From Neoechinorhynchus agilis (lineage: Eukaryota; Animalia; Acanthocephala): a stretch of DNA of 64,000 nucleotides. The notes beneath the pieces are model-generated. The model did not search any database. It saw nothing but the letters and a program-made list of their open reading frames with translations, and was not told where the DNA came from. A program made the translations under genes and the position numbers. Location of the stretch: the NCBI GenBank assembly GCA_051530055.1, contig CM121341.1, positions 6,488,784 through 6,552,783 of the forward strand, given 5' to 3'. How positions within the stretch are numbered: the first letter of the stretch is position 1; each line of letters opens with the position of its first letter. Positions 1 to 64,000 of the stretch are shown here, one piece after another.

Positions 1-231
1 TCATTAGCCGACATGGCTTTGTTTGGTAGTCTCCCATTGGGAGGGGGGGAAGCAGGGTTGGATTTCTAAAAGGCCACTAATCATTCATCGGGAAAAAAAC
101 GCTCAATCGATATTGCCATGTTTGATTCGATTGAACCCCCGTTGCCTCATAATTGCCAATCAGTAATGGTATATAATATTGAAAATGTTGATATGTGAGA
201 AGGTAACAGTGAAATGTTATTGGAATTATTG

Positions 232-381
232 TGTTTAGAGGTCTTCACCCGCGGTAAATGATTATTTCGACTCTCGTCGGGTTCCCACTTGTATTTTAGG
301 ACTGATGATGAACCCGACGAGGTTCGCAGAACTTCCTTTTATTCGAAATAATCATTTACCGCGGGTGAAGACTTCTAAACA
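232..381. repeat. Fold-back element with 39-bp inverted arms and a degenerate hammerhead-like core (probably Penelope pLTR-derived)
   Basis: 232-270 is the reverse complement of 343-381 with 1 mismatch. Inner inverted pair CTCGTCGGGTTC / GAACCCGACGAG. CTGATGA-T-GAAC...GTTC core at 302-325. The right arm recurs at about 34978-35049. Confidence 0.7.
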
Positions 382-501
382 AAAGTTCCGTGTATAATAT
401 TATTTGTTAGCTGTAAAACCATGTGATAACAAAATCTAGAGATCATGTCTACACTAATAACTCCTTAAAAACTTTATTGCTAGATTTTTTTGAGGCTTAA
501 G

Positions 502-1584
502 ATGTGTGGACGAACCTCTTGGTAAGCAATAATCAATTTTTGTCGTTTAATGAAAATGTGATTTGTCGATAGTTCTCGACACCCAAACCAACTCAGAGCT
601 CTGTGCACCTATCGCAACGGTCGTAGTGCCAACAAACAACCAGAAGTAATCCAAGGTTCCTATGCACTTAAGTACAATCATTCGCCTGGAATGGTAGCTC
701 CGGCAATCATTTCATCGGCTCATCTTTACGACGACGTTAGTTCGAATGACCGTACAATTGTTCCAATGCAGTTTGGACTCATAAGGAACATTATTGGTGG
801 CTCAGGGCGAATCATCAATTGCCGAGCCGAGACCATTCACGAAAAACCAATGTTTTCAAGCCTGCTTCGAAAAGGACAACGGTGTATTGTGCTGGTAGAT
901 GGGTTCTATGAGTGGAAGAAAATTGGCAACAAACAAAAACAACCTTATTTTTTCTACTCCCAAAAACAACTCAAATCCAAGAAAACCGGAGGACCCATGA
1001 ATACGGTCACAATGCTGGCTGCGCTTTTTGACAGAAGACCGCCAACTGAAGATGGCCAAGAGGAATCGTATTGCTTTTCAATTGTCACTACTAGACCAAG
1101 CTTCGACATGAAACCAATTCACGACCGAATGCCAGTTGTTTTGGAGGACGAGTATGACATTGAAACGTGGTTAGACTTTAAAAACTATTCAACTGCAAAA
1201 GCTCTAAAAGTGCTTGGCCCTTGTGAAGATTTGGAGTATTATCCTGTTTCCACAAAGGTCGGAAACGTCGCAAACAATGCTCCTGAGCTCATACAGCCCG
1301 CTCAAGAATATGGACTGGGTGCTTTTGTTAAGAAAGAGCCAAGAACGCAATCGACTGTAAGAGGCCGGTCTAATTCAAGATCAACGAGAAAAACTCGATC
1401 TCGCACTCGATCGCCTTCTACATTTTCTAGAAAAAGTCGATCACCTAAAAGATCTCAGAGAAGAAGTCAGTCATCAAGGAGGACTCGGTCGCGTTCTCGA
1501 TCATCCCGCAATACTCCATTTAAGTCAAACGTAAAGAAGCGATCTCCAATTAGAAGTTTTAGAAAATCACCAAGGAGAAAATAA
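502..1584 (+). CDS. HMCES: SRAP-domain abasic-site crosslinking protein with an RS-rich C-terminal tail; join(502..521,573..1584)
   Basis: The spliced start gives MCGRTSC (catalytic Cys2 motif) via a 51-nt GT-AG intron that is in frame with ORF 691-1584. SRAP motifs NCRAET, DGFYEW, QPYF and IHDRMPV are present. Confidence 0.93.
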
Positions 1585-2290
1585 TGCGTAGATCGCTAAT
1601 GTGGAGCAGAGATGCGTTCTCCATAGAATTCTGCAGCAGGGAGAAAATATATACGTATATCTTTTTCTATGTGCATTATCTTCGTCAAAAAGTCATGGGA
1701 ACCCTGGCAGCACTCACCTTCTTATCGATTGTGTTCGATTTAAACGCCCATGAACCTAGATCTCGATATAGATCAGCAGTCACACTAAATAGTGGGCCGA
1801 TTCAAATTGTAGTGAATTCTTTAAATTCTAATGTGGAACACCGAAGTACGAAAAAATTCTTCGTTCAAAGAGAAGCCTGAATTCGTTCCTTATTGTGCAA
1901 ATACAAAAACACGTTGAATGCCCCAATTGTTCTTGTCGTTCATGTCGATTTCATTGTGTATTTAAGGTCATTAGCCTAGTTTTATAAACGATTTTTTTGT
2001 AGCTATGAAGACAATTTAAATCTGCACAAAAGGCAAAAGGAACTTGGGAACTTTAGCATAACGATTTTTTGAATTTTTTATATCAATCACTAACAATAAT
2101 GTTTTAATGCATTCCACACATTATTTCTGGGCACATGCGAGCGACTATTGGTTTATCCCAATTATTTTAAACTTACAACGCTAAGGGACTATATATCTAA
2201 GGGCTATTGTACTTTCAAATCTACAACCATTCAAATGATCGGTGGATAAACTCTGGGCCTAAAGGCTTTTAAAACTTACCTTTAAATCAG

Positions 2291-3320
2291 CGCAATCGAC
2301 CCACACCATAATCGCCAATTTCATCGACATAAACGGCCAACGGAAAAGCGTGGTTATTAGTGATCATTTCGATCTATCTCAATTGGATTCCACGTCGGTG
2401 CTTCTTCCACCTGACTATCAACATCGCCGATGGGTGTTTCTTGTACACGGCTACGTCTTTTTCCTCGACTTCCAATTTCGATGGAACTGGCAGCGCGAGG
2501 TTATCAACGAATTAATGCATACGAAGGACGCTCATAGCCTCATTGTTGTTCAAGTCGAATGGAGGCATTTGGCTCAACAAATATGGTACCCTGAAGTGCT
2601 GAAAAACGTTGTGCATGTAGGCAGCCAAGTTTCACGAATCGCAGGATTTCTCAACATCGAAAGCATTCATTGCGTTGGGTTCAGCCTTGGATCACACGTA
2701 TGAAGATCTAGTGATGAACGCGCTCAAGGGAGTGAAGTGCTGAATGCGCTCATTACGGAGTATGTGGTTCGTTTGGAAGAGATTACTACAAAAATAATGG
2801 TAAACTAATCGATCGAATTACGGGTCTTGATCCGCCCGCCTTAAAGTCGAATGATGTGCGTGTTCCAAATTTAAGCAAATGCGATGCCGAGTACGTTGAT
2901 GTGATCCATACATCCCGAAGTTTCGGGAACGAACACCCACTTGGCCATGCTGATTTTTATCCAGATGGGGGAAGAAGTCAATCTCCTAGATGCAGAAATA
3001 TAATCAACGAATATACAGGACCTCGTGGAAATACTGGAATATTGAGAGCGTCAATAGCTGCATTTGCACGAAATTTCTATAAAGGATCCACATGCAATCA
3101 CTACCAAGCTGTTAGATTATTTTTATCTTCAATCAATCAATGTTTATACCTTGGCATTAGATGTCGAGACTATACGGCGTTCTATAAACGCAAATGCAGA
3201 GATGATTACGCACTCATGGGTTGGCAAAGCACGAAACCACAAAAGGAGAGCAAAGTTGCAAAGTACTTTCTAGAAACACATCAAGAATATCCTTACTGTT
3301 CATTAAACAAGGTAAGATGA
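2291..3320 (+). CDS. Pancreatic lipase / phospholipase A1-family lipase (multi-exon; 5' exon uncertain, possibly from ATG 1695)
   Basis: Motifs VFLVHGY, GFSLGSH (GxSxG), RITGLDP, DAEYVDVIHT, GHADFYPDGG and CNHYQAV. A 62-nt interruption at 2698-2759 must be removed to keep the frame. Confidence 0.85.
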
Positions 3321-3340
3321 ACATTTCGTATATAGAAAAA

Positions 3341-4875
3341 ATAGTTTTGATTTTAACCGAACATAGCAACAATTGCATGAAGCGAATTTTAGTTTGAAGA
3401 CTTAACAGGAAAAGACGCAGTACTTCACCGACGATAAAAAAAATTGCATGAAGCAAATTTTAGTATGAAGAATTTACAAAAAAAGACGGCTTACTTCAGC
3501 GACCATAACAAAAATTGTATGAAGCAAATTTTACTTTGAAGACTTAACAGAAAAAGACGGATTACTTCACCGGTCATAACAAAGATTGTATGAAGCAAAT
3601 TTTAGTTTGAAGACTTAACAGAAAAAGACGGCTTACTTCAGCGACCATAACAAAGATTGTATGAAGCAAATTTTAGTTTGAAGAATTTACAAAAAAAGAC
3701 GGCTTACTTCAGCGATCACAACAAAAATTGTACTAGGCAAATTTTAGTTTGAAGATTTTACAAAATGAAGACGAATAACTTCACCGATCATAACAAAGAT
3801 TGTATGAAGCAAATTTTAGTTTGAAGACTTAACAGAAAAAGACGGCTTACTTCAGCGATCATAACAAAAGTTGCATGGAGCAAATTTTAGTTTGAAGACT
3901 TAACAGAAAAAAACGGATTACTTCACCGATCACAACAAAAATTGTATTTGGCAAATTTTAGTTTGAAGATTTTACAACATCAAGACGAATTACTTCACCG
4001 ATCATAACAAAGATTGTATGAAGCAAATTTTAGTTTGAAGACTTAACAGAAAAAGACGGCTTACTTCAGCGATCATAACAAAAGTTGCATGGAGCAAATT
4101 TTAGTTTGAAGACTAAACAGAAAAAAACGGATTACTTCATCGATCACAACAAAAATTGTATTAGGCAAATTTTAGTTTGAAGATTTTACAAAATCAAGAC
4201 GAATTACTTCACCGATCATAACAAAGATTGTATGAAGCAAATTTTAGTTTGAAGAATTTACAAAAAAAGACGGCTTACTTCAGCGATCATAACAAAAGTT
4301 GCATGGAGCAAATTTTAGTTTGAAGACTTAACAAAAAAAGACGGATTACTTCATCGATCACAACAAAAATTGTATTAGGCAAATTTTAGTTTGAAGATTT
4401 TACAAAATCAAGACGAATTACTTCACCGATCATAACAAAGATTGTATGAAGCAAATTTTAGTTTGAATAATTTACAAAAAAAGACGGCTTACTTCAGCGA
4501 TCATAACAAAAGTTGCATGGAGCAAATTTTAGTTTGAAGACTTAACAGAAAAAGACGGATTACTTCATCGATCACAACAAAAATTGTATTAGGCAAATTT
4601 TAGTTTGAAGATTTTACAAAATCAAGACGAATTACTTCACCGATCATAACAAAAATTGTATTAGGCAAATTTTAGTTTGAAGATTTTACAAAATCAAGAC
4701 GAATTACTTCACCGATCATAACAAAGATTGTATGAAGCAAATTTTAGTTTGAATAATTTACAAAAAAAGACGGCTTACTTCAGCGATCATAACAAAAGTT
4801 GCATGGAGCAAATTTTAGTTTGAAGACTTAACAGAAAAAGACGGATTACTTCACCGATCACAACAAAAATTGCAC
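3341..4875. repeat. Satellite of about 25 x 60-bp units with a partial 3-unit (~180 bp) higher-order period
   Basis: Recurrent AAATTTTAGTTTGAAGA...GACG..TACTTCA.CGATCA.AACAAA. Three unit variants cycle in order in the distal half. No ORF of 60 aa or more on either strand. Confidence 0.95.
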
Positions 4876-4881
4876 TTGTAT

Positions 4882-5460
4882 TGTGGTAGCTGGCATCAGT
4901 AGATCCAAAAATCTACTGTCCCCGCACAAAAATGGTTGTTTTATTCAACATAACACGGAAAACGTTAGCATGAACATTATGATGGCGTTAATGGTCACTA
5001 CATAGCCCCCTCAAGAAGGTTCTTCCGTTTTTTTGCGAGGTCTGCGTCGTTTTGGAGGTTGAGCGAGAATGACGGGTGATGTTGGATTGTTATGCACTTG
5101 TTTGAGGCGGTCTATCGATACGTTCTCTGGTTTTCCACCGAGATCGATCATGAAAAACTTTTCGTTGTGATCGAGTACTTTGTGAGGTCCGGTATTCGGC
5201 GCCTGTATAGGATTCCCATGCTGACCACGTCTGACAAAAACGAACGATGCTCTGCTGGGAGCGTGTGGTACAAACGTCACGTAGCCGTTGTAGATGAGTG
5301 TGAGAATCGACTTGGCTAAGTGAAGAATTAAGAAAATCGGCAGATATGTTGATGGCACTTCCATATACATGCTCTGCTGCCGAGGAATCAAGGTCGGCTT
5401 TGGGCGCGGTGCGAATTCCTAACAACGTCCAAAGCAATTTGTCGATCCAACGTCACAATT
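4882..5460 (-). mobile_element. Gypsy LTR retrotransposon 3' fragment (integrase C-terminus, PPT, short 3' LTR at 4882-5002)
   Basis: Frameshifted LLGIRTAPKADL...AEHVYG and VFVRR...GPHKVL...VSIDRLK. Purine tract GAGGGGG is followed by TGTAGTG...CCACA (TG..CA) containing AATAAA. Confidence 0.8.
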
Positions 5461-5666
5461 TATTGGATATTCGTGTTTAAAACAAGGTGTTTTTTTATAA
5501 AACGGCCATAAAATCGAAATTTAGAAGTTAACTGACATTGCTTTCGATCTAAAAGCCATAAATAATGAAATCGCTTTCTCCACCGATTTCGGTCTGGGAA
5601 ACGCTGGTCATCGCTCAATGCCCCAAGACCTTACGGTTACAAGTTTGTACATCCCTCTGGGTTCTC
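5455..5666. repeat. Internally deleted copy of 18880-19321 (left flank and first part of the 246-bp array unit)
   Basis: 5455-5577 matches 18880-19002, and 5579-5666 matches 19235-19321. Confidence 0.85.
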
Positions 5667-5689
5667 ATGTATGTTAACATCAAACTAAA

Positions 5690-6690
5690 ATCTAGGACCC
5701 TCATAAACGACGTTCTACTTTATTTCGAAAGAATAACCGATATTTCGACTCGTGGATCAACAATGGCCGTTGTTGAGAATCGCAATTATTTCGTTCCCTT
5801 TGGCGTCGAAACACTCTGCCCTGGTCAAACGATTGTCCAAGAAACTCAGACGATTCGAGGGTATTCCTTATACAAAACCCGGGTATGATATAAATCAAGA
5901 CGGCAGCTTAGGGGTCTTTATCCCCAAATTATCGTACAAGGTTCGCACAGCAACATTTTTCAAACATAAGGAAGGATTGGCTAAGCTCGACGGCAAGGTG
6001 AGGGCTTGTCTCGAGCGTATTTTAAATGTCCAGCTTTCACTTTCTTCCAGACGGAGTTTAAATGAAATTAATTCTCTAGTGTTTAATTTTGTTTTTAGGC
6101 AAATGCACCGAGGAGAATCGACTATAGGATCAGGTTAGAGAAGATCGCAATGAGAACGGAATGTGATAATCTAAATATCTCGATCTGGAAACTTGAGCGT
6201 TTCTATGAATCTGTCCTCAAGAATCGTGGGGTGAATTCCAATGTATCACAAAGGATGTTAAGAGGGGTCAATATGCTCAAGTCACTTACGCAGATATTTC
6301 CAGTGAAGATCGATAAAGGATATGGGTATTGTGTATTAAGTCAGCAACAGTGACCAACAATTTCACCCGACGGATGAAGGAGCACGAATCATCAGTTGTT
6401 CGCAACACGGATATTAGTTCCGCGGTGGTGGCCCATGCAAAAAACACAGGGCACACTATTGATTTTAGTGCCGCTACAACACTAGTTTGCAATGGTCGGC
6501 GTATCGAACGTATTGCGATCGAATCCTTATAAATAGGTTCGAAACGTTCGAGGGCAATAAACCTGATTTCAAATTAAGGATGCGACTCCCACCGGATGTT
6601 ATGTGACGCGTGAATTGAGAATCCCTGTGTTTTAGATCGCCGAAGAAGATCCAAGATAGTGGATCGAAATATCCAATAAAATCTTAATTT
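5690..6690 (+). mobile_element. Penelope-like element 3' relic (RT thumb region + GIY-YIG endonuclease)
   Basis: RRMKEH...SAVVAHAKNTGHTIDF...RIAIES matches the PLE GIY-YIG C-terminus. A hammerhead-like motif follows at the 3' end. The frame is broken. Confidence 0.75.
6631..6684 (+). ncRNA. Minimal type I hammerhead ribozyme motif (PLE-associated; stem I degenerate)
   Basis: CCGAAGA (6640-6646), A, perfect stem II GATCC/GGATC with 8-nt loop, GAAAT-ATC (cleavage after C6673). Stem I is only partly paired with CAATAAAA. Confidence 0.6.
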
Positions 6691-6719
6691 CATTTTCTCC
6701 TATCGACAAATAACAATGA

Positions 6720-7140
6720 ATTATCTTTTCAACACAGCTACTGATAGTAGCCTGTCAACGCGGGGTCGGTGTGCCGCTCCACTTGGTGATGCGGCAACGA
6801 ACAGGAGCAACAAAATCCACCAGTGCAACGGGAAAAAGCGAGGGCGTCGTAGCTCTCGCCGGCGACTTGAGTGTCCAAATGAGCGAAACTGTCGCCGGAG
6901 GCAACGAAAGCGTCAGTCGAAGCTCATCACCGTGGTGGGTACGGACTTGGCCCAGCTATTTCAGATAGAAGAGGACTACGAATCGGATCCTTGAATTGTA
7001 AGGGTCTGCGAGCGCAATGGCGTAGGGGAACCCGGGCCAAATAGGCAAGGGACGCCAGAATGGATCTGGTCTTTCTACAAGAATTGCGCATAAGAGGCCA
7101 GTCAGGCACAGACGTAAATCAGGAGGATTTAGGAGGGGGC
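6720..7140 (+). repeat. Interspersed repeat; inverted copy at about 42150-42620 next to the RTE LINE
   Basis: Near-identical reverse-complement match; the same Arg-rich and EEDYESDP ORF fragments occur at both sites. Confidence 0.8.
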
Positions 7141-7384
7141 TAATCAATCTGGAAAATTAGTATAAAACGGGGAAAACATCAGCGAATATCGATATTTGGC
7201 CTCACTGCGCTTATAAGATATAACTCACTCTCGCGTTCCCATTAAAATGTCAAAATCAAAAATTAACAAATAATTTTAAACTTTTTTTTACCACCGCACG
7301 CAATCGTAATTCTTCTAAAAGATCAGATATAAAAAATCGATCTGCATTGGTGTTCATTGTAAATTGGGTCTTCGTTCCCATCAT

Positions 7385-8130
7385 TTAAAGGCAACTCTGT
7401 AAATGACAGTAAATGTTTCCATGAGCTACGGAATCGCATAATTTTCTATTGCATTGATAGGACCAATAGGTGTTTGCGGTTTCGTTCTGAAAATGATTCG
7501 TGCCACAAAAGTAATAGTCGTTTGCGTAGTAATATTCAACCGAAAAATAGTGATGCTTTACGTCCGAAATCATCGCAGGATTTCCAATGTGATCGTTCAT
7601 GTCGCTGCCGTAAACAATTTTCCCCACAATTTGCTTTCTATGTTTTAAGCGACGGTTTCCAAACCACGACTAAAAACGCTTCTGACAAAAAATATTTCCG
7701 AAATCTCGACAAACCTTCACATTTTTTGTTGGTATTCGTAATTGAAGTGAAATGTCGTTTTGTGTTTCTTTACTGGGCAATGGATTCGAACGATAAAACT
7801 CCTCCAATATCGCTATCTGCTGCTTCGTATATTTCAATCTCGGATTTTTATGTGAGCGGAAGGAGGTAATGTTCTTATGCCTAAAACAATGTTATTAATA
7901 TTTAAAACGCAAACCTTTTTAATATTTTGGTTACACAACTGTGAGAAACCCTCGTTGTTTCCGCAATCGCGAATTTCGGCAATCCTGCATTTGACAATCT
8001 TATTATTTCTCGTTTCAAAAAATCACATAGAGTTTCCCCTCTGACATACGGCCGTCCCATTTGATTCAGAGTTCCTTCATTCGAAAATAATAATTTCATG
8101 AAAAGAGATCAAATTCTTACCGTAAAACAT
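7385..8130 (-). CDS. Pax-like transcription factor, PAI subdomain + Gly50 homeodomain, no RED subdomain (206 aa); complement(join(7385..7669,7715..7880,7915..8074,8121..8130))
   Basis: Three GT-AG introns (46, 34, 45 nt) give a continuous 621-nt frame: MFYGTLNQMGRPYVRGETL...RVSHSCVTKILKR, then KNPRLKYTKQQIAILEEFY...VKSWFGNRRLKHRKQ. Confidence 0.88.
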
Positions 8131-8190
8131 TTCTATGAAAACGAGTGAGCAAATTATATTTTATAAGAACCGTGAAGCTAAATATCGGTA

Positions 8191-8723
8191 TTCGCTAATG
8201 CTTTCTCCATTTTATACTGATTTTTCACGCTAATGAACATTATCTTTGAATGTAGTAGTTTATTGTTTTTTTGACCATTAAGAAATCCGTTAGAAAAAAG
8301 ATGGACGGTGATTGGCTATTTGCTTGATTAAATGGAGAAACTAATTAAAGTAGGAGGTAATGATTTCGGCGATTAAATACCAATACTTTCAAATGTTATG
8401 TACGATGCAAACTGATTCCTTTATATTATTACATTTCGTGCCTTATCAGTGCTTATCATCCTCGACATGCCACAATCAAACAACTATTAGAAGTGTCCAT
8501 TTGAGACTTTATTTGAGGCTCTAAGAATACCAAAATAGAAAAGGGCTTGTCACTGACGTAGACATCCAGTCTCGGTTACACCTCAAAAACATAAGAACGA
8601 ATTCTATGCGAGGTTACTTTTACTATGTGAGGCAAGCTCAACACGAGTCCCATGAAAAAATATCTTGAAGCATTTGGTTTAAAAGGCTTGACAAGACTCG
8701 TAGTCCTGGACTAAAATCGTGCA
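8191..8723. promoter_or_regulatory. Shared bidirectional Pax/LRR promoter module (homologs upstream of every LRR gene)
   Basis: Conserved blocks across copies: CGCTAATG x2, GATTGGCT (CCAAT, reverse), TGACGT, GAGGT(A/T)ACCTCAACACGAGT, a TATAAAA-like box in most copies, and the TAGTC-nnn-GACTA hairpin just before the ATG. Confidence 0.6.
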
Positions 8724-9923
8724 ATGAATTTCCAACTCTTTGTCTTAAGTTTTCTATTTGGCCTACTGGTTTACGGAGATGAAATACTGTCAGACAAATG
8801 CATTATCCTAGATCTGATTAGAGTGGATTTTTCGATTCAGTGTGGTTCCAGCCATGACAATGCCACTACACTTATTGAAGCTTTAAATACAAAAGTAAAT
8901 GAATCAGTAGTCAGACTTTCCATTACAGGTGTTGGTATCGATAAAATTCCAAATAATCTATCTGACATACTACCAAATGTTACAACCTTAAAGCTTGGAA
9001 ATCCACCTTCAACAAAGTATGAGATATGCACCGGAAAATGTACAAGCAAGTTCTATAACATTGAAAGACTTGAGTTGATAAATATGAATATAAGTGAAAT
9101 GGAATTCACTACACCGCATCCAAATCTCAAAGATTTAAGAATTTTTGGTGGAGAGATGGCCCAACTGGATAAATCATTTGGAACAAAGCTTCCTAACCTT
9201 GAATGGCTCATTATTATCTATAGTAAACTGTCGAGTCTTGGCGTAATCAAAAATATTTGCTCACTTCGGCACTTACTCTTGGATGAAAATAATATAACTT
9301 CACTCGATATTGACAACGCAACTTGTTTCCAAAACCTTATCGGGCTTACTCTGTACGGAAACGCGATTGATTCGGTGACAATCGATCCCAGCGCTGTATC
9401 ACAACTCAAATATCTTCTAATGGATTTCCATGGCGATCTTAATCAATTAATTAAAAGTCTGAACTTACCAGAACTGACAAGCTTGAGTGTAAGAAAGTCG
9501 AATAGTAAGATATTTAATGCTTCTAACCTGGAAAAGCTACCTAAACTGAAAGGTTTGTATTTTGAGGATGGCAAATTGGAAAGAGTGCCGATGGGTAACC
9601 AACAGACTAAGGAAAATATATTGATCCTTAGCCTTGCAAATAACAATATCAATATTGTAAATGAATCGGATTTTGTAGGATGGACAAATCTACGTCAACT
9701 TTATTTAAATCAAAACAACATCAAGAACTTATCATCGAATTCATTCTCGAAGCTGATTAGTTTATGGTTTCTTGATTTAAGCAACAACTTTATGACGGAA
9801 TCATACACCAGTGCTTTCCTAGGTCTACCAAGTTCGACAACAGTGTTCCTTGGCGGGAATCCAGTAACTACTATTCCGCCATCTATTCTTGCACCTCTAA
9901 CGAGTAACAACCAACCGGAATAA
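8724..9923 (+). CDS. Secreted leucine-rich repeat protein, paralog 1 (399 aa, intronless)
   Basis: Hydrophobic signal peptide MNFQLFVLSFLFGLLVYG, Cys-containing N-cap, about a dozen LxxLxLxxN repeats and many N-glycosylation sequons. No TM or GPI-like tail. Confidence 0.92.
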   Translation: MNFQLFVLSFLFGLLVYGDEILSDKCIILDLIRVDFSIQCGSSHDNATTLIEALNTKVNESVVRLSITGVGIDKIPNNLSDILPNVTTLKLGNPPSTKYEICTGKCTSKFYNIERLELINMNISEMEFTTPHPNLKDLRIFGGEMAQLDKSFGTKLPNLEWLIIIYSKLSSLGVIKNICSLRHLLLDENNITSLDIDNATCFQNLIGLTLYGNAIDSVTIDPSAVSQLKYLLMDFHGDLNQLIKSLNLPELTSLSVRKSNSKIFNASNLEKLPKLKGLYFEDGKLERVPMGNQQTKENILILSLANNNINIVNESDFVGWTNLRQLYLNQNNIKNLSSNSFSKLISLWFLDLSNNFMTESYTSAFLGLPSSTTVFLGGNPVTTIPPSILAPLTSNNQPE

Positions 9924-10783
9924 AATCCACAAATGGAAAAAGGTCAATAAATTAAATGACGCTTTACTGTTGAGTTGTGTGCTTAAATCGTTAAATCGCA
10001 TTCCCAAGTTCATCGAATTTCGAAATCGATGAGCATGCAATAATAATTCGATGCCATTTTCATCCGAAACTCCCTTTAAAGTAAAATCATTCCATTCTCG
10101 CCTGGCTCTCCTACTTTTCTCACATTCGATGCAAAGTATCTTTACGGCAATTTATTTCATTTCTATTGCTGGATAAATTCATAGCCGTCAACTATTAGTT
10201 TAAATTAATTTTAGTTGGTATTAGAATTTTGAATAATACTTGGTTCGATTCTACTTCGTGTTCTTAATGTCTTCGACGGAGATCGAAATTGTTAGCATAA
10301 GACATTTTCATGGTAACGAGTGAGCGTATTATATTTTATGAAAGCACTGAGGCTAATTATCGATATTCGCTTATGTTTTTCCCTATTTTATTCTGATTTT
10401 CAACGCTAATGAACATTATGTTTGAATGAAGAAAGATGGACGGTGATTGGCTATTTGTTCGATTAAATGGAGAAATTACTTAAAGTAGGATTTACCAATT
10501 TCAACGATTAAGTACCCGGATATTTTACAACAGAAAAAAGATTGTATATGACGTGGAGATCCAGTCGCTTTAATATCTCGAAAACTTAAGAACGGATTCC
10601 GAGTGAGGTTACCTCAACACGAGTTTCAAGAAAAAAATGTCTTAAAATTTTGCAAGAACGAATATGATGTCAGATAACCTTTACTATGTGAGGTAACTTC
10701 AACACGAGTCCCATGCAAACATTTATAAAAAATTTGGTATAAAACGCGAGACAAGACTCGTAGTCCTTGACTAAAATCGTGCA

Positions 10784-11941
10784 ATGAATCTCCAACTCTT
10801 TGTCTTAAGTTTTCTATTCGGTCTACTAGTTTACGGAGATGAAGGCACGTCAAGCAAATGCATTATCATATATCCGATTGAAGTAAATCTTTCAATTCTG
10901 TGTGGTTTCAGCCATGGCAATGCCACGACACTTATTGAAGCATTAAATTCAAAAGCAAATGAATCAGTAGTCAGTCTTGCAATTGCAGGTGTTGGTATCG
11001 ATGAAATTCCAACCAATCTATCGGACATACTACCAAGCGTAACCACCTTAAAGCTTGGATATCCGCCTTCAATAAAGTTCGGGATATGCACCGGAGAATG
11101 CACAAACAAGTTCTATAACATTGAGAGACTTGAGTTGATAAATATGAATATAAGTGAAATGGAATTCAATAATTCGCTTCCAAATCTCAAATATTTAAAA
11201 ATTGTAGGTGGAGAGATGGCACAACTGGATAAATCATTTGGAATAAAACTTCCTAATCTTAGAAGTCTCTCTATTACTTCTAGTAAACTGTCAAGTCTTG
11301 GAGCAATCAAAAATATTTGTTCACTGTGGTTCTTAAACTTGCGTGAAAATAAGATAACTTCAATTGATATTGACAACACAACTCGTTTCCCATATCTTAT
11401 GGTTCTCGATCTGGACGGAAACGCCATTGAATCTGTTGCAATCGATCACAGCGCCCTACCAGAACTCATAAATCTTAATATTGATTTCCTCGGCGATCTT
11501 AATCAATTAATTACAGGTCTGAACTTACCAGAGCTGACAAGCTTGAGGGTAAGAAAGTCGAATAGTAAGATACTTAATGTTCCTAACCTCGAAAAACTAC
11601 CTAAGCTGAAAGATTTGCATTTTGAGGAAGGCAAATTGGAAAGAGTGCCGATTGGTAACAAACAGACTAAGGAAAATATATCATTTCTTAGCCTTGCAAA
11701 TAACAATATCAGTATTGTAAATGAATCGGATTTTGAAGGATGGACGAATCTACGCCAACTTTATTTAAATCAGAACAACATCAAGAAGTTATCATCGAAT
11801 TCATTCTCGAAGCTGATTAGTTTATGGTTTCTTGATTTAAGAAACAACTCTATTTCGGAATTACACAAAGATGCTTTCCTAGGTCTACCAAGTTCCACAA
11901 CAGTGTTCCTTGACGGAAATCCGATAACTACTATTCAGTAA
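10784..11941 (+). CDS. Secreted LRR protein, paralog 2 (385 aa)
   Basis: Same architecture as paralog 1. An early stop removes the last ~14 residues found in paralogs 1 and 3. Confidence 0.92.
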   Translation: MNLQLFVLSFLFGLLVYGDEGTSSKCIIIYPIEVNLSILCGFSHGNATTLIEALNSKANESVVSLAIAGVGIDEIPTNLSDILPSVTTLKLGYPPSIKFGICTGECTNKFYNIERLELINMNISEMEFNNSLPNLKYLKIVGGEMAQLDKSFGIKLPNLRSLSITSSKLSSLGAIKNICSLWFLNLRENKITSIDIDNTTRFPYLMVLDLDGNAIESVAIDHSALPELINLNIDFLGDLNQLITGLNLPELTSLRVRKSNSKILNVPNLEKLPKLKDLHFEEGKLERVPIGNKQTKENISFLSLANNNISIVNESDFEGWTNLRQLYLNQNNIKKLSSNSFSKLISLWFLDLRNNSISELHKDAFLGLPSSTTVFLDGNPITTIQ

Positions 11942-12849
11942 ACCATTCATGCAGACGTGACGAGTAAAAGCAAACCGGAATAAAATCCACAAATGGAAAA
12001 GATAAATCAATTAAATAACGCCTTACTGTTGAGTTGTGTGCTGAAATCGTTAAATCGCGTTACCAAAGTCATCGAATTTCGAAATCGATGAGCATGCAAA
12101 AACAATACAATGCCATGTTTATTTGAAACTCTTTTTAAAGTGAAATCACTTACTTTATTCTCGTTTTCCTCTCCTAATTTTTTCGCATTCCATGCAAAGT
12201 TTGTTAAATCTTTACAGCCATTCATTTCATTTCTATTGCTGAATAAAATCATAGCATTTTACCATTAGTTTAAATTAATTTTAATTAGTGTTATAATTTT
12301 TGAATTTGGTTCGATTCTACTTCGTGTTCTTAATGTCTTCGACGGAGATCGAAATTGTTAGCATAAGACATTTTCATGGTAACGAGTGAGCGTATTATAT
12401 TTTATGAAAGCACTGAGGCTAATTATCGATATTCGCTTATGTTTTTCCCTATTTTATTCTGATTTTCAACGCTAATGAACATTATGTTTGAATGAAGAAA
12501 GATGGACGGTGATTGGCTATTTGTTCGATTAAATGGAGAAATTACTTAAAGTAGGATTTACCAATTTCAACGATTAAGTACCCGGATATTTTACAACAGA
12601 AAAAAGATTGTATGTGACGTGGAGATCCAGTCGCTTTAATATCTCGAAAACTTAAGAACGGATTCGGAGTGAGGTTACCTCAACACGAGTTTCAAGAAAA
12701 AAATGTCTTAAAATTTTGCAAGAACGAATATGATGTCAGATAACCTTTACTATGTGAGGTAACTTCAACACGAGTCCCATGCAAACATTTATAAAAAATT
12801 TGGTATAAAACGCGAGACAAGACTCGTAGTCCTTGACTAAAATCGTGCA

Positions 12850-14049
12850 ATGAATCTCCAACTCTTTGTCTTAAGTTTTCTATTTGGCCTACTGGTTTAC
12901 GCAGATGAAGGCACGTCAAACAAATGCACTTCTATATATCCGATTGAGGTGGATTTTTCGATTCAGTGTAGTTCCAGCCATGACAATGCCACTACACTTA
13001 TTGAAGCTTTAAATTCGAAAGCAAATGAATCAGTAGTCAGTCTTTCAATTACAGGTGTTGGTATCGATGAAATTCCAACCAATCTACCTGACCTACTACC
13101 AAGCGTAACCACCTTAAAGCTTGGATATCCACCTTCAAAGGAATATGAGATATGCACCGGAGAATGCACAAACAAGTTCTATAACATTGAGAGACTTGAG
13201 TTGATAAATATGAATATATTTGAAATGGAATTCACTACACCGCATCCAAATCTCAAATATTTAACAATAGTTGGTGGAAAGATCGCACAATTGGATAAAT
13301 CATTTGGGACAAAACTTCCTAATCTTAAAAGTCTCTCTATTACTTCTAGTAAACTGTCAAGCCTTGCAGTAATCAAAAAGATATGTTCACTTCGGATCTT
13401 AAACCTGCGTGAAAATAAGATAACTTCACTCGATATTGACAAAGCAACTTGTTTCCAAAACCTCATCGAACTTACTCTGCACGGAAATGCTATTGATTCG
13501 GTCACAATCGATCACGGCGCTCTACTCCAACTCAAATATCTTCTAATGGATTTCCATGGCGATCTGAATCAATTAATCAAAAATTTGAAAATTCCGAGAC
13601 TGAAAATATTGAGTGTAAGAAAAACGAACAGTACGATATTTTATGTTTCGAACCTGGAAAACTTGCCTAAGCTGAAAGGTTTGTATTTTGAGGAAGGCAA
13701 ATTGGAAAGAGTGCCGATTGGTAACAAACAGACTAAGGAAAATATATTGATCCTTAGCCTTGCAAATAACAATATCAATATTGTAAACGAATCGGATTTT
13801 GAAGGATGGACGAATCTTCATCTACTTTATTTAGATCGAAACAACATCAAGAAGTTATCATCGAATTCATTCTCGAAGATGGTCAATTTAAGGGTTCTTG
13901 ATTTAAGAAACAACTCTATTTCGGAATTACACAAAGATGCTTTCCTAGGTCTACCAAGTTCCACAACAGTGTTCCTTGACGGAAATCCGATAACTACTAT
14001 TCCGCCATCTATTCTTGCCAATGTGACGAGTAAAAGCAAACCGGAATAA
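12850..14049 (+). CDS. Secreted LRR protein, paralog 3 (399 aa); tandem unit with paralog 2, period 2066 bp
   Basis: Same architecture. The upstream ~540 bp is near-identical to that of paralog 2. Confidence 0.92.
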   Translation: MNLQLFVLSFLFGLLVYADEGTSNKCTSIYPIEVDFSIQCSSSHDNATTLIEALNSKANESVVSLSITGVGIDEIPTNLPDLLPSVTTLKLGYPPSKEYEICTGECTNKFYNIERLELINMNIFEMEFTTPHPNLKYLTIVGGKIAQLDKSFGTKLPNLKSLSITSSKLSSLAVIKKICSLRILNLRENKITSLDIDKATCFQNLIELTLHGNAIDSVTIDHGALLQLKYLLMDFHGDLNQLIKNLKIPRLKILSVRKTNSTIFYVSNLENLPKLKGLYFEEGKLERVPIGNKQTKENILILSLANNNINIVNESDFEGWTNLHLLYLDRNNIKKLSSNSFSKMVNLRVLDLRNNSISELHKDAFLGLPSSTTVFLDGNPITTIPPSILANVTSKSKPE

Positions 14050-14254
14050 AATCCACAAATGGAAAAAGGTCAATAAATTAAATAACGCTTTACTGTTGAG
14101 TTGTGTGCTTAAATCGTGAAATCACGTTACCAAAGACATCTAATTTTGAAATCAGTGAGAAGGCGAAAACAATCCAATGCCATGTTTACCCGAAACTCTT
14201 TTTAAAGTGAAATCACTTACTCCATTCTCGTTTTCCTCTCCTAATTTTCTCTTC

Positions 14255-14757
14255 CGACGCGCGTGATGAGATGACCCGAGCTCGATTGTTGGCGGTCTCT
14301 TCGAAGGAATCTGATGCCTGGCTGAACGCCGTTCCTTCTTTCGGAAATGTACTCACAGACGAAACATAAGGATCGGAGTGTCCTTACGACTTCCCGTGGC
14401 GAGAAGGGAAATCCCCTGGGACGCCACTTGTGTGGAGCACCCTTTTCCTGTCCAATCTAAGATATTCCTCGTGATGTGAAGGAGGCGCTGTAATTGCAGC
14501 GGAGGAACGCAAGCAGGGCTTAGTAAGCCGAGCTCTTGAGGGCACGCCACTACGTCCCTTTCGGCGTTGAGACGCTCGGAGTATTCGGTGCTGAGACCAA
14601 GAACTTCACGGCGGATCTTTCAAGGAAGATGAGGATCGCAACACCAAGAGCAGGAATCTTATTCCTGCAAAACATAGTTCTCGCGATCCAGCGCGGCAAA
14701 GCTGCAAGTGTCCTTGCGACGATTCCGAGTGGTGAAGAGATAGATCTGAGAAGCTAG
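14255..14757 (+). mobile_element. CRE-like (restriction-like endonuclease) non-LTR retrotransposon 3' fragment
   Basis: ARLLAVSSKESDAWLNAVP and YVPFGVETLGVFG...LAIQRGKAASVL match the C-terminal motifs of CRE-clade elements. Confidence 0.7.
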
Positions 14758-15049
14758 CAACGACGCTATGCAGAAATAAAATGTACAGATGCAAAAAATA
14801 AAGACGGATTATTTCATCGATCATAACAAAAATTGCAAAGGGAGAATGGAAAAGGTTCCGGCTGTTTAAGTTTTAAGCATTGTTTTAAAGTTAAAACGGA
14901 ATTTCCAACTCAGCACACTTGTTACCCAATGGAATGGGATTTCTCGTAAAAACGTTTATGAATGACTTTACGTTCAAAATGATATAACCCATACTGAGGT
15001 TTGAGGCTTACTCTAACAACAACAAGATTTATTCGTCAAGAGTCCATTT

Positions 15050-17550
15050 TTAAATAATTGAGCTACTTATCAATCCTGTGAGCATGAGATTACTAGATCA
15101 GCGAGCCAAGTTGATCCATTTAAAGCTCCTTTTTGCCCAGTTAGAGGAGTGTGCCCAAGGGTAAGAGAGGTTATTAAAGTTCGATAAGAAAAGGCGTTGA
15201 AAGGTTAGTCGCTGTTCGGATGGTCGACCACGTGAGAAAAAAACTAGGCCAGCGATTGCCCAGGAATTCCATACAACCCGAGTGGACTTATCGTTCAGAC
15301 CGAGACGATTGGCTCGTTTTGCCTTCGCGCCAGCGATCTTTAGCAGGCGTTTAAGCTTTAAGAGGTCGCGGGTGGGTGAGCAATATTGGGTGAAGGTATA
15401 TCGTAAAATGTTGATTGATAATCGGGCGGGCTCGCCTCCTGATTGAAAAATTCATAAAATGCGTTCCTCAGCGCAATTTTACCGATTCTAGACCTAGATT
15501 TTATTAATAACTGGGATTTGAGTGGATTCAGCTAGAGGTCCATGTGAGGTAGAACGTTTGATAGAAAGGATAGGAGAGAAACCATTTTCTTTTTCGCCCT
15601 CAAATAGTTGCATTCTTTAATGACTGCGATAATATCATCAGCGTAGAGGGTAATAGCTTTGCAAACATTACAATTTTGAACAATATATTTTGTTGCCAAG
15701 CAAAAAAGAATTGGAGACAGTGGTGAGCCTTGAGGCACGCCCTTGGTCTGATACAATGTTCTTCGAAAAGGGTCGTCTTGGAAAAAGAAGGACTTTGAAA
15801 CGAGTGTGTTATTGACCCGGGCGATTATGTTGTGCGGATAGTTAAAAAATTTCATTGTCTTAATTATAAAATCGATATCGATGTTATCAAATGCCTTTGA
15901 AATGTCCAAAGAAATTTAGACATTTGTTCGGGTGCCTGTAGAAATTATCCATTATTTCTCGGATTGCGGTATGTACAGATTTGTTGGGTAAGAAACCATG
16001 GCAGCGCGGATCAATGTAATTGTGTTTCAATGCAAATTGCAAAATAGAACGAGCTAATGCTCTCTCGTAGATGGAGACCAGAGAGTTTTGGATTGCAATT
16101 GGTCTAACGTCGTTCGATGGTCTAACTTTACGGCGCTTGTTTTTGACCAGAAAAATCCGCTTGGCTGTGTTAATCGATACCCATTCACGTGGGGGCGCAC
16201 GAATTATAGCTTTTGCCAAAAGACCAATGTTGATACTGGATAAAACATCGATGGCCTTGAAGGAAGCAGAGGGGTCGTTAGATGAGACCTTATTCTTGGA
16301 ACCCCAGTGCGTGTAGAAACAACCTTTTTACGGGAGCCTGAGCAACTGCTGACGGAATCACTCGACTGAGGCTATTAGAAATAGAGGTAGTAAAAGCCTC
16401 AAGAAGCCTCTCCAATCGTTTTTCTATATGCTGTATCGCGGTAGCGATTCTCAAGTCCACCATTCTCAAAATGTTTGTTGAAAAGTCGCTCAGGATCTTG
16501 TCTATATCTTTCCCCTCGTTACAGCTTGAGACGGCCTCCAAGTGAATGCGAGAATGGGGTTGGTCTGTATTCGAATTATTTCTCAAGAAAGATAACCGAG
16601 ACTCCAAGTTCTTTTTTTGTTGGATCAGAGGGGCTTTATTTTGAGCCCAAGCAACATATTGTTAGAAGACAGAGCAATTTTTCGCGAAAGCGCAATGACC
16701 AATTTGTCCACAGTTTTTAATTCCTTTTGAACAATTTGAGCCACAGTGTCGTTCGCCTCAATACCCGCATTTGGTTATCTTAGATGGGCAACGTTGAATC
16801 CAATGACTCCACTGCTGACAACCTGCGCATCGAGGAAAAGTGAAATCGTCCATTTGGCAACAAAAGAGATTTCCATTGACTGAAAAAACATCGCTTGGAT
16901 ATCAGGGAATTTCTCGTTTCTATATCGGCTTTCAGGACTGCCCTCGGAATTGGTTTACCGTTGTTTCGGGACTTCAAAAAAAATTGAATTTTGCATCCGA
17001 ATTTGGATTCAAATAACCTTTTGTCATCCAATTCGATGTCCGGAGAACGACCCGACACAATAAAAGTCGACATGTATGAAGAGTTCTCGAAGACAACACC
17101 CTGCTCGTTGAACGAATCCAAGAAAGTTTGATAGAGACGTCTGTTCGATTCATTTGTAAGGTAAACCTTGAGCTTGCCATCGAAGTATGTGACCTTTAGG
17201 ATACGTTGGATGTCGTCATTGAACGATCGGAGCCATGGAATGAGAAATTTTTTATACAAGGTTTCCCTTGATTGAAATGGATGATATAGAGATGGAATAT
17301 GGCCACCTGTTTATCGGATTCTCCAGGAAATTTGGAGTGACGGATTGTATGCTGTCTGCTTTATCGATGGGAAGAATTTGATTCTTTTGTTCCGGAGACA
17401 AAGGAGTCTTCAGAAAGTTGGGTGGCCGTGCGCCACCCTCCGCCGCAACGTTCGATTACGAAAACGTTGCTAATTGTTGGTTCTTGCGAAAGCATCGATT
17501 TCGACGACTGTGTACTGTCGGCGCAACCGAGCTTAGCTACTTTCGTCACT
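15050..17550 (-). mobile_element. Degenerate non-LTR retrotransposon (ORF1-like region + RT)
   Basis: RT motifs RPIAI, HGFLPNKS, DISKAFD, KGVPQGSPLSPILF and LYADD across frameshifts. Upstream ORF fragments at 16290-17549. Confidence 0.8.
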
Positions 17551-17626
17551 ACGAAACAATAACCTGATCTGGAAGAAACCTAAACGATTTCACTTAAAAG
17601 AATGTCGCTGAGACCCGTGTGGACCG

Positions 17627-18736
17627 ATGGAACATTGCTATAATCGCGGCTGTGGAAAGAAGTTTGATCCGTCTTCCAACGCAGAGGATTCTTGTCGCTA
17701 TCATCCAGGGGAGCCGTTTTTTCATGATGCGTACAAGGGATGGTCTTGCTGTAACCAAAAGTCAGTTGATTTCACTACTTTTCTTGATTTCGAACCGTGT
17801 GCTCGTGGCAAGCATTCTAGCGTCAAACGAGCCGAACCCGAAAAAAAGAAGGTGACTATTGAAAAAATTGAACAAAATAATAAACCAAAGGAAATGCCGC
17901 GACCTTGTGAAAACGATCCAATGCTCGATTTGACCGTTAAATACACTGCAGCGTTTGAGAAATATATAAAACAGTCAAATCAATCAAAGGGTAATTCGAG
18001 CGCAATCGCCGATAACACCAACGACCGATGCATGAATATTGCAAATGCGTGGTTAAACCTTTTTATAGAGCGTAAAAAAAATTAGGTCGTAATCGCCATC
18101 TTAAAATTTTTTTAGTTTAGTCTCTAGTTTTCATTGTCCCTTTCGATGCATTTTATCTTCTTCTTTTTTTGGAGTTTAATCCATTTGCTTTAAGGGTTGC
18201 ATGGCTATCCGATCCACCAGCACTGAATCATCCCCGTGTTCTTTTCATCCGGGCGATGCTATTTTTCACGAAGGAATGAAGTATTGGTCATGCTGCCGAC
18301 GAAAAACCAGCGACTTTCATAATTTTCTTCAACAAGAAGGATGCGAGATTGGCGAGCATAAATGGGCTAGTGAGCAAAATCAGAACTCTTCATTAGTTAA
18401 CAATGAAGCCAAATGTAAGGACGCGATTTCAGTTAGATCCAAGGTCTTGTGGTGGCGCTGACCTCGCGCTTTAAGCACGATTTCTATCAGATGGGTTCGT
18501 TCATTGTGCTTGTAATCTATTGCAGCGATCTCGTAGGAGACCAAATCGTGATCAAATCCAATCAGGTTCATATATCCGTGAAGTTGAATTGCAAGGATGG
18601 TCGATACGATAAACATTTTGTTCTTTATGGCATCATTGATCAGACCAAGTCTTACGCTGAGGCAAGCAGGAACAAACTCGAGATTAAACTTATGAAGTTA
18701 CATCCAACTGGATCGTGGCCTAAGCTAGAAAAATAG
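17627..18736 (+). CDS. CHORDC1: CHORD-containing Hsp90 co-chaperone (CHORD1-CHORD2-CS); proposed join(17627..18040,18195..18443,18476..18736)
   Basis: CYNRGC...[18 protein letters not shown] and [25 protein letters not shown], then a CS domain (HDFYQ...NKLEIKLMK...SWPKLE). The first intron needs a GC donor. Confidence 0.92.
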
Positions 18737-19269
18737 AAATGCGTTTCGCGAAATAAACAAGCTTACACACTTGCACTTTCGAGTGACAAAGCAATGAATC
18801 AATGAAAATCGCTTTTGTCTAAGATAAGACTTGATCAAACTTTTTTCCGATGTTGCACTTGTGACTCTTCAAAACGACACAATTTATTGGATATCCGTGT
18901 TTAAAACAAGGTGTTTTTTTATAAAACGGCCATAAAATCGAAATTTAGAAGTTAACTGACATTGCTTTCGATCTAAAAGCCATAAATAATGAAATCGCTT
19001 TCGTTCTGCTTTTATTCAAACGATAGTAATGGATCGAACAGCGGATATTTCACTCATGAACAACCAGTGAACAGGATGTTTTCCGCTGCGAATCAGAATG
19101 GCACTGAGTTTGTGTTCGTGGTTAGTTTGTCACTTAACGTCGCTAAGATCTAATTTGTCGAAATCGCAGAATTTAACGGACTCATCTCACTATGATAGAT
19201 ATTTTTTCCATACACGGCCGTACGGACACACAGTCCACCGATTTCGGTCTGGGAAACGCTGGTCATCGC

Positions 19270-20490
19270 TCAATGCCCCAAGACCGTCCGCTTAAAAGTT
19301 TGTACATCCCTCTGGGTTCTCCGATACCTCCAGGAGGCTAAACTCATGAGCGAGTTTCCTCCTTTCAGCAGTATTTCGTTCCCTTTGATGTGGGTCATTG
19401 GCGGTAACGGATTCGAGCCCGTTGACCCTAACTGGGATCTGGAGCATTAGTCCCCTTGAGCACCTCAGCACTCTACGGAATGTACAAACTTCGCCACTTT
19501 GGCCTGGATTAGTGTTCAATGCCCCAAGACCGTCCGCTTAAAAGTTTGTACATCCCTCTGGGTTCTCCGATACCTCCATGAGGCTAAACTCATGAGTGAG
19601 TTTCCTCCTTTCAGCAGTATTTCGTTCCCTTTGATGTGGGTCATTGGCGGTAACGGATTCGAGCCCGTTGACCCTAACTGGGATCTGGAGCATTAGTCCC
19701 CTTGAGCACCTCAGCACTCTACGGAATGTACAAACTTCGCCACTTTGGCCTGGATTAGCGTTCAATGCCCCAAGACCGTCCGCTTAAAAGTTTGTACATC
19801 CCTCTGGGTTCTCCGATACCTCCAGGAGGCTAAACTCATGAGCGAGTTTCCTCCTTTCAGCAGTATTTCGTTCCCTTTGATGTGGGTCATTGGCGGTAAC
19901 GGATTCGAACCCGTTGACCCTAACTGGGATCTGGAGCATTAGTCCCCTTGAGCACCTCAGCACTCTACGGAATGTACAAACTTCGCCACTTTGGCCTGGA
20001 TTAGCGTTCAATGCCCCAAGACCGTCCGCTTAAAAGTTTGTACATCCCTCTGGGTTCTCCGATACCTCCAGGAGGCTAAACTCATGAGTGAGTTTCCTCC
20101 TTTCAGCAGTATTTCGTTCCCTTTGATGTGGGTCATTGGCGGTAACGGATTCGAACCCGTTGACCCTAACTGGGATCTGGAGCATTAGTCCCCTTGAGCA
20201 CCTCAGCACTCTACGGAATGTACAAACTTCGCCACTTTGGCCTGGATTAGCGTTCAATGCCCCAAGACCGTCCGCTTAAAAGTTTGTACATCCCTCTGGG
20301 TTCTCCGATACCTCCAGGAGGCTAAACTCATGAGTGAGTTTCCTCCTTTCAGCAGTATTTCGTTCCCTTTGATGTGGGTCATTGGCGGTAACGGATTCGA
20401 ACCCGTTGACCCTAACTGGGATCTGGAGCATTAGTCCCCTTGAGCACCTCAGCACTCTACGGAATGTGCAAACTTCGCCACTTTGGCCTG
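19270..20490 (-). repeat. Tandem array of 5 x 246-bp units, each a putative Pol III-type structured RNA gene or SINE-like unit
   Basis: Exact 246-bp period. Minus strand carries an A-box-like TGGCGAAGTTTG, B-box GGTTCGAATCC (units 3-5; GGCTCGAATCC in units 1-2), a TTTT terminator and complementary 5'/3' ends. Confidence 0.9.
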
Positions 20491-21256
20491 GAAAGCTTTC
20501 CCATTATAGCGGTCTTATTAGTGGCTCAGCGGGTAGTCTTTGGATAGATTTTTTTTCCATACACGGCCAAATGGATACACTGTCCACGGATTTCGCGCGG
20601 GGAAGCGCTGGTCTGCGCTCAATCTTGGGGCAAAATTGGTACCAATAAGAAATCATCATTTAAAATTAGGACGAACTACTTGTCACCGAATATTACTATC
20701 TTTCATTAATTTCTTTCAAAGGTGATTAAATTTTATTCCACAAAGGAATCACATTTCGGGGTATTAGTATTTAATCGTCGAAATTACTAAATCCTACTTT
20801 AATTAGTTTCTCAATTTAATCGAGCAAATAGCCAATCAACGTACATCTTTCCTCTATTGGATTTTTAACGGTCCAAAAAGCAACAAACGTACTCATTCAA
20901 TAATAATGCTCATTAATCTGGAAAATTAGTATAAAACGGGGAAAACATCAGCGAATATCGATATTTGGCCTCACTGCGCTTATAAGATATAACTCACTCT
21001 CGCGTTCCCATTAAAATGTCAAAATCAAAAATTCACAAATAACTTTAAACTTTTTTTTCACCACAGCACGCAATCGTAATTCTTCTAAAAGATCAGATAT
21101 AAAAAATCGATCTGCATTGGTGTTCATTGTAAATTGGGTCTTCGTTCCAATCATTTAAAGGCATCTGAATATTCCAATAAGATTCAACGAGAGTTGTGTC
21201 GCTTTTTGCTTGCTTATTGTAGCAACTCTGTAAATCACAGTAAATGCTTCCATGAG

Positions 21257-21963
21257 CTACGGAATCGCCAAATTTCTATTGTACTGATGGGGCCAATAGG
21301 CGTTTGCGGTTTCGTTCTGAAAATGATTCGTGCCACAAAAGTAATAGTCGTTTGCGTGGTAATATTCAGCCGAAAAATAATGATGCTGTACGTCCGAAAT
21401 CTTCGCAGGATTTCCAATGTGATTGTTCATGTCGCTGCCGCAAACAATTTTCCCCACAGTTTGCTTTCTATCTTTAAAGCGACGGTTTCCAAACCACGAC
21501 TAAAAACGCTTCTGACAAACAATATTTCCGAAATCTCGACAAACCTTCACATTTTTTGTTGGTATTTGTAATTGAAGTGAAATGTCGTTTTGTGTTTCTT
21601 TACTGGGCAATGGATTCGAACGATAAAACTCCTCCAATATCGCTATCTGCTGCTTCGTATATTTCAATCTCGGATTTTTATGTGAGCGGAAGGAGGTAAT
21701 GTTCTTATGCCTAAGGCAAAATTATTAATATTTAATTTAAAACGCAAACCTTTTCAATATTTTGGTTACACAACTGTGAGAAACCCTCGTCGTTTCCGCA
21801 ATCGCGAATTTCGGCAATCCTGCATTTGACAATCTTATTATTTCTCGTTTCAAAAAATCACATAAGAGTTTCCTCTGACATACGGCCGTCCCATTTGATT
21901 CAAGTTCCTTCATTCGAAAATAATAATTCCTTGAAAAGAGATCAAATTCTTACCGTAAAACAT
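21257..21963 (-). pseudogene. Pax-like PAI-homeodomain gene, copy 2 (frameshifted in exon 2)
   Basis: Same exon layout as 7385-8130. Three small indels within ~60 bp of exon 2 give an immediate TGA. These could be consensus errors. Confidence 0.7.
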
Positions 21964-22644
21964 TTCTATGAAAACGAGTGAGCAAATTATATTTTATAAG
22001 AACCGTGAAGCTACATATCAGTCGCTAATGCTTTCTCCATTTTATACTGATTTTTCACGCTAATGAACATTATCTTTGAATGTAGTAGTTTATTGTTTTT
22101 TTGACCATTAAGAAATCCATTAGAAAAAAGATGGACGGTGATTGGCTATTTGCTTGATTAAATGGAGAAACTAATTAAAGTAGGAGGTAATGATTTCGGC
22201 GATTGAATACCAATACTTTCAAATGTGATTTACGATGCAAATTGATTCCTTTATATTATTACATTTCGTGCCTTATCAGTGCTTATCATCCTCGACATGC
22301 CACAATCAAACAACTATTAGAAGTGTCCATTGACTTTATTTGAGGCTCTCAGAATACCAAAATAGAAAAGAGCTTGTCACTGACGTAGACACCAGTCTCG
22401 GTTACACCTTGCGAGATAACCTTAACTACGTAAAGTAACCTCAACACAGTCCCAAGCAAACATTTCTAAAAATTTAGTATAAAACGCGAGACAAGACTCG
22501 TAGTCGTCTAAGACTACATTTAGACAATGAATCTCCAACTTTTACGATGTGAGGTAACCTCAACACGAGTCCCAAGTAAACATTTCTAAAAAATTTAGTA
22601 TAAAACGCGAGGCAAGACCCGTAGTCCTCGACTAAAATCGTGCA

Positions 22645-23796
22645 ATGAATATCCTATTCTTTGTCTTAAGTTTTCTATTTGGCCTACTGGTTTACGGAGA
22701 TACAAGACCGTCAGACAAATGCGTTATCTTACATTCGAATAGAGTAAATTTTGCGATTCAGTGTAGTTCCCGCCATGACAATGCCACTACACTTATTGAA
22801 GCTTTAAACTCGAAAGCAAATGAATCAGTAGTCAGTCTTTCAATTGCAGGTGTTGGTATCGATGAAATTCCAAATAATCTATCTGACCTACTACCAAATG
22901 TTACCACCTTAAAGCTTAAAAATGCACCATCAAAGGAATATGAGATATGCACGAATATTTTCAAGAATATTGAGGTACTTGAGTTGATAAATATGAATAT
23001 AAGTGAAATGAAATTTACTACACCGCATCCAAATCTCATAGAATTAACAATAGTAGGTGGGGAGATGACAAAACTGGATAAATCATTTGGAACAAACCTT
23101 CCTAATCTTGAAAGTCTCTCTATTACCTCCAGTAAACTGTCAAGTCTTGGAGCAATCAAAAAGATATGTTCACTTCGGATCTTAAACCTGCGTGAAAATA
23201 AGATAACTTCACTCGATATTGACAACGCGACTCGTTTCCCATATCTTATGGTTCTCGATCTGGACGGAAACGCCATTGAATCTGTTGCAATCGATCACAG
23301 CGCCCTACCAGAACTCATAAATCTTTATATTGATTTCCACGGCGATCTTAATCAATTAATTACAGGTCTGAACTTACCAGAGCTAAAAGAATTGATGGTG
23401 AGAAAGTCGAATAGTAAGATACTTAATGTTCCTAACCTGGAAAACCTGCCTAAGCTGAAAGATTTGCATTTTGAGGAAGGCAAATTGGAAAGCGTGCCGA
23501 TTGGTAACAAACAGACTAATGCTACGATATCATTTCTTAGCCTTGCAAATAACAATATCAGTATTGTAAATGAATCGGATTTTGAAGGATGGACGAATCT
23601 ACGTATACTTCATTTAAATCAAAACAACATCAAGAAGTTATCATCGAATTCATTTTCGAAGCTAATTAATTTAAGATTTCTTTATTTAAGAAACAACTCT
23701 ATTTCGGAATCATACAACGACACTTTCCTAGGTCTACCAAGTCCCACATCAGTGTTCCTTGGCGGAAATCCGATAACTTCTGGACGCGGCGAGTAA
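22645..23796 (+). CDS. Secreted LRR protein, paralog 4 (383 aa)
   Basis: Signal peptide + LRRs; a mosaic of segments shared with paralogs 2, 3, 5 and 7. Confidence 0.92.
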   Translation: MNILFFVLSFLFGLLVYGDTRPSDKCVILHSNRVNFAIQCSSRHDNATTLIEALNSKANESVVSLSIAGVGIDEIPNNLSDLLPNVTTLKLKNAPSKEYEICTNIFKNIEVLELINMNISEMKFTTPHPNLIELTIVGGEMTKLDKSFGTNLPNLESLSITSSKLSSLGAIKKICSLRILNLRENKITSLDIDNATRFPYLMVLDLDGNAIESVAIDHSALPELINLYIDFHGDLNQLITGLNLPELKELMVRKSNSKILNVPNLENLPKLKDLHFEEGKLESVPIGNKQTNATISFLSLANNNISIVNESDFEGWTNLRILHLNQNNIKKLSSNSFSKLINLRFLYLRNNSISESYNDTFLGLPSPTSVFLGGNPITSGRGE

Positions 23797-24313
23797 AAAC
23801 CAACCGGAATGAAATCCACAAATGGAAAAAGGTCAATAAATTAAATGACGCTTTACTTTTGAGTTGTGTGCTTAAATCGTGTTACCAAAGTCATCGAATT
23901 TTTAAATCAGTGAGAATGCAATAATAATTCGATGCCATTTTCATCCGAAACTCCTTTTAAAGTAAAATCACTCCATTCTCGCCTGGCTCTCCTACTTTTC
24001 TCACATTCGATGCAAAGTATCTTTACGGCAATTTATTTCATTTCCAAATGCACGAAGAGGAGGACCCATGTCCCCGTTTGGGTGCTCGTAAACACTCGAG
24101 TTCTGATTGGGTCTTCAAATTTAATTGTCTGAGCGCCGATAAAAACACATTGATTTTTTGATTGAGATGCAAAGATTCGATTTGCGTTCACGCTTTTTTC
24201 TCGGCCCATTCGCGCACAAAGTCGAGACGCGATTTAAAAACTTTTGGGAACAAAATTCAAAACTTTTTTTCGATTCCAATGAAAGAGTTGGAGATGTTTT
24301 GAGCAAGAATACA

Positions 24314-26228
24314 ATGGTATCAAAGTTTGGCTCTTGTAGGCACGAAATTATTAATTATGATCATCAAAAGTATAGAATCGATAATTGTGACGTCACTCGA
24401 ACGCTTGAAAATTACGTGCCGATAGTCGTGTTCAGTGACGTCACCATAAGTCTCGCGAATCTGGAAGAACGCTGCATCGATAGAAAAAATCGATGGCAAA
24501 TAAAGCACGAAAATGCGCGAGGACGGCATGATAACGCGATCGATGTGTCGGAGGTTGGTTCAAACGAGCGAGAATCCTGACGATGCGGATCTATCGATTC
24601 CTATTGAACGTCGAATGATTTCCGATCGGTCGGAGTGCTTGTGCTATGCAAGTAAACAAGAAGTTTTGAAGAAGACTGGATGTGATATTGGTAATCGGTA
24701 TCTTTTTTTGTGAATGTTTATCCTCGCTTACAAATCTTACAATAGGTCCTCAACGCCCACAAATCGGGCTGCTTTATACATTAAATCACAAAAGGAAATT
24801 CCTCCAGAATTAAGCTTTAGAGCTAAGCGAGCTCATTATAACTACGCAGAATCGTAAGTATCGTGGCTGTACCGTTTTAATTTTGTTTTCTTCTTAAAAA
24901 GAGAAAGCTATTTGTTGCCAGACACAGAAGATTTGAACAGATCAAATTCGATGGTCCGCGATAGTTTTAGACGAAGGCTAGTGTCTCAGCGGCATAATTT
25001 AGCCAACCGACATTTAGAATTCGAAATGGTGATAGAATCCAAAAAACCTCGTTAAACTATCCAAATATTTTAATGTAATTTTTTGCCTTTATTCCCCGTT
25101 TGAAGAGATTTTTTGGAATATGATTATCACCTTTAAACAAAAACTAGTACTGGGAATTGTTGAGATCTTTTTCTCTCACTCTGAACGTCGGTTCTATAAA
25201 AGAAGTGTCATTAACTGGGACCGCAATGAATCTCATGGTTACTCGGATCCAATGGTTCATTTCAATGCTTTACATTTCGATCACTGACTACGTTAGACTA
25301 ATCCGAAACGACACAACAATTGGTCGAATAGAGCTTTCAGGCTCAAAAAACAAGCTGTCATTAATTCTGAAAGTGTTGACTGCTCAACTCCTAGGCATTT
25401 TGTTGATTGTGTTTCTCACGTCTGGTAAGTTGTTTTACACGGTTTCCAAAGTAGAAAAAATGACATATTTGAAGCCAATAAAGACAATGCTGAGATGATT
25501 GTCTATGATAAATCACAAAACGGACAAAGCACCGAGGGTTCCCCGAAGGAACAGCAGGAAACGCAAGTTCAATTGAATACGTCTTTTATAAATTACGCCA
25601 GATCGAGATACGGTTCCGTAGATCTCATCAATCCACGCATTCTCTATCGCTTCTTTTTAAAGTTTCATACATTGAAGCCAGTTCTGATACCAAATCCGTC
25701 TGCAAATCAGTCTCATCGGTTCGATGGCGGCGGTGGTGGCCGTTTACTCGATCGACCTATCTGATTCAGGCAGATCCAACCAATATAATAAAGGTTTGAT
25801 ATAATGTTTAATGAGAAGATCCTCTATGTGTTTGAATAGAGCAACTTGGAACCTGGATTTTGTTGGTGTTTTGTGGGATCCCACGGATCCGTGGATATTT
25901 CGTGGGTACACAATATAACGATCACCGGTTGGACGTATAAACATTGCCGTCGATACGAAACGAAAACTCCGGATTCGGCACCTAGGCAAATGTCGCTATT
26001 TGTAAGTGTACAAGTAATTCCCTTTAACTCCATTATCTACTGTTTTAGAACCAAAGACTCAACCAGAGCATTGGAGATTTCGAATTCCTTTACGAAGATT
26101 ATAAGCAATCGTTCAGTCTAAAGAATACGGTTTACACTGATCAAATGCAAATCAAGGTCCTTTCTAATTGGGGGAATCAGTATTTCACCTGCTTATACAA
26201 AGTCAAGTTCGTGGGTCCGAACATGTGA
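24314..26228 (+). CDS. SUN-domain nuclear envelope protein (multi-exon; start codon uncertain)
   Basis: Spliced exons give INYARSRY, PGFCWCFVGSHG, DSAPRQMSLF and SNWGNQYFTCLYKVKFVG, matching the SUN domain. Short GT-AG introns. Confidence 0.82.
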
Positions 26229-27189
26229 CGGTTTTGGGTTCTTACTCACTAGTATAAATTTCTGTTCTTGTTTGAGAAAATAGCACCCGCTTTTCGAACA
26301 TCATTTCATTCAAAAAAGCACGTTTATTATTATGTTGATCGCTAAGTCCAATGTATTTATATCGCTTTGTGCAGGACCGACTTGGAAATTTTTGAAAATA
26401 CCCCGTTCGTCCATATCACAAGAGAACTCCTATTATCATGGGTGTATATTTAAATCAAAACCTCAGCTAAAAAACCTTTCTGATCTAGTATACCGCATTT
26501 CCTTTCTACGACTGCGAAATGGTATTCGTTGGTGAAACAGTGAGCTGTTCAAGGAAACTCGTCGACGTGAAAAAAGAAGGCTTTAAGAAGTGGCGATATG
26601 ACTTCAGCGATTAACCCGAGACCACGTATCATCAAAGTAACTTTTAATTCACCTATCAGTGCCTACCTCTTTCTTAACAAGAGATACAAACTCCTTTACT
26701 TCACAACTTTCTTTTCGTATCTATCCACATTAGAACTCATCACAAAATAATTCCACCGCCTCTCCAAACTTAACCCAGATATCATCTTCCCAATGTAACC
26801 CTTCACTTTTAGCGAACATCCACAAACATCTCCCCATCCCAAAATGTCGAAGAATATGCGACTTCCTAGTTTCTTTGATTACGTGTAACTCCACCGGCGC
26901 CCGAATAACCACAAAGGTCAATCTCCCTGCCCTTCCACATTAAATACTCTCTTTTTCCCGAATCAAGTAAATAATTATCTTTCTACTCCTACTCAAAATC
27001 ACACCGTAGCTGATTCACACCAAGTCTGAGCTCTAAACTCATTTCTACCATTACTAATCACTCATCCTAGCTCAAGTTTTCGATTCGCCCCGGACTTCAC
27101 TCTTTGGGATAATTAATCGTTCTATATCGGCATCCTGTAGCGATTCCTGCCTTAATCCATACCCGCAACGAGAAACACAACTCCAATCT

Positions 27190-28620
27190 CCCACACTTCC
27201 GCCCCCGGTTTGCCGAAATTCAAAAATCCCTTCCCTACCGTAATCTATCCCAATATTCGTAGCGTCCTTCCTAAACTGGATGAAATTTCATCTACCTCAA
27301 AAGGCCACGTAGTCATCTTAACAGAAACGTGGCTTACTCCCTTCAACAGCGATTCAGTCATCCTTCCCGGGAGTCTCTTCCCTTCCATACGGACCGCGAG
27401 GACCGTCCAGGGCGGGGTCTCAATTTACGTACGACAATCACTACCATAATCTTTATCTCTTATAAGCTCTCTACAAAACCCGATCTAGAATTCATCGCAG
27501 TCCATTTCATAGCTCCTCTGAGAAACGGCCTTAGAGAATCCACAATTGCTGGCGTCTATCGCCCTCCTGCCTCTCGTCCTGAGTCCTCTTTGCGCCAACT
27601 TGATTCCATGTTGCTCCGCAAATTCATACCATTTCTTAATTGCAGGGCACTTCAATAAACTGTTTTTTCTCTCACCTTTCTCTGAGTTTCGTCAACTAAT
27701 TGGACGCACAAAGTGTTGACCAATAGCGGCGCCTACTCATCCGCATCAAAACTACGCCCCTCCGCAAACTCTTAGCACTCTTCGGACCTCATCACTTCCT
27801 CCACCTCACCTCAGCGTTTAAAATCAATTCGTTTACCCGTCTGGGATAAAGAAGATCATAACATTTACAATTGTATTAAATTGTTCAATTCTATGATTCA
27901 CACCATCCACTATGGCAACACAAATTACTCTTCCTACAAAGGCAAGCGTCTAAGGCCCATCGCAATCAATCTCCAGACTCTCCCCGTTTAGAAATAGCTC
28001 TAATTAACAAAATACATATCGCCCGCAAAAACTTCCTTGCCTCTAAAATTCGATCAGGACATGGTGGCGGGCCGTCAAGAACTCTCTCTTGGTCTACGCT
28101 ACCCGGATCCCTTCCCTAATTTGTCTTCAATTGAATTAAAACAGGTTCTAGATTTCATTAATCTGATCCTCTACCCTGACTCAATTTACAATCACTGCTC
28201 CACATCAGTCACCACACAATCTTTCACGCCTACACCTGAAACTTTTGTCAACTCGCCGATACTCTCCTTAGTTTCATCATATCAAGTCCTACAACATCTC
28301 AAGAAATTACCTGGAAATTCGTCCTCTCAATCCGAAATCCCAAACTGGACTCTTCGCAGCATCATGCCCGAGCTCATCGAACATCTTACCCACATCATAA
28401 ACCACAGCGTTTTATATGGCATCTACTCCTCATGCCTGAAAACTGCTAAAGTTATACTTGCTCCAAAAAAGGGCATCCTATTTCGGCCGAATCATTCCGC
28501 CCAATTTCCATTCTGCCCGCTCTTTCAAAAATCATCGAAAAATGTTTGAAATCTCACCTTCTTTCACTTCACGAAAAGTTATTGCCCTACAATTTGGCTT
28601 CCGACCCAGATTTTCTGCAA
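27190..28620 (+). mobile_element. CR1/L2-group LINE fragment (APE endonuclease + RT N-terminus)
   Basis: NIRSVLPKLDEI, ILTETWL, GGVSIYV, KTAKVI...KKG and QFGFRP. Truncated where Pax copy 3 begins. Confidence 0.85.
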
Positions 28621-29322
28621 TCGCCAAAGTTTCTATTGTACTGATGGGGCCAATAGGCGTTTGCGGTTTCGTTCTGAAAATGATTCGTGCCACAAAAGTA
28701 ATAGTCGTTTGCGTGGTAATATTCAGCCGAAAAATAATGATGCTGTACGTCCGAAATCTTCGCAGGATTTCCAATGTGATTGTTCATGTCGCTGCCGCAA
28801 ACAATTTTCCCCACAGTTTGCTTTCTATCTTTAAAGCGACGGTTTCCAAACCACGACTAAAAACGCTTCTGACAAACAATATTTCCGAAATCTCAACAAA
28901 CCTTCACATTTTTTGTTGGTATTTGTAATTGAAGTGAAATGTCGTTTTGTGTTTCTTTACTGGGCAATGGATTCGAACGATAAAACTCCTCCAATATCGC
29001 TATCTGCTGCTTCGTATATTTCAATCTCGGATTTTTATGTGAGCGGAAGGAGGTAATGTTCTTATGCCTAAGGCAAAATTATTAATATTTAATTTAAAAC
29101 GCAAACCTTTTCAATATTTTGGTTACACAACTGTGAGAAACCCTCGTTGTTTCCGCAATTGCGAATTTCGGCAATCCTGCATTTGACAATCTTATTATTT
29201 CTCGTTTCAAAAAATCACATAGAGTTTCCCCTCTGACATACGGCCGTCCCATTTGATTCAGAGTTCCTTCATTCGAAATTAATAATTTCATGAAAAGAGA
29301 TCAAATTCTTACCATAAGACAT
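28587..29322 (-). CDS. Pax-like PAI-homeodomain gene, copy 3 (apparently open; C-terminal end taken from antisense LINE DNA)
   Basis: Exon 1 is ATGTCTTATG (MSYG). Splice sites and frame are conserved, PAI and WFGNRR are intact, and the tail ends NRNFGDCRKSGSEAKL. Confidence 0.8.
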
Positions 29323-30009
29323 TTCTATGAAAACGAGTGAGCAAATTATATTTTATAAGAACCGTGAAGCTACATATCGGTATTCGCTAATGCTTTCTCC
29401 ATTTTATACTGATTTTTCACGCTAATGAACATTATCTTTGAATGTAGTAGTTTATTGTTTTTTTGACCATTAAGAAATCCATTAGAAAAAAGATGGACGG
29501 TGATTGGCTATTTGCTCGATTAAATGGAGAAACTAATTAAAGTAGGAGGTAATGATTTCGGCGATTAAATACCAATACTTTCAAATGTGATTTACGATGC
29601 AAATTGATTCCTTTATATTATTACATTTCGTGCCTTATCAGTGCTTATCATCCTCGACATGCCACAATCAAACAACTATTAGAAGTGTCCATTTGAGACT
29701 TTATTTGAGGCTCTAAGAATACCAAAATAGAAAAGGGCTTGTCACTGACGTAGACATCCAGTCTCGGTTACACCTTGCGAGATAACCTTAACTACGTAAA
29801 GTAACCTCAACACGAGTCCCAAGCAAACATTTCTAAAAAATTTAGTATAAAACGCGAGACAAGACTCGTAGTCGTCGACTAAAACTGGGCAATGAATCTC
29901 CAACTTTTACGATGTGAGGTAACCTCAACACGAGTCCCAAGCAAACATTTCTAAAAAATTTAGTATAAAACGCGAGGCAAGACCCGTAGTCCTCGACTAA
30001 AATCGTGCA

Positions 30010-30960
30010 ATGAATATCCTATTCTTTGTCTTAAGTTTTCTATTTGGCCTACTGGTTTACGGAGATACAAGACCGTCAGACAAATGCGTTATCTTACATT
30101 CGAATAGAGTAAATTTTGCGATTCAGTGTAGTTCCAGCCATGACAATGCCACTACACTTATTGAAGTTTTAAATTCGAAAGCAAATGGACCAGCAACCAG
30201 TCTTTCAATTGCAGGTGTTGGTATCGATGAGATTCCAAATAATCTATCTGACCTACTACCAAATGTTACCAACTTAAGGCTTGAAAATGCACCATCAAAG
30301 GAATATGCGATGTGCACGAATATTTTCAAGAATATTCAGAGACTTGAGTTGATAAATATGAATATATTTGAAATGGAATTCATGCAGCCGCATCCAAATC
30401 TCATAGAATTAACAATAGTAGGTGGGGAGATGACAAAACTGGATAAATCATTTGGGACAAAACTTCCTAATCTTACAATTCTCTCTATTACTTCTGATTT
30501 CCTCGGCGATCTAAATCAATTAATCCAAAATCTGAACTTACCAGAGCTGACAAGCTTGACTGTCAGAAAAACGAACAGTAAGATACTTAATGTTCCTAAC
30601 CTGGAAAACCTGCCTAAGCTGAAATATTTGTATTTTGAGGATGGCAAATTGGAAAGCGTGCCGATTGGTAACAAACAGACTAATGCTACGATATCATTTC
30701 TTAGCCTTGCAAATAACAATATCAGTATTGTAAATGAATCGGATTTTGAAGGATGGACGAATCTACGTGAACTTTATTTAAATCAAAACAACATCAAGAA
30801 GTTATCATCGAATTCATTTTCGAAGCTGATTAGTTTATGGTTTCTAGATTTAAGAAACAACTCTATTTCGGAATCATACAACGACACTTTCCTGGGTCTA
30901 CGAAGTCCCATATTAGTGCTCGTTGGCGGAAATCCGATAACTTCTGGACGCGGCGAGTAA
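30010..30960 (+). CDS. Secreted LRR protein, paralog 5 (316 aa; in-frame loss of ~3 LRR modules)
   Basis: 67 aa shorter than paralog 4. The junction LSITS-DFLGD fuses two beta-strands. Confidence 0.9.
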   Translation: MNILFFVLSFLFGLLVYGDTRPSDKCVILHSNRVNFAIQCSSSHDNATTLIEVLNSKANGPATSLSIAGVGIDEIPNNLSDLLPNVTNLRLENAPSKEYAMCTNIFKNIQRLELINMNIFEMEFMQPHPNLIELTIVGGEMTKLDKSFGTKLPNLTILSITSDFLGDLNQLIQNLNLPELTSLTVRKTNSKILNVPNLENLPKLKYLYFEDGKLESVPIGNKQTNATISFLSLANNNISIVNESDFEGWTNLRELYLNQNNIKKLSSNSFSKLISLWFLDLRNNSISESYNDTFLGLRSPILVLVGGNPITSGRGE

Positions 30961-31478
30961 AAACCAACCGGAATGAAATCCACAAATGGAAAAAGGTCAA
31001 TAAATTAAATGACGCTTTACTTTTGAGTTGTGTGCTTAAATCGTCTTACCAAAGTCATCGAATTTTTAAATCAGTGAGAATGCAATAATAATTCGATGCC
31101 ATTTTCATCCGAAACTCCTTTTAAAGTAAAATCACTCCATTCTCGCCTGGCTCTCCTACTTTTCTCACATTCGATGCAAAGTATCTTTACGGCAATTTAT
31201 TTCATTTCCAAATGCACGAAGAGGAGGACCCATGTCCCCGTTTGGGTGCTCGTAAACACTCGAGTTCTGATTGGGTCTTCAAATTTAATTGTCTGAGCGC
31301 CGATAAAAACACATTGATTTTTTGATTGAGATGCAAAGATTCGATTTGCGTTCACGCTTTTTTCTCGGCCCATTCGCGCACAAAGTCGAGACGCGATTTA
31401 AAAACTTTTGGGAACAAAATTCAAAACTTTTTTTTCGATTCCAATGAAAGAGTTGGAGATGTTTTGAGCAAGAATACA

Positions 31479-32780
31479 ATGGTATCAAAGTTTGGCTCTT
31501 GTCGGCACGAAATTATTAATTATGATCATCAAAAGTATAGAATCGATAATTGTGACGTCACTCGAACGCTTGAAAATTACGCGCCGATAGTCGTGTTCAG
31601 TGACGTCACCATAAGTCTCGCGAATCTGGAAGAACGCTGCATCGATAGAAAAAATCGATGGCAAATAAAGCACGAAAATGCGCGAGGACGGCATGATAAC
31701 GCGATCGATGTGTCGGAGGTTGGTTCAAACGAGCGAGAATCCTGACGATGCGGATCTATCGATTCCTATTGAACGTCGAATGATTTCCGATCGGTCGGAG
31801 TGCTTGTGCTATGCAAGTAAACAAGAAGTTTTGAAGAAGACTGGACGTGATATTGGTAATCGGTATCTTTTTTTGTGAATGTTTATCCTCGCTTACAAAT
31901 CTTACAATAGGTCCTCAACGCCCACAAATCGGGCTGCTTTATACATTAAATCACAAAAGGAAATTCCTCCAGAATTAAGCTTTAGAGCTAAGCGAGCTCA
32001 TTATAACTACGCAGAATCGTAAGTATCGTGGCTGTACCGTTTTAATTTTGTTTTCTCCTTAAAAAGAGAAAGCTATTTGTTGCCAGACACAGAAGATTTG
32101 AACAGATCAAATTCGATGGTCCGCGATAGTTTTAGACGAAGGCTAGTGTCTCAGCGGCATAATTTAGCCAACCGACATTTAGAATTCGAAATGGTGATAG
32201 AATCCAAAAAACCTCGTTAAACTATCCAAATATTTTAATGTAATTTTTTGCCTTTATTCCCCGTTTGAAGAGATTTTTTGGAATATGATTATCACCTTTA
32301 AACAAAAACTAGTACTGGGAATTGTTGAGATCTTTTTCTCTCACTCTGAACGTCGGTTCTATAAAAGAAGTGTCATTAACTGGGACCGCAATGAATCTCA
32401 TGGTTACTCGGATCCAATGGTTCATTTCAATGCTTTACATTTCGATCACTGACTACGTTCGACTAATCCGAAACGACACAACAATTGGTCGAATAGAGCT
32501 TTCAGGCTCAAAAAACATGCTGTCATTAATTCTGAAAGTGTTGACTGCTCAACTCCTAGGCATTTTGTTGATTGTGTTTCTCACGTCTGGTAAGTTGTTT
32601 TACACGGTTTCCAAAGTAGAAAAAATGACATATTTAAAGCCAATAAAGACAATGCTGAGATGATTGTCTATGATAAATCACAAAACGGACAAAGCACCGA
32701 GGGTTCCCCGAAGGAACAGCAGGAAACGCAAGTTCAATTGAATACGTCTTTTATAAATTACGCCAGATCGAGATACGGTT
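31479..32780 (+). pseudogene. 5'-partial duplicate of the SUN gene, truncated at the start of the SUN domain
   Basis: Near-identical to 24314-25615 (offset ~7165 bp); homology stops after AGATACGGTT. Confidence 0.85.
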
Positions 32781-33197
32781 TTGTTTGTGGCGGAAAAATT
32801 GAGACGAGAAGGCGGAGTTACATTCATTCGACGGGGCCTACTGAGACCAATGTATCAAACAACTATTAGAAGTGTCCATTTGAGACTTTATTTGAGGCTC
32901 TAAGAATACCAAAATAGAAAAGAGCTTGTCACTGACGTAGACATCCAGTCTCGGTTACACCTTGCGAGATAACCTTAACTACGTAAAGTAACCTCAACAC
33001 GAGTCCCAAGCAAACATTTGTAAAAAATTTAGTATAAAACGCGAGGCAAGACTCGTAGTCGTCGACTAAAACTGGGCAATGAATCTCCAACTTTTACGAT
33101 GTGAGGTAACCTCAACACGAGTCCCAAGTAAACATTTCTAAAAAATTTAGTATAAAAACGCGAGACAAGACCCGTAGTCCTCGACTAAAATCGTGCA

Positions 33198-33914
33198 ATG
33201 AATATCCTATTCTTCGTCTTAAGTTTTCTATTTGGCCTACAAGGCGGATTTCCAAGCTTTAAGGTTGTAACGTTTGGTAGAATGTCAGATAAATTATTTG
33301 GAATTTCAATGAATCAGTAGTCAGACTTTCCATTACAGGTGTTGGTATCGATGAAATTCCAAATAATCTATCTGACATACTGCCAAAAGTTGCCACCTTA
33401 AAGCTTAAAAATGCACCTTCAAAGGAATATGAGATATCCACAAACAAGTTCTATAACATTGAGAGACTTGAGTTGATAAATATGAATATAAGTGAAATGG
33501 AATTCACTACACCGCATCCAAATCTCAAAGATTTAAAAAAAAATTTGGTAGAGAGATGGCACAACTGGATAAATCATTTGTAACAAACCTTCCTAACCTT
33601 GAATGGCTCATTATTCTTTATTGTAAACTGTCAAGTCTTGGAGTAATTAAAAATATTTGCTCACTTCGGCACTTACTCCTGGATGAAAATAATATAACTT
33701 CACTCGATATTGACAACGCAACTTGTTTACAAAACCTTGTGATGTTCGAATTGAACGCTAACGCGATTGAATCAATCGCAATCGATCACGACGCTCTACC
33801 CCAACTAAAATATCTTCTAATGGATTTCCATTGTGATCTTAATCAATTGATCAAACACCTGAACCTACCACAACTATTAGAATTGACTGTGAGAAAGACG
33901 AACAGTACGATATC
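33198..33914 (+). pseudogene. LRR paralog 6, rearranged pseudogene (inverted insert, frameshift, 3' truncation)
   Basis: A partial signal peptide is followed by a 66-bp inverted LRR-gene segment, then LRR sequence resumes (ORF 33556-33942) and breaks at about 33914. Confidence 0.88.
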
Positions 33915-34319
33915 ATCCCTCGACTGGATATTCCCATCCTAACTGATACGGTTTTTTTGAACAATTGTGAACTTGAGTGCTTGTGAGGACCCAAAGGTAC
34001 ATGGGTTCTCCTATTCTTTCCTTGTATTTTTCAACAATAAACGTGTTATTATTAACAACGAACTCAATTAGGTTTGATAAGACCGAAGTTCTCTTCTGCA
34101 AGGAACACAAAATTCCATCGAATTATTAAAGAATTTCAAGAGAACAAAGCAAACGTTTCCCCTCTAATTATCTTTAGTTGGACCAAGAGAAGCAGCCTAC
34201 AAAGGTGACAATGCTGCCTAACCGATTCAATCGAACACTCGGCCGTGTGATTTGGGACTAATACAGTCTAATTTTTAGATTTGAATTGCACATTCCCTAC
34301 TCTCTCGAAATCGCTGGAG

Positions 34320-34815
34320 GCGCAGCGGAAGGGAGGAAGGTACGAAAATATAGGGATTTAGCAAGGGCCCACTAATTTGTCCCCTTCGGAGTAGTGGAGA
34401 CGTATGGAGCGCTTGGCAGCTCGACACTCTGCTCCAGGATCTTTCGAAGAAATTGAGAGAAACGACCGGCGATGCACGAGCAGGACAAAATATCTCGCTC
34501 GCAGTACAACGAGGCAATGTTGCTAGCGTGATAGCGACAGCCGTCGACCTGACGGAATTTCGGTCTTTACGTGACGGGAGGGCAAATGCCTTCTCTGGGA
34601 CACCCTCACAGTAAGCAACATTCCCTACTCTCTCGAAATCGCTGGAGGCGCAGCGGAAGGGAGGAAGGTACGAAAATATAGGGATTTAGCAAGGACCCAC
34701 TAATTTGTCCCCTTCGGAGTAGTGGAGACGTGTGGAGCGCTTGGCAGCTCGGCACTCTGCTCCAGGATCTTACAGTACAACGAGGCAATGTTGCTAACGT
34801 GATAGCTACAGCGGA
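34320..34815 (+). mobile_element. Two tandem CRE-like non-LTR 3' fragments
   Basis: FVPFGVVETYGALG and ISLAVQRGNVASV; the segment is repeated at about 34328 and 34618. Confidence 0.65.
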
Positions 34816-36100
34816 GGAAGGAGAGAAGCACCGATTATGCGGATGGCGGTGATTGTATCAGAGCTGACAAATAAACGTTCTTTTTTGGGGAAAAACTCAT
34901 AAAATCAGTCGCAATCCCTCTCGAGTGTTCATAAGCGACCTCAAAATAATAACATATCTAACCAACCGAATGCGATCTGATGATGAGCGCCAGCAGGTTC
35001 GAAACGCTTTTAATAAAAAATTATTTACCGGGTGAAGACTTCTAAACAATTATTTCAATAACATATCTAACCATCCGAATGAAATCTTCAAAGTAATTTA
35101 AAAACGTTTGCTGAACATTAATACTTTAATTAAGCTGAAGTTTTAAATAGTTCTGAAATATTTGCGATCAAAAATTACAATTCCCCTTCGTGACATATTA
35201 AAATAAGTTGTTATTTGGGTCGTTTATGAAAATCCGAGAAGAGGGATCACTAAAGAATAATGTATATATTTCGACTTGACAATGACTGGTTCAATCAGTC
35301 GACATTAATACATTCGTTTTTAACGCGAAACTCTCAATATTAAAATAAAGCCGAGAACAATAAGTTTAGAGATATGTTTTTTCGGCGAAGCAGGGAATGT
35401 AACGCATGGCGACATGTCAACGGAAAAGGAAACCTTCTTTGGTTTTTTTGAAAGAAGTCAAAAGCGCAGTTTTTTCTTACCCAGCAAATGAACTAACCTA
35501 TCAACAATTTGTTGTTCCAGAAAACAAAAGCTTTAAAACTAAAAGTTTATTTTGCACATGCAACGCAACAATAAAAAGAATATAAACTTTAAGCACGCAT
35601 CTACCGTTCTCCTTTCATTTTTTTACCGTTTGATTTGCGATGTTTGTTTGTTTTCTCAGAACATTACGCAATGAGTGCCAAAGCATTCTTCATTAAGAGT
35701 CTAATAACGAAAAAAGTACCAAGAAAGCTGGGAAACCAAATTGTTTAGAACGGCGTTCAACGAATCTATCAACGGATAAGTTATAAGAACTGATCTGAAG
35801 CTTGCTTAAGTATTGGGACAAGAGCATCAAATGTTCGCTATCAATCCATGATTAAAATGACCATAACAAGAGTAAAATTGTAAAATTATTCGTCGCTGGT
35901 GCCACATGAGTCGCTTAGTGCTGCTCCAAAGGCAACCGCGGACTAATCCTTTGTCTTAAGATAAGCAGTTTAAAACATTCTTCGAATCAAGAATGTGTTC
36001 TCGTCGAGTTACTATAACAACATCAATTTAAGACGCAAAAGTCTTCATATGATAGAGAAATTATTAGGAAAGATCGAAGCTATCATACAACCTAATCATC

Positions 36101-36508
36101 ATGAAGCTATCAACCATCACATTTGGGATATTTACTGTATTATCGCTTCAATTGGTTTGGGGATTGACAACCAAAGACGTCGCCAGCAGCAGTGAGTCGT
36201 CAGAAGAGACCGCGACCGTTCTTCAAACACAAAAACGTCCAAAGAGGGACTTTAAAGGCCATTCGTTGGAACCCAAGTCGAAGAAACTCTACAATAAAGT
36301 GAAGGTAGATGGCCCAAAGAAGGACAATGGAATAAAAGAAGGATCAATACCAAAGAGCAGTCGATCATTGGACCGTCAGCGACGTGCTATAGCTGATCTT
36401 AAACTCTCAAAACAATACACCCTTATTGATAAAGATTTGATCGATGATATCAAGAAAAAAGTTAAGGGTAAGTGGGAAGATTTCAAGCAACTGGTAAGCA
36501 AATCTTAA
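36101..36508 (+). CDS. Secreted prepropeptide, family member 1 (135 aa)
   Basis: Signal peptide MKLSTITFGIFTVLSLQLVWG, acidic spacer SSSESSEE, RPKR and RQRR sites, and a Lys-rich helical C-terminal peptide. AATAAA follows the stop. Confidence 0.8.
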   Translation: MKLSTITFGIFTVLSLQLVWGLTTKDVASSSESSEETATVLQTQKRPKRDFKGHSLEPKSKKLYNKVKVDGPKKDNGIKEGSIPKSSRSLDRQRRAIADLKLSKQYTLIDKDLIDDIKKKVKGKWEDFKQLVSKS

Positions 36509-36561
36509 AGCTGATCGCTTTACATTTAATAAATTATAACGTTCTAATTAATGTGCAGTTG

Positions 36562-37029
36562 CTAGCGCGGGGTAATAAAGTTTGGAAAAAGTTGAAATTG
36601 AATGTAATTTTTCTGCGCAAATCCAAAGGCAAATACTCACGAGAGATTTTACACGATTTTTAAACTGAGGATTGTATCCAACGCTCATAACCATTGGATA
36701 AATATTACCGCGTTCAACGCGAGCGTAACCGTAATAGACTCCGTCCTCGAAACTATTCGGTAGTCCCTGGACACATTCATCGTCTAAATTGGCTGAGGAA
36801 AACCGTTAATGGGTTGCGTGATGGCAATACAATATAGTTATTTATGCAGTTCATTTTATAAATAGGATTCCGATATCAAAGCATTAAATGACCATTCTCA
36901 AATTCTAATTTTTCATTGGTAATTTCGAACAAATCACCTTTGTCTGGACATACCAGTTGGAAATCCGAGATGCCGGCTTCCTCGCTTATATCCAGAAACG
37001 ACTATTCCGGAAGTGTAAAGAGGATTCAT
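36562..37029 (-). pseudogene. RFK: Duplicated riboflavin kinase lacking most of exon 3
   Basis: Exons 1-2 match 49495-49883; the EVHIL...GYIRP segment is deleted. Confidence 0.8.
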
Positions 37030-37065
37030 CTAAAAACGAGAATTCCGAAAAGGCACAATATTAAT

Positions 37066-37457
37066 TCAAAGCGGTTTATATTTCTTCTTAAGATTAAATT
37101 CATCCCACAAATCATGCTCTTCACATAGCTTTATATGGCATTTCAGATTTGCCGAGGTAAGATCGTTGATCTAAAGTGAAAATGTAGATGAAGAACATTG
37201 ATTTAACACCGACAACCTTTATTTTAACAACGAAATCTCTAATTCCCGATTTATTCGAAATGTCTTGACCGAGCAGACTTATGGCTTCACGTTTACACTT
37301 AATGTCCGTCTGTAAAGTCATTTAAGATTCAAAAGTTTATTGTTATAATCACCCCCGAAATATGCATCGAAGGACGCCGAAATTAAATTTAAGAGCAGAA
37401 ATACCTCTGTCCTTAGAGCCATCTCGATGGATTCTTCGTCAACAGACCAGTTCTGAA
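37066..37457 (-). pseudogene. MRPL9: 3'-partial duplicate of MRPL9
   Basis: Near-identical to about 49920-50310; the 5' half is absent. Confidence 0.8.
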
Positions 37458-37830
37458 TTTAGGATTCCGATTTAGCTGTGCTAATTCCTAAAATTAAGAA
37501 CTAATCGGTTGACGAAAAATCCATCGAGGTGGCTCTTACTATAGATGTATTTCTGCTCTTATATTTGGTTTGAGCGTCCCTCGGTACATTTTTCCTGGTT
37601 TTGAAAGGGAAAATGATAAATTTCGCCAATAATTGGGGTCAAGATGTTATTATTGCATGAATCTCTTAGTACTGCCTCAAAGACAACCGCTAATTTTCCC
37701 TTTGTTTTAAGAAAAGCAGTTTAAAACATTCTTCGAATCAAGAATGTGTTCTCGTTGAGTTGCCATAACGACATCAATTTAAGACGCAAAAGTTCTCATA
37801 TGATAGAGAAATTATTAGGAAAGATCGATC

Positions 37831-38283
37831 ATGAAGCTATCAACCATCACATTTGGGATATTTACTGTATTATCGCTTCAATTGGTTTGGGGATTGACAA
37901 CCAAAGACGTCGCCAGCAGCAGTGAGTCGTCAGAAGAGACCGCGACCGTTCTTCAGACACAAAAGCGTCCAAAGAGGGGTTCTAAAGGTTATTCAATGGA
38001 ACTTGAGGTGAAGAAACTCGATCCAAAATTGGTAAGCGATGCCAAGGCCAAGATCAAAGATGCTTATAAGAAGGTAGCTGGTATATTTAAAAATAAGGAC
38101 GACGGAATAAAAGAAGGATCAATCACAAAGAGCAAACGATCATTGGACCGTCAGGAACGTGCTTTAGCTGATCTTAGACTTACGAAGCATTACACCCTTA
38201 TTGATAAAGAGTTGATCGATGATATCAAGAAAAAAGTTAAGGGAAAGTGGGAAGATTTCAAGCAACTGGTAAGCAAATCTTAA
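37831..38283 (+). CDS. Secreted prepropeptide, family member 2 (150 aa)
   Basis: Same signal/pro region and C-terminal peptide as member 1, with a different central module (KLVSDAKAKIKDAYKKVAGIFK). Confidence 0.8.
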   Translation: MKLSTITFGIFTVLSLQLVWGLTTKDVASSSESSEETATVLQTQKRPKRGSKGYSMELEVKKLDPKLVSDAKAKIKDAYKKVAGIFKNKDDGIKEGSITKSKRSLDRQERALADLRLTKHYTLIDKELIDDIKKKVKGKWEDFKQLVSKS

Positions 38284-38917
38284 AGCTGATCGTTTTACAT
38301 TTAATAAATTATAACGTTCTAATTTATGTGCAGCTTCTAGAGCGGGGCAATAAAGTCCGGAAAAAGTTGAAATTGAATGTCCTTTTTTCACAGAGAATTT
38401 TCGATTGATGTTATTAGTTCCTATGGGTTTGCAATTTGTGAACCGAACAGTTCCCAATTTTATGGTCCACCAAAGTTAAATCCGTCGTATATGCTGCTAC
38501 CTAAAATTGAGAACTAGTCGTCGGTCTTATGATGAGCAGTACAATGTTTCTAAACTTACAATATTAACAATCCTAAAAAACCCAATGAATAAATGCGGGT
38601 TCACGCTGGTATCGATTACAAGCGTTTCAGCTATTAGTGTCGCGTCGCTAAAGGATAGTAATTCGCAAGTTTGTCACTTCAATGCGAAGCAATGATTGAT
38701 GAGGTGAGGTTTCCTTTTTCGAAATATTCCATAACAATAAAAGAATCTTTAATCGGGATTATGTTCACCACCCTCCAATGTTGATATGATTCAATGATGT
38801 TCTCATTCATATTTCGGGCCATTTCGAAAATGCTTCGATTGCGATGAGATACATCCAACCGGTGATTGATCCCGCAAAATCACCATGAACTCATTTTCAT
38901 GGGGCGTCTGCTATTTC

Positions 38918-39136
38918 TCAAAAAATTAGTAGCATCTTACTCTGTTCCGGTCTTTTCGATTGACAACTACGGCATTTTCCGACATGTCTTTCAATGTAGC
39001 GGTCCATTCCTGGCCACCAATAATAATAATACCGAGCCAATGCCTTCATCGCTGCGGTTACTGGATGTCCATCGTGCAACTGCGACAAAACCGCTCGACG
39101 CAAGTTGTCCGGTATCACTATTCTAATCAACCACAT
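38918..39136 (-). mobile_element. Gypsy integrase zinc-finger fragment
   Basis: IVIP...VLSQLHDGHP...WWPGM...CRSC (HHCC motif). Confidence 0.75.
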
Positions 39137-39362
39137 TATGATGTTGTTTTGAACAGGGTGTTCCTTGCTGCGGCTTCAAAAAGATTCATCAATCTCTTCT
39201 ACTTTTGTTGGTCATTGTGATGCCAAAAATCTTTTCACTCCAGCAATCTGACTATCTTAAATCGAACATTTACGTAAATTCCCGTCTATTAGATCCAAAA
39301 CTGCCTAGTTCTAACTTCCTCTATAATAAATTCGATTCTTCGAATTAGCATGCTTTGTAGTG

Positions 39363-42130
39363 TCATCTTCTATCACGGGCATTCTGGATAATTTGTATTG
39401 TATGCAACGGTACTTTCCTACGTTGCACCGTAGGTATAAGCCCGTCAAATAGAATTAGACTCCGCAAGGGACTAGAATACACGACAGCAGTCCTGTTATG
39501 CGGGCAATTCGCGTCTCTTAAAATCAGGTCATCGTATGTACGACAGTTCCCTTTGCCTTTACGATACAATGTCGTTGGCTTCCAGAAAAGGGACTGTTGC
39601 ATTACCTGTGGGCAAGATTCCTCGGACCGAACTATATTGCCCGTGAACTGCAGTCGTCTGCGGCGCAAATATTCACTGGGCGGTTGGACTCCGGCTCTCT
39701 TATACAGTGCTTTGTTGGTCACTTTATCTGACCATCTGACCTTGAACGCCGCACGTAAGAGAGATGAATGATTTTGGTCCAAATGCCTCGTCGGCGTTGG
39801 TGACAGTGTCCAGGTCTCTGCATTGTAGTAGAGAATGCTCTCAATTAGAGCCATGAGCAGCTGCGAACGGAGTTCATCTGGCAAAGACTCACTGTCAAAC
39901 AGTGGCTTAAGTTGCCCCATTGCTCTCCAAGCTATAGCTCTCCGTCGGCTGACATCCGCACTCACCTCAGGAACGACAGCTCCCAGATAGACATACCGCT
40001 CTATCTGTTTTAATTGCTCAACGCCATTCGGCCCTTCGCCAGAGATTGTATGCGCGACATGCGGAATCGTCAAGAATTCCGTCTTTTTCGAGTTGATGGT
40101 CGGACCAATCATACTCGCCCTCTCGCACAGTCTATTTAGCATGCGTTGAGCTCCTTCGACTGTTGAGGACATCAATACGATGTCGTCGGCATATGCCATG
40201 TAGGAGGCGCGTATCTCAGGATACCTGCGAATTCTTTTCCTCAACAGAAGAAATTCAACTTCATCATTCGGTAGTGCCCATCTCATTACCTAATCAAGCA
40301 CCAAGATGAAGAGGAAAGTAGCCAATGTGTCGCCCTGCAGAACACCTGAAGTGGTGGAAAAGTATTCGGTCAAACCGTCAGCTGTCTTGACGGCGGACCT
40401 TGTGTTTTTATATAATGCCATAACGGATGTGACAATGATCGGCGGCACTCCATATTCCTTTAAGATACCGCCAATCATCTTTCGATTTACCGAATCGAAA
40501 GCTCGACGGAAATCAACAAATACCAGCGTCACACCCGTTTGATGAATTCGTGCCTCCTTGAGGATCCTCCTCAAAGCCAATATGTGCTCTGTGGTGCCTC
40601 GACCTTTCCTGAAGCCGTTCTGTTCAATTCTTAGAAACCGTTCGAGGATTGGCTGAATTCGGCGTCTCAAAATGCTGCTGAAAAGTTTTGCCGTGTTGGA
40701 CATCAAGGATATACCTCTGTAGTTCTCCACCTTTGTCAAGCAGCATTTCTTGGGGATCAATGTTAAATGCGCCGTTTGCCAAATTTGAGGTACTGAGCCA
40801 CCATTCATTATGCCATTCATTATCGGTATGATTTTTCTGGCAATAGATTCAAACCTCAGTACCTCTGCCACTATCTCATCTGGGCCTGATGCACGTCCCG
40901 CACGCATCATTTTCGCCGCAGCGATCGCTTCCTTCAAGGAAATCGGTCAAGTGAAGTATGCCTCAGTGCTTGGGACGATTGTGCCTTTTGGAAGTGCAGG
41001 ACTCACTTCCAAGGACGATAATGGCGAATTGAGAATTTCCGCAAAATAATTTGCGATTCTCTTTTTCTGATTTCCGGGGAGGGACCTTCAATCAAAGTTG
41101 GCTGTCTTTGGGATATTCCTGTGAGAGTGTTTATCGCTCTCCATGATAAGGAGGTACGAACAAAACCTTCCTTATATGCGATCCCGCGAACTGCATCCTC
41201 TATCGAAGCTTTTTGCTTTTCATTATAGAGGTTGGCAAGTTCAAGACTTGCAATGCGAGCCTCAGATCGTTTTCCTCTTTTTCTTAGAGTTTTGATCTGC
41301 TCAGCCATTGCCATAAATTCACAGTCCTCCTGCCATATAACCTTTGCAGCTTTTATACGCCTCATTTTTGGGAGGGTTTTTTCGGCCGTTTCGGTCACTG
41401 CATCGCAGATTGACTTGTAATAAAAATCAATATCCGTTTCAGCAGCTGGCATCGAGCTCAGTTGATTCTCTAGTTCGATATCGAACTCTTTCCTCCTCAT
41501 TAGCGAGGGCGCCATAGAACGGACGTGGACGATGTTGAGGCGTACGGAACAACGAGTCACTCATGCTCAACTGACACATCACCAACTTATGGTCGGTTGG
41601 CAGCCCATCAACTGTGAATGTGTCAGCGTTTTTGACCCGACATTTTTCCCTACGTCTCAACAATATATGGTCAAGCTGAGCTAAGCGTCTCTTGGGATTT
41701 TTCCCATGGCATGTTTGGACGGATTCTTTTGACCCATAAACGACGCCAAACGCCAATGACGCTTCCGGAATAAAGTGTTAGCAGACACGAGATCATGCCG
41801 TTCCAGCGCCTCAACCAAGTACCGGCCGTTCCGATTCTCGTCTTTCAACACATATAGCGATCTTTTGGAATGCCGTAAAATCGCGTTGAAGTCACCGGCT
41901 ATTAGGAGGGTGTCTCTGTTCGGTACATCATCTAATGCTTCGGCTAAATTTCCATAAAATCCTTCAACCGCCTCTTCATCCGACGAGGAGGTCGGTGAAT
42001 ATACGCCAAAAGCATAGAGATTTGTCGATCGAAGCTTAATGCTGACACGAAGGATTCGGTCAGTTATAATACTGCATAGTGCTGAGTTTCGGCGGCGGGG
42101 TGATGAACAAACGCCTACACCTCCATTTCC
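39363..42130 (-). mobile_element. RTE-type LINE, largely complete ORF2 (APE + RT) with few disruptions
   Basis: APE motifs GGVG, GVYSPT and IAGDFNA; RT motifs NYRGISL, QNGFRKGR, FVDFRRAFDSV, GVLQGDTLA and YADDIVL. A premature TAG lies at about 40290. Confidence 0.9.
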
Positions 42131-42674
42131 TCGACTGTCCGCAGATAGGTAAGATAATGATCAGCCCCCTCCTAAATCCTCCTGATTTACGTCTGTGCCT
42201 GACTGGCCTCTTATGCGCAATTCTTGTAAAAAGACAAGATCCATTCTGGCGTCCCTTGCCTATTTGGCCAGGGTTCCCCTACGCCATTGCGCTCGCAGAC
42301 TCCTACAATTCAAGGATCCGATTCGTAGTCCTCTTCTATCTGAAATAGCTGGGCCAAAGGGCTCACGGCTGTCAGCGCCACCTGAACAGTCCGTACCCAC
42401 CACGGTGATGAGCTTCGACTGACGCTTTCGTTGACTCCGGTGACAGTTTCGCTCATTTGGACACTCAAGTCGTCGGCGGGAGCTACGACGCCCTCGCTAT
42501 TTCCCGTTGCACTGGTGGATTTTGTTGCTCCTGTTCGCTGCCGCATCACCAAGTAGAGCGGCACACCGACCCCGCGTTGACAGACTACTATCAGTAGCTG
42601 TCTGGCTGCCGGAGCACCTTCTTTTACGTGACCGACAATATTCAGTAACATCAAGTCCGATCATCGTGAAAGAA

Positions 42675-42800
42675 AAGTTAGGGACTGGAAGAAAGTTAGG
42701 GACTGAAGGAAAGTTAGGGACTGGAAGAAAGTTAGGGACTGAAGGAAAGTTAGGAACTGAAAGGAAGTTAGGGACTGAAAGGAAGTTAGGGACTGAAAGA
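42675..42800. repeat. 18-bp minisatellite, about 7 copies (GAAAGTTAGGGACTG..)
   Basis: Direct tandem repeats, open on both strands (VPNFLS and KLGTER hexapeptides). Confidence 0.9.
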
Positions 42801-43249
42801 GAGTCAGGGAAAGATGTTCGCATAACAGTTTTTTCATCCGGAAAAAGCGTCTCATCCCGTACTCGTAGCATTCCATATTAACATCCCAACGGATTTTGCG
42901 CGAACTTGCAACCTTCGACGAACTGCAGGGGCTTATGGTCCGAGACGAGAGTGAAATGTTTTTCATACAAATAGACGTGGAACTTCCTTACCCATAGACT
43001 AAGGCAAGAACCTCTATTTCAGTCTATGAATAATTATACTCCTCTCGAGTAAGAACTCGACCAGTGAACGAAATGGCACACATATCGCCTGTTTTCGTTC
43101 TGTGCATTAGTACTGCTCCAAGCCCGATTTACTAGATAGAAAGGAATCAATCATCTCGGATCTTTCAAATCCTGTTTCAGACCAACAAAAGCTTTCTTAT
43201 GTGTATCTTCCCATTTGGATCTGTGGTAAGGATTTCTTCCGGATGCCCG

Positions 43250-43837
43250 GCGTGCAACAGTATTAAGTTTGTGTCGGCGAACAGAAGGAAGGACAACACA
43301 CATTTGACCATTGTAGAGAACAATAATAAATTCTTTCGTCTTGATTACGTGTCGCCGCTAAATTGGTGACCCCGGCGAAACTGGCCTGGTCAGCGTCCTG
43401 ACCGGGCTCAGCTGCCAGTACCACGCCGTCATCCCACCGTGGTTCAACTCGGTTGCTCGACATCAGGCCCAGCGCAGCATCGTGACACGCGGACCTCCTC
43501 GCTCAACCCAACAAGGAAGCGGCGTTCGCCAATGTCACCGATGCCTCGGAACTGGTAGTCGGCGCAGACCACAAACAACGGACCAAAGACGGCACCTGGC
43601 AGTTCTATCCTTCAGCAGGAAGCTTTACGATGCCGAGACGTGATAAAGCACCTTCGACAAGGTGCTTCAAACAAGTCCTGGCACTTGAAATCACTGCCCG
43701 CGGCACTGTCAACAGACGACCACCAAAACGTTTTCAAGACACAATGCATTAGCGCGGCAACACTGGAGTGGAGGTATGTGGCAAGGACGCGTGCAACCGC
43801 AGAAATACTTCGTTTTGATTACGTGCCGTCTCTAAAG
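43250..43837 (+). mobile_element. Internally deleted Gypsy-like LTR element
   Basis: PBS-like TGGTGACCCCG at about 43364, RRPPKRFQD integrase-tail motif, PPT GGAGTGGAGG, and repeated LTR-end-like TTGATTACGTG.CG...CTAAA at about 43340-43361 and 43816-43837. Confidence 0.5.
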
Positions 43838-44240
43838 ATCCATATCTCGTGAGTACGTACAAAAATGAGCAATACTGTAGAAAATTTAGGTATTACCTTG
43901 CGTAGAAATTGGTTAGTCCGACGAAAGCTTTTAACTCCTTCGAGTTCCTAGGTGGAGAAGCTTTCGTCAAAGCTCTTGTCTTGCCATGCAATGGTAAAAA
44001 TCATGTTTTCAGAGATAATATGACCCAGATAACGAATCTGTTTAGCTGCGAAAATAAATTTTCCCCTGCACTCTGATACCTGAATTTCCAACCTCTGGAA
44101 CATATTCCTCAAGTATGACATGTGCACCTATTTTGTCTCTGCGGCTATTGTAATGTAGTCCAGATAAGCTGCCGTGTTATGAAGTCATTTAAATTCGCAA
44201 GGAATATAAATCTGGAAAATCACAGGAGCGGCGGAGATTC

Positions 44241-44292
44241 GTTCGAAAATAATAATTTCATGAAAAGAGATCAAATTCTTACCATAAGACAT
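44241..44292 (-). pseudogene. Remnant of Pax-like exon 1 and intron 1 (copy 4)
   Basis: Matches 29271-29322 (MSYG exon and GTAAG donor); homology ends abruptly before exon 2. Confidence 0.75.
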
Positions 44293-44904
44293 TTCTATGA
44301 AAACGAGTGAGCAAATTATATTTTATAAGAACCGTGAAGCTAAATATCGGTATTCGCTAATGCTTTCTCCATTTTATACTGATTTTTCACGCTAATGAAC
44401 ATTATCTTTGAATGTAGTAGTTTATTGTTTTTTTGACCATTAAGAAATCCATTAGAAAAAAGATGGACGGTGATTGGCTATTTGCTCGATTGAATGGAGA
44501 AACTAATTAAAGTAGGAGGTAATAATTTCGGCGATTAAATACCAATACTTTCAAATGTGATTTACGATGCAAACTGATTCCTTTATATTATTACATTTCG
44601 CGCCTTATCAAGGTGTTTTAATGGAGTGCTTATCATCCTCGACATGCCACAATCAAACAACTGTTAGAAGTGTCCATTTGAGACTTTATTTGAGGCTCTA
44701 AGAATACCAAAATAGAAAAGAGCTTGTCACTGACGTAGACATCCAGTCTCGGTTACACCTCAAAAACATAAGAACGAATTCTAAGCGGGGTTACTTTTTT
44801 TTATAATGTGAGGCAAGCTCAACACGAGTCTCATGAAAAAATATCTTGAAGCATTTGGTTTAAAAGGCTTGACAAGGCTCGTAGTCCTGGACTAAAATCG
44901 TGCA

Positions 44905-46059
44905 ATGAATTTCCAACTCTTTGTCTTAAGTTTTCTGTTTGGCCTACTAGTTTACGGAGATGAAAGACTGTCAGACAAATGCGTTATCTTACATTCGAAT
45001 AGAGTAAATTTTGCGATTCAGTGTGGTTCCAGCCATGACAATGCCACTACACTTATTGAAGCTTTAAATACAAAAGCAAATGAATCAGTAGTCAGACTTT
45101 CCATTACAGGTGTTGGTATCGATGAAATTCCAAATAATCTATATGACATACTGCCAAAAGTTACCACCTTAAAGCTTAAAAATGCACCTTCAAAGGAATA
45201 TGAGATATGCACCGGAGAATGCACAAACAAATTCTATAACATTGAGAGACTTGAGTTGATAAATACGAATATAAGTAAAATGAAATTCACTACACCGCAT
45301 CCAAATCTCAAAGATTTAAGAATTTTTGGTGGAGAGATGGCACAACTGGATAAATCATTTGGAACAAACCTTCCTAACCTTGAATGGCTCATTATTCTTT
45401 ATTGTAAACTGTCGAGTCTTGGCGTAATCAAAAATATTTGCTCACTTCGGCACTTACTCTTGGATGAAAATAATATAACTTCACTCGATATTGACAACGC
45501 AACTTGTTTCCAAAACTTAACAAGACTTTCTCTGTTCGGAAACGCGATTGAATCGATCACCATCGATCGCAGCGCTGTATCACAACTCAAATATCTTCTA
45601 ATGGATTTCCATGGCGATCTTAATCAATTAATTAAAAGTCTGAACTTACCAGAGCTGACAAGCTTGAGTGTAAGAAAGTCGAATAGTACGACATTTAATG
45701 TTCCTAACCTGGAAAAGCTACCTAAACTGAAAGGTTTGTATTTTGAGGAAGGCAAATTGGAAAGAGTGCCGATCGGTAACGATCAGACTAAGGAAAATAT
45801 ATTGATCCTTAGCCTTGTAAATAACAATATCAGTATTGTAAATGAATCGGATTTTGTAGGATGGACGAATCTAACTGTGCTTTATTTAAATCAAAACAAC
45901 ATCAAGAAGTTATCATCGAATTCATTTTCGAAGCTGATTAGTTTATGGTTTCTAGATTTAAGAAACAACTCTATTACGGAATCATACACCAGTGCTTTCC
46001 TAGGTCTACCAAGTTCTACAAGAGTGTTCCTTGGCGGGAATCCGATAACTACTATGTAA
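44905..46059 (+). CDS. Secreted LRR protein, paralog 7 (384 aa)
   Basis: Signal peptide + LRRs; mostly paralog-1-like with the N-cap of paralogs 4/5. Confidence 0.92.
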   Translation: MNFQLFVLSFLFGLLVYGDERLSDKCVILHSNRVNFAIQCGSSHDNATTLIEALNTKANESVVRLSITGVGIDEIPNNLYDILPKVTTLKLKNAPSKEYEICTGECTNKFYNIERLELINTNISKMKFTTPHPNLKDLRIFGGEMAQLDKSFGTNLPNLEWLIILYCKLSSLGVIKNICSLRHLLLDENNITSLDIDNATCFQNLTRLSLFGNAIESITIDRSAVSQLKYLLMDFHGDLNQLIKSLNLPELTSLSVRKSNSTTFNVPNLEKLPKLKGLYFEEGKLERVPIGNDQTKENILILSLVNNNISIVNESDFVGWTNLTVLYLNQNNIKKLSSNSFSKLISLWFLDLRNNSITESYTSAFLGLPSSTRVFLGGNPITTM

Positions 46060-48772
46060 CGAGTAAAAACAAACCGGAATAAAATCATATAAGTGGAAAT
46101 CCTGGCAAATATTGTTTTATTTTTTAAATGCTCACTCATAAAGAAATAATTCTGAAAAGCATTAGTAAACTTTATCGCTACATTATACAAAATGCTTAAA
46201 TTAATCCAACGGTCGGAGATTGTAAATGGTAAAAGTATACGAATGCATCAATGTACTCTTTTGAGACCTGGACATTCTTTTCAGCCTATTTTTTCAATAT
46301 TTAGAACAGGTTAAGCAAAATTTGTGGATAATATAGCATTCCCAAATTATGTTTCTCTCTCAATTGAATTGAGCTCGAAAAGGTGCACGTATGAATTAGT
46401 GTTCATCGATCAAGAAAATGTCGCAGAATGAGTCGGTTTAAGTACAGCTCAAAATATTACTCGGGAAGGAACAATTTTAAAAAGATTGATTGATCTTGTA
46501 AGACATTTCAGAGCTGCTTTCTTGGCATCATTCCATTGACATTTGATATCATCCACCTGTGATCTGTGTTACTCTGTCAAAGATCTTTGTGATTCATCTA
46601 ATTTCCGCTTTTTTTCCTTAAAACAGTCGCAAAATCAAGTTCACCATTACTAAGTGGAAGGTAAGAGATCTTCTTTAAAGATAATTCGTCAATAGGTCTA
46701 CTAGATGTAACATTCTTTTCCTATCGCATTGGAATATTGAGATGTCCAAATGCGAAAACCCCGCCGTTTAATGTCCTATTAATGTCAATTAAAATCGATG
46801 GCATAAATCATAATCAACAGAAACAAGAACGAATACCTTCCCGAGCCAAAAAACCCCACATTGAACCGCCTTTAAAGTGGCCCTCGGAAAAAAGATTTTT
46901 GTAATTACCGATTACTATTTTCACAGAATAAGAACTTGGACTTCAAAATATATATAAATTCCGCTTTAAATAAGCAAAAACTATTTCGTGTGGCGCTTCA
47001 GAGACGCTCCTTTTAGAGAAGGTTTTCCCCAGCATTCCGCAGAAAAATGGATGCTCACACTTCAATGGATTAGTGTACAAAAGTATTATTACCAGTTCAC
47101 CAGTCTCATAAAGATAAAATACGGAAATTCCGTACCACATTCCGGATCCGGGAGGCAAGACAAAATAAGTTTGACTTGCAAGACCCCAGGGACATATTCA
47201 CGTAAAGTAGACATTAAATAAAGTCTGGTTAACGTCTATATAGAAGATAGAGTTCTTAGCGGTCTTATCACTAATTTATTGAGTTTCCTCATAGGAAAAT
47301 AACAGCGGTGAGACAGGGGATTTGTTGTCTCAGAGATATTCTGATCAATTGCATTGCTATCGTTGCCAAAAGCCGTAGAGAAACTTAACACGAGGCGCTC
47401 TTGTTTCCAAGGGAGGTCGCCGTCAAAAGGCGAGCGAGAGGACCATGTCAATGGAAACGGTAAGGCGAATTTACCATTTTGCCATCCAAAACGCAATTAA
47501 GATGTTTTTATTATTTATCGATATTTCATAACGATCTGAACTGCTCGAGGTGAGCGGTTATTTATGAAGCATCGATGTAGACGACGATGCAGTCGATGAG
47601 GGTGAGTATTTGGGTTCCCTTAACGTACCAATGATTGATGAAGCGGGTGGCGTGATTGATTGGACATCGGATGTCGTTCGTTTACGAGACATCGCAGTGG
47701 CAATAGAAAATATATTGTTTAAAATCAAAGTGGACAGATACTATAAATGTCGACCCAATTCAATTAAGGAAATGTCTTACTTGCAAATTAATGAAGAAAA
47801 GAGTTTGCTGAAAAGACTACTGACCGGATTTGAAGGCCTTTATGGACGACCGCGGTCGCCAAGGTCCATTCGAGTTGTTAGAAGGGTGTACGACAGGTAC
47901 GGCGAGCTTAAGTTTAGTTCCCATCGTAAGCGTTATGGAGGTACAGCAGATAAAATGGAACGAACCAGAATGAGAGTAAAGAGATGAGAAGCGTCCAAAA
48001 CGCGAACAGTTCGATTTGTAACAAAAATAAATAACAGATTTCAAACGAAATACAGTAGAACGCTTTTTGCAACCTGACGTTCAAGTGGAGGATGGTAAAC
48101 GGCCACCCAATGAATTGAATAGGTTCACTTATCCTCGGTTCAGAGATTGCTCTCTCCTTTGGTCAGATACAGAAACTCAACTCCTGGAAAAGGAGGTACA
48201 ACTAAAATGACCTCCTTCTTAGTCGACATCTTCAAACGTAAATCGGAAGGCATATTTAGCCTATCCAATTAAATTATGGCCACCGGTCATGCCTAAACAA
48301 TCAATGTATGATCAAAGGGTTGCCCCGTGGGCTTTTTCATTCAAAAATGACGGCACAAAAAAGAATGAATCGTTTCATGGATTATTATCTTCGGGGAGGG
48401 GAAGATACTTTCTTTTGGTAGTTTTGCCAACCCCCCAGATTTAAGTTTACCAATTTATTTCCTCGATATTTCGCTCCTCGGATAATTCCGACATTATCTC
48501 AAGGGTTAAGCGTTATGGAGGTACAGCAGATAAAATGGAACGAACCAGAATGAGAGTAAAGAAATGAGAAGCGTCCAAAGCGCGGGTCTAAACGTAAAGT
48601 CATAAGTCTGCTCGGTCAAGACAACGCGCAAAAAAAGCAGTTTAAAACATTCTTCGAATCAAGAATGTGTTCTCGTTGAGTTGCCATAACGACATCAATT
48701 TAAGACGCAAAAGTCTTCATATAATAGAGAAATTATTAGGAAAGATCGAAGCTATCATACAACCTAATCATC

Positions 48773-49183
48773 ATGAAGCTATCAACCATCACATTTGGTA
48801 TGTTTACTGTATTATCGCTTCAATTGGTTTGGGGATCAGAAACCAAAGACGTCGCCAGCAGCAGTGAGTCGTCAGAAGAGACTGCGACCGTTCTTCAGAC
48901 ACAAAAGCGTCCAAAGAGAGGCGCCTCAAAAGGTTATTCGTTGGCGCCCAAGTCGAAGAAACTCTACAATAAAGTGAAGGTAGATGGCCCAAAGAAGGAC
49001 AATGGAATAAAAGAAGGATCAATACCAAAGAGCAGTCGATCATTGGACCGTCAGCGACGTGCTGCAGCTGATCTTAAACTCTCACAGCAACACGCCCTTA
49101 TTGATAAAGATTTGATCGATGATATCAAGAAAAAAATTAAAGGTAAGTGGGAAGATTTCAAGCAACTGGTAAGCAAATCTTAA
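48773..49183 (+). CDS. Secreted prepropeptide, family member 3 (136 aa)
   Basis: Same architecture as member 1. Confidence 0.8.
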   Translation: MKLSTITFGMFTVLSLQLVWGSETKDVASSSESSEETATVLQTQKRPKRGASKGYSLAPKSKKLYNKVKVDGPKKDNGIKEGSIPKSSRSLDRQRRAAADLKLSQQHALIDKDLIDDIKKKIKGKWEDFKQLVSKS

Positions 49184-49236
49184 AGTTGATCGCTTTACAT
49201 TTAATAAATTATAACGTTCTAATTAATGTGCAGTTG

Positions 49237-49883
49237 CTAGCGCGGGGTAATAAAGTCCGGAAACAGTTGAAATTGAATGTCTTTTTTCCTCAACTCCTTC
49301 ATTGCACAGTGAATGTCGAGTTCGATTGCTTTTATTAGTTCTTGGGTGCTGGCAAAGATCCTCATCGGTCGAATGTAGCCACAGACGAGAACTCTCAATC
49401 GATGGCCATAAAAGTCATTGGAAAATACATGAAGAATGTGAACCTCCTTTTAAAAGAGAAGATAAAATGCGGGAATCTAATAGCGAATACTAACGAGAGA
49501 TTTTACACGATTTTTAAACTGCGGATTGTATCCAACGCTCATAACCATTGGATAAATATTACCGCGTTCAACGCGAGCGTAACCGTAATAGACTCCGTCC
49601 TCGAAACTATCCGGTAGTCCCTGGACACATTCATCGTCTAAATTGGCTGAGGAAAACCGTAAATGGGTTGCGTGATGGCAATACAATATAGTTATTTATG
49701 CAGTTCATTTTTTAAATAGGATTCCGATATCAAAGCATTAAATGACCATTCTCAAATTCTAATTTTTCATTGGTAATTTCGAACAAATCACCTTTGTCTG
49801 GACATACCAGTTGGAAATCCGAGATGCCGGCTTCCTCGCTTATATCCAGAAACGACTATTCCGGAAGTGTAAAGAGGATTCAT
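49237..49883 (-). CDS. RFK: Riboflavin kinase; complement(join(49237..49446,49495..49646,49808..49883))
   Basis: GIVVSGYKRGSRHLGFPTAN, GVYYGYA, MVMSVGYNPQF and EVHIL...FYG...GYIRP, joined by two GT-AG introns. Confidence 0.92.
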
Positions 49884-49919
49884 CTAAAAACGAGAATTCC
49901 GAAAAGGCACAATATTAAT

Positions 49920-50872
49920 TCAAAGCGGTTTATATTTCTTCTTAAGATTAAATTCATCCCACAAATCATGCTCTTCACATAGCTTTATATGGCATTTCAG
50001 ATTTGCCGAGGTAAGATCGTTGATCTAAAGTGAAAATGTAGATGAAGAACATTGATTTAACACCGACAACCTTTATTTTAACAACGAAATCTCTAATTCC
50101 CGATTTATTCGAAATGTCTTGATCGAGCAGACTTATGGCTTCACGTTTACACTTAATGTCCGTCTGTAAAGTCATTTAAGATTCAAAAGTTTATTGTTAT
50201 AATCACCCCCGAAATATGCATCGAAGGACGCCGAAATTAAATTTAAGAGCAGAAATACCTCTGTCCTTAGAGCCATCTCGATGGATTCTTCGTCAACAGA
50301 CCAGTTCTCAATTTTTGGAACCAGCACAGCTAAATCCATCGCTTCCAATAGCTTCTTCATTTTCAGTGCATAGGCGGATACCTAAAAAGGTGGTGAAAAG
50401 TTCAAATTTTAAGCAGTTTGTTGTATCACCTTTGCAAGTCCAACAAGAAGTTTCCTCTCCTCTTCAAACTTCTTCATATTTTCCTCGGTTTTATAGTCGG
50501 CCAATTCAGATGGCCAGAGGTAGTAATAGAATAGTTCCCGAGAAACGGAAACAACTTCCCCTTTGTGACCAATACCTTCGAGATACTCCGTTAAAATCAC
50601 TTCAATGTCGCCCCACGGAGCATCATCCTCATGCTCCACAACCCGATAGACATAGCTGTCCCGATCAAGGTCAATTTCTCGATCGGGATCGTTTTTGGGA
50701 ACAGGGGCAGCAAAGGGTCTATTTATTCTTTCAAAAACGTATGCGGTCTATAGAAATCGAGGTTTATTGTAGGAAAGAAAAACAAGAAACCTACCCTTCG
50801 AACGCTTAGACTTTTACCCAACCTTTGAGTGTTTCGTCCAAGTACCTGATTAAGAAACAGGCGGAAAAACAT
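49920..50872 (-). CDS. MRPL9: Mitochondrial ribosomal protein L9 (5 exons)
   Basis: Presequence-like N-terminus and IEVILTEYLEGIGHKGEVVSV...LADYKTEENMKKFEEE (L9 N-domain). Four GT-AG introns keep the frame. Confidence 0.8.
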
Positions 50873-51489
50873 TGTGCAATGCTTTATTTGTCGATTGTAA
50901 AAAACCAGATCGGGATCCACGCGAAAGAATCGCCTTGACTGCTTTTGTTTTCCTATTTGTACAAAGGTTCTCAAAATATCGGTAGAATGAGGTTTATTGA
51001 TTCGAACAGGTGATTGATTGCTTATCTACGTTGCTGCAATTAATATTTGTTGATTGAATCTCAAGTTTAGTTTTTTAACGGGTGAAAGTCCCCAATTCGC
51101 AAAATCTGAGCGGTTTAGACGGCGGTTTAGGAATCGAATTTGCTGATTCTGATAATTGCTTAAAAAACTAGTGAGCTATTAAGCCGCTTCTGACCACGGT
51201 TTTTGATCGGCAAATATCTCATTGTTTATTGTCTCTCAAGTTCTTGAACAATACAACATTAGTCAAATGAAAACAAACAGTTTGATTTCAAACTATTAAA
51301 TACGTATTTGATTTTTAAACAGCACCGATCATGGTCTGCCCGCAATTGGTACTATGCTTAATATTTGATCGATTATTATGGTGATTCGAACAGGTTCCAT
51401 CACTCATCCAAAGTTTACAAATAGTTTTCATGCGGGGTCGGCTACTTTTGACAATGTCCGTCATTTTATTCGATCACTGCCTTCGTCCG

Positions 51490-52760
51490 TATTAAGTCAA
51501 GTCGTTCGAGGATCGCTTCGAATGGTATCGAGCCAGCGTTGTTTTGGTCGACCTTGGGCTCGTTTGCCTTTCACCTCGATTTCGAGACGACCATACCAGC
51601 GGATTCGGCATTCTCTGAGTTTGTCGACGATCGGCGCAACACCATAGCGAAGTCCGATGTCGCCATTTCGGACGTGATCCAGGCGAGTGTGTCCACTAGT
51701 CCAGCGTAACATCTTCGATTCCATGCTGGTCAATCTTTTTTCAGCGGCCTTCATAATCGACCAACATTCGGCGCCGTACAGCGCGACTGGTCGGACTACT
51801 GTTCTGTAAATCACTGACTTGGATGCGTCCTTTAATTTTCGATCACATTGGACACCCGTTGCCGTCCTCCTCTTCCACTTCAGCCACGTTGCATTGATTC
51901 GTTCATTGATTTCTGTTTTCTACTCACCGTCGGACGAGATCGTTGATCCGAAGTAACGGAATTTTTCGCAACGTGGCAAATCAGTGTCGCGAATTAGAGC
52001 CGGTTTCGTTTGCCTGGGTTGTTAAATACATTGACTTGCCAAGATTTAGACGCAATCTGTGCTTTGAGAGTTTATCGTGCCATTTCTGTACCAATTTTTC
52101 GAGATCATCTTTATCCTCTGAAGACAGGAAGACGTCGTCGGCATAAAGGATTGTGAATGGGGTAGGACCCGCTGTATGCCTTGGCTGATTGTGTCCATGA
52201 CAAGTATAAATAATAAGGGGGAAATCGCGCTTCCCTGATGAACGCCAACCGAGATCTTGAAAGCATTTAATATCCCCGCGCAGCATTTATTACTCTGCTC
52301 CTAGAATCTGTATATAGCAGTTTCATGCACTTTACGGGCCTATCTGGAACTCTATAGTTGCGTAGCGCGTGCCAGATGAGTTTATGCGGTACGCGGTCGA
52401 ACGCTTTTTCGAGGTCGAGGAAGGCTGCGTGGATCGGTAGGTTTCTATCACGATATTTCTCAAAGAAAAGTCACACGAAACCTGTTTGATTGGCGCTGAT
52501 TTCAACAATATTACTGATGCGCGCTTCGATAATTCGTTCATAGATTTTCATAGTGTGGGATATTGTTCGGATCGGTCGGTGATTTTTGCATTCGGCCGGA
52601 TTCCCCTTCCTTTTCCATATAGTTACTGTCGTGCTAATTTGCCACTCACTCGGAGATCTTTCGACCTCTATCACTTTATTGAAAAAGGCTGCAAGCCTAG
52701 CCAACAAATCTGCGTTTTTCAGATCTGAATTTGAAAACAAACACGAATCCAAAGGGGTAG
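51490..52760 (-). mobile_element. RTE-1 LINE fragment (RT and C-terminus)
   Basis: NHRPIRTISHTMKIYERII, PFTILYADDV, YRTVVRPVALYGAECW and GRPKQRWLD. Confidence 0.88.
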
Positions 52761-52904
52761 ATGTGTTGATACTGACGTTCCTTTTGGGAATGATCTCTCA
52801 CGGTGGCATTTGGCTGTGCTGAAAGCTATTTAAACCAAAAGTTGAGGGTAAACCTGCCAACAATCGAAGCCTCCTTCTTAAACTAGATGAAATTTCACGC
52901 CACT

Positions 52905-53760
52905 CTTCCCAGATACCCTCCCCTTCCATACGGACCGCGAGGACCGTCCAGGACGGGGTCTCAATTTACGTACGACAATCACTACCATAATCTTTATCTC
53001 TTATAAGCTCTCTACAAAACCCGATCTAGAATTCATCGCAGTCCATTTCATAGCTCCTCTGAGAAACGGCCTTAGAGAATCCACAATTGCTGGCGTCTAT
53101 CGCCCTCCTGCCTCTCGTCCTGAGTCCTCTTTGCGCCAACTTGATTCCATGTTGCTCCGCAAATTCATACCATTTCTTAATTGCAGGGCACTTCAATAAA
53201 CTGTTTTTTCTCTCACCTTTCTCTGAGTTTCGTCAACTAATTGGACGCACAAAGTGTTGACCAATAGCGGCGCCTACTCATCCGCATCAAAACTACGCCC
53301 CTCCGCAAACTCTTAGCACTCTTCGGACCTCATCACTTCCTCCACCTCACCTCAGCGTTTAAAATCAATTCGTTTACCCGTCTGGGATAAAGAAGATCAT
53401 AACATTTACAATTGTATTAAATTGTTCAATTCTATGATTCACACCATCCACTATGGCAACACAAATTACTCTTCCTTAGCCATGTCCTCGCCAATTTCAA
53501 ACAAAAAATTCCCTAGCTTCGGCAATTCCCAAGAAATTCATTAGAATACCGCCTTCAAAATCATCCACCTACTGTCCACCGCAATCAATCTCCAGACTCT
53601 CCCCGTTTACAAAAGGCACTTACTAACAGAATACTTGTTGCCCGCAAAAACTTCCTTGCCTCTAAATTCGTTCAGGTGGCAATTCAACATGGTGGCGGGC
53701 CGTCAACAACTCGCTTGTCTATGCAACCGTTATCCTTCCCAAATTTGCCCTCTTCTGAAC
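52905..53760 (+). mobile_element. Second copy of the CR1/L2-group APE fragment
   Basis: About 52915-53476 is near-identical to about 27385-27940. Confidence 0.85.
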
Positions 53761-53799
53761 TGAAACATGTCGTAGGCCCTTTCAATAAGAACCTCTGCC

Positions 53800-55880
53800 G
53801 CGACTCTAATTTCAATCATGAATTTCGACTGGATTTATTGGAAGTGACAAGGGCTAGGGAGGGTCAATGCGTGATAACCGACGATTTCAACGGACACGTG
53901 GGGCCAAGAGATGGATACGAGTGAATTCATGGAGGACACAGTGTAGGATCAAGGAACGCCGAGGGTGTAAGACTATTGGATTACGCAGCAGCGTTGGAGT
54001 TGCGTATTTCCAATACTTCAAAAGTGAAAATGGTACTCACCCAGAAATTGAGCGAGAATGTGGCTGAACTCGAACGCTGGTGGAATGGTTCAGCCGAATC
54101 GATTCGTATTGAAGCAAAGAGCATGCTAGGAATGACATCGGGAAAACCTCCACACCAAAACAAAGAGGCATGGTGGTGGAATCCAGCCGTCAAGGACGCA
54201 ATCACTGTGAAAAAGTCAGCCAGGAAAAGATTGGATTTTGACGCTTCGGCCTCGAATGCAGACGTTTACAAAAAGGCAAAAAGGAAGGCCGCACGAGAAT
54301 GCGCCAAAGCCAAGAAGGAAGCTGATAACGGCCTGTTCTAACAATTGCAGCGAGGGAGTTGTAGAGATATGGTCTTCAGGTTGGCCAAAGTCAGTGTTAA
54401 AAAAATCGCGGGATATCGTGCACCTCAAAATGGTCAGTGATAGTCACGGAAAGACGCTGGACCAATGCAAGGACATTTTGGATAGGTGGAAGGAATATTT
54501 CAGCACTCTGCTGAACACTGAGAATGACAGACTGCCTCTAGAGAGCGTACACCCGAATGTCAATATGACGAGGCCGTACTCGTACGATGAGGTGGCTGCA
54601 CAGCTCAAAAAAATGAAGACTGGTAAGAGCGCCTTTCCAGATAACATTCCGATCGAGCTGTGGCAATCAATGGGGGTCTTGGGAATAAAGTTGTTCATGG
54701 GGCTCTTTCGGAAGATAGATTTGGAGGAAAAGATCCCGTCGGAATGACAGGGAAGCATATTGATACTGATGTTCAAAGGCAAAGAAGATGTTCTGCAGTG
54801 TAGGAGCTACCGCGGCATCAAACTCATGTCTCACACAATGAAACTGTGGGAACGAATGATCGATCACAGGATTAGAGAGGAGATCCAAATCAGCCAGGAA
54901 CAACGAGGATTCATGCCCGGCAGAAGCACAATCGACGCAATATTCGTGCTAAGGCAGCTGTATGAGAGCTTCAGTAAGATGCAGTGCCGTTGCACATTGT
55001 GTTCGACGATTTGGAAGGGGCGTACGACACGGTCTCTCGAGATCTGGTGTGGGCATGACTCAGGAAAAGGCATTGTCCCGAACACTACACGCCGCGATCC
55101 AAGCGATGTATCGAGAATGCTACACCAGCATGCGATGCCACAGCGGAATGACCGACTAGTCTCCGTGGGTCTGCAACAGGGTTCGGCCCTGAGCCCTTTC
55201 TTGTTCACGATCGTGATAGACGTCCTAGGAAATGCGGAAAGAGAAATGAATCCACCATGGACGATACTATTCGCGGACGATTTGATGCTCACAGCTAGGG
55301 ACGTGGACACGCTCAAGAATTTGCTGGAGAACAGCGATTAGAAAGCAAAGGATTGAGAGTGAACAGGTGCTAAACGAAATACATGGGGCCGGGTAACCTC
55401 GATATGCAAGGAACTCTGATCGAAAAGATGAACACCTTCAAACATTTTGGCAGCATGTTGAACATGCAATGTGAGCTCGCACCAGAGATCGGACAAAGAG
55501 TTCAATGCAGGTGGAACAACTGGAGGAAGACAACAGGCATCCTTTGTGATAAGCGTCTTTCGAACAAGCTCAAAAGGGAGGATGTACAAGGCAGTTGTGC
55601 GACCCGCCATGCTCTACGGAGCAGAGACGTGAGCTATGAAGGAAGACGTTCAACGATTAGCCGTCAACGAAATGCGGATGCTGAGATGGTCCGCAGGGTT
55701 GAAACGCAAGGATCGAGTGTCCAACGAGGAGGTGCGAAAGCTGCTTGCTGTCGAGCCGATCGAGGAGGCAATCGCTAAGAGGCGGATGCGATCGTATCTG
55801 CAGGTGACACAAGCAGATGGAGAAGTTTGGGTGAAGAGCGCATGGAGAATCGAGCTCGATGGGGGGAGGACAGTGTGAGC
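53800..55880 (+). mobile_element. RTE-1 LINE relic (APE C-part, RT, C-terminus)
   Basis: DFNGHVG, SYRGIKLMSHTMKLWER, QRGFMPGRST, GLQQGSALSPFLF, WTILFADDL and EMRMLRWSAG. Confidence 0.88.
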
Positions 55881-56049
55881 GGAGACCTCAAGACGCTCGG
55901 AAAGGCAAAGAACAAAGACGAAAGCCGGCAATGCTGAAAAGAACAACCTCTCAAGTGAGAGAAGGGTTCAAAGAAATGTTGGTGTTTACAGGAGCGATTG
56001 TGAGGTTGGTCTTTCCTTAGGTTCATTTTCGGATCATGATACCCGAGAA

Positions 56050-56640
56050 GATCGGGCAGTATTGAAAAAGTAGCTAGATATGGGAAGGTGCGAGGTCAAG
56101 CTAGGATGAAACGAACTGGAATTACGAGTGTTGGGCTCGTGTGAAAAAGTGAATAAAAGGTTGTAAAAATTGTGGCGGAAAAGTTGATAGGTGTTTTGTT
56201 TGTTTGACGAAAGTTTTATAAAGGCATTCGGTGAGAGTAGGAAAATCTGCTGTGCAAATTTTAGATTCTCTTCGATGAAACATTGCGGGCGAAGGGATTC
56301 TTAAATGGCGGAGACTTTGAGTAGGTAAATTTTAAAAGTATTACGTTTAAGGGAAAATGTAATGTGCGAGTTCCATTTCAGATTTGACTGAAATTGGAGA
56401 CCAAGAATTCTGTAGGAGGTGACTCGTTGTTTATCGTTTTGAATCTCCGGGTAGGATATGGGGTTGCAGGAGATTGTGGGGATTATTTCGAAGCATTTAG
56501 AGAAATTCAGGTAGAGTTTGTGATTCGTGCAGAATTCTTTGATGCGGGTGATTTCGTTAGATTTTAAGTAGAGGGAGAGATGGGGGTGATATCGTCGCCA
56601 TATAAGAAAAGCATAGAGTGACAGGAGAGAGGTTTAAGGA
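56050..56640 (-). mobile_element. Degenerate CR1/L2-group RT C-terminal fragment
   Basis: LFLYGDDI, LYLNFSKC and KILGVQFQSNLKWNSHI read across broken frames. Confidence 0.55.
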
Positions 56641-56970
56641 GGTTTAGGAAAATATTAAAAAGGATTGGTGACCGCACAACAACATGATGCACTCATCATT
56701 GGATTTCCTCCGTTATGCTGTATTTCTTCCCCTTTTGCTGTACGTCTTCGGCTATAAGGGATTCTAACGCTTTGATCCAAACTGGAATTGGGATCTCTTG
56801 TTCGCTGGACCACCTCGGTACAACTACGGATGTTCAAACTTTCCCTACTTTTGCCTAACGGAGATGTGTTCTCGGTGAATTGCCATAACGACATCAATTT
56901 AAGACGCAAAAGTCTTCATATAATAGAGAAATTATTAAGAAAGTCGAAGCCTTCATACAACCTCATCATC

Positions 56971-57366
56971 ATGAAGCTATCAACCATCACATTTGGGATA
57001 TTTACTGTATTATCGCTTCAATTGGTTTGGGGATCAGAAACCAAAGACGTCGCCAGCAGCAGTGAGTCGTCAGAAGAGACCGCGACCGTTCTTCAGACAC
57101 AAAAGCGTCCAAAGAGGGGTTCTAAAGGTTATTCAATGGAACTTGAGGTGAAGAAGCCCGACCCAAAATTGGTAAGCGACGCCAAGGCCAAGATCAAAGA
57201 TGCTTATAAGAAGGTAGCTGGTATATTTAAAAATAAGGACGACGGAATAAAAGAAGGATCAATCACAAAGAGCAAACGATCACGGCAGCGTCGTCAACAT
57301 TCTCCAAGTGATCATAATCCCCCAGGATTACCATACGTCCCTTACGAACCACTTTTCTTTGGATAA
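56971..57366 (+). CDS. Secreted prepropeptide, family member 4 (131 aa) with a Pro-rich Gly-extended C-terminal peptide
   Basis: The true start is MKLST at 56971 within ORF 56788-57366. It has the member-2-type central module and ends RQRR-QHSPSDHNPPGLPYVPYEPLFFG. Confidence 0.78.
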   Translation: MKLSTITFGIFTVLSLQLVWGSETKDVASSSESSEETATVLQTQKRPKRGSKGYSMELEVKKPDPKLVSDAKAKIKDAYKKVAGIFKNKDDGIKEGSITKSKRSRQRRQHSPSDHNPPGLPYVPYEPLFFG

Positions 57367-57434
57367 AAAAGTTTTAAGCGCTAATATTTCTCGGATTGGG
57401 CGCTTATTGTAAATTCATGATTTTTGTAAAGCGA

Positions 57435-57698
57435 AATCCGGAAACAGTTGAAATTGAATGTCTTTTTTCCTCAACTCCTTCATTGCACAGTGAATGTCGA
57501 GTTCGATTGCTTTTATTAGTTCTTGGGTGCTGGCAAAGATCCTCATCGGTCGAATGTAGCCACAGACGAGAACTCTCAATCGATGGCCATAAAAGTCATT
57601 GGAAAATACATGAAGAATGTGAACCTCCTTTTAAAAGAGAAGATAAAATGCGGGAATCTAATAGCAAATACTCACGAGAGATTTTACACGATTTTTAA
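57435..57698 (-). pseudogene. RFK: RFK exon 3 fragment
   Basis: Matches about 49255-49516; 5' exons are absent. Confidence 0.8.
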
Positions 57699-57729
57699 AG
57701 ACCACCAACCTTTGTCATTTTTTTCAAAT

Positions 57730-58930
57730 TCAGAACGACATTTAATAAATACTTCATTTTGATTCACTAAAATATTTTTTTGTCCGGGACACCACATCTC
57801 CTAGGCCCCCTAAGGATTTTCTCTTAATTTTTCGCGAATTCGCTCAGAGCCGTCGAAAATCGATTTGTTGCTTCTTTCGTTCGTCGACGTTTAAACAATT
57901 TTGTAAATTTGGTCTTTAAATCTGAATTCAAAAATCAGTGATTCCAACTGTTCGCCGGTTATGATTGTTAGTTGGATTATTTTATAAAATTTGGAATATT
58001 AAAACGAAATCGGCTACATTTTTGTATTCGTTATCTCGACAATTCAACTGCTTTCGGAGCGTCATTTAATAAATATTTCATTCACTAAAATATTTTTTTG
58101 TCCGGGACACCACATCTCCTAGGCTTCCTAAGGATTTTCTCTTAATTTTTCGCGAATTCGCTCAGAGCCGTCGAAAATCGATTTGTTGCTTCTTTCGTTC
58201 GTCGACGTTTAAACAATTTTGTAAATTTGGTCTTTAAATCTGAATTCAAAAATCAGTGCTTCCAACGGTTCGCCGTTTATGATTGTTAGTTGGATTATTT
58301 TATAAAATTTGGAATATTAAAACGAAATCGGCTACATTTTTGTATTCGTTATCTCGACAATTCAACCGCTTTCGGAACGTCATTTAATAAATATTTCATT
58401 CACTAAAATATTTTTTGTCCGGGACACCACATCTCCTAGGCTTCCTAAGGATTTTCTCTTAATTTTTCGCGATTCGCTCAGAGCCGTGAAAATCGATTTG
58501 TTGCTTCTTTCGTTCGTCGACGTTTAAACAATTTGTAAATTTGGTCTTTAAATCTGATTCAAAATCAGTGTTCCAACGGGAATATTAAAACGAAATCGGC
58601 TACATTTTTGTATTCGTTATCTCGACAATTCAACTGCTTTCGGAGCTCATTTAATAAATATTTCATTCACTAAAATATTTTTTGTCTCGGACACCACATC
58701 TCCTAGGCTTCCTAAGGATTTTCTCTTAATTTTTCGCGAATTCGCTCAGAGCCGTCGAAAATCGATTTGTTGCTTCTTTCGTTCGTCGACGTTTAAACAA
58801 TTTTGTAAATTTGGTCTTTAAATCTGAATTCAAAAATCAGTGCTTCCAACGGTTCGCCTTTTATGATTGTTAGTTGGATTATTTTATAAAATTTGGAATA
58901 TTAAAACGAAATCGGCTACATTTTTGTATT
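57730..58930. repeat. Tandem array of ~320-bp units (about 4 copies, third internally deleted)
   Basis: Recurrent CATTTAATAAATA...GTCCGGGACACCACATCTCCTAGG...AAATCGGCTACATTTTTGTATTC. Confidence 0.92.
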
Positions 58931-59480
58931 CTTGTGAAGAAATTATTATAGTTTCAGTTTCAATTAGCGATGTTTTAATCAGAAATAGATTTATATTAAA
59001 GAAATTTCGGCCTTTTCGTTGGCCTTCTTCAGTCAATTGTTCGTGGGGTTCTTTTTTGTTAAAATGGGTAGCGAATTCCAAATTCAGAACGTCATTTAAT
59101 AAATATTTTACCGACTAAAATCAAGAGATACCTCGTCTCCAAATATTCCCAAGTATTTTCTCTCCTGATGAATAATGGCGAATATTGTACGATTTTTCAA
59201 AGTTTTTGTAAACTCAAATTTTTGTCGTTTCTTTATTTTGCTACACTTTAACATAAAAAAGCGCACTTTTTTGCACCATTGTTTTTTGTTCAATGGCATA
59301 GAATTTCGTCCCTCGTTGAACATCTTTTCGAATATTTTGAAAAGCTTACTACCAATGTAATTGTTAAGAATATATGAACACAGACTCAATAAGCTCAGGT
59401 CTAGGTTGAAATGATATTTTTTTTCGATAGAATTCTTTATACGTACGCTCAATTCGTTTCTTTATTGCAGGAAACGTTCG

Positions 59481-62151
59481 ATGAGTATAAATCGACCGTC
59501 TGTGCGCATTCTACGTTTCTTCAGACAGATGAGTAGTTCTTTAAAAGACGAAGGTTCAGTTCAATTCACTCAACTGGTACCACATCTTCCTTCCTACATC
59601 AAACCGAGATTAGATGAATGGGAAAAACTGAAAATTAAAGCGGTTAAACGTTTGCCGTTCGAGAGACCAGTAAAAGTTAATTTTGTGAACGTACCACTTA
59701 TAAAATCGAGTACAATAACCGCATCGACGTCTCAAACACCTCTCGATCTTATAAGTGACTTATGTCCAAAACTAGCCAAGGAAACCGTCGCCGTCAGTGT
59801 AAATGGCCATCTATGGGATGCTACGCGTCTTTTAGAAACCGATTGCACGATTGAAGTCCACACGTTTAATGATGAGAAAGGTCGTGAAGTTTGTTTGCAT
59901 TCGTCTGCTCATATCTTGGGAGAAGCGATGGAGCTTAATTTGGCCGGAGATCTATGTTATGGCCCAACAATAGAAGACGGATTTTACTATGACATGTTCA
60001 TGCCTGATGGACGGACCGTATCCAGCCACGACTTACCTAACATTGAAAAGTTATGTGAAAAAATTATTAAGTATGCTCAACCTTTTGAACGACTGGTTCT
60101 CACTAAACCGCAACTATTACAACTTTTTCAATACAATCCATTCAAACGAAGAATTATCGAGGAGAAAATCCAAACGGCGACGGCGACTGCATATCGATGT
60201 GGAACTCTGGTTGATCTGTGTCGTGGTCCACATATTCCAAACACTGCATTGATTGGAGCTCTAAAGGTTGTAAAGAACAGTGCTTCTTTTTGGGAAGGCG
60301 ATGTTAAAAAGGAACAACTTCAAAGAATCTATGGTATATCGTTTTCGGACCGGAAAAAAATGAGAGAATGGGTACGTTTTCAAGAAGAAGCTGCTAAACG
60401 AAATCATAAGAAGATCGGAAATGAACAAGAACTTTTCTTTTTCCACGAAATGAGTCCAGGAAGCTGTTTCTTTTATCCAAGGGGAACTCACATCTATAAT
60501 CAACTTGTAAGTCAGTCGTTTCTCGCATTTTGGGCTATCTGTAATTTTGTAAGATCGATTTTGACGTTACACCATAAAATATTCACTGCAGGCTCATTTA
60601 AGATCCATAGTCTTGCAATAATGTTGAACAACTCTATTAGCTAGAGACTGTTTTCTTTTGCAAAATTGGCATCGAGCGACTGAAATAAATCTGATTAAAG
60701 AGGAGTATCATAAACGCGAATTCACGGAGGTAATAACTCCAAACATCTTTAATCATAAACTATGGGTTCAATCAGGACATTGGGAACACTACTCTGAGAA
60801 CATGTTTTCATTCGAATCCGAAGGAATTAAGTTTGCTCTTAAACCAATGAATTGCCCTGGACATTGTTTGATGTTTCAGTCACGACTGCGATCGTGGCGT
60901 GAATTGCCGATCAGATACGCCGATTTCGGTGCACTTCATCGAAATGAACTTTCAGGTTCTCTATCGGGTCTGACTCGAGTCCGTCGATTCCAGCAAGATG
61001 ATGCTCACATATTTTGTTCTACGAGTCAGCTAAAAGCTGAGATCATTGGATGCCTCGATTTTATGCGAACCATATATGCTATTTTTGGATTTAATTTTAA
61101 ACTGCAGTTGTCTACGAGACCGGAAAAGTATTTGGGAGACATTGAGACTTGGAACGACGCTGAAAACCAATTAAAAGAAGCACTGAACGAATCAAAGGAA
61201 GAATGGGAGCTTAATGCAGGTGATGGCGCATTTTATGGTCCAAAAATCGATGTTCATATCTCAGATGCGTTACAAAGGGGATTTTCCTTCACATTGGGGT
61301 TGCATCAGAAATTTTTTGTGCCCTATCCCGAATCAATAATCATTTAGTCCAATATCATTTGTCTGTAAAGGATGGTCGCAAAGTGCCTTGAAGAAAGTTC
61401 GATACTCTTGAAGTGGGAAATACTCTGAAGCTCATCGTAATAATTGCTCATGTTAATATTGTGAACCAATAAGCGATTTTTTTCGATTTCTGTTAACTAA
61501 ACACTTGACGAAATATCCTCTTTTTTAAAGCGTTGGCATCAATGCGCCACTGTTCAGCTCGATTTCCAACTTCCAATTCGATTTGGTCTTGAGTTTATGA
61601 CAGGTGAAAGCGCAGATTCGAAATCTCGTCCTGTTATAATTCATCGAGCTATTCTCGGTTCCGTTGAACGCCTAATTGCAATAATAACCGAGCATTTTGG
61701 TGGACGATGGCCCTTTTGGCTGTCACCTCGACAAGTTGCCGTAGTGCCAATTACTGGTGATTTTGATCAATACGCAGAAAAGGTATGTGTATCATTGAAG
61801 CCATTGTCTAAAATTCATTTTAGGTGCATCGCCGATTTCGCGCAGTTGGGTTTATGAGTGAAGCGAAACTGGAAGCTTCTGAGTCCCTGAACAAGAAGAT
61901 TAGAAGAGCACAGCTTGAGCAGTTTAATTTCATTCTCGGTATGTTTGTTTAGAATTTACAGCCTATAAAATTAATTTATCCAATTCTATGCAGTTGTTGG
62001 CGCAAAAGAACAAGAAGCTGGGACAGTTAATGTGCGAACAAGGGACAATCAGCAACTCGGTGAAATGGACGTCGATACCGTTATAAGTCGCATGAGATTA
62101 CTCGTGGAATCACGATGCCTTAGTTCGGAGATCCAATTTACCAAACTATAG
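59481..62151 (+). CDS. TARS1: Threonyl-tRNA synthetase (5 exons proposed)
   Basis: TGS domain, [83 protein letters not shown] and an anticodon-binding domain. Confidence 0.95.
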
Positions 62152-62989
62152 AATGAAAAATTCTTACATTTCCTACTTGCATGTCGGCTAAGATCTTTTT
62201 CAAAGAATAAGCAGGGGTCCCCTCTTTTTGTTTTAATCATTGTGATTGCTGATTTTTGTACTTGACCTTCCAGTTTTCATTATTTATTATCAAGGCCTCA
62301 TACACTCTTGTTAGTTTGTGACATCTTCTTTTTCGGCCTTACGGTCATATTCCTTTGTATCCTTTCGGCTGACTTATCCTAATCCCTCTCCATGCAAGTG
62401 TCCCGAGGGTTTTTTATTATTAAAGAGTCGACCCTAAACCCCAGGATTCCGGCGTAGGGACGGATTCAGGAAGGAACTTTAACACAACGGAGGCGCTCAG
62501 CCGCACTCGATGGGCCAGGACCAACCCACTTTTGGGGCCGATGAGTGATCTCAAAACCTGACCCCACCCCTTCCAGCAGCCTAGCACACCCGTGGAACCC
62601 AGCGACCGGTGGCGTTGAACCTTCGACATATCAAGCGCATTATGAACGCGCTTATGCCACACGGGCACTGGGCCCTCGGTTTCATTAATGCCCGCACACT
62701 TTAAACCAATAATAATACTTGGTTTTTGTTTTGTAGAAACCGTTTTGACAAAAACATAAAAAACAACCAATATAAAGAGATAATGGAGGGAAAACGGGCT
62801 TTTTTGAACGTTGATGATGAACACTGGACGGCGGCGATACGACCATTCGACCTGACACGGCTGACGACGAATAGAAACGACCGATTTGAACACCGTGAAT
62901 GGAATTGGGTGAGCGTTGAAGGTCATATCATTTTTGGTAGTGGTAATCTTTTGCGAGCCAGGAAAGCGCATAAAATCACACTTTATACG

Positions 62990-63510
62990 CTGCTGATCTA
63001 TACGGTTTCGAGTTTTGTACGAATCCCTCCAGATCCTCAGATATATCCCGGGGAGAGACGATTGTCATCAGTGAGTTTCCACTGTTTTTAAGTATTCAAG
63101 TGGCCATAATTAAAAAAGGCTGATTGTTTTGTTTGGGCACACAGCCCACCGATCTGAGCCAGGGACCCTGCTGATCTATACGGTTTCGAGTTTTGTACGA
63201 ATCCCTCCAGATCCTCAGATATATCCCGGGGAGAGATGATTGTCATCAGTGAGTTTCCACTGTTTTTAAGTATTCAAGTGGCCATAATTAAAAAAGGCTG
63301 ATTGTTTTGTTTGGGCACACAGCCCACCGATCTGAGCCAGGGACCCTGCTGATCTATACGGTTTCGAGTTTTGTACGAATCCCTCCAGATCACAGCCCAC
63401 CGATCTGAGCCAGGGACCCTGCTGATCTATACGGTTTCGAGTTTTGTACGAATCCCTCCAGATCTTCAGATATATCCCGGGGAGAGACGATTGTCATCAG
63501 TGAGTTTCAT
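62990..63510. repeat. 178-bp tandem repeat (2 full + partial copies)
   Basis: CTGCTGATCTATACGGTTTCGAG... recurs at about 62991, 63169, 63347 and 63419. Confidence 0.9.
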
Positions 63511-63819
63511 TCAATATTCGCTCCTATTAATTGTTATATACCTCATACGACTTAATTCTTGAGTTTTTAAAATCGTTAATGGAAGTCTAATACCGAAATC
63601 TTAAGTTCTTTCTTTTTAACTTGAACGAGTGCACAATGCCTGGAAAGTAAGAAACTTTAAAAATTGTTTCACAAGGAAATTCGGTATGGGTCTTTTTGAA
63701 AGCGTTAACTCTAATCTTAGGAATGAAGTGGCAAGGTGTTATCGCGGAACTTTAAGAGAATTCTTGAAGGAAACAAGGTATTATTAATCCCAGGTGTACT
63801 TTCCTGATTTACTTATAGT

Positions 63820-64000
63820 TTGCATTACTTCTTAAAGTGAGAGGGATTAAAGTAGGATTCCGATAACCGTCTTCAATACCTGGCTTGATATTCGGTTTCC
63901 TTTTTGTCCTTAATATCACAAACATGACAATGGCAGCCATAAATATGGTCGTTATCACAATTAGGACGACAACGGTTACCATGTGCCGAATTTCGTGTCC
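63820..64000 (-). CDS. Partial exon of a probable single-pass membrane protein (continues beyond the window)
   Basis: Open frame HMVTVVVLIVITTIFMAAIVMFVIL-RTKRK...GYRNP: a hydrophobic helix followed by a basic stop-transfer. Confidence 0.45.

What the first reader, a model, noticed from the sequence alone, without database searches (positions are those of the whole stretch)
7385..9923. Amplified head-to-head cassette: PAI-only Pax/Gly50-homeodomain factor paired with a secreted LRR gene
Seen: a spliced 206-aa protein with a paired-domain PAI half (TLNQMG..YVRG..L...RVSHSCVTKIL.R), no RED half, a ~10-aa linker and a homeodomain ending WFGNRR. Its ATG is 593 bp from the ATG of LRR1. The same divergent pair recurs at 21257-23796 and 28587-30960, with remnants at 44241-46059 and upstream of LRR2/3. 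Known: Pax homeodomains normally have Ser50, Gly50 is typical of PBX/TALE, and Drosophila Paired can bind DNA through PAI plus homeodomain without RED. Inference: a dedicated regulator co-duplicated with a diversifying effector or receptor family, a self-contained regulator-effector module I do not recognise as described.
Basis: partly seen in the sequence, partly recalled or inferred. Interest (0 to 1): 0.88.

Follow-up and report, generated by a model that had tools for sequence, protein, structure and literature searches.

The report
Mini-Pax genes paired with LRR genes
A fish-gut thorny-headed worm carries several copies of an expressed, compact Pax-type regulator gene (half a paired domain joined directly to a homeodomain), each back-to-back with a secreted leucine-rich-repeat gene; the protein layout is unusual, but nothing shows that it controls its neighbour.

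Summary
The window is Neoechinorhynchus agilis CM121341.1:6488784-6552783. At 7385-8130 (minus strand) lies a four-exon gene for a 206-aa protein. It has a PAI half of a paired domain, a 9-aa linker, a complete Gly50 homeodomain and a disordered tail. Contigs from four RNA runs show all three coding introns spliced, plus an optional 5'UTR intron. The gene sits head-to-head with secreted LRR1, with 593 bp between the ATGs.

There are four such pairs in about 100 kb: three in the window and one 19.9 kb upstream. One Pax copy (21222-21963) is frameshifted. Only 4 of the 15 full-length LRR paralogues I examined have a Pax body. Several others keep only a remnant of its first exon.

The PAI matches only Pax paired domains, not transposases. 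The homeodomain is closest to RED-less PAI+Ser50-homeodomain proteins of bdelloid rotifers.

My best reading is a derived member of a syndermatan "mini-Pax" lineage, carried along in an amplifying, recombining LRR array and homogenised by gene conversion. A dedicated regulator-effector link is untested.

This scan had already noted the mini-Pax layout on other DNA of this genome (s1-037808, s1-037814, s1-282215).

The parts
7385..8130 (-). Mini-Pax copy A coding region. Exons: 8130-8121, 8074-7915 (PAI), 7880-7715 (linker plus homeodomain positions 1-46), 7669-7385 (homeodomain positions 47-60, the tail and the stop). The protein is 206 aa.
   Evidence: RNA joints in four runs; splice sites and ORF; Pfam PAX and Homeodomain
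8131..8504 (-). 5'UTR of copy A, with an optional 46-nt intron at 8341-8386. The tract 8387-8504 differs from the other copies by at most about 2.6%.
   Evidence: A 1015-nt contig in X2 runs 7366-8504 in four pieces, and the 8340>8387 joint is present in X1, X3 and X4; alignment
8505..8723 (.). Shared divergent promoter region. It holds a conserved block CTTGTCACTGACGTAGACATCCAGTCTC at 8546-8573, a conserved ACCTCAACACGAGTC block, and a TATA-like GGTTTAAAAGG about 40 nt before the LRR1 ATG.
   Evidence: Alignment of 15 LRR upstream regions. Pax contigs end at 8504 and LRR1 contigs begin at 8583.
8724..9923 (+). LRR1: a single-exon, 399-aa LRR protein with a hydrophobic N-terminal signal-like peptide.
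   Evidence: ORF; Pfam LRR_8 at 2.9e-24; 14 N. agilis paralogues, with the next hit at E 1e-14; RNA depth
10279..10516 (-). Remnant of the Pax first exon and 5'UTR upstream of LRR2. It keeps ATGTCTTATG, but the splice donor and the gene body are lost.
   Evidence: blastn 70.6% identity to 8105-8381; sequence
10784..11941 (+). LRR2 (385 aa). No Pax body.
12345..12582 (-). Remnant of the Pax first exon upstream of LRR3.
12850..14049 (+). LRR3 (399 aa). No Pax body.
21222..21963 (-). Mini-Pax copy B: a frameshifted pseudogene as assembled, with indels in the PAI exon and in exon 3.
   Evidence: Alignment and translation
22645..23796 (+). LRR-B (383 aa; annotated as ACOME3_001486 with a 365-aa product), partner of copy B. 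Its proximal promoter carries a 125-bp tandem duplication.
28587..29322 (-). Mini-Pax copy C, intact. It is annotated as ACOME3_001489 (P0074, 193 aa, starting at an internal Met); from the upstream ATG it is 197 aa. Its C-terminus differs from the other copies.
30010..30960 (+). LRR-C (316 aa, with an internal deletion relative to LRR-B), partner of copy C.
32854..33913 (+). LRR promoter copy plus a truncated and rearranged LRR fragment.
44238..44560 (-). Remnant of the Pax 5'UTR, ATG (44292) and intron 1, cut off exactly at the end of intron 1.
   Evidence: blastn 92-94% identity to 8076 onward; sequence
44905..46059 (+). LRR-E (384 aa), sister of LRR1. No Pax body.

Best explanation
The cassette holds a real, expressed gene for a compact two-module DNA-binding protein.

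The protein. It has the PAI half of a paired domain (a beta-hairpin plus three helices), a 9-residue linker, a complete 60-residue homeodomain with Ser47 and Gly50, and a disordered, aromatic-rich tail of about 80 residues.

Its origin. It is a strongly derived member of a RED-less 'mini-Pax' lineage of Syndermata (rotifers plus acanthocephalans).

Its setting. It sits head-to-head with the promoter of a secreted LRR gene that belongs to a species-restricted, mosaic, fast-evolving family.

How the copies arose. The LRR array grows and reshuffles by segmental duplication and unequal recombination. The Pax gene is carried along in some units (four so far, one now frameshifted). It is deleted from others, which keep only first-exon remnants. 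Gene conversion keeps the 5'UTR-to-homeodomain tract of the surviving copies nearly identical.

Inferred mechanism. The two helix-turn-helix modules are tethered too closely to act apart, so they should read one composite site, as Drosophila Paired does with PAI plus homeodomain. With small residues at homeodomain positions 47 and 50, much of the specificity should come from the PAI recognition helix.

Shown: gene structure, expression, domain content, copy map and divergence pattern. Inferred: DNA binding, the conversion mechanism, and the hitchhiking origin of the linkage.
For: - RNA joints for every intron in four runs.
- Pfam PAX positions 2-57/125 and Homeodomain.
- AlphaFold model: PAI residues 5-58 and homeodomain 68-123 at pLDDT above 90, linker 55-60 and tail 129-193 below 50.
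- Fold matches to double-homeodomain, POU and Pax5/Pax6 paired-domain structures.
- PDB sequence hits for the PAI are Pax only.
These score above canonical Pax3/7 (27 bits or less) and above the best PDB homeodomains (about 35 bits).
- P0074 aligns collinearly with rotifer P0272 over both domains with one linker gap, E 9e-19.
[quoted passage not shown] PMC6258689 calls this the canonical PRD-like splice site.
- Copy map and remnants.
- In the LRR tree the Pax-linked genes fall in two clades, each with Pax-less members.
- Divergence between unit A and the intact copies C and D is 0-2.6% across the Pax 5'UTR-to-homeodomain tract, 8-12% in the tail and 7-23% in LRR DNA.
- The units of copies B, C and D carry a 125-bp promoter duplication, which looks like a recombination scar.
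- Prd lacking RED rescues embryonic functions (PMC4345280).
Against: - No binding, localisation or differential-expression data exist.
- Substitutions in the DNA-binding part are too few for a significant dN/dS (3-5 nonsynonymous against 2-4 synonymous). Selection on the protein is therefore not demonstrated.
- Several canonical PAI DNA-contact positions are changed (N14R, R16E, P17T, G48S, by alignment). The PAI may bind weakly or differently.
- The PAI tree is saturated and unstable, so descent from the rotifer lineage rests mainly on homeodomain similarity and shared layout.
- I could not fetch the Ser50 and Thr50 mini-Pax genes that the scan notes elsewhere in this genome.
- The persistence of three intact copies with identical DNA-binding parts would also fit a dosage or regulatory role.
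Confidence: 0.63

Rival explanations
1. The Gly50 mini-Pax is a dedicated, possibly self-regulating, activator or repressor of the LRR family. It was co-amplified with its targets as a self-contained module and acts through the conserved promoter block.
For: - The head-to-head arrangement has at most about 80 bp between the ends of the two sets of transcript contigs.
- Four pairs exist.
- Both genes are transcribed in all four runs.
- All LRR promoters share a conserved block. It contains GTCAC(T/G)G next to TGACGT, which resembles, from memory, the PAI core GTCACGG of the Prd crystal site.
- First-exon remnants at other LRR genes show that the linkage is old.
Against: - 11 of the 15 full-length paralogues have no Pax body, and one of the four Pax bodies is broken.
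- The promoter is conserved equally with and without a Pax neighbour, so any regulator acts in trans and needs no linkage.
- The Pax and LRR parts of the units have different divergence histories.
- There is no expression contrast or binding evidence.
- The motif resemblance is recalled from memory, not tested.
Confidence: 0.15
2. The Pax-like copies are decaying passengers with no function of their own. They are transcribed and spliced only because they share an active bidirectional promoter.
For: - One copy is frameshifted and at least five units have lost the gene body.
- Tail dN/dS is about 1.
- C-termini differ between copies.
- The PAI branch is extremely long, with changed contact residues.
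- Only one of the four copies is annotated.
Against: - Three copies keep open frames and all splice sites.
- The PAI and homeodomain positions 1-53 are identical in protein between copies A and D.
- Both domains fold confidently.
- Core homeodomain residues L16, W48, F49, N51 and R53 and the PAI recognition helix SHxCVxKIL are intact.
Confidence: 0.12
3. The gene has a chimeric origin. A PAI exon was joined by exon shuffling to a non-Pax (PBC/TALE-like or other) homeobox, rather than a Pax gene losing RED.
For: - Among solved structures the homeodomain scores as well with Exd/PBX, Eve and DUX4 (about 35 bits) as with any PRD member. Pax6 scores only 25.8 bits.
- It shares SNPxPSxE and WFGN(K/R)R with PBC proteins.
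- An intron lies exactly at the PAI/linker junction.
Against: - There is no three-residue TALE insert, and Homeobox_KN scores below its cutoff.
- The best homeodomain matches overall are rotifer RED-less Pax proteins, with a collinear two-domain alignment.
- The 46/47 phase-0 intron is the PRD-like site (PMC6258689), although eve also has it (PMC3359188).
- The scan notes Ser50 and Thr50 versions of the same layout in this genome (not tested here).
Confidence: 0.08
4. The PAI-like module comes from a Tc1/mariner-type transposase, and the unit is a mobile element.
For: Paired domains and Tc1/mariner DNA-binding domains are distantly related (general knowledge). The unit is repeated.
Against: - No transposase appears among the PDB hits at E<=10.
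- Pfam PAX is above its cutoff, while the generic HTH families are below theirs.
- 147 of the 149 best hits carry Pax motifs.
- There is no DDE domain. Copies lie only inside the LRR cluster, with variable duplication boundaries.
Confidence: 0.02

Closest known systems
RED-less PAI + Ser50-homeodomain proteins of bdelloid rotifers (for example Adineta ricciae CAF0802879.1 = P0196, A. vaga I4U23_008880 = P0257, and Rotaria and Didymodactylos proteins; unnamed in the databases)
   Same: The layout is the same: a PAI half, no RED, then a homeodomain (Pfam PAX positions 1 to about 75 of 125, plus Homeodomain). They give the best homeodomain similarity and a collinear alignment. The A. vaga gene shares the 46/47 homeobox intron. 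The host phylum group is the same (Syndermata).
   Different: The rotifer proteins keep the ETGSxxPG linker of the paired domain, a spacer of 40-55 residues and Ser50. Their PAI is about 70-80% canonical. The N. agilis protein stops the paired domain at position 56, has a 9-residue spacer, Gly50 and Ser47, and its PAI is only about 35-42% identical to any Pax. It is also amplified next to LRR genes.
Pax3/7 (Paired, Gooseberry) subfamily
   Same: Both have a paired-domain PAI plus a full homeodomain. The Arg44 and His47 signature in the PAI recognition helix is of the non-Pax6 type (alignment). The profile built on mini-Pax proteins ranks gsb-n/Pax3/7 next. Prd works through PAI plus homeodomain without RED (PMC4345280).
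   Different: There is no RED subdomain and no octapeptide. It has Gly50 instead of Ser50, a very short spacer and a lineage-specific tail.
C. elegans NPAX proteins
   Same: They retain only the PAI half of the paired domain (PMC4901127, PMC4448998).
   Different: NPAX proteins have no homeodomain. There is no evidence of common descent.
PBC/TALE homeodomains (PBX, Extradenticle)
   Same: Both have Gly50 and the WFGN(K/R)R and SNPxPSxE motifs. The PDB score is similar.
   Different: There is no three-residue loop extension, no PBC domain, and Homeobox_KN is below its cutoff.
Head-to-head gene pairs with bidirectional promoters that are duplicated as units
   Same: Divergent transcription comes from a short shared region, and the unit is copied by segmental duplication.
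   Different: Here one partner is a transcription factor and is lost from most copies. No co-regulation has been shown.

Membership tests
Pax (paired-box) family | PAI subdomain of the paired domain (beta-hairpin plus three-helix HTH with the SHGCVSKIL recognition helix) | tested here: met
   Pfam PAX 37.1 bits against a cutoff of 22, profile positions 2-57. Only Pax chains appear in the PDB search. The model has a hairpin plus three helices at pLDDT above 90. The helix reads SHSCVTKIL.
Pax (paired-box) family | RED subdomain (second HTH; paired-domain positions about 77-128) | tested here: not met
   The Pfam match ends at profile position 57-66. Only 9 residues separate the PAI from the homeodomain.
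Pax3/7 and Pax4/6 type | Paired-type homeodomain with Ser50 | tested here: not met
   A full 60-residue homeodomain is present (1-57/57, 3.2e-15), but position 50 is Gly (GGA) in all four copies.
Pax3/7 type | Octapeptide/EH1 motif between the paired domain and the homeodomain | tested here: not met
   The linker is HKNITSFRS. There is no room for the motif and nothing resembling it.
PRD / PRD-like homeobox class | Phase-0 intron between homeodomain codons 46 and 47 | tested here: met
   The RNA joint 7669>7715 falls at AAG|TCG, that is K46|S47. PMC6258689 calls this the canonical PRD-like site. It is not exclusive, because eve also has it (PMC3359188).
Syndermatan RED-less mini-Pax lineage | PAI directly followed, without RED, by a homeodomain, with sequence affinity to the rotifer members | tested here: inconclusive
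   The layout is met. The homeodomain's best hits are rotifer members (39-32 bits) and the alignment is collinear. However, the PAI tree placement is unstable and the branch is saturated. The N. agilis Ser50 and Thr50 members could not be fetched.
TALE / PBC homeobox class | Three-residue insertion between helices 1 and 2 | tested here: not met
   The Pfam Homeodomain alignment is gap-free. The alignment to Exd needs a 3-residue gap in the query. Homeobox_KN scores 19.3 bits against a cutoff of 24.
Tc1/mariner transposase | DDE catalytic domain and a transposase-type bipartite HTH | tested here: not met
   There is no transposase hit in Pfam or in the PDB at permissive thresholds. The protein ends in a disordered tail.
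Regulator-target gene module | The regulator binds and controls the linked gene, and linkage is kept across paralogues | tested here: not met
   Linkage is kept in only 4 of the 15 full-length LRR paralogues. Binding and control cannot be tested with these tools.

The most novel reading that the evidence does not exclude
The Gly50 mini-Pax is a newly evolved, self-regulating master switch of the secreted LRR family. It would read the conserved GTCAC...TGACGT block with its closely tethered PAI and homeodomain. In this genome, changes at homeodomain position 50 (Ser, Thr, Gly) would mark a radiation of mini-Pax factors, each wired to a different parasite-specific gene battery.
Probability: 0.12. 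Interest if true: 0.8.

Novelty: new variant of a known kind. Interest (0 to 1): 0.55.

Why it matters
Reviews of Pax and PRD-class "molecular tinkering" list several domain losses: the homeodomain, half of the homeodomain, PAI, the whole paired domain, and PAI-only proteins without a homeodomain (PMC4901127). The passage I read does not list a natural PAI-plus-homeodomain protein without RED. Drosophila experiments showed that such a protein is largely sufficient for Paired function (PMC4345280).

Here nature has made that minimal form. In rotifers it is conservative. In an acanthocephalan it is a very fast-evolving version, with a short tether, Gly50, several copies and evidence of expression. 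That offers a compact natural system for studying how two tethered helix-turn-helix modules share DNA recognition. It also gives a marker for gene-family turnover in a strongly reduced parasite.

The adjacent LRR family is secreted, mosaic and species-restricted, with dN/dS of 0.44-1.46. It is a candidate host-interface family in its own right.

Tried and rejected
1. PAI phylogeny. I built a tree from 110 and then 102 paired-domain sequences. The query branch is saturated (length 10). It first fell in a 96%-supported set with all rotifer mini-Pax sequences. It moved elsewhere once other long branches were removed, and the careful search and AU test did not finish. I treat subfamily placement from the PAI as unresolved.

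2. Metagenome fragment. P0118, the most similar PAI by identity (44%), turned out to be a degenerate fragment with in-frame stops beside a hAT remnant. No homeodomain lies downstream. It was uninformative.

3. Loose contig ends at 8475 and 8043. They looked like a possible extra splice or leader, but they map to 32806-32853, next to the paralogous promoter copy. This is cross-mapping, not splicing.

4. Search with P0074 in the 5.8-billion-protein set. It found only itself. A profile search did not bring up the Ser50 or Thr50 N. agilis genes within the best 120.

5. My exon-mapping script failed. I replaced it with tblastn.

6. The bacterial promoter scan is irrelevant for this animal. Rfam found nothing in the window.

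7. Second sequencing-run query.

8. The N. agilis genome paper does not mention Pax, homeobox or LRR genes, and its held supplement is a short document only.

9. No Pax4/6 sequence was available from the tools, so affinity to Pax3/7 against Pax4/6 was judged only from the Arg44/His47 signature and the profile ranking.
Full report
**Origin of the window**

Names attached to LRR homologues identify the source as the acanthocephalan Neoechinorhynchus agilis. An exact match of fetched locus L001 places the window at CM121341.1:6488784-6552783 of assembly GCA_051530055.1.

**The Pax-like gene**

The minus strand of 7385-8130 holds ORF pieces that Pfam assigns as follows:
- PAX: E 3.4e-9, 37.1 bits against a cutoff of 22, profile positions 2-57 of 125 only.
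- Homeodomain: E 9.9e-9.
- The last 94 residues match nothing.

Contigs assembled from four RNA runs of the same species were laid on 7200-12100. In all four runs they carry GT..AG joints on the minus strand that skip 7670-7714 (45 nt), 7881-7914 (34 nt) and 8075-8120 (46 nt). Three runs also skip 8341-8386 in the 5'UTR. One 1015-nt contig covers 7366-8504 in four pieces with at most two mismatches per piece, so it comes from this copy and not from a paralogue.

Joining the exons gives a 206-aa ORF that starts MFYG|TLNQMGRPYVRG. The ATG is at 8130, leaving 593 nt before the LRR1 ATG at 8724.

The intron inside the homeobox lies between codons 46 and 47 in phase 0 (AAG|TCG). A paper on LEUTX calls this the canonical PRD-like splice site (PMC6258689). 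Even-skipped genes also have it (PMC3359188).

**Protein anatomy**

Aligned to Prd, Pax5 and Pax8, the paired-domain part runs from Gly3 to Arg56.
- Kept: the recognition helix (SHSCVTKIL against SHGCVSKIL) and the Arg44/His47 signature of non-Pax6 paired domains.
- Changed: several beta-turn contact positions (N14R, R16E, P17T) and G48S.

Nine residues (HKNITSFRS) then lead into a 60-residue homeodomain.
- Kept: R5, L16, W48, F49, N51 and R53.
- Unusual: Ser47 and Gly50.
- There is no three-residue TALE insert. The Pfam Homeodomain match is 1-57/57 without gaps, and Homeobox_KN is below its cutoff.

An AlphaFold model of the annotated paralogue P0074, built with a 41-sequence alignment, gives the following:
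- A hairpin plus three helices for the PAI at pLDDT above 90.
- Three helices for the homeodomain at pLDDT above 90.
- A low-confidence linker (residues 55-60).
- A disordered tail (residues 129-193, pLDDT below 50).

Foldseek matches tandem-HTH proteins (DUX4 double homeodomain, POU, Pax5 and Pax6 paired domains) and single homeodomains at TM about 0.9.

**Is it Pax or transposase?**

- A PDB sequence search with the PAI at E<=10 returns only Pax5, Pax8, Prd and Pax6.
- An exhaustive phmmer search of 1.84 billion representatives finds 360 hits at E<=0.001. The only close one is P0074, which is this family. Of the next 149 hits, 147 carry paired-domain signature motifs, and none looks like a Tc1/mariner transposase.
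- Identity to any canonical Pax PAI is only about 35-42%.

**Relatives**

Among the hits and in a profile search, bdelloid rotifer proteins stand out. They come from Adineta ricciae, A. vaga, A. steineri, Rotaria species and Didymodactylos, and fall into two paralogue groups of 267-309 aa. Pfam matches PAX positions 1 to about 75 of 125 and then a Ser50 homeodomain, so they have no RED. Trichinella "gooseberry-neuro/Pax-3" products show the same truncation.

The next-ranked proteins are canonical gsb-n/Pax3/7.

The Gly50 homeodomain scores best against the rotifer proteins:
- Rotifer group 2: 39.3 to 32 bits.
- Rotifer group 1: 28-31 bits.
- Trichinella: 27-28 bits.
- Canonical Pax3/7: 27 bits or less.
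- The best solved homeodomains (DUX4, Eve, Exd/PBX) score about 35 bits, and Pax6 scores 25.8 bits.

P0074 and rotifer P0272 align collinearly across both domains with one 44-residue linker gap, E 9e-19. The A. vaga gene also has an exon starting at homeodomain position 47.

A PAI-only tree could not settle the placement. The query branch is saturated, and its position changed when other long branches were removed.

Earlier notes of this scan report Ser50, Thr50 and decayed copies of the same layout elsewhere in this genome. I could confirm the rotifer claim and the upstream Gly50 copy, but I could not fetch the Ser50 and Thr50 genes.

A review of PRD-class domain tinkering lists many loss combinations, including PAI-only NPAX proteins, but the passage I read does not list PAI plus homeodomain without RED (PMC4901127). 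Surveys of A. vaga homeoboxes counted "up to eight Pax4/6" genes from homeodomains alone (PMC5322547).

**Copies and linkage**

tblastn and blastn find four Pax bodies, each head-to-head with an LRR gene:

| Copy | Pax position | LRR partner | State |
|---|---|---|---|
| A | window 7385-8130 | LRR1 | intact, 206 aa |
| B | window 21222-21963 | LRR-B | frameshifted |
| C | window 28587-29322 | LRR-C | intact, 197 aa |
| D | L002 18056-18766 (19.9 kb upstream of the window) | LRR ACOME3_001471 | intact |

Details on the copies:
- Copy B has indels in the PAI exon and in exon 3 and reads MFYGT*.
- Copy C is intact but has a different C-terminus. It is annotated as ACOME3_001489, starting from an internal Met.
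- Copy D has a longer C-terminus.
- No gene model is called at copies B and D in the fetched loci, and no protein of copies A, B or D is in the protein collection.

I examined fifteen full-length LRR paralogues: six in the window and nine in six fetched loci, including loci on two other chromosomes. Eleven have no Pax body. Remnants of the Pax 5'UTR exon, and in three cases its ATG, remain upstream of LRR2, LRR3 and LRR-E, at two places in L002, and next to the paralogue on CM121343.1. The remnant at 44238 ends exactly at the end of intron 1.

In a DNA tree of the LRR genes, the Pax-linked genes fall in two clades. Each clade also contains Pax-less members.

Copies B and C belong to a 7.36-kb segmental duplication (21263-25615 against 28619-32780, 96-98% identity) that also carries downstream sequence. 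The units of copies B, C and D share a 125-bp tandem duplication of the LRR proximal promoter with a pseudo-ATG. This looks like a scar of unequal recombination.

**Divergence pattern**

Between unit A and the other three units, divergence varies by segment:

| Segment | Divergence from unit A |
|---|---|
| Homeodomain exon | 0-0.6% |
| PAI exon | 1.3% (4.4% for the pseudogene, copy B) |
| 5'UTR exons and 5'UTR intron | 0-2.6% |
| Introns 1 and 3 | 0-4% |
| Intron 2 (34 nt) | 12% |
| Pax tail | 8-12% |
| Intergenic and LRR promoter DNA | 13-18% |
| LRR coding DNA | 7-23%, with a mosaic pattern |

Introns 1 and 3 and the UTR are about as similar as the exons. I therefore read the conserved tract as a gene-conversion or recent-recombination tract rather than as evidence of selection.

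dN/dS results:
- Pax DNA-binding part: 0.27-0.46, but on only 4-11 substitutions per comparison.
- Pax tail: about 1.
- LRR pairs: 0.44-1.46.

**LRR genes and promoter**

LRR1 is a 399-aa single-exon protein with a hydrophobic N-terminal signal-like peptide, conserved cysteines, many N-glycosylation motifs and LRR_8 repeats. The family has 14 annotated N. agilis members. The next database hit is only E 1e-14.

The roughly 240 nt upstream of the ATG is conserved in all 15 paralogues. It contains a TATA-like box, an ACCTCAACACGAGTC block and, further up, CTTGTCACTGACGTRGACATCCAGTCTC. This last block lies at 8546-8573, between the end of the Pax contigs (8504) and the start of the LRR1 contigs (8583).

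Its GTCAC(T/G)G core resembles the PAI half-site as I remember it from the Prd crystal DNA. That is a lead only, not a test.

**Conclusion**

The protein is best described as a strongly derived member of a RED-less Pax lineage of Syndermata.

The pairing with LRR genes is real and has been copied. Three results make passive carriage in a recombining LRR array the simpler explanation:
- Most LRR paralogues have lost the Pax body.
- The promoter is equally conserved in unlinked paralogues.
- The two halves of the unit have different divergence histories.

A dedicated regulatory link remains possible but untested (about 0.15).

Copy-specific and comparative expression could therefore not be examined.

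Noticed in passing
window 21263-25615 and 28619-32780: A recent 7.36-kb-period segmental duplication (96-98% identity) carries Pax, LRR and about 2.3 kb of downstream sequence. The second LRR copy has an internal deletion (316 aa against 383 aa).
   Followed up: partly
window 22538-22660, 29903-30025; L002 about 17320-17442: A 125-bp tandem duplication of the LRR proximal promoter, including a pseudo-ATG, is present only in the three units with the MNILFF-type signal peptide. It is probably a scar of unequal recombination.
   Followed up: partly
window 19267-20492: A tandem array of about five 246-bp units at 98-99% identity. It has no Rfam match at gathering thresholds. It is already noted by the scan as a possible Pol III RNA array (s1-263517).
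   Followed up: no
window 3353-4874: A long tandem repeat with a short period (self-matches at offsets of about 71 and 214 bp, 84-93% identity).
   Followed up: no
window 27377-27935 and 52918-53476: A 559-bp dispersed repeat at 99.6% identity. The region 26-30 kb also shows strong negative GC skew.
   Followed up: no
window 35905-38387, 48630-50314, 56864-57699: A dispersed repeat family with copies at 82-98% identity. It may be a transposable element.
   Followed up: no
window 20747-21020: An inverted partial copy (about 80% identity) of the Pax 5'UTR exon lies just beyond the 3' end of Pax copy B.
   Followed up: no
window 7385-8504; L002 18056-18766: No annotated protein for Pax copies A or D turned up: no gene model is called at copy D's position in L002, and no copy A or D product is in the protein collection, although copy A has full spliced RNA support. 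Copy C is annotated from an internal Met and misses the first coding exon.
   Followed up: yes
LRR coding regions in the window and in L002-L007: The LRR paralogues are mosaics. For example, LRR-B and the L002 partner of copy D differ by 1.7% in the first 300 nt and by 10-20% afterwards. Gene-wide dN/dS ranges from 0.44 to 1.46.
   Followed up: partly
P0213, P0264-P0266 (Trichinella species): Trichinella 'gooseberry-neuro/Pax-3' products also show a paired domain cut at profile position about 72, followed by a homeodomain. This is a possible independent RED loss or an annotation effect.
   Followed up: partly
L010 4744-4908 (JGI metagenome 3300006000): A degenerate PAI-like ORF with in-frame TGA codons lies beside a hAT transposase remnant in an unidentified eukaryote. 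No homeodomain lies downstream.
   Followed up: yes

What the first reader, a model, noticed from the sequence alone, without database searches (positions are those of the whole stretch)
8724..46059. Seven intronless secreted LRR paralogs diversified as patchwork on the concave beta-strand face
Seen: differences cluster in the xxLxLxx positions (LEWLIIIYS / LRSLSITSS; LRHLLLDEN / LWFLNLREN / LRILNLREN; LIGLTLYGN / LMVLDLDGN / LIELTLHGN / LTRLSLFGN / LVMFELNAN) while the framework is conserved. Blocks are shared non-hierarchically: LRR4 has the RFPYLMVLDLDG block of LRR2, the KKICSLRILNL block of LRR3 and the N-cap of LRR5/7. Known: this pattern marks ligand-binding diversification by gene conversion in plant NLRs and, somatically, in agnathan VLRs. 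Inference: a variable recognition or host-interaction repertoire.
Basis: partly seen in the sequence, partly recalled or inferred. Interest (0 to 1): 0.78.

Follow-up and report, generated by a model that had tools for sequence, protein, structure and literature searches.

The report
Fast-diversifying secreted LRR gene cluster
A fish-gut parasitic worm (Neoechinorhynchus agilis) carries a species-restricted cluster of transcribed, single-exon genes for secreted leucine-rich-repeat proteins; the copies swap pieces with each other and change fastest on their predicted binding face, as expected of molecules that must recognise changing partners.

Summary
The window has six intact single-ORF LRR genes (A–F) and one broken copy. 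They belong to a family of 15 intact paralogs in Neoechinorhynchus agilis (Acanthocephala), 12 of them within about 140 kb.

- **Architecture:** signal peptide, two-Cys N-cap, 14 LRRs, no LRRCT, TM or other domain.
- **Where they differ:** amino-acid differences concentrate on the x positions of LxxLxLxxN (0.50 against 0.25 elsewhere and 0.12 in the core). The AlphaFold model places these on the concave beta-strands.
- **Selection:** omega there is 1.1 by NG86 (CI includes 1) and 1.6–1.75 by a pairwise codon model (bootstrap CI 1.37–2.12). The rest of the LRR domain gives 0.5–0.6.
- **Mosaicism:** PHI z = -17. 14 of 91 pairs share perfectly identical tracts of 60–254 bp. Strongly supported clades conflict between gene segments. 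Flanks are 98–99.6% identical beside coding regions that are 87–93% identical.
- **Expression:** RNA-like runs cover A, B and C but not the spacers, with no internal splice joints.

The best reading is a germline repertoire shuffled by interparalog gene conversion and under diversifying selection. The ligand (host, microbe or mate) is untested. VLR-like somatic assembly has no support.

No full-length relative was found outside this species. Other notes of this scan touch these genes on this window only.

The parts
8724..9923 (+). LRR paralog A, 399 aa: signal peptide, N-cap (Cys26/Cys40), 14 LRRs
   Evidence: ORF. Pfam LRR_8 2.9e-24. AF2 model pLDDT 84.7. Covered by RNA-like runs X2 and X4.
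10784..11941 (+). LRR paralog B, 385 aa. Mosaic: H-like over nt 1-600 (98-100%), D-like over about 587-720.
   Evidence: An X2 contig at 11274-11546 with no mismatch spans the H-like/D-like junction.
12850..14049 (+). LRR paralog C, 399 aa
   Evidence: Covered by X2 and X4.
22645..23796 (+). LRR paralog D, 383 aa. The clearest patchwork: K/E, O, K, B, O, E in succession.
30010..30960 (+). LRR paralog E, 316 aa. A recent duplicate of D with an in-frame loss of 67 codons (end of LRR5 to start of LRR8, equivalent to D 23130-23330).
33199..33912 (+). Broken seventh copy (pseudogene fragment): start codon and signal peptide, inverted piece 33236-33307, frameshift near 33540, truncated after LRR9.
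44905..46059 (+). LRR paralog F, 384 aa. Nearest to A, with N-cap of the D/E/K type.
10263..10812 (+). Upstream and 5' tract of B. It is near-identical (2 mismatches in 550 columns) to 12329-12878 upstream of C, while the sequence on both sides is 10-25% divergent: a recent conversion tract over the promoter.
8615..8723 (+). Promoter-proximal region of about 110 nt with a TATA-like GGTATAAAA about 45 nt before the ATG. Conserved upstream of all seven copies (equivalents before 10784, 12850, 22645, 30010, 33199 and 44905).
21263..25615 (+). D duplication unit, matching the E unit at 28619-32780 (96.5% and 98.0% identity either side of E's deletion).
29801..30019 (+). 118-bp tandem duplication of the core promoter plus start codon in front of E. 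The same duplication lies at 32988-33207 in front of the fragment.

Best explanation
This is a germline multigene family found only in Neoechinorhynchus agilis. Its members are single-exon genes for secreted LRR-only glycoproteins.

**Shown**
- The genome holds 15 intact paralogs and 3-4 fragments, mostly in one array of about 140 kb.
- Each protein has a signal peptide, a two-Cys hairpin N-cap and 14 LRRs.
- The paralogs exchange 60-250-bp tracts with one another. Partners can lie 45-90 kb apart or in opposite orientation.
- Amino-acid replacements are concentrated on the outward-facing beta-strand positions (x3, x5, x7 and x2 of LxxLxLxxN), mainly in LRR4-9, and on the N-cap hairpin.
- A, B and C are transcribed.

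**Inferred**
- The exchange is non-allelic gene conversion or unequal crossing-over.
- Selection favours new and re-assorted concave surfaces, so each worm encodes a panel of related binders with different specificities.
- The ligands are extracellular and variable. Most likely they are host (fish gut or immune) or microbial molecules met at the body surface of a gutless worm living in the intestine.
For: **Organism and restriction.** All close hits are N. agilis proteins and the next best is a generic LRR protein at 29% identity. A profile search of 1.84 billion cluster representatives found full-length matches only to N. agilis entries.

**Family size and layout.**

**Fold.** The AF2 model has pLDDT 84.7 and pTM 0.82, with strands at motif positions 3-7 of every repeat. 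Foldseek hits are LRR ectodomains.

**Concave focus.**
- Diversity is 0.497 at x positions, 0.252 elsewhere and 0.117 in the core.
- NG86 omega is 1.09 against 0.47.
- GY94 composite likelihood gives 1.65-1.75 at concave positions, about 0.6 at other positions and 0.27 in the core, under four codon-frequency models.
- Bootstrap CI for concave positions is 1.37-2.12. For x3/x5/x7 omega is 2.12 (1.53-2.63), and for position 3 alone 2.9.
- 22 of the 40 top-ranked sites are concave x positions, although these are only 70 of 406 columns.
- A 642-aa LRR subfamily of the same genome shows no concave enrichment (17/105 against 99/529 variable columns).

**Exchange.**
- PHI z = -17.4, and z = -4.0 for third positions only.
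- 14 of 91 pairs have identical tracts never matched in 2000 permutations.
- Clades conflict between segments: B+H at 98/100 in one segment against B+D at 100/99 in the next, H+J at 100/98, D+K+O at 100/99.
- Mismatches jump abruptly from 0 to 15-20 per 60 nt.
- B and C are 99.6% identical upstream but 87% in the CDS (dS 0.25). D and E flanks are 98-99.6% identical against 92.7% in the CDS.

**Expression.** X2 and X4 carry a 46-nt GT..AG joint at 8340/8387 that is absent from the DNA runs, so they behave as RNA. They cover the three ORFs at depth 20-165 and the spacers at 0-13.
Against: - Omega above 1 is not shown by the simple NG86 estimate, whose CI is 0.76-1.56.
- My codon-model CI holds pair distances and kappa fixed and uses non-independent pairs.
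- No PAML or HyPhy site test on non-recombinant segments could be run.
- PHI on strictly synonymous sites has no power (28-36 sites, not significant).
- Expression is shown only for A-C, from assembled contigs of runs whose RNA nature is inferred.
- There is no tissue, sex, stage or protein evidence and no ligand.
- Secretion is inferred from sequence alone.
- Paralog cross-mapping prevented any reading of allelic variation.
Confidence: 0.7

Rival explanations
1. Neutral birth-and-death with relaxed constraint. The x positions vary simply because exposed LRR residues are weakly constrained. Conversion shuffles neutral variants, and there is no adaptive diversification.
For: NG86 concave omega is 1.09 with a CI that includes 1. 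Whole-gene omega is 0.66. The family includes pseudogene fragments and a deletion variant.
Against: - Codon-model omega is 1.6-1.75, with a bootstrap CI above 1. Position x3 gives 2.9.
- Other exposed (convex or loop) positions stay at about 0.6.
- 15 ORFs are intact and A-C are transcribed.
- A sister LRR subfamily shows no concave enrichment.
Confidence: 0.15
2. The evolutionary mechanism is the same but the target is endogenous. The proteins act in reproduction (sperm-egg or male-female interaction, copulatory cement) or in worm-worm recognition, and sexual conflict rather than host or microbe drives diversification.
For: Reproductive proteins commonly show omega above 1 (general knowledge). 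The N. agilis transcriptome is strongly sex-biased, with 30% of transcripts affected (PMC12690905 abstract). Nothing here ties the genes to host contact.
Against: There is no direct evidence either way. A panel of 15 or more shuffled paralogs is more typical of recognition repertoires than of mating proteins (general knowledge). The published study does not mention the family.
Confidence: 0.15
3. The mosaics are artefacts. Assembly or short-read polishing errors copied sequence between similar paralogs.
For: Paralogs are 84-93% identical, and reads from one copy do lay on another.
Against: - Independent RNA-like contigs match A, B and C without mismatch over 106-273 nt. One spans the B junction.
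- WGS depth over the ORFs is near the roughly 33x expected, with no collapse.
- Tracts occur between copies 45-90 kb apart and on different strands.
- Every copy keeps an open frame.
Confidence: 0.03
4. A VLR-like system. Expressed receptors are assembled somatically by copying pieces among these loci.
For: The proteins are LRR-only, vary on the concave face, have a mosaic block structure, and one fragment lies in the array.
Against: - All genes are complete in the germline and each has its own conserved promoter-proximal region. A-C are transcribed as encoded.
- The window holds only one fragment and no cassette field.
- No APOBEC_N or NAD1 deaminase hit was found in the genome. This is a weak negative.
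- There is no LRRCT or stalk.
Confidence: 0.03

Closest known systems
Plant LRR resistance-gene clusters (Cf-4/Cf-9 Hcr9 receptor-like proteins, NLR LRR domains)
   Same: Tandem arrays, sequence exchange between paralogs giving patchworks, and replacement changes concentrated on the solvent-exposed x residues of xxLxLxx. All three were tested here and met.
   Different: This is an animal (acanthocephalan) family with no TM, kinase or NB-ARC part. The proteins are LRR-only and secreted, with the 24-residue animal 'typical' repeat type. There is no homology beyond the LRR motif.
Agnathan variable lymphocyte receptors (VLR)
   Same: LRR-only extracellular proteins whose diversity sits on the concave beta-strands and whose sequences are mosaics of LRR modules.
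   Different: VLR diversity is somatic. It is built into an incomplete germline gene from hundreds of cassettes with AID-like deaminases. Here the genes are complete and are germline-encoded, A-C are transcribed, there is no cassette field, no LRRCT or stalk, and no deaminase was detected.
Mosquito LRIM1/APL1 secreted LRR immune proteins
   Same: Signal peptide plus an LRR domain. The APL1 paralogs are tandem and highly diverse (from my own knowledge).
   Different: LRIMs carry a C-terminal coiled-coil and a double-Cys motif. The model here ends after LRR14 with a short disordered tail.
Lineage-specific LRR expansions in other Syndermata (bdelloid rotifer Adineta vaga)
   Same: A. vaga is reported to have expanded multigene families with LRR repeats in a genome with much gene conversion (PMC3846280).
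   Different: No sequence relative of this family was found outside N. agilis. That paper does not describe concave-face diversification.
Animal extracellular LRR proteins (LRRC15, Slit-like, LRRC32, nephrocan) and bacterial internalin or Leptospira LRR proteins
   Same: These are the best sequence hits (29% or less) and the best fold hits (LGR4, LRIG1, InlA, Lingo-1, TLR8, Toll, LIC12759).
   Different: Similarity is confined to the generic repeats. This family's N-cap and N-terminal half match nothing else, and it has no 4-Cys LRRNT and no LRRCT.

Membership tests
LRR superfamily (Pfam LRR_8 / LRR_4, 'typical' 24-residue type) | Tandem LxxLxLxxN-containing repeats that score above the Pfam gathering cut-offs | tested here: met
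   LRR_8 scores 85-95 bits against a cut-off of 27. 14 repeats have periods of 22-27 residues.
LRR superfamily (Pfam LRR_8 / LRR_4, 'typical' 24-residue type) | Curved solenoid with a parallel beta-sheet lining the concave face | tested here: met
   The AF2 model (pLDDT 84.7) has a short strand at motif positions 3-7 of each repeat. At least 500 Foldseek PDB matches at E<=0.001; the 50 listed are LRR proteins. This is a prediction, not a solved structure.
Agnathan VLR system | Incomplete germline gene completed somatically from flanking LRR cassettes | tested here: not met
   Six complete ORFs with start, signal peptide, all repeats and a stop. Only one fragment lies in 64 kb. A-C are transcribed as encoded.
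Agnathan VLR system | LRRNT and LRRCT cysteine caps plus a stalk or GPI region | tested here: not met
   The N-cap has a single Cys pair (26/40). There is no C-terminal Cys cluster and no hydrophobic tail.
Agnathan VLR system | AID/APOBEC-like cytidine deaminase in the genome | tested here: inconclusive
   No APOBEC_N or NAD1 hit in a six-frame search. The NAD1 control rang nowhere and exons may be split, so this is only a weak negative.
Plant R-gene-type diversifying LRR cluster (evolutionary mode, not homology) | Tandem array with inter-paralog sequence exchange | tested here: met
Plant R-gene-type diversifying LRR cluster (evolutionary mode, not homology) | dN/dS above 1 on the xxLxLxx solvent-exposed residues | tested here: inconclusive
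   Codon model: 1.6-1.75 with CI 1.37-2.12, and 2.9 at x3. NG86: 1.09 with CI 0.76-1.56. Omega is clearly higher than in the rest of the protein by every method.
Plant R-gene-type diversifying LRR cluster (evolutionary mode, not homology) | Signalling part (TM with a short tail, kinase or NB-ARC) | tested here: not met
   Pfam finds only LRR families. So the cluster works like one of these but is not a member.
Mosquito LRIM/APL1 family | C-terminal coiled-coil with a double-Cys motif | tested here: not met
   No long helix follows LRR14 in the model, and there are no C-terminal Cys residues.
Toll-like receptors | TM segment and cytoplasmic TIR domain | tested here: not met
   The ORFs end after the LRRs. 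No TIR (PF01582) match was found anywhere in the genome by six-frame search. Genome-wide absence is only a weak negative.

The most novel reading that the evidence does not exclude
Gene conversion among these loci also operates somatically or at very high germline rates. Individual worms, or cell lineages within a worm, would then express LRR mosaics not present in the reference germline. That would be an anticipatory or antigenically variable LRR repertoire in a gutless parasite whose genome gave no TIR match in a six-frame search. A weaker version is that the family is the worm's main variable interface with fish immunity.
Probability: 0.05. Interest if true: 0.9.

Novelty: new member of a known kind. 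Interest (0 to 1): 0.55.

Why it matters
Acanthocephalans are ecologically and economically relevant fish parasites, and almost nothing is known about the molecules at their host interface.

This family is one of the few clear signatures of an arms-race-type repertoire in their very reduced 46-Mb genome:
- It is found only in this species.
- Three members (A-C) are shown to be transcribed.
- It is predicted to be secreted.
- It evolves fastest on its predicted binding face.
- It belongs to a set of roughly 70-80 further single-ORF LRR loci. The eight read through are LRR-only, and seven of them start with a signal-like N terminus.
- No TIR domain was detected in the genome.

It gives concrete candidates for host-parasite or microbe-parasite recognition studies. 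It is also a clean animal example of the sequence exchange plus concave-face selection best known from plant resistance genes.

It does not reveal a new principle.

Tried and rejected
- **Strictly synonymous PHI.** Only 28-36 sites were available, so there was no power and the result was not significant. The third-position PHI and the fully identical tracts carry the argument instead.
- **Variant letters in WGS and RNA reads as alleles or somatic variants.** Rejected. Read laying maps onto the stretch alone, and the variant letters match paralog F/G sequence (for example 9216-9222 gives the LYC type), so this is cross-mapping. The joints 8583>10672, 8583>12738 and 11933>9900 are read the same way.
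- **PAML, HyPhy, GENECONV, PhiPack.** Not installed. I wrote NG86, a GY94 composite-likelihood estimator, PHI and a GENECONV-like permutation test myself.
- **Profile search of 1.84 billion representatives.** The top 150 are swamped by giant multi-LRR proteins matching only profile positions of about 250-391. Relatives scoring below about 221 bits would be hidden. It therefore excludes only relatives closer than roughly 35-40% identity.
- **Literature.** The N. agilis genome and transcriptome paper and its held supplement do not mention LRR or leucine. A search for Acanthocephala with leucine-rich repeat gave nothing relevant.
- **Rfam and tRNA scans of the window.** Nothing found.
- **Horizontal transfer from bacteria as the origin of intronless LRR genes.** Considered and rejected. 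The best hits are metazoan extracellular LRR proteins, the C-terminal repeats are the animal 24-residue type, and the proteins have a eukaryotic signal peptide and sequons.
- **Mapping variability onto 3-D coordinates.** Not possible, because model coordinates are not exposed to scripts. I used the DSSP strand register instead.
- **Expression of D, E and F.** Could not be checked because read laying allows a single call.

Full report
**What is there**

The window is G000:C1:6488784-6552783 of a 46.2-Mb, 102-contig genome. Protein searches identify the genome as Neoechinorhynchus agilis, an acanthocephalan from the gut of mullets (PMC12690905).

Six intact + strand ORFs of 316-399 aa lie at 8724, 10784, 12850, 22645, 30010 and 44905 (A-F). 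A seventh copy at about 33199-33912 is broken: it has a start codon and signal peptide, then an inverted piece, a frameshift and a truncation. All score only for LRR families in Pfam.

A six-frame search of the whole genome finds nine more intact paralogs at 63-82% amino-acid identity. Five of them flank the window, so 12 intact genes and two fragments sit within about 140 kb. Four further singles and a frameshifted copy lie elsewhere on three chromosomes.

Roughly 70-80 more distant loci (31% identity or less) give single open frames, mostly of about 400-710 aa. The eight I read through are about 400 or 640-660 aa long. Seven of them start with a signal-like N terminus, most share the N-cap layout, and the four scanned against Pfam are LRR-only.

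**Architecture**

The 15 intact proteins align without gaps across the LRR domain. Each has:
- a hydrophobic N terminus ending in VYG|DE;
- a beta-hairpin cap with a conserved Cys26/Cys40 pair;
- 14 repeats with periods of 22-27 residues;
- a short tail with no LRRCT, no TM segment and no other domain;
- 6-17 N-glycosylation sequons, six of them conserved.

An AlphaFold2 model of A is confident (pLDDT 84.7, pTM 0.82). It places a strand at positions 3-7 of every LxxLxLxxN motif, so x3, x5 and x7 point out of the concave sheet. Foldseek returns LRR ectodomains at 16-22% identity: LGR4, LRIG1, internalin A, Lingo-1, TLR8, Toll and a Leptospira LRR protein. Secretion is inferred from sequence only.

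**Is variation focused on the concave face?**

Yes. Mean pairwise amino-acid difference is 0.497 at the 70 x positions, 0.252 at the other 192 LRR positions and 0.117 at the 56 core positions.

| Estimate | Concave x positions | Rest of LRR domain |
|---|---|---|
| NG86 omega | 1.09 (bootstrap CI 0.76-1.56) | 0.47 (0.37-0.59) |
| GY94 composite likelihood, four codon-frequency models | 1.65-1.75 | about 0.6 (other), 0.27 (core) |

- In the NG86 bootstrap, the concave value never fell to or below the rest in 2000 replicates.
- The GY94 estimator shares each pair's distance across partitions. This is justified because concave and other sites are interleaved every 24 residues.
- Column bootstraps of the GY94 estimate give 1.37-2.12 for concave positions and 2.12 (1.53-2.63) for x3/x5/x7. 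By motif position, omega is 2.9 at x3, 1.7 at x2, x5 and x7, and 0.7 at x8.
- 22 of the 40 top-ranked sites are concave x positions, and five more lie on the N-cap hairpin.
- The hottest repeats are LRR5-7, with concave dN of 0.6-0.8.
- Each repeat has 9-13 different strand 9-mers among the 15 paralogs.
- As an internal control, four members of the 642-aa subfamily show no concave enrichment: 17/105 against 99/529 variable columns.

Two caveats apply. Omega above 1 depends on the method. My CI also ignores uncertainty in the distances and the non-independence of pairs.

**Is the pattern a patchwork?**

Yes, strongly.
- **Nearest-neighbour painting.** D switches from K/E (100%, nt 1-240) to O, then K, then B (98%), then O, then E (98-99%). 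B is H-like (98-100%) up to about nt 600 and then D-like.
- **Mismatch profiles.** Counts jump from 0 to 15-20 per 60 nt.
- **PHI.** z = -17.4 on all informative sites and -4.0 on third positions.
- **GENECONV-like permutation test.** 14 of 91 pairs share identical tracts of 60-254 bp that were never matched in 2000 permutations.
- **Segment trees.** Strongly supported clades conflict: B+H 98/100 against B+D 100/99, H+J 100/98, D+K+O 100/99.
- **Exchange partners.** They lie up to 91 kb apart (B and H) and in opposite orientation (D and K).

Flanks are much more alike than coding regions:

| Pair | Flank identity | CDS identity | dS |
|---|---|---|---|
| B-C | 99.6% over a sharply bounded 550-bp upstream tract | 87% | 0.25 |
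| D-E | 98-99.6% | 92.7% | 0.09 |
| A-F | 96.9% upstream | 93.1% | 0.11 |

Because dS is also high in the coding regions, the contrast reflects exchange with divergent donors. It is not point-mutation selection after a recent duplication.

E additionally lost exactly three repeats in frame.

**Expression and gene structure**

Runs X2 and X4 are labelled only as possibly RNA. They show a 46-nt GT..AG (minus strand) joint at 8340/8387 that the DNA runs X1 and X8 lack. They cover ORFs A, B and C at word depth 20-165 and the two spacers at 0-13, while the DNA runs cover everything. I therefore treat them as RNA and A-C as transcribed.

No splice joint lies inside the ORFs. A mismatch-free 273-nt contig (11274-11546) spans B's H-like/D-like junction, which argues against an assembly chimera.

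Many variant letters in these runs match paralog F/G, so I attribute them to cross-mapping and make no claim about alleles.

The roughly 110 nt before each ATG, including a TATA-like box, is conserved in all seven copies.

**Comparison with known systems**

The evolutionary mode matches plant Cf-9/NLR-type LRR clusters on three points: tandem array, sequence exchange, and selection on xxLxLxx. The proteins have no signalling part and are not homologous to those families beyond the repeat.

The VLR analogy holds for the protein surface but not for the mechanism. The genes are complete in the germline, there is no cassette field, there is no LRRCT, and no APOBEC_N or NAD1 hit was found. The deaminase result is a weak negative.

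LRIM/APL1-type coiled-coils are absent. No TIR domain was found in the genome (also a weak negative).

LRR multigene expansions and frequent gene conversion are reported for the bdelloid rotifer Adineta vaga (PMC3846280). No relative of this family appears outside N. agilis in either large protein search. The N. agilis genome paper does not mention the family.

**Verdict**

It is best explained as a germline repertoire of secreted LRR binders diversified by interparalog conversion and by selection on the concave face.

This is a new, species-restricted member of a well-known kind of system. The ligand and biological role (host, microbe or mate) remain open. Somatic diversification is unsupported but was not directly tested.

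Noticed in passing
window 7670-8099 (- strand), with copies upstream of D (about 21222-22543) and E (about 28619-29908): A small gene with a paired-box PAI-like exon (7902-8099) and a homeodomain-like exon (7670-7837) lies head-to-head with LRR gene A and is duplicated along with the LRR unit. RNA-like runs show a transcript here with a 46-nt GT..AG intron (8341-8386), which suggests a shared bidirectional promoter region.
   Followed up: partly
window 19270-20492: Five tandem copies of a 246-bp unit at 99% identity. There is no Rfam or tRNA match, so the nature of the unit is unknown.
   Followed up: partly
window 29801-30019 and 32988-33207: A 118-bp tandem duplication containing the TATA-like box and the start codon of the LRR gene. 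It gives an extra upstream ATG followed by a short out-of-context frame.
   Followed up: no
whole genome G000: A six-frame search found no TIR domain (PF01582), yet the genome holds on the order of 90-100 LRR matches. Most of these are single open frames. The eight read through are LRR-only, and seven of them have a signal-like N terminus. They sit in several tandem clusters, for example C2:6.78-6.95 Mb, C1:17.39-17.59 Mb and C2:14.98-15.03 Mb.
   Followed up: partly
L003 and L010 (paralogs I and N, outside the window): Two paralogs end in an odd tyrosine-rich tail (YDYYYYFY and DYYYY).
   Followed up: no
window 3356-4872: A satellite of 71-bp units (214-bp higher-order period), about 21 copies at 85-92% identity.
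   Followed up: no
window 27377-27935 and 52918-53476: A 559-bp dispersed repeat, 99.6% identical between two sites 25 kb apart. Further shared repeats link 35.9-37.5 kb, 48.6-50.3 kb and 56.9-57.7 kb.
   Followed up: no
window 39363-41560 (- strand): Reverse-transcriptase (RVT_1) ORFs of a degraded LINE-like element lying between LRR genes E/G and F.
   Followed up: no
window 691-1584 and 59481-61347: Flanking housekeeping genes: an SRAP/HMCES-like peptidase with an Arg/Ser-rich tail, and exons of a threonyl-tRNA synthetase (TGS and tRNA_SAD domains).
   Followed up: partly
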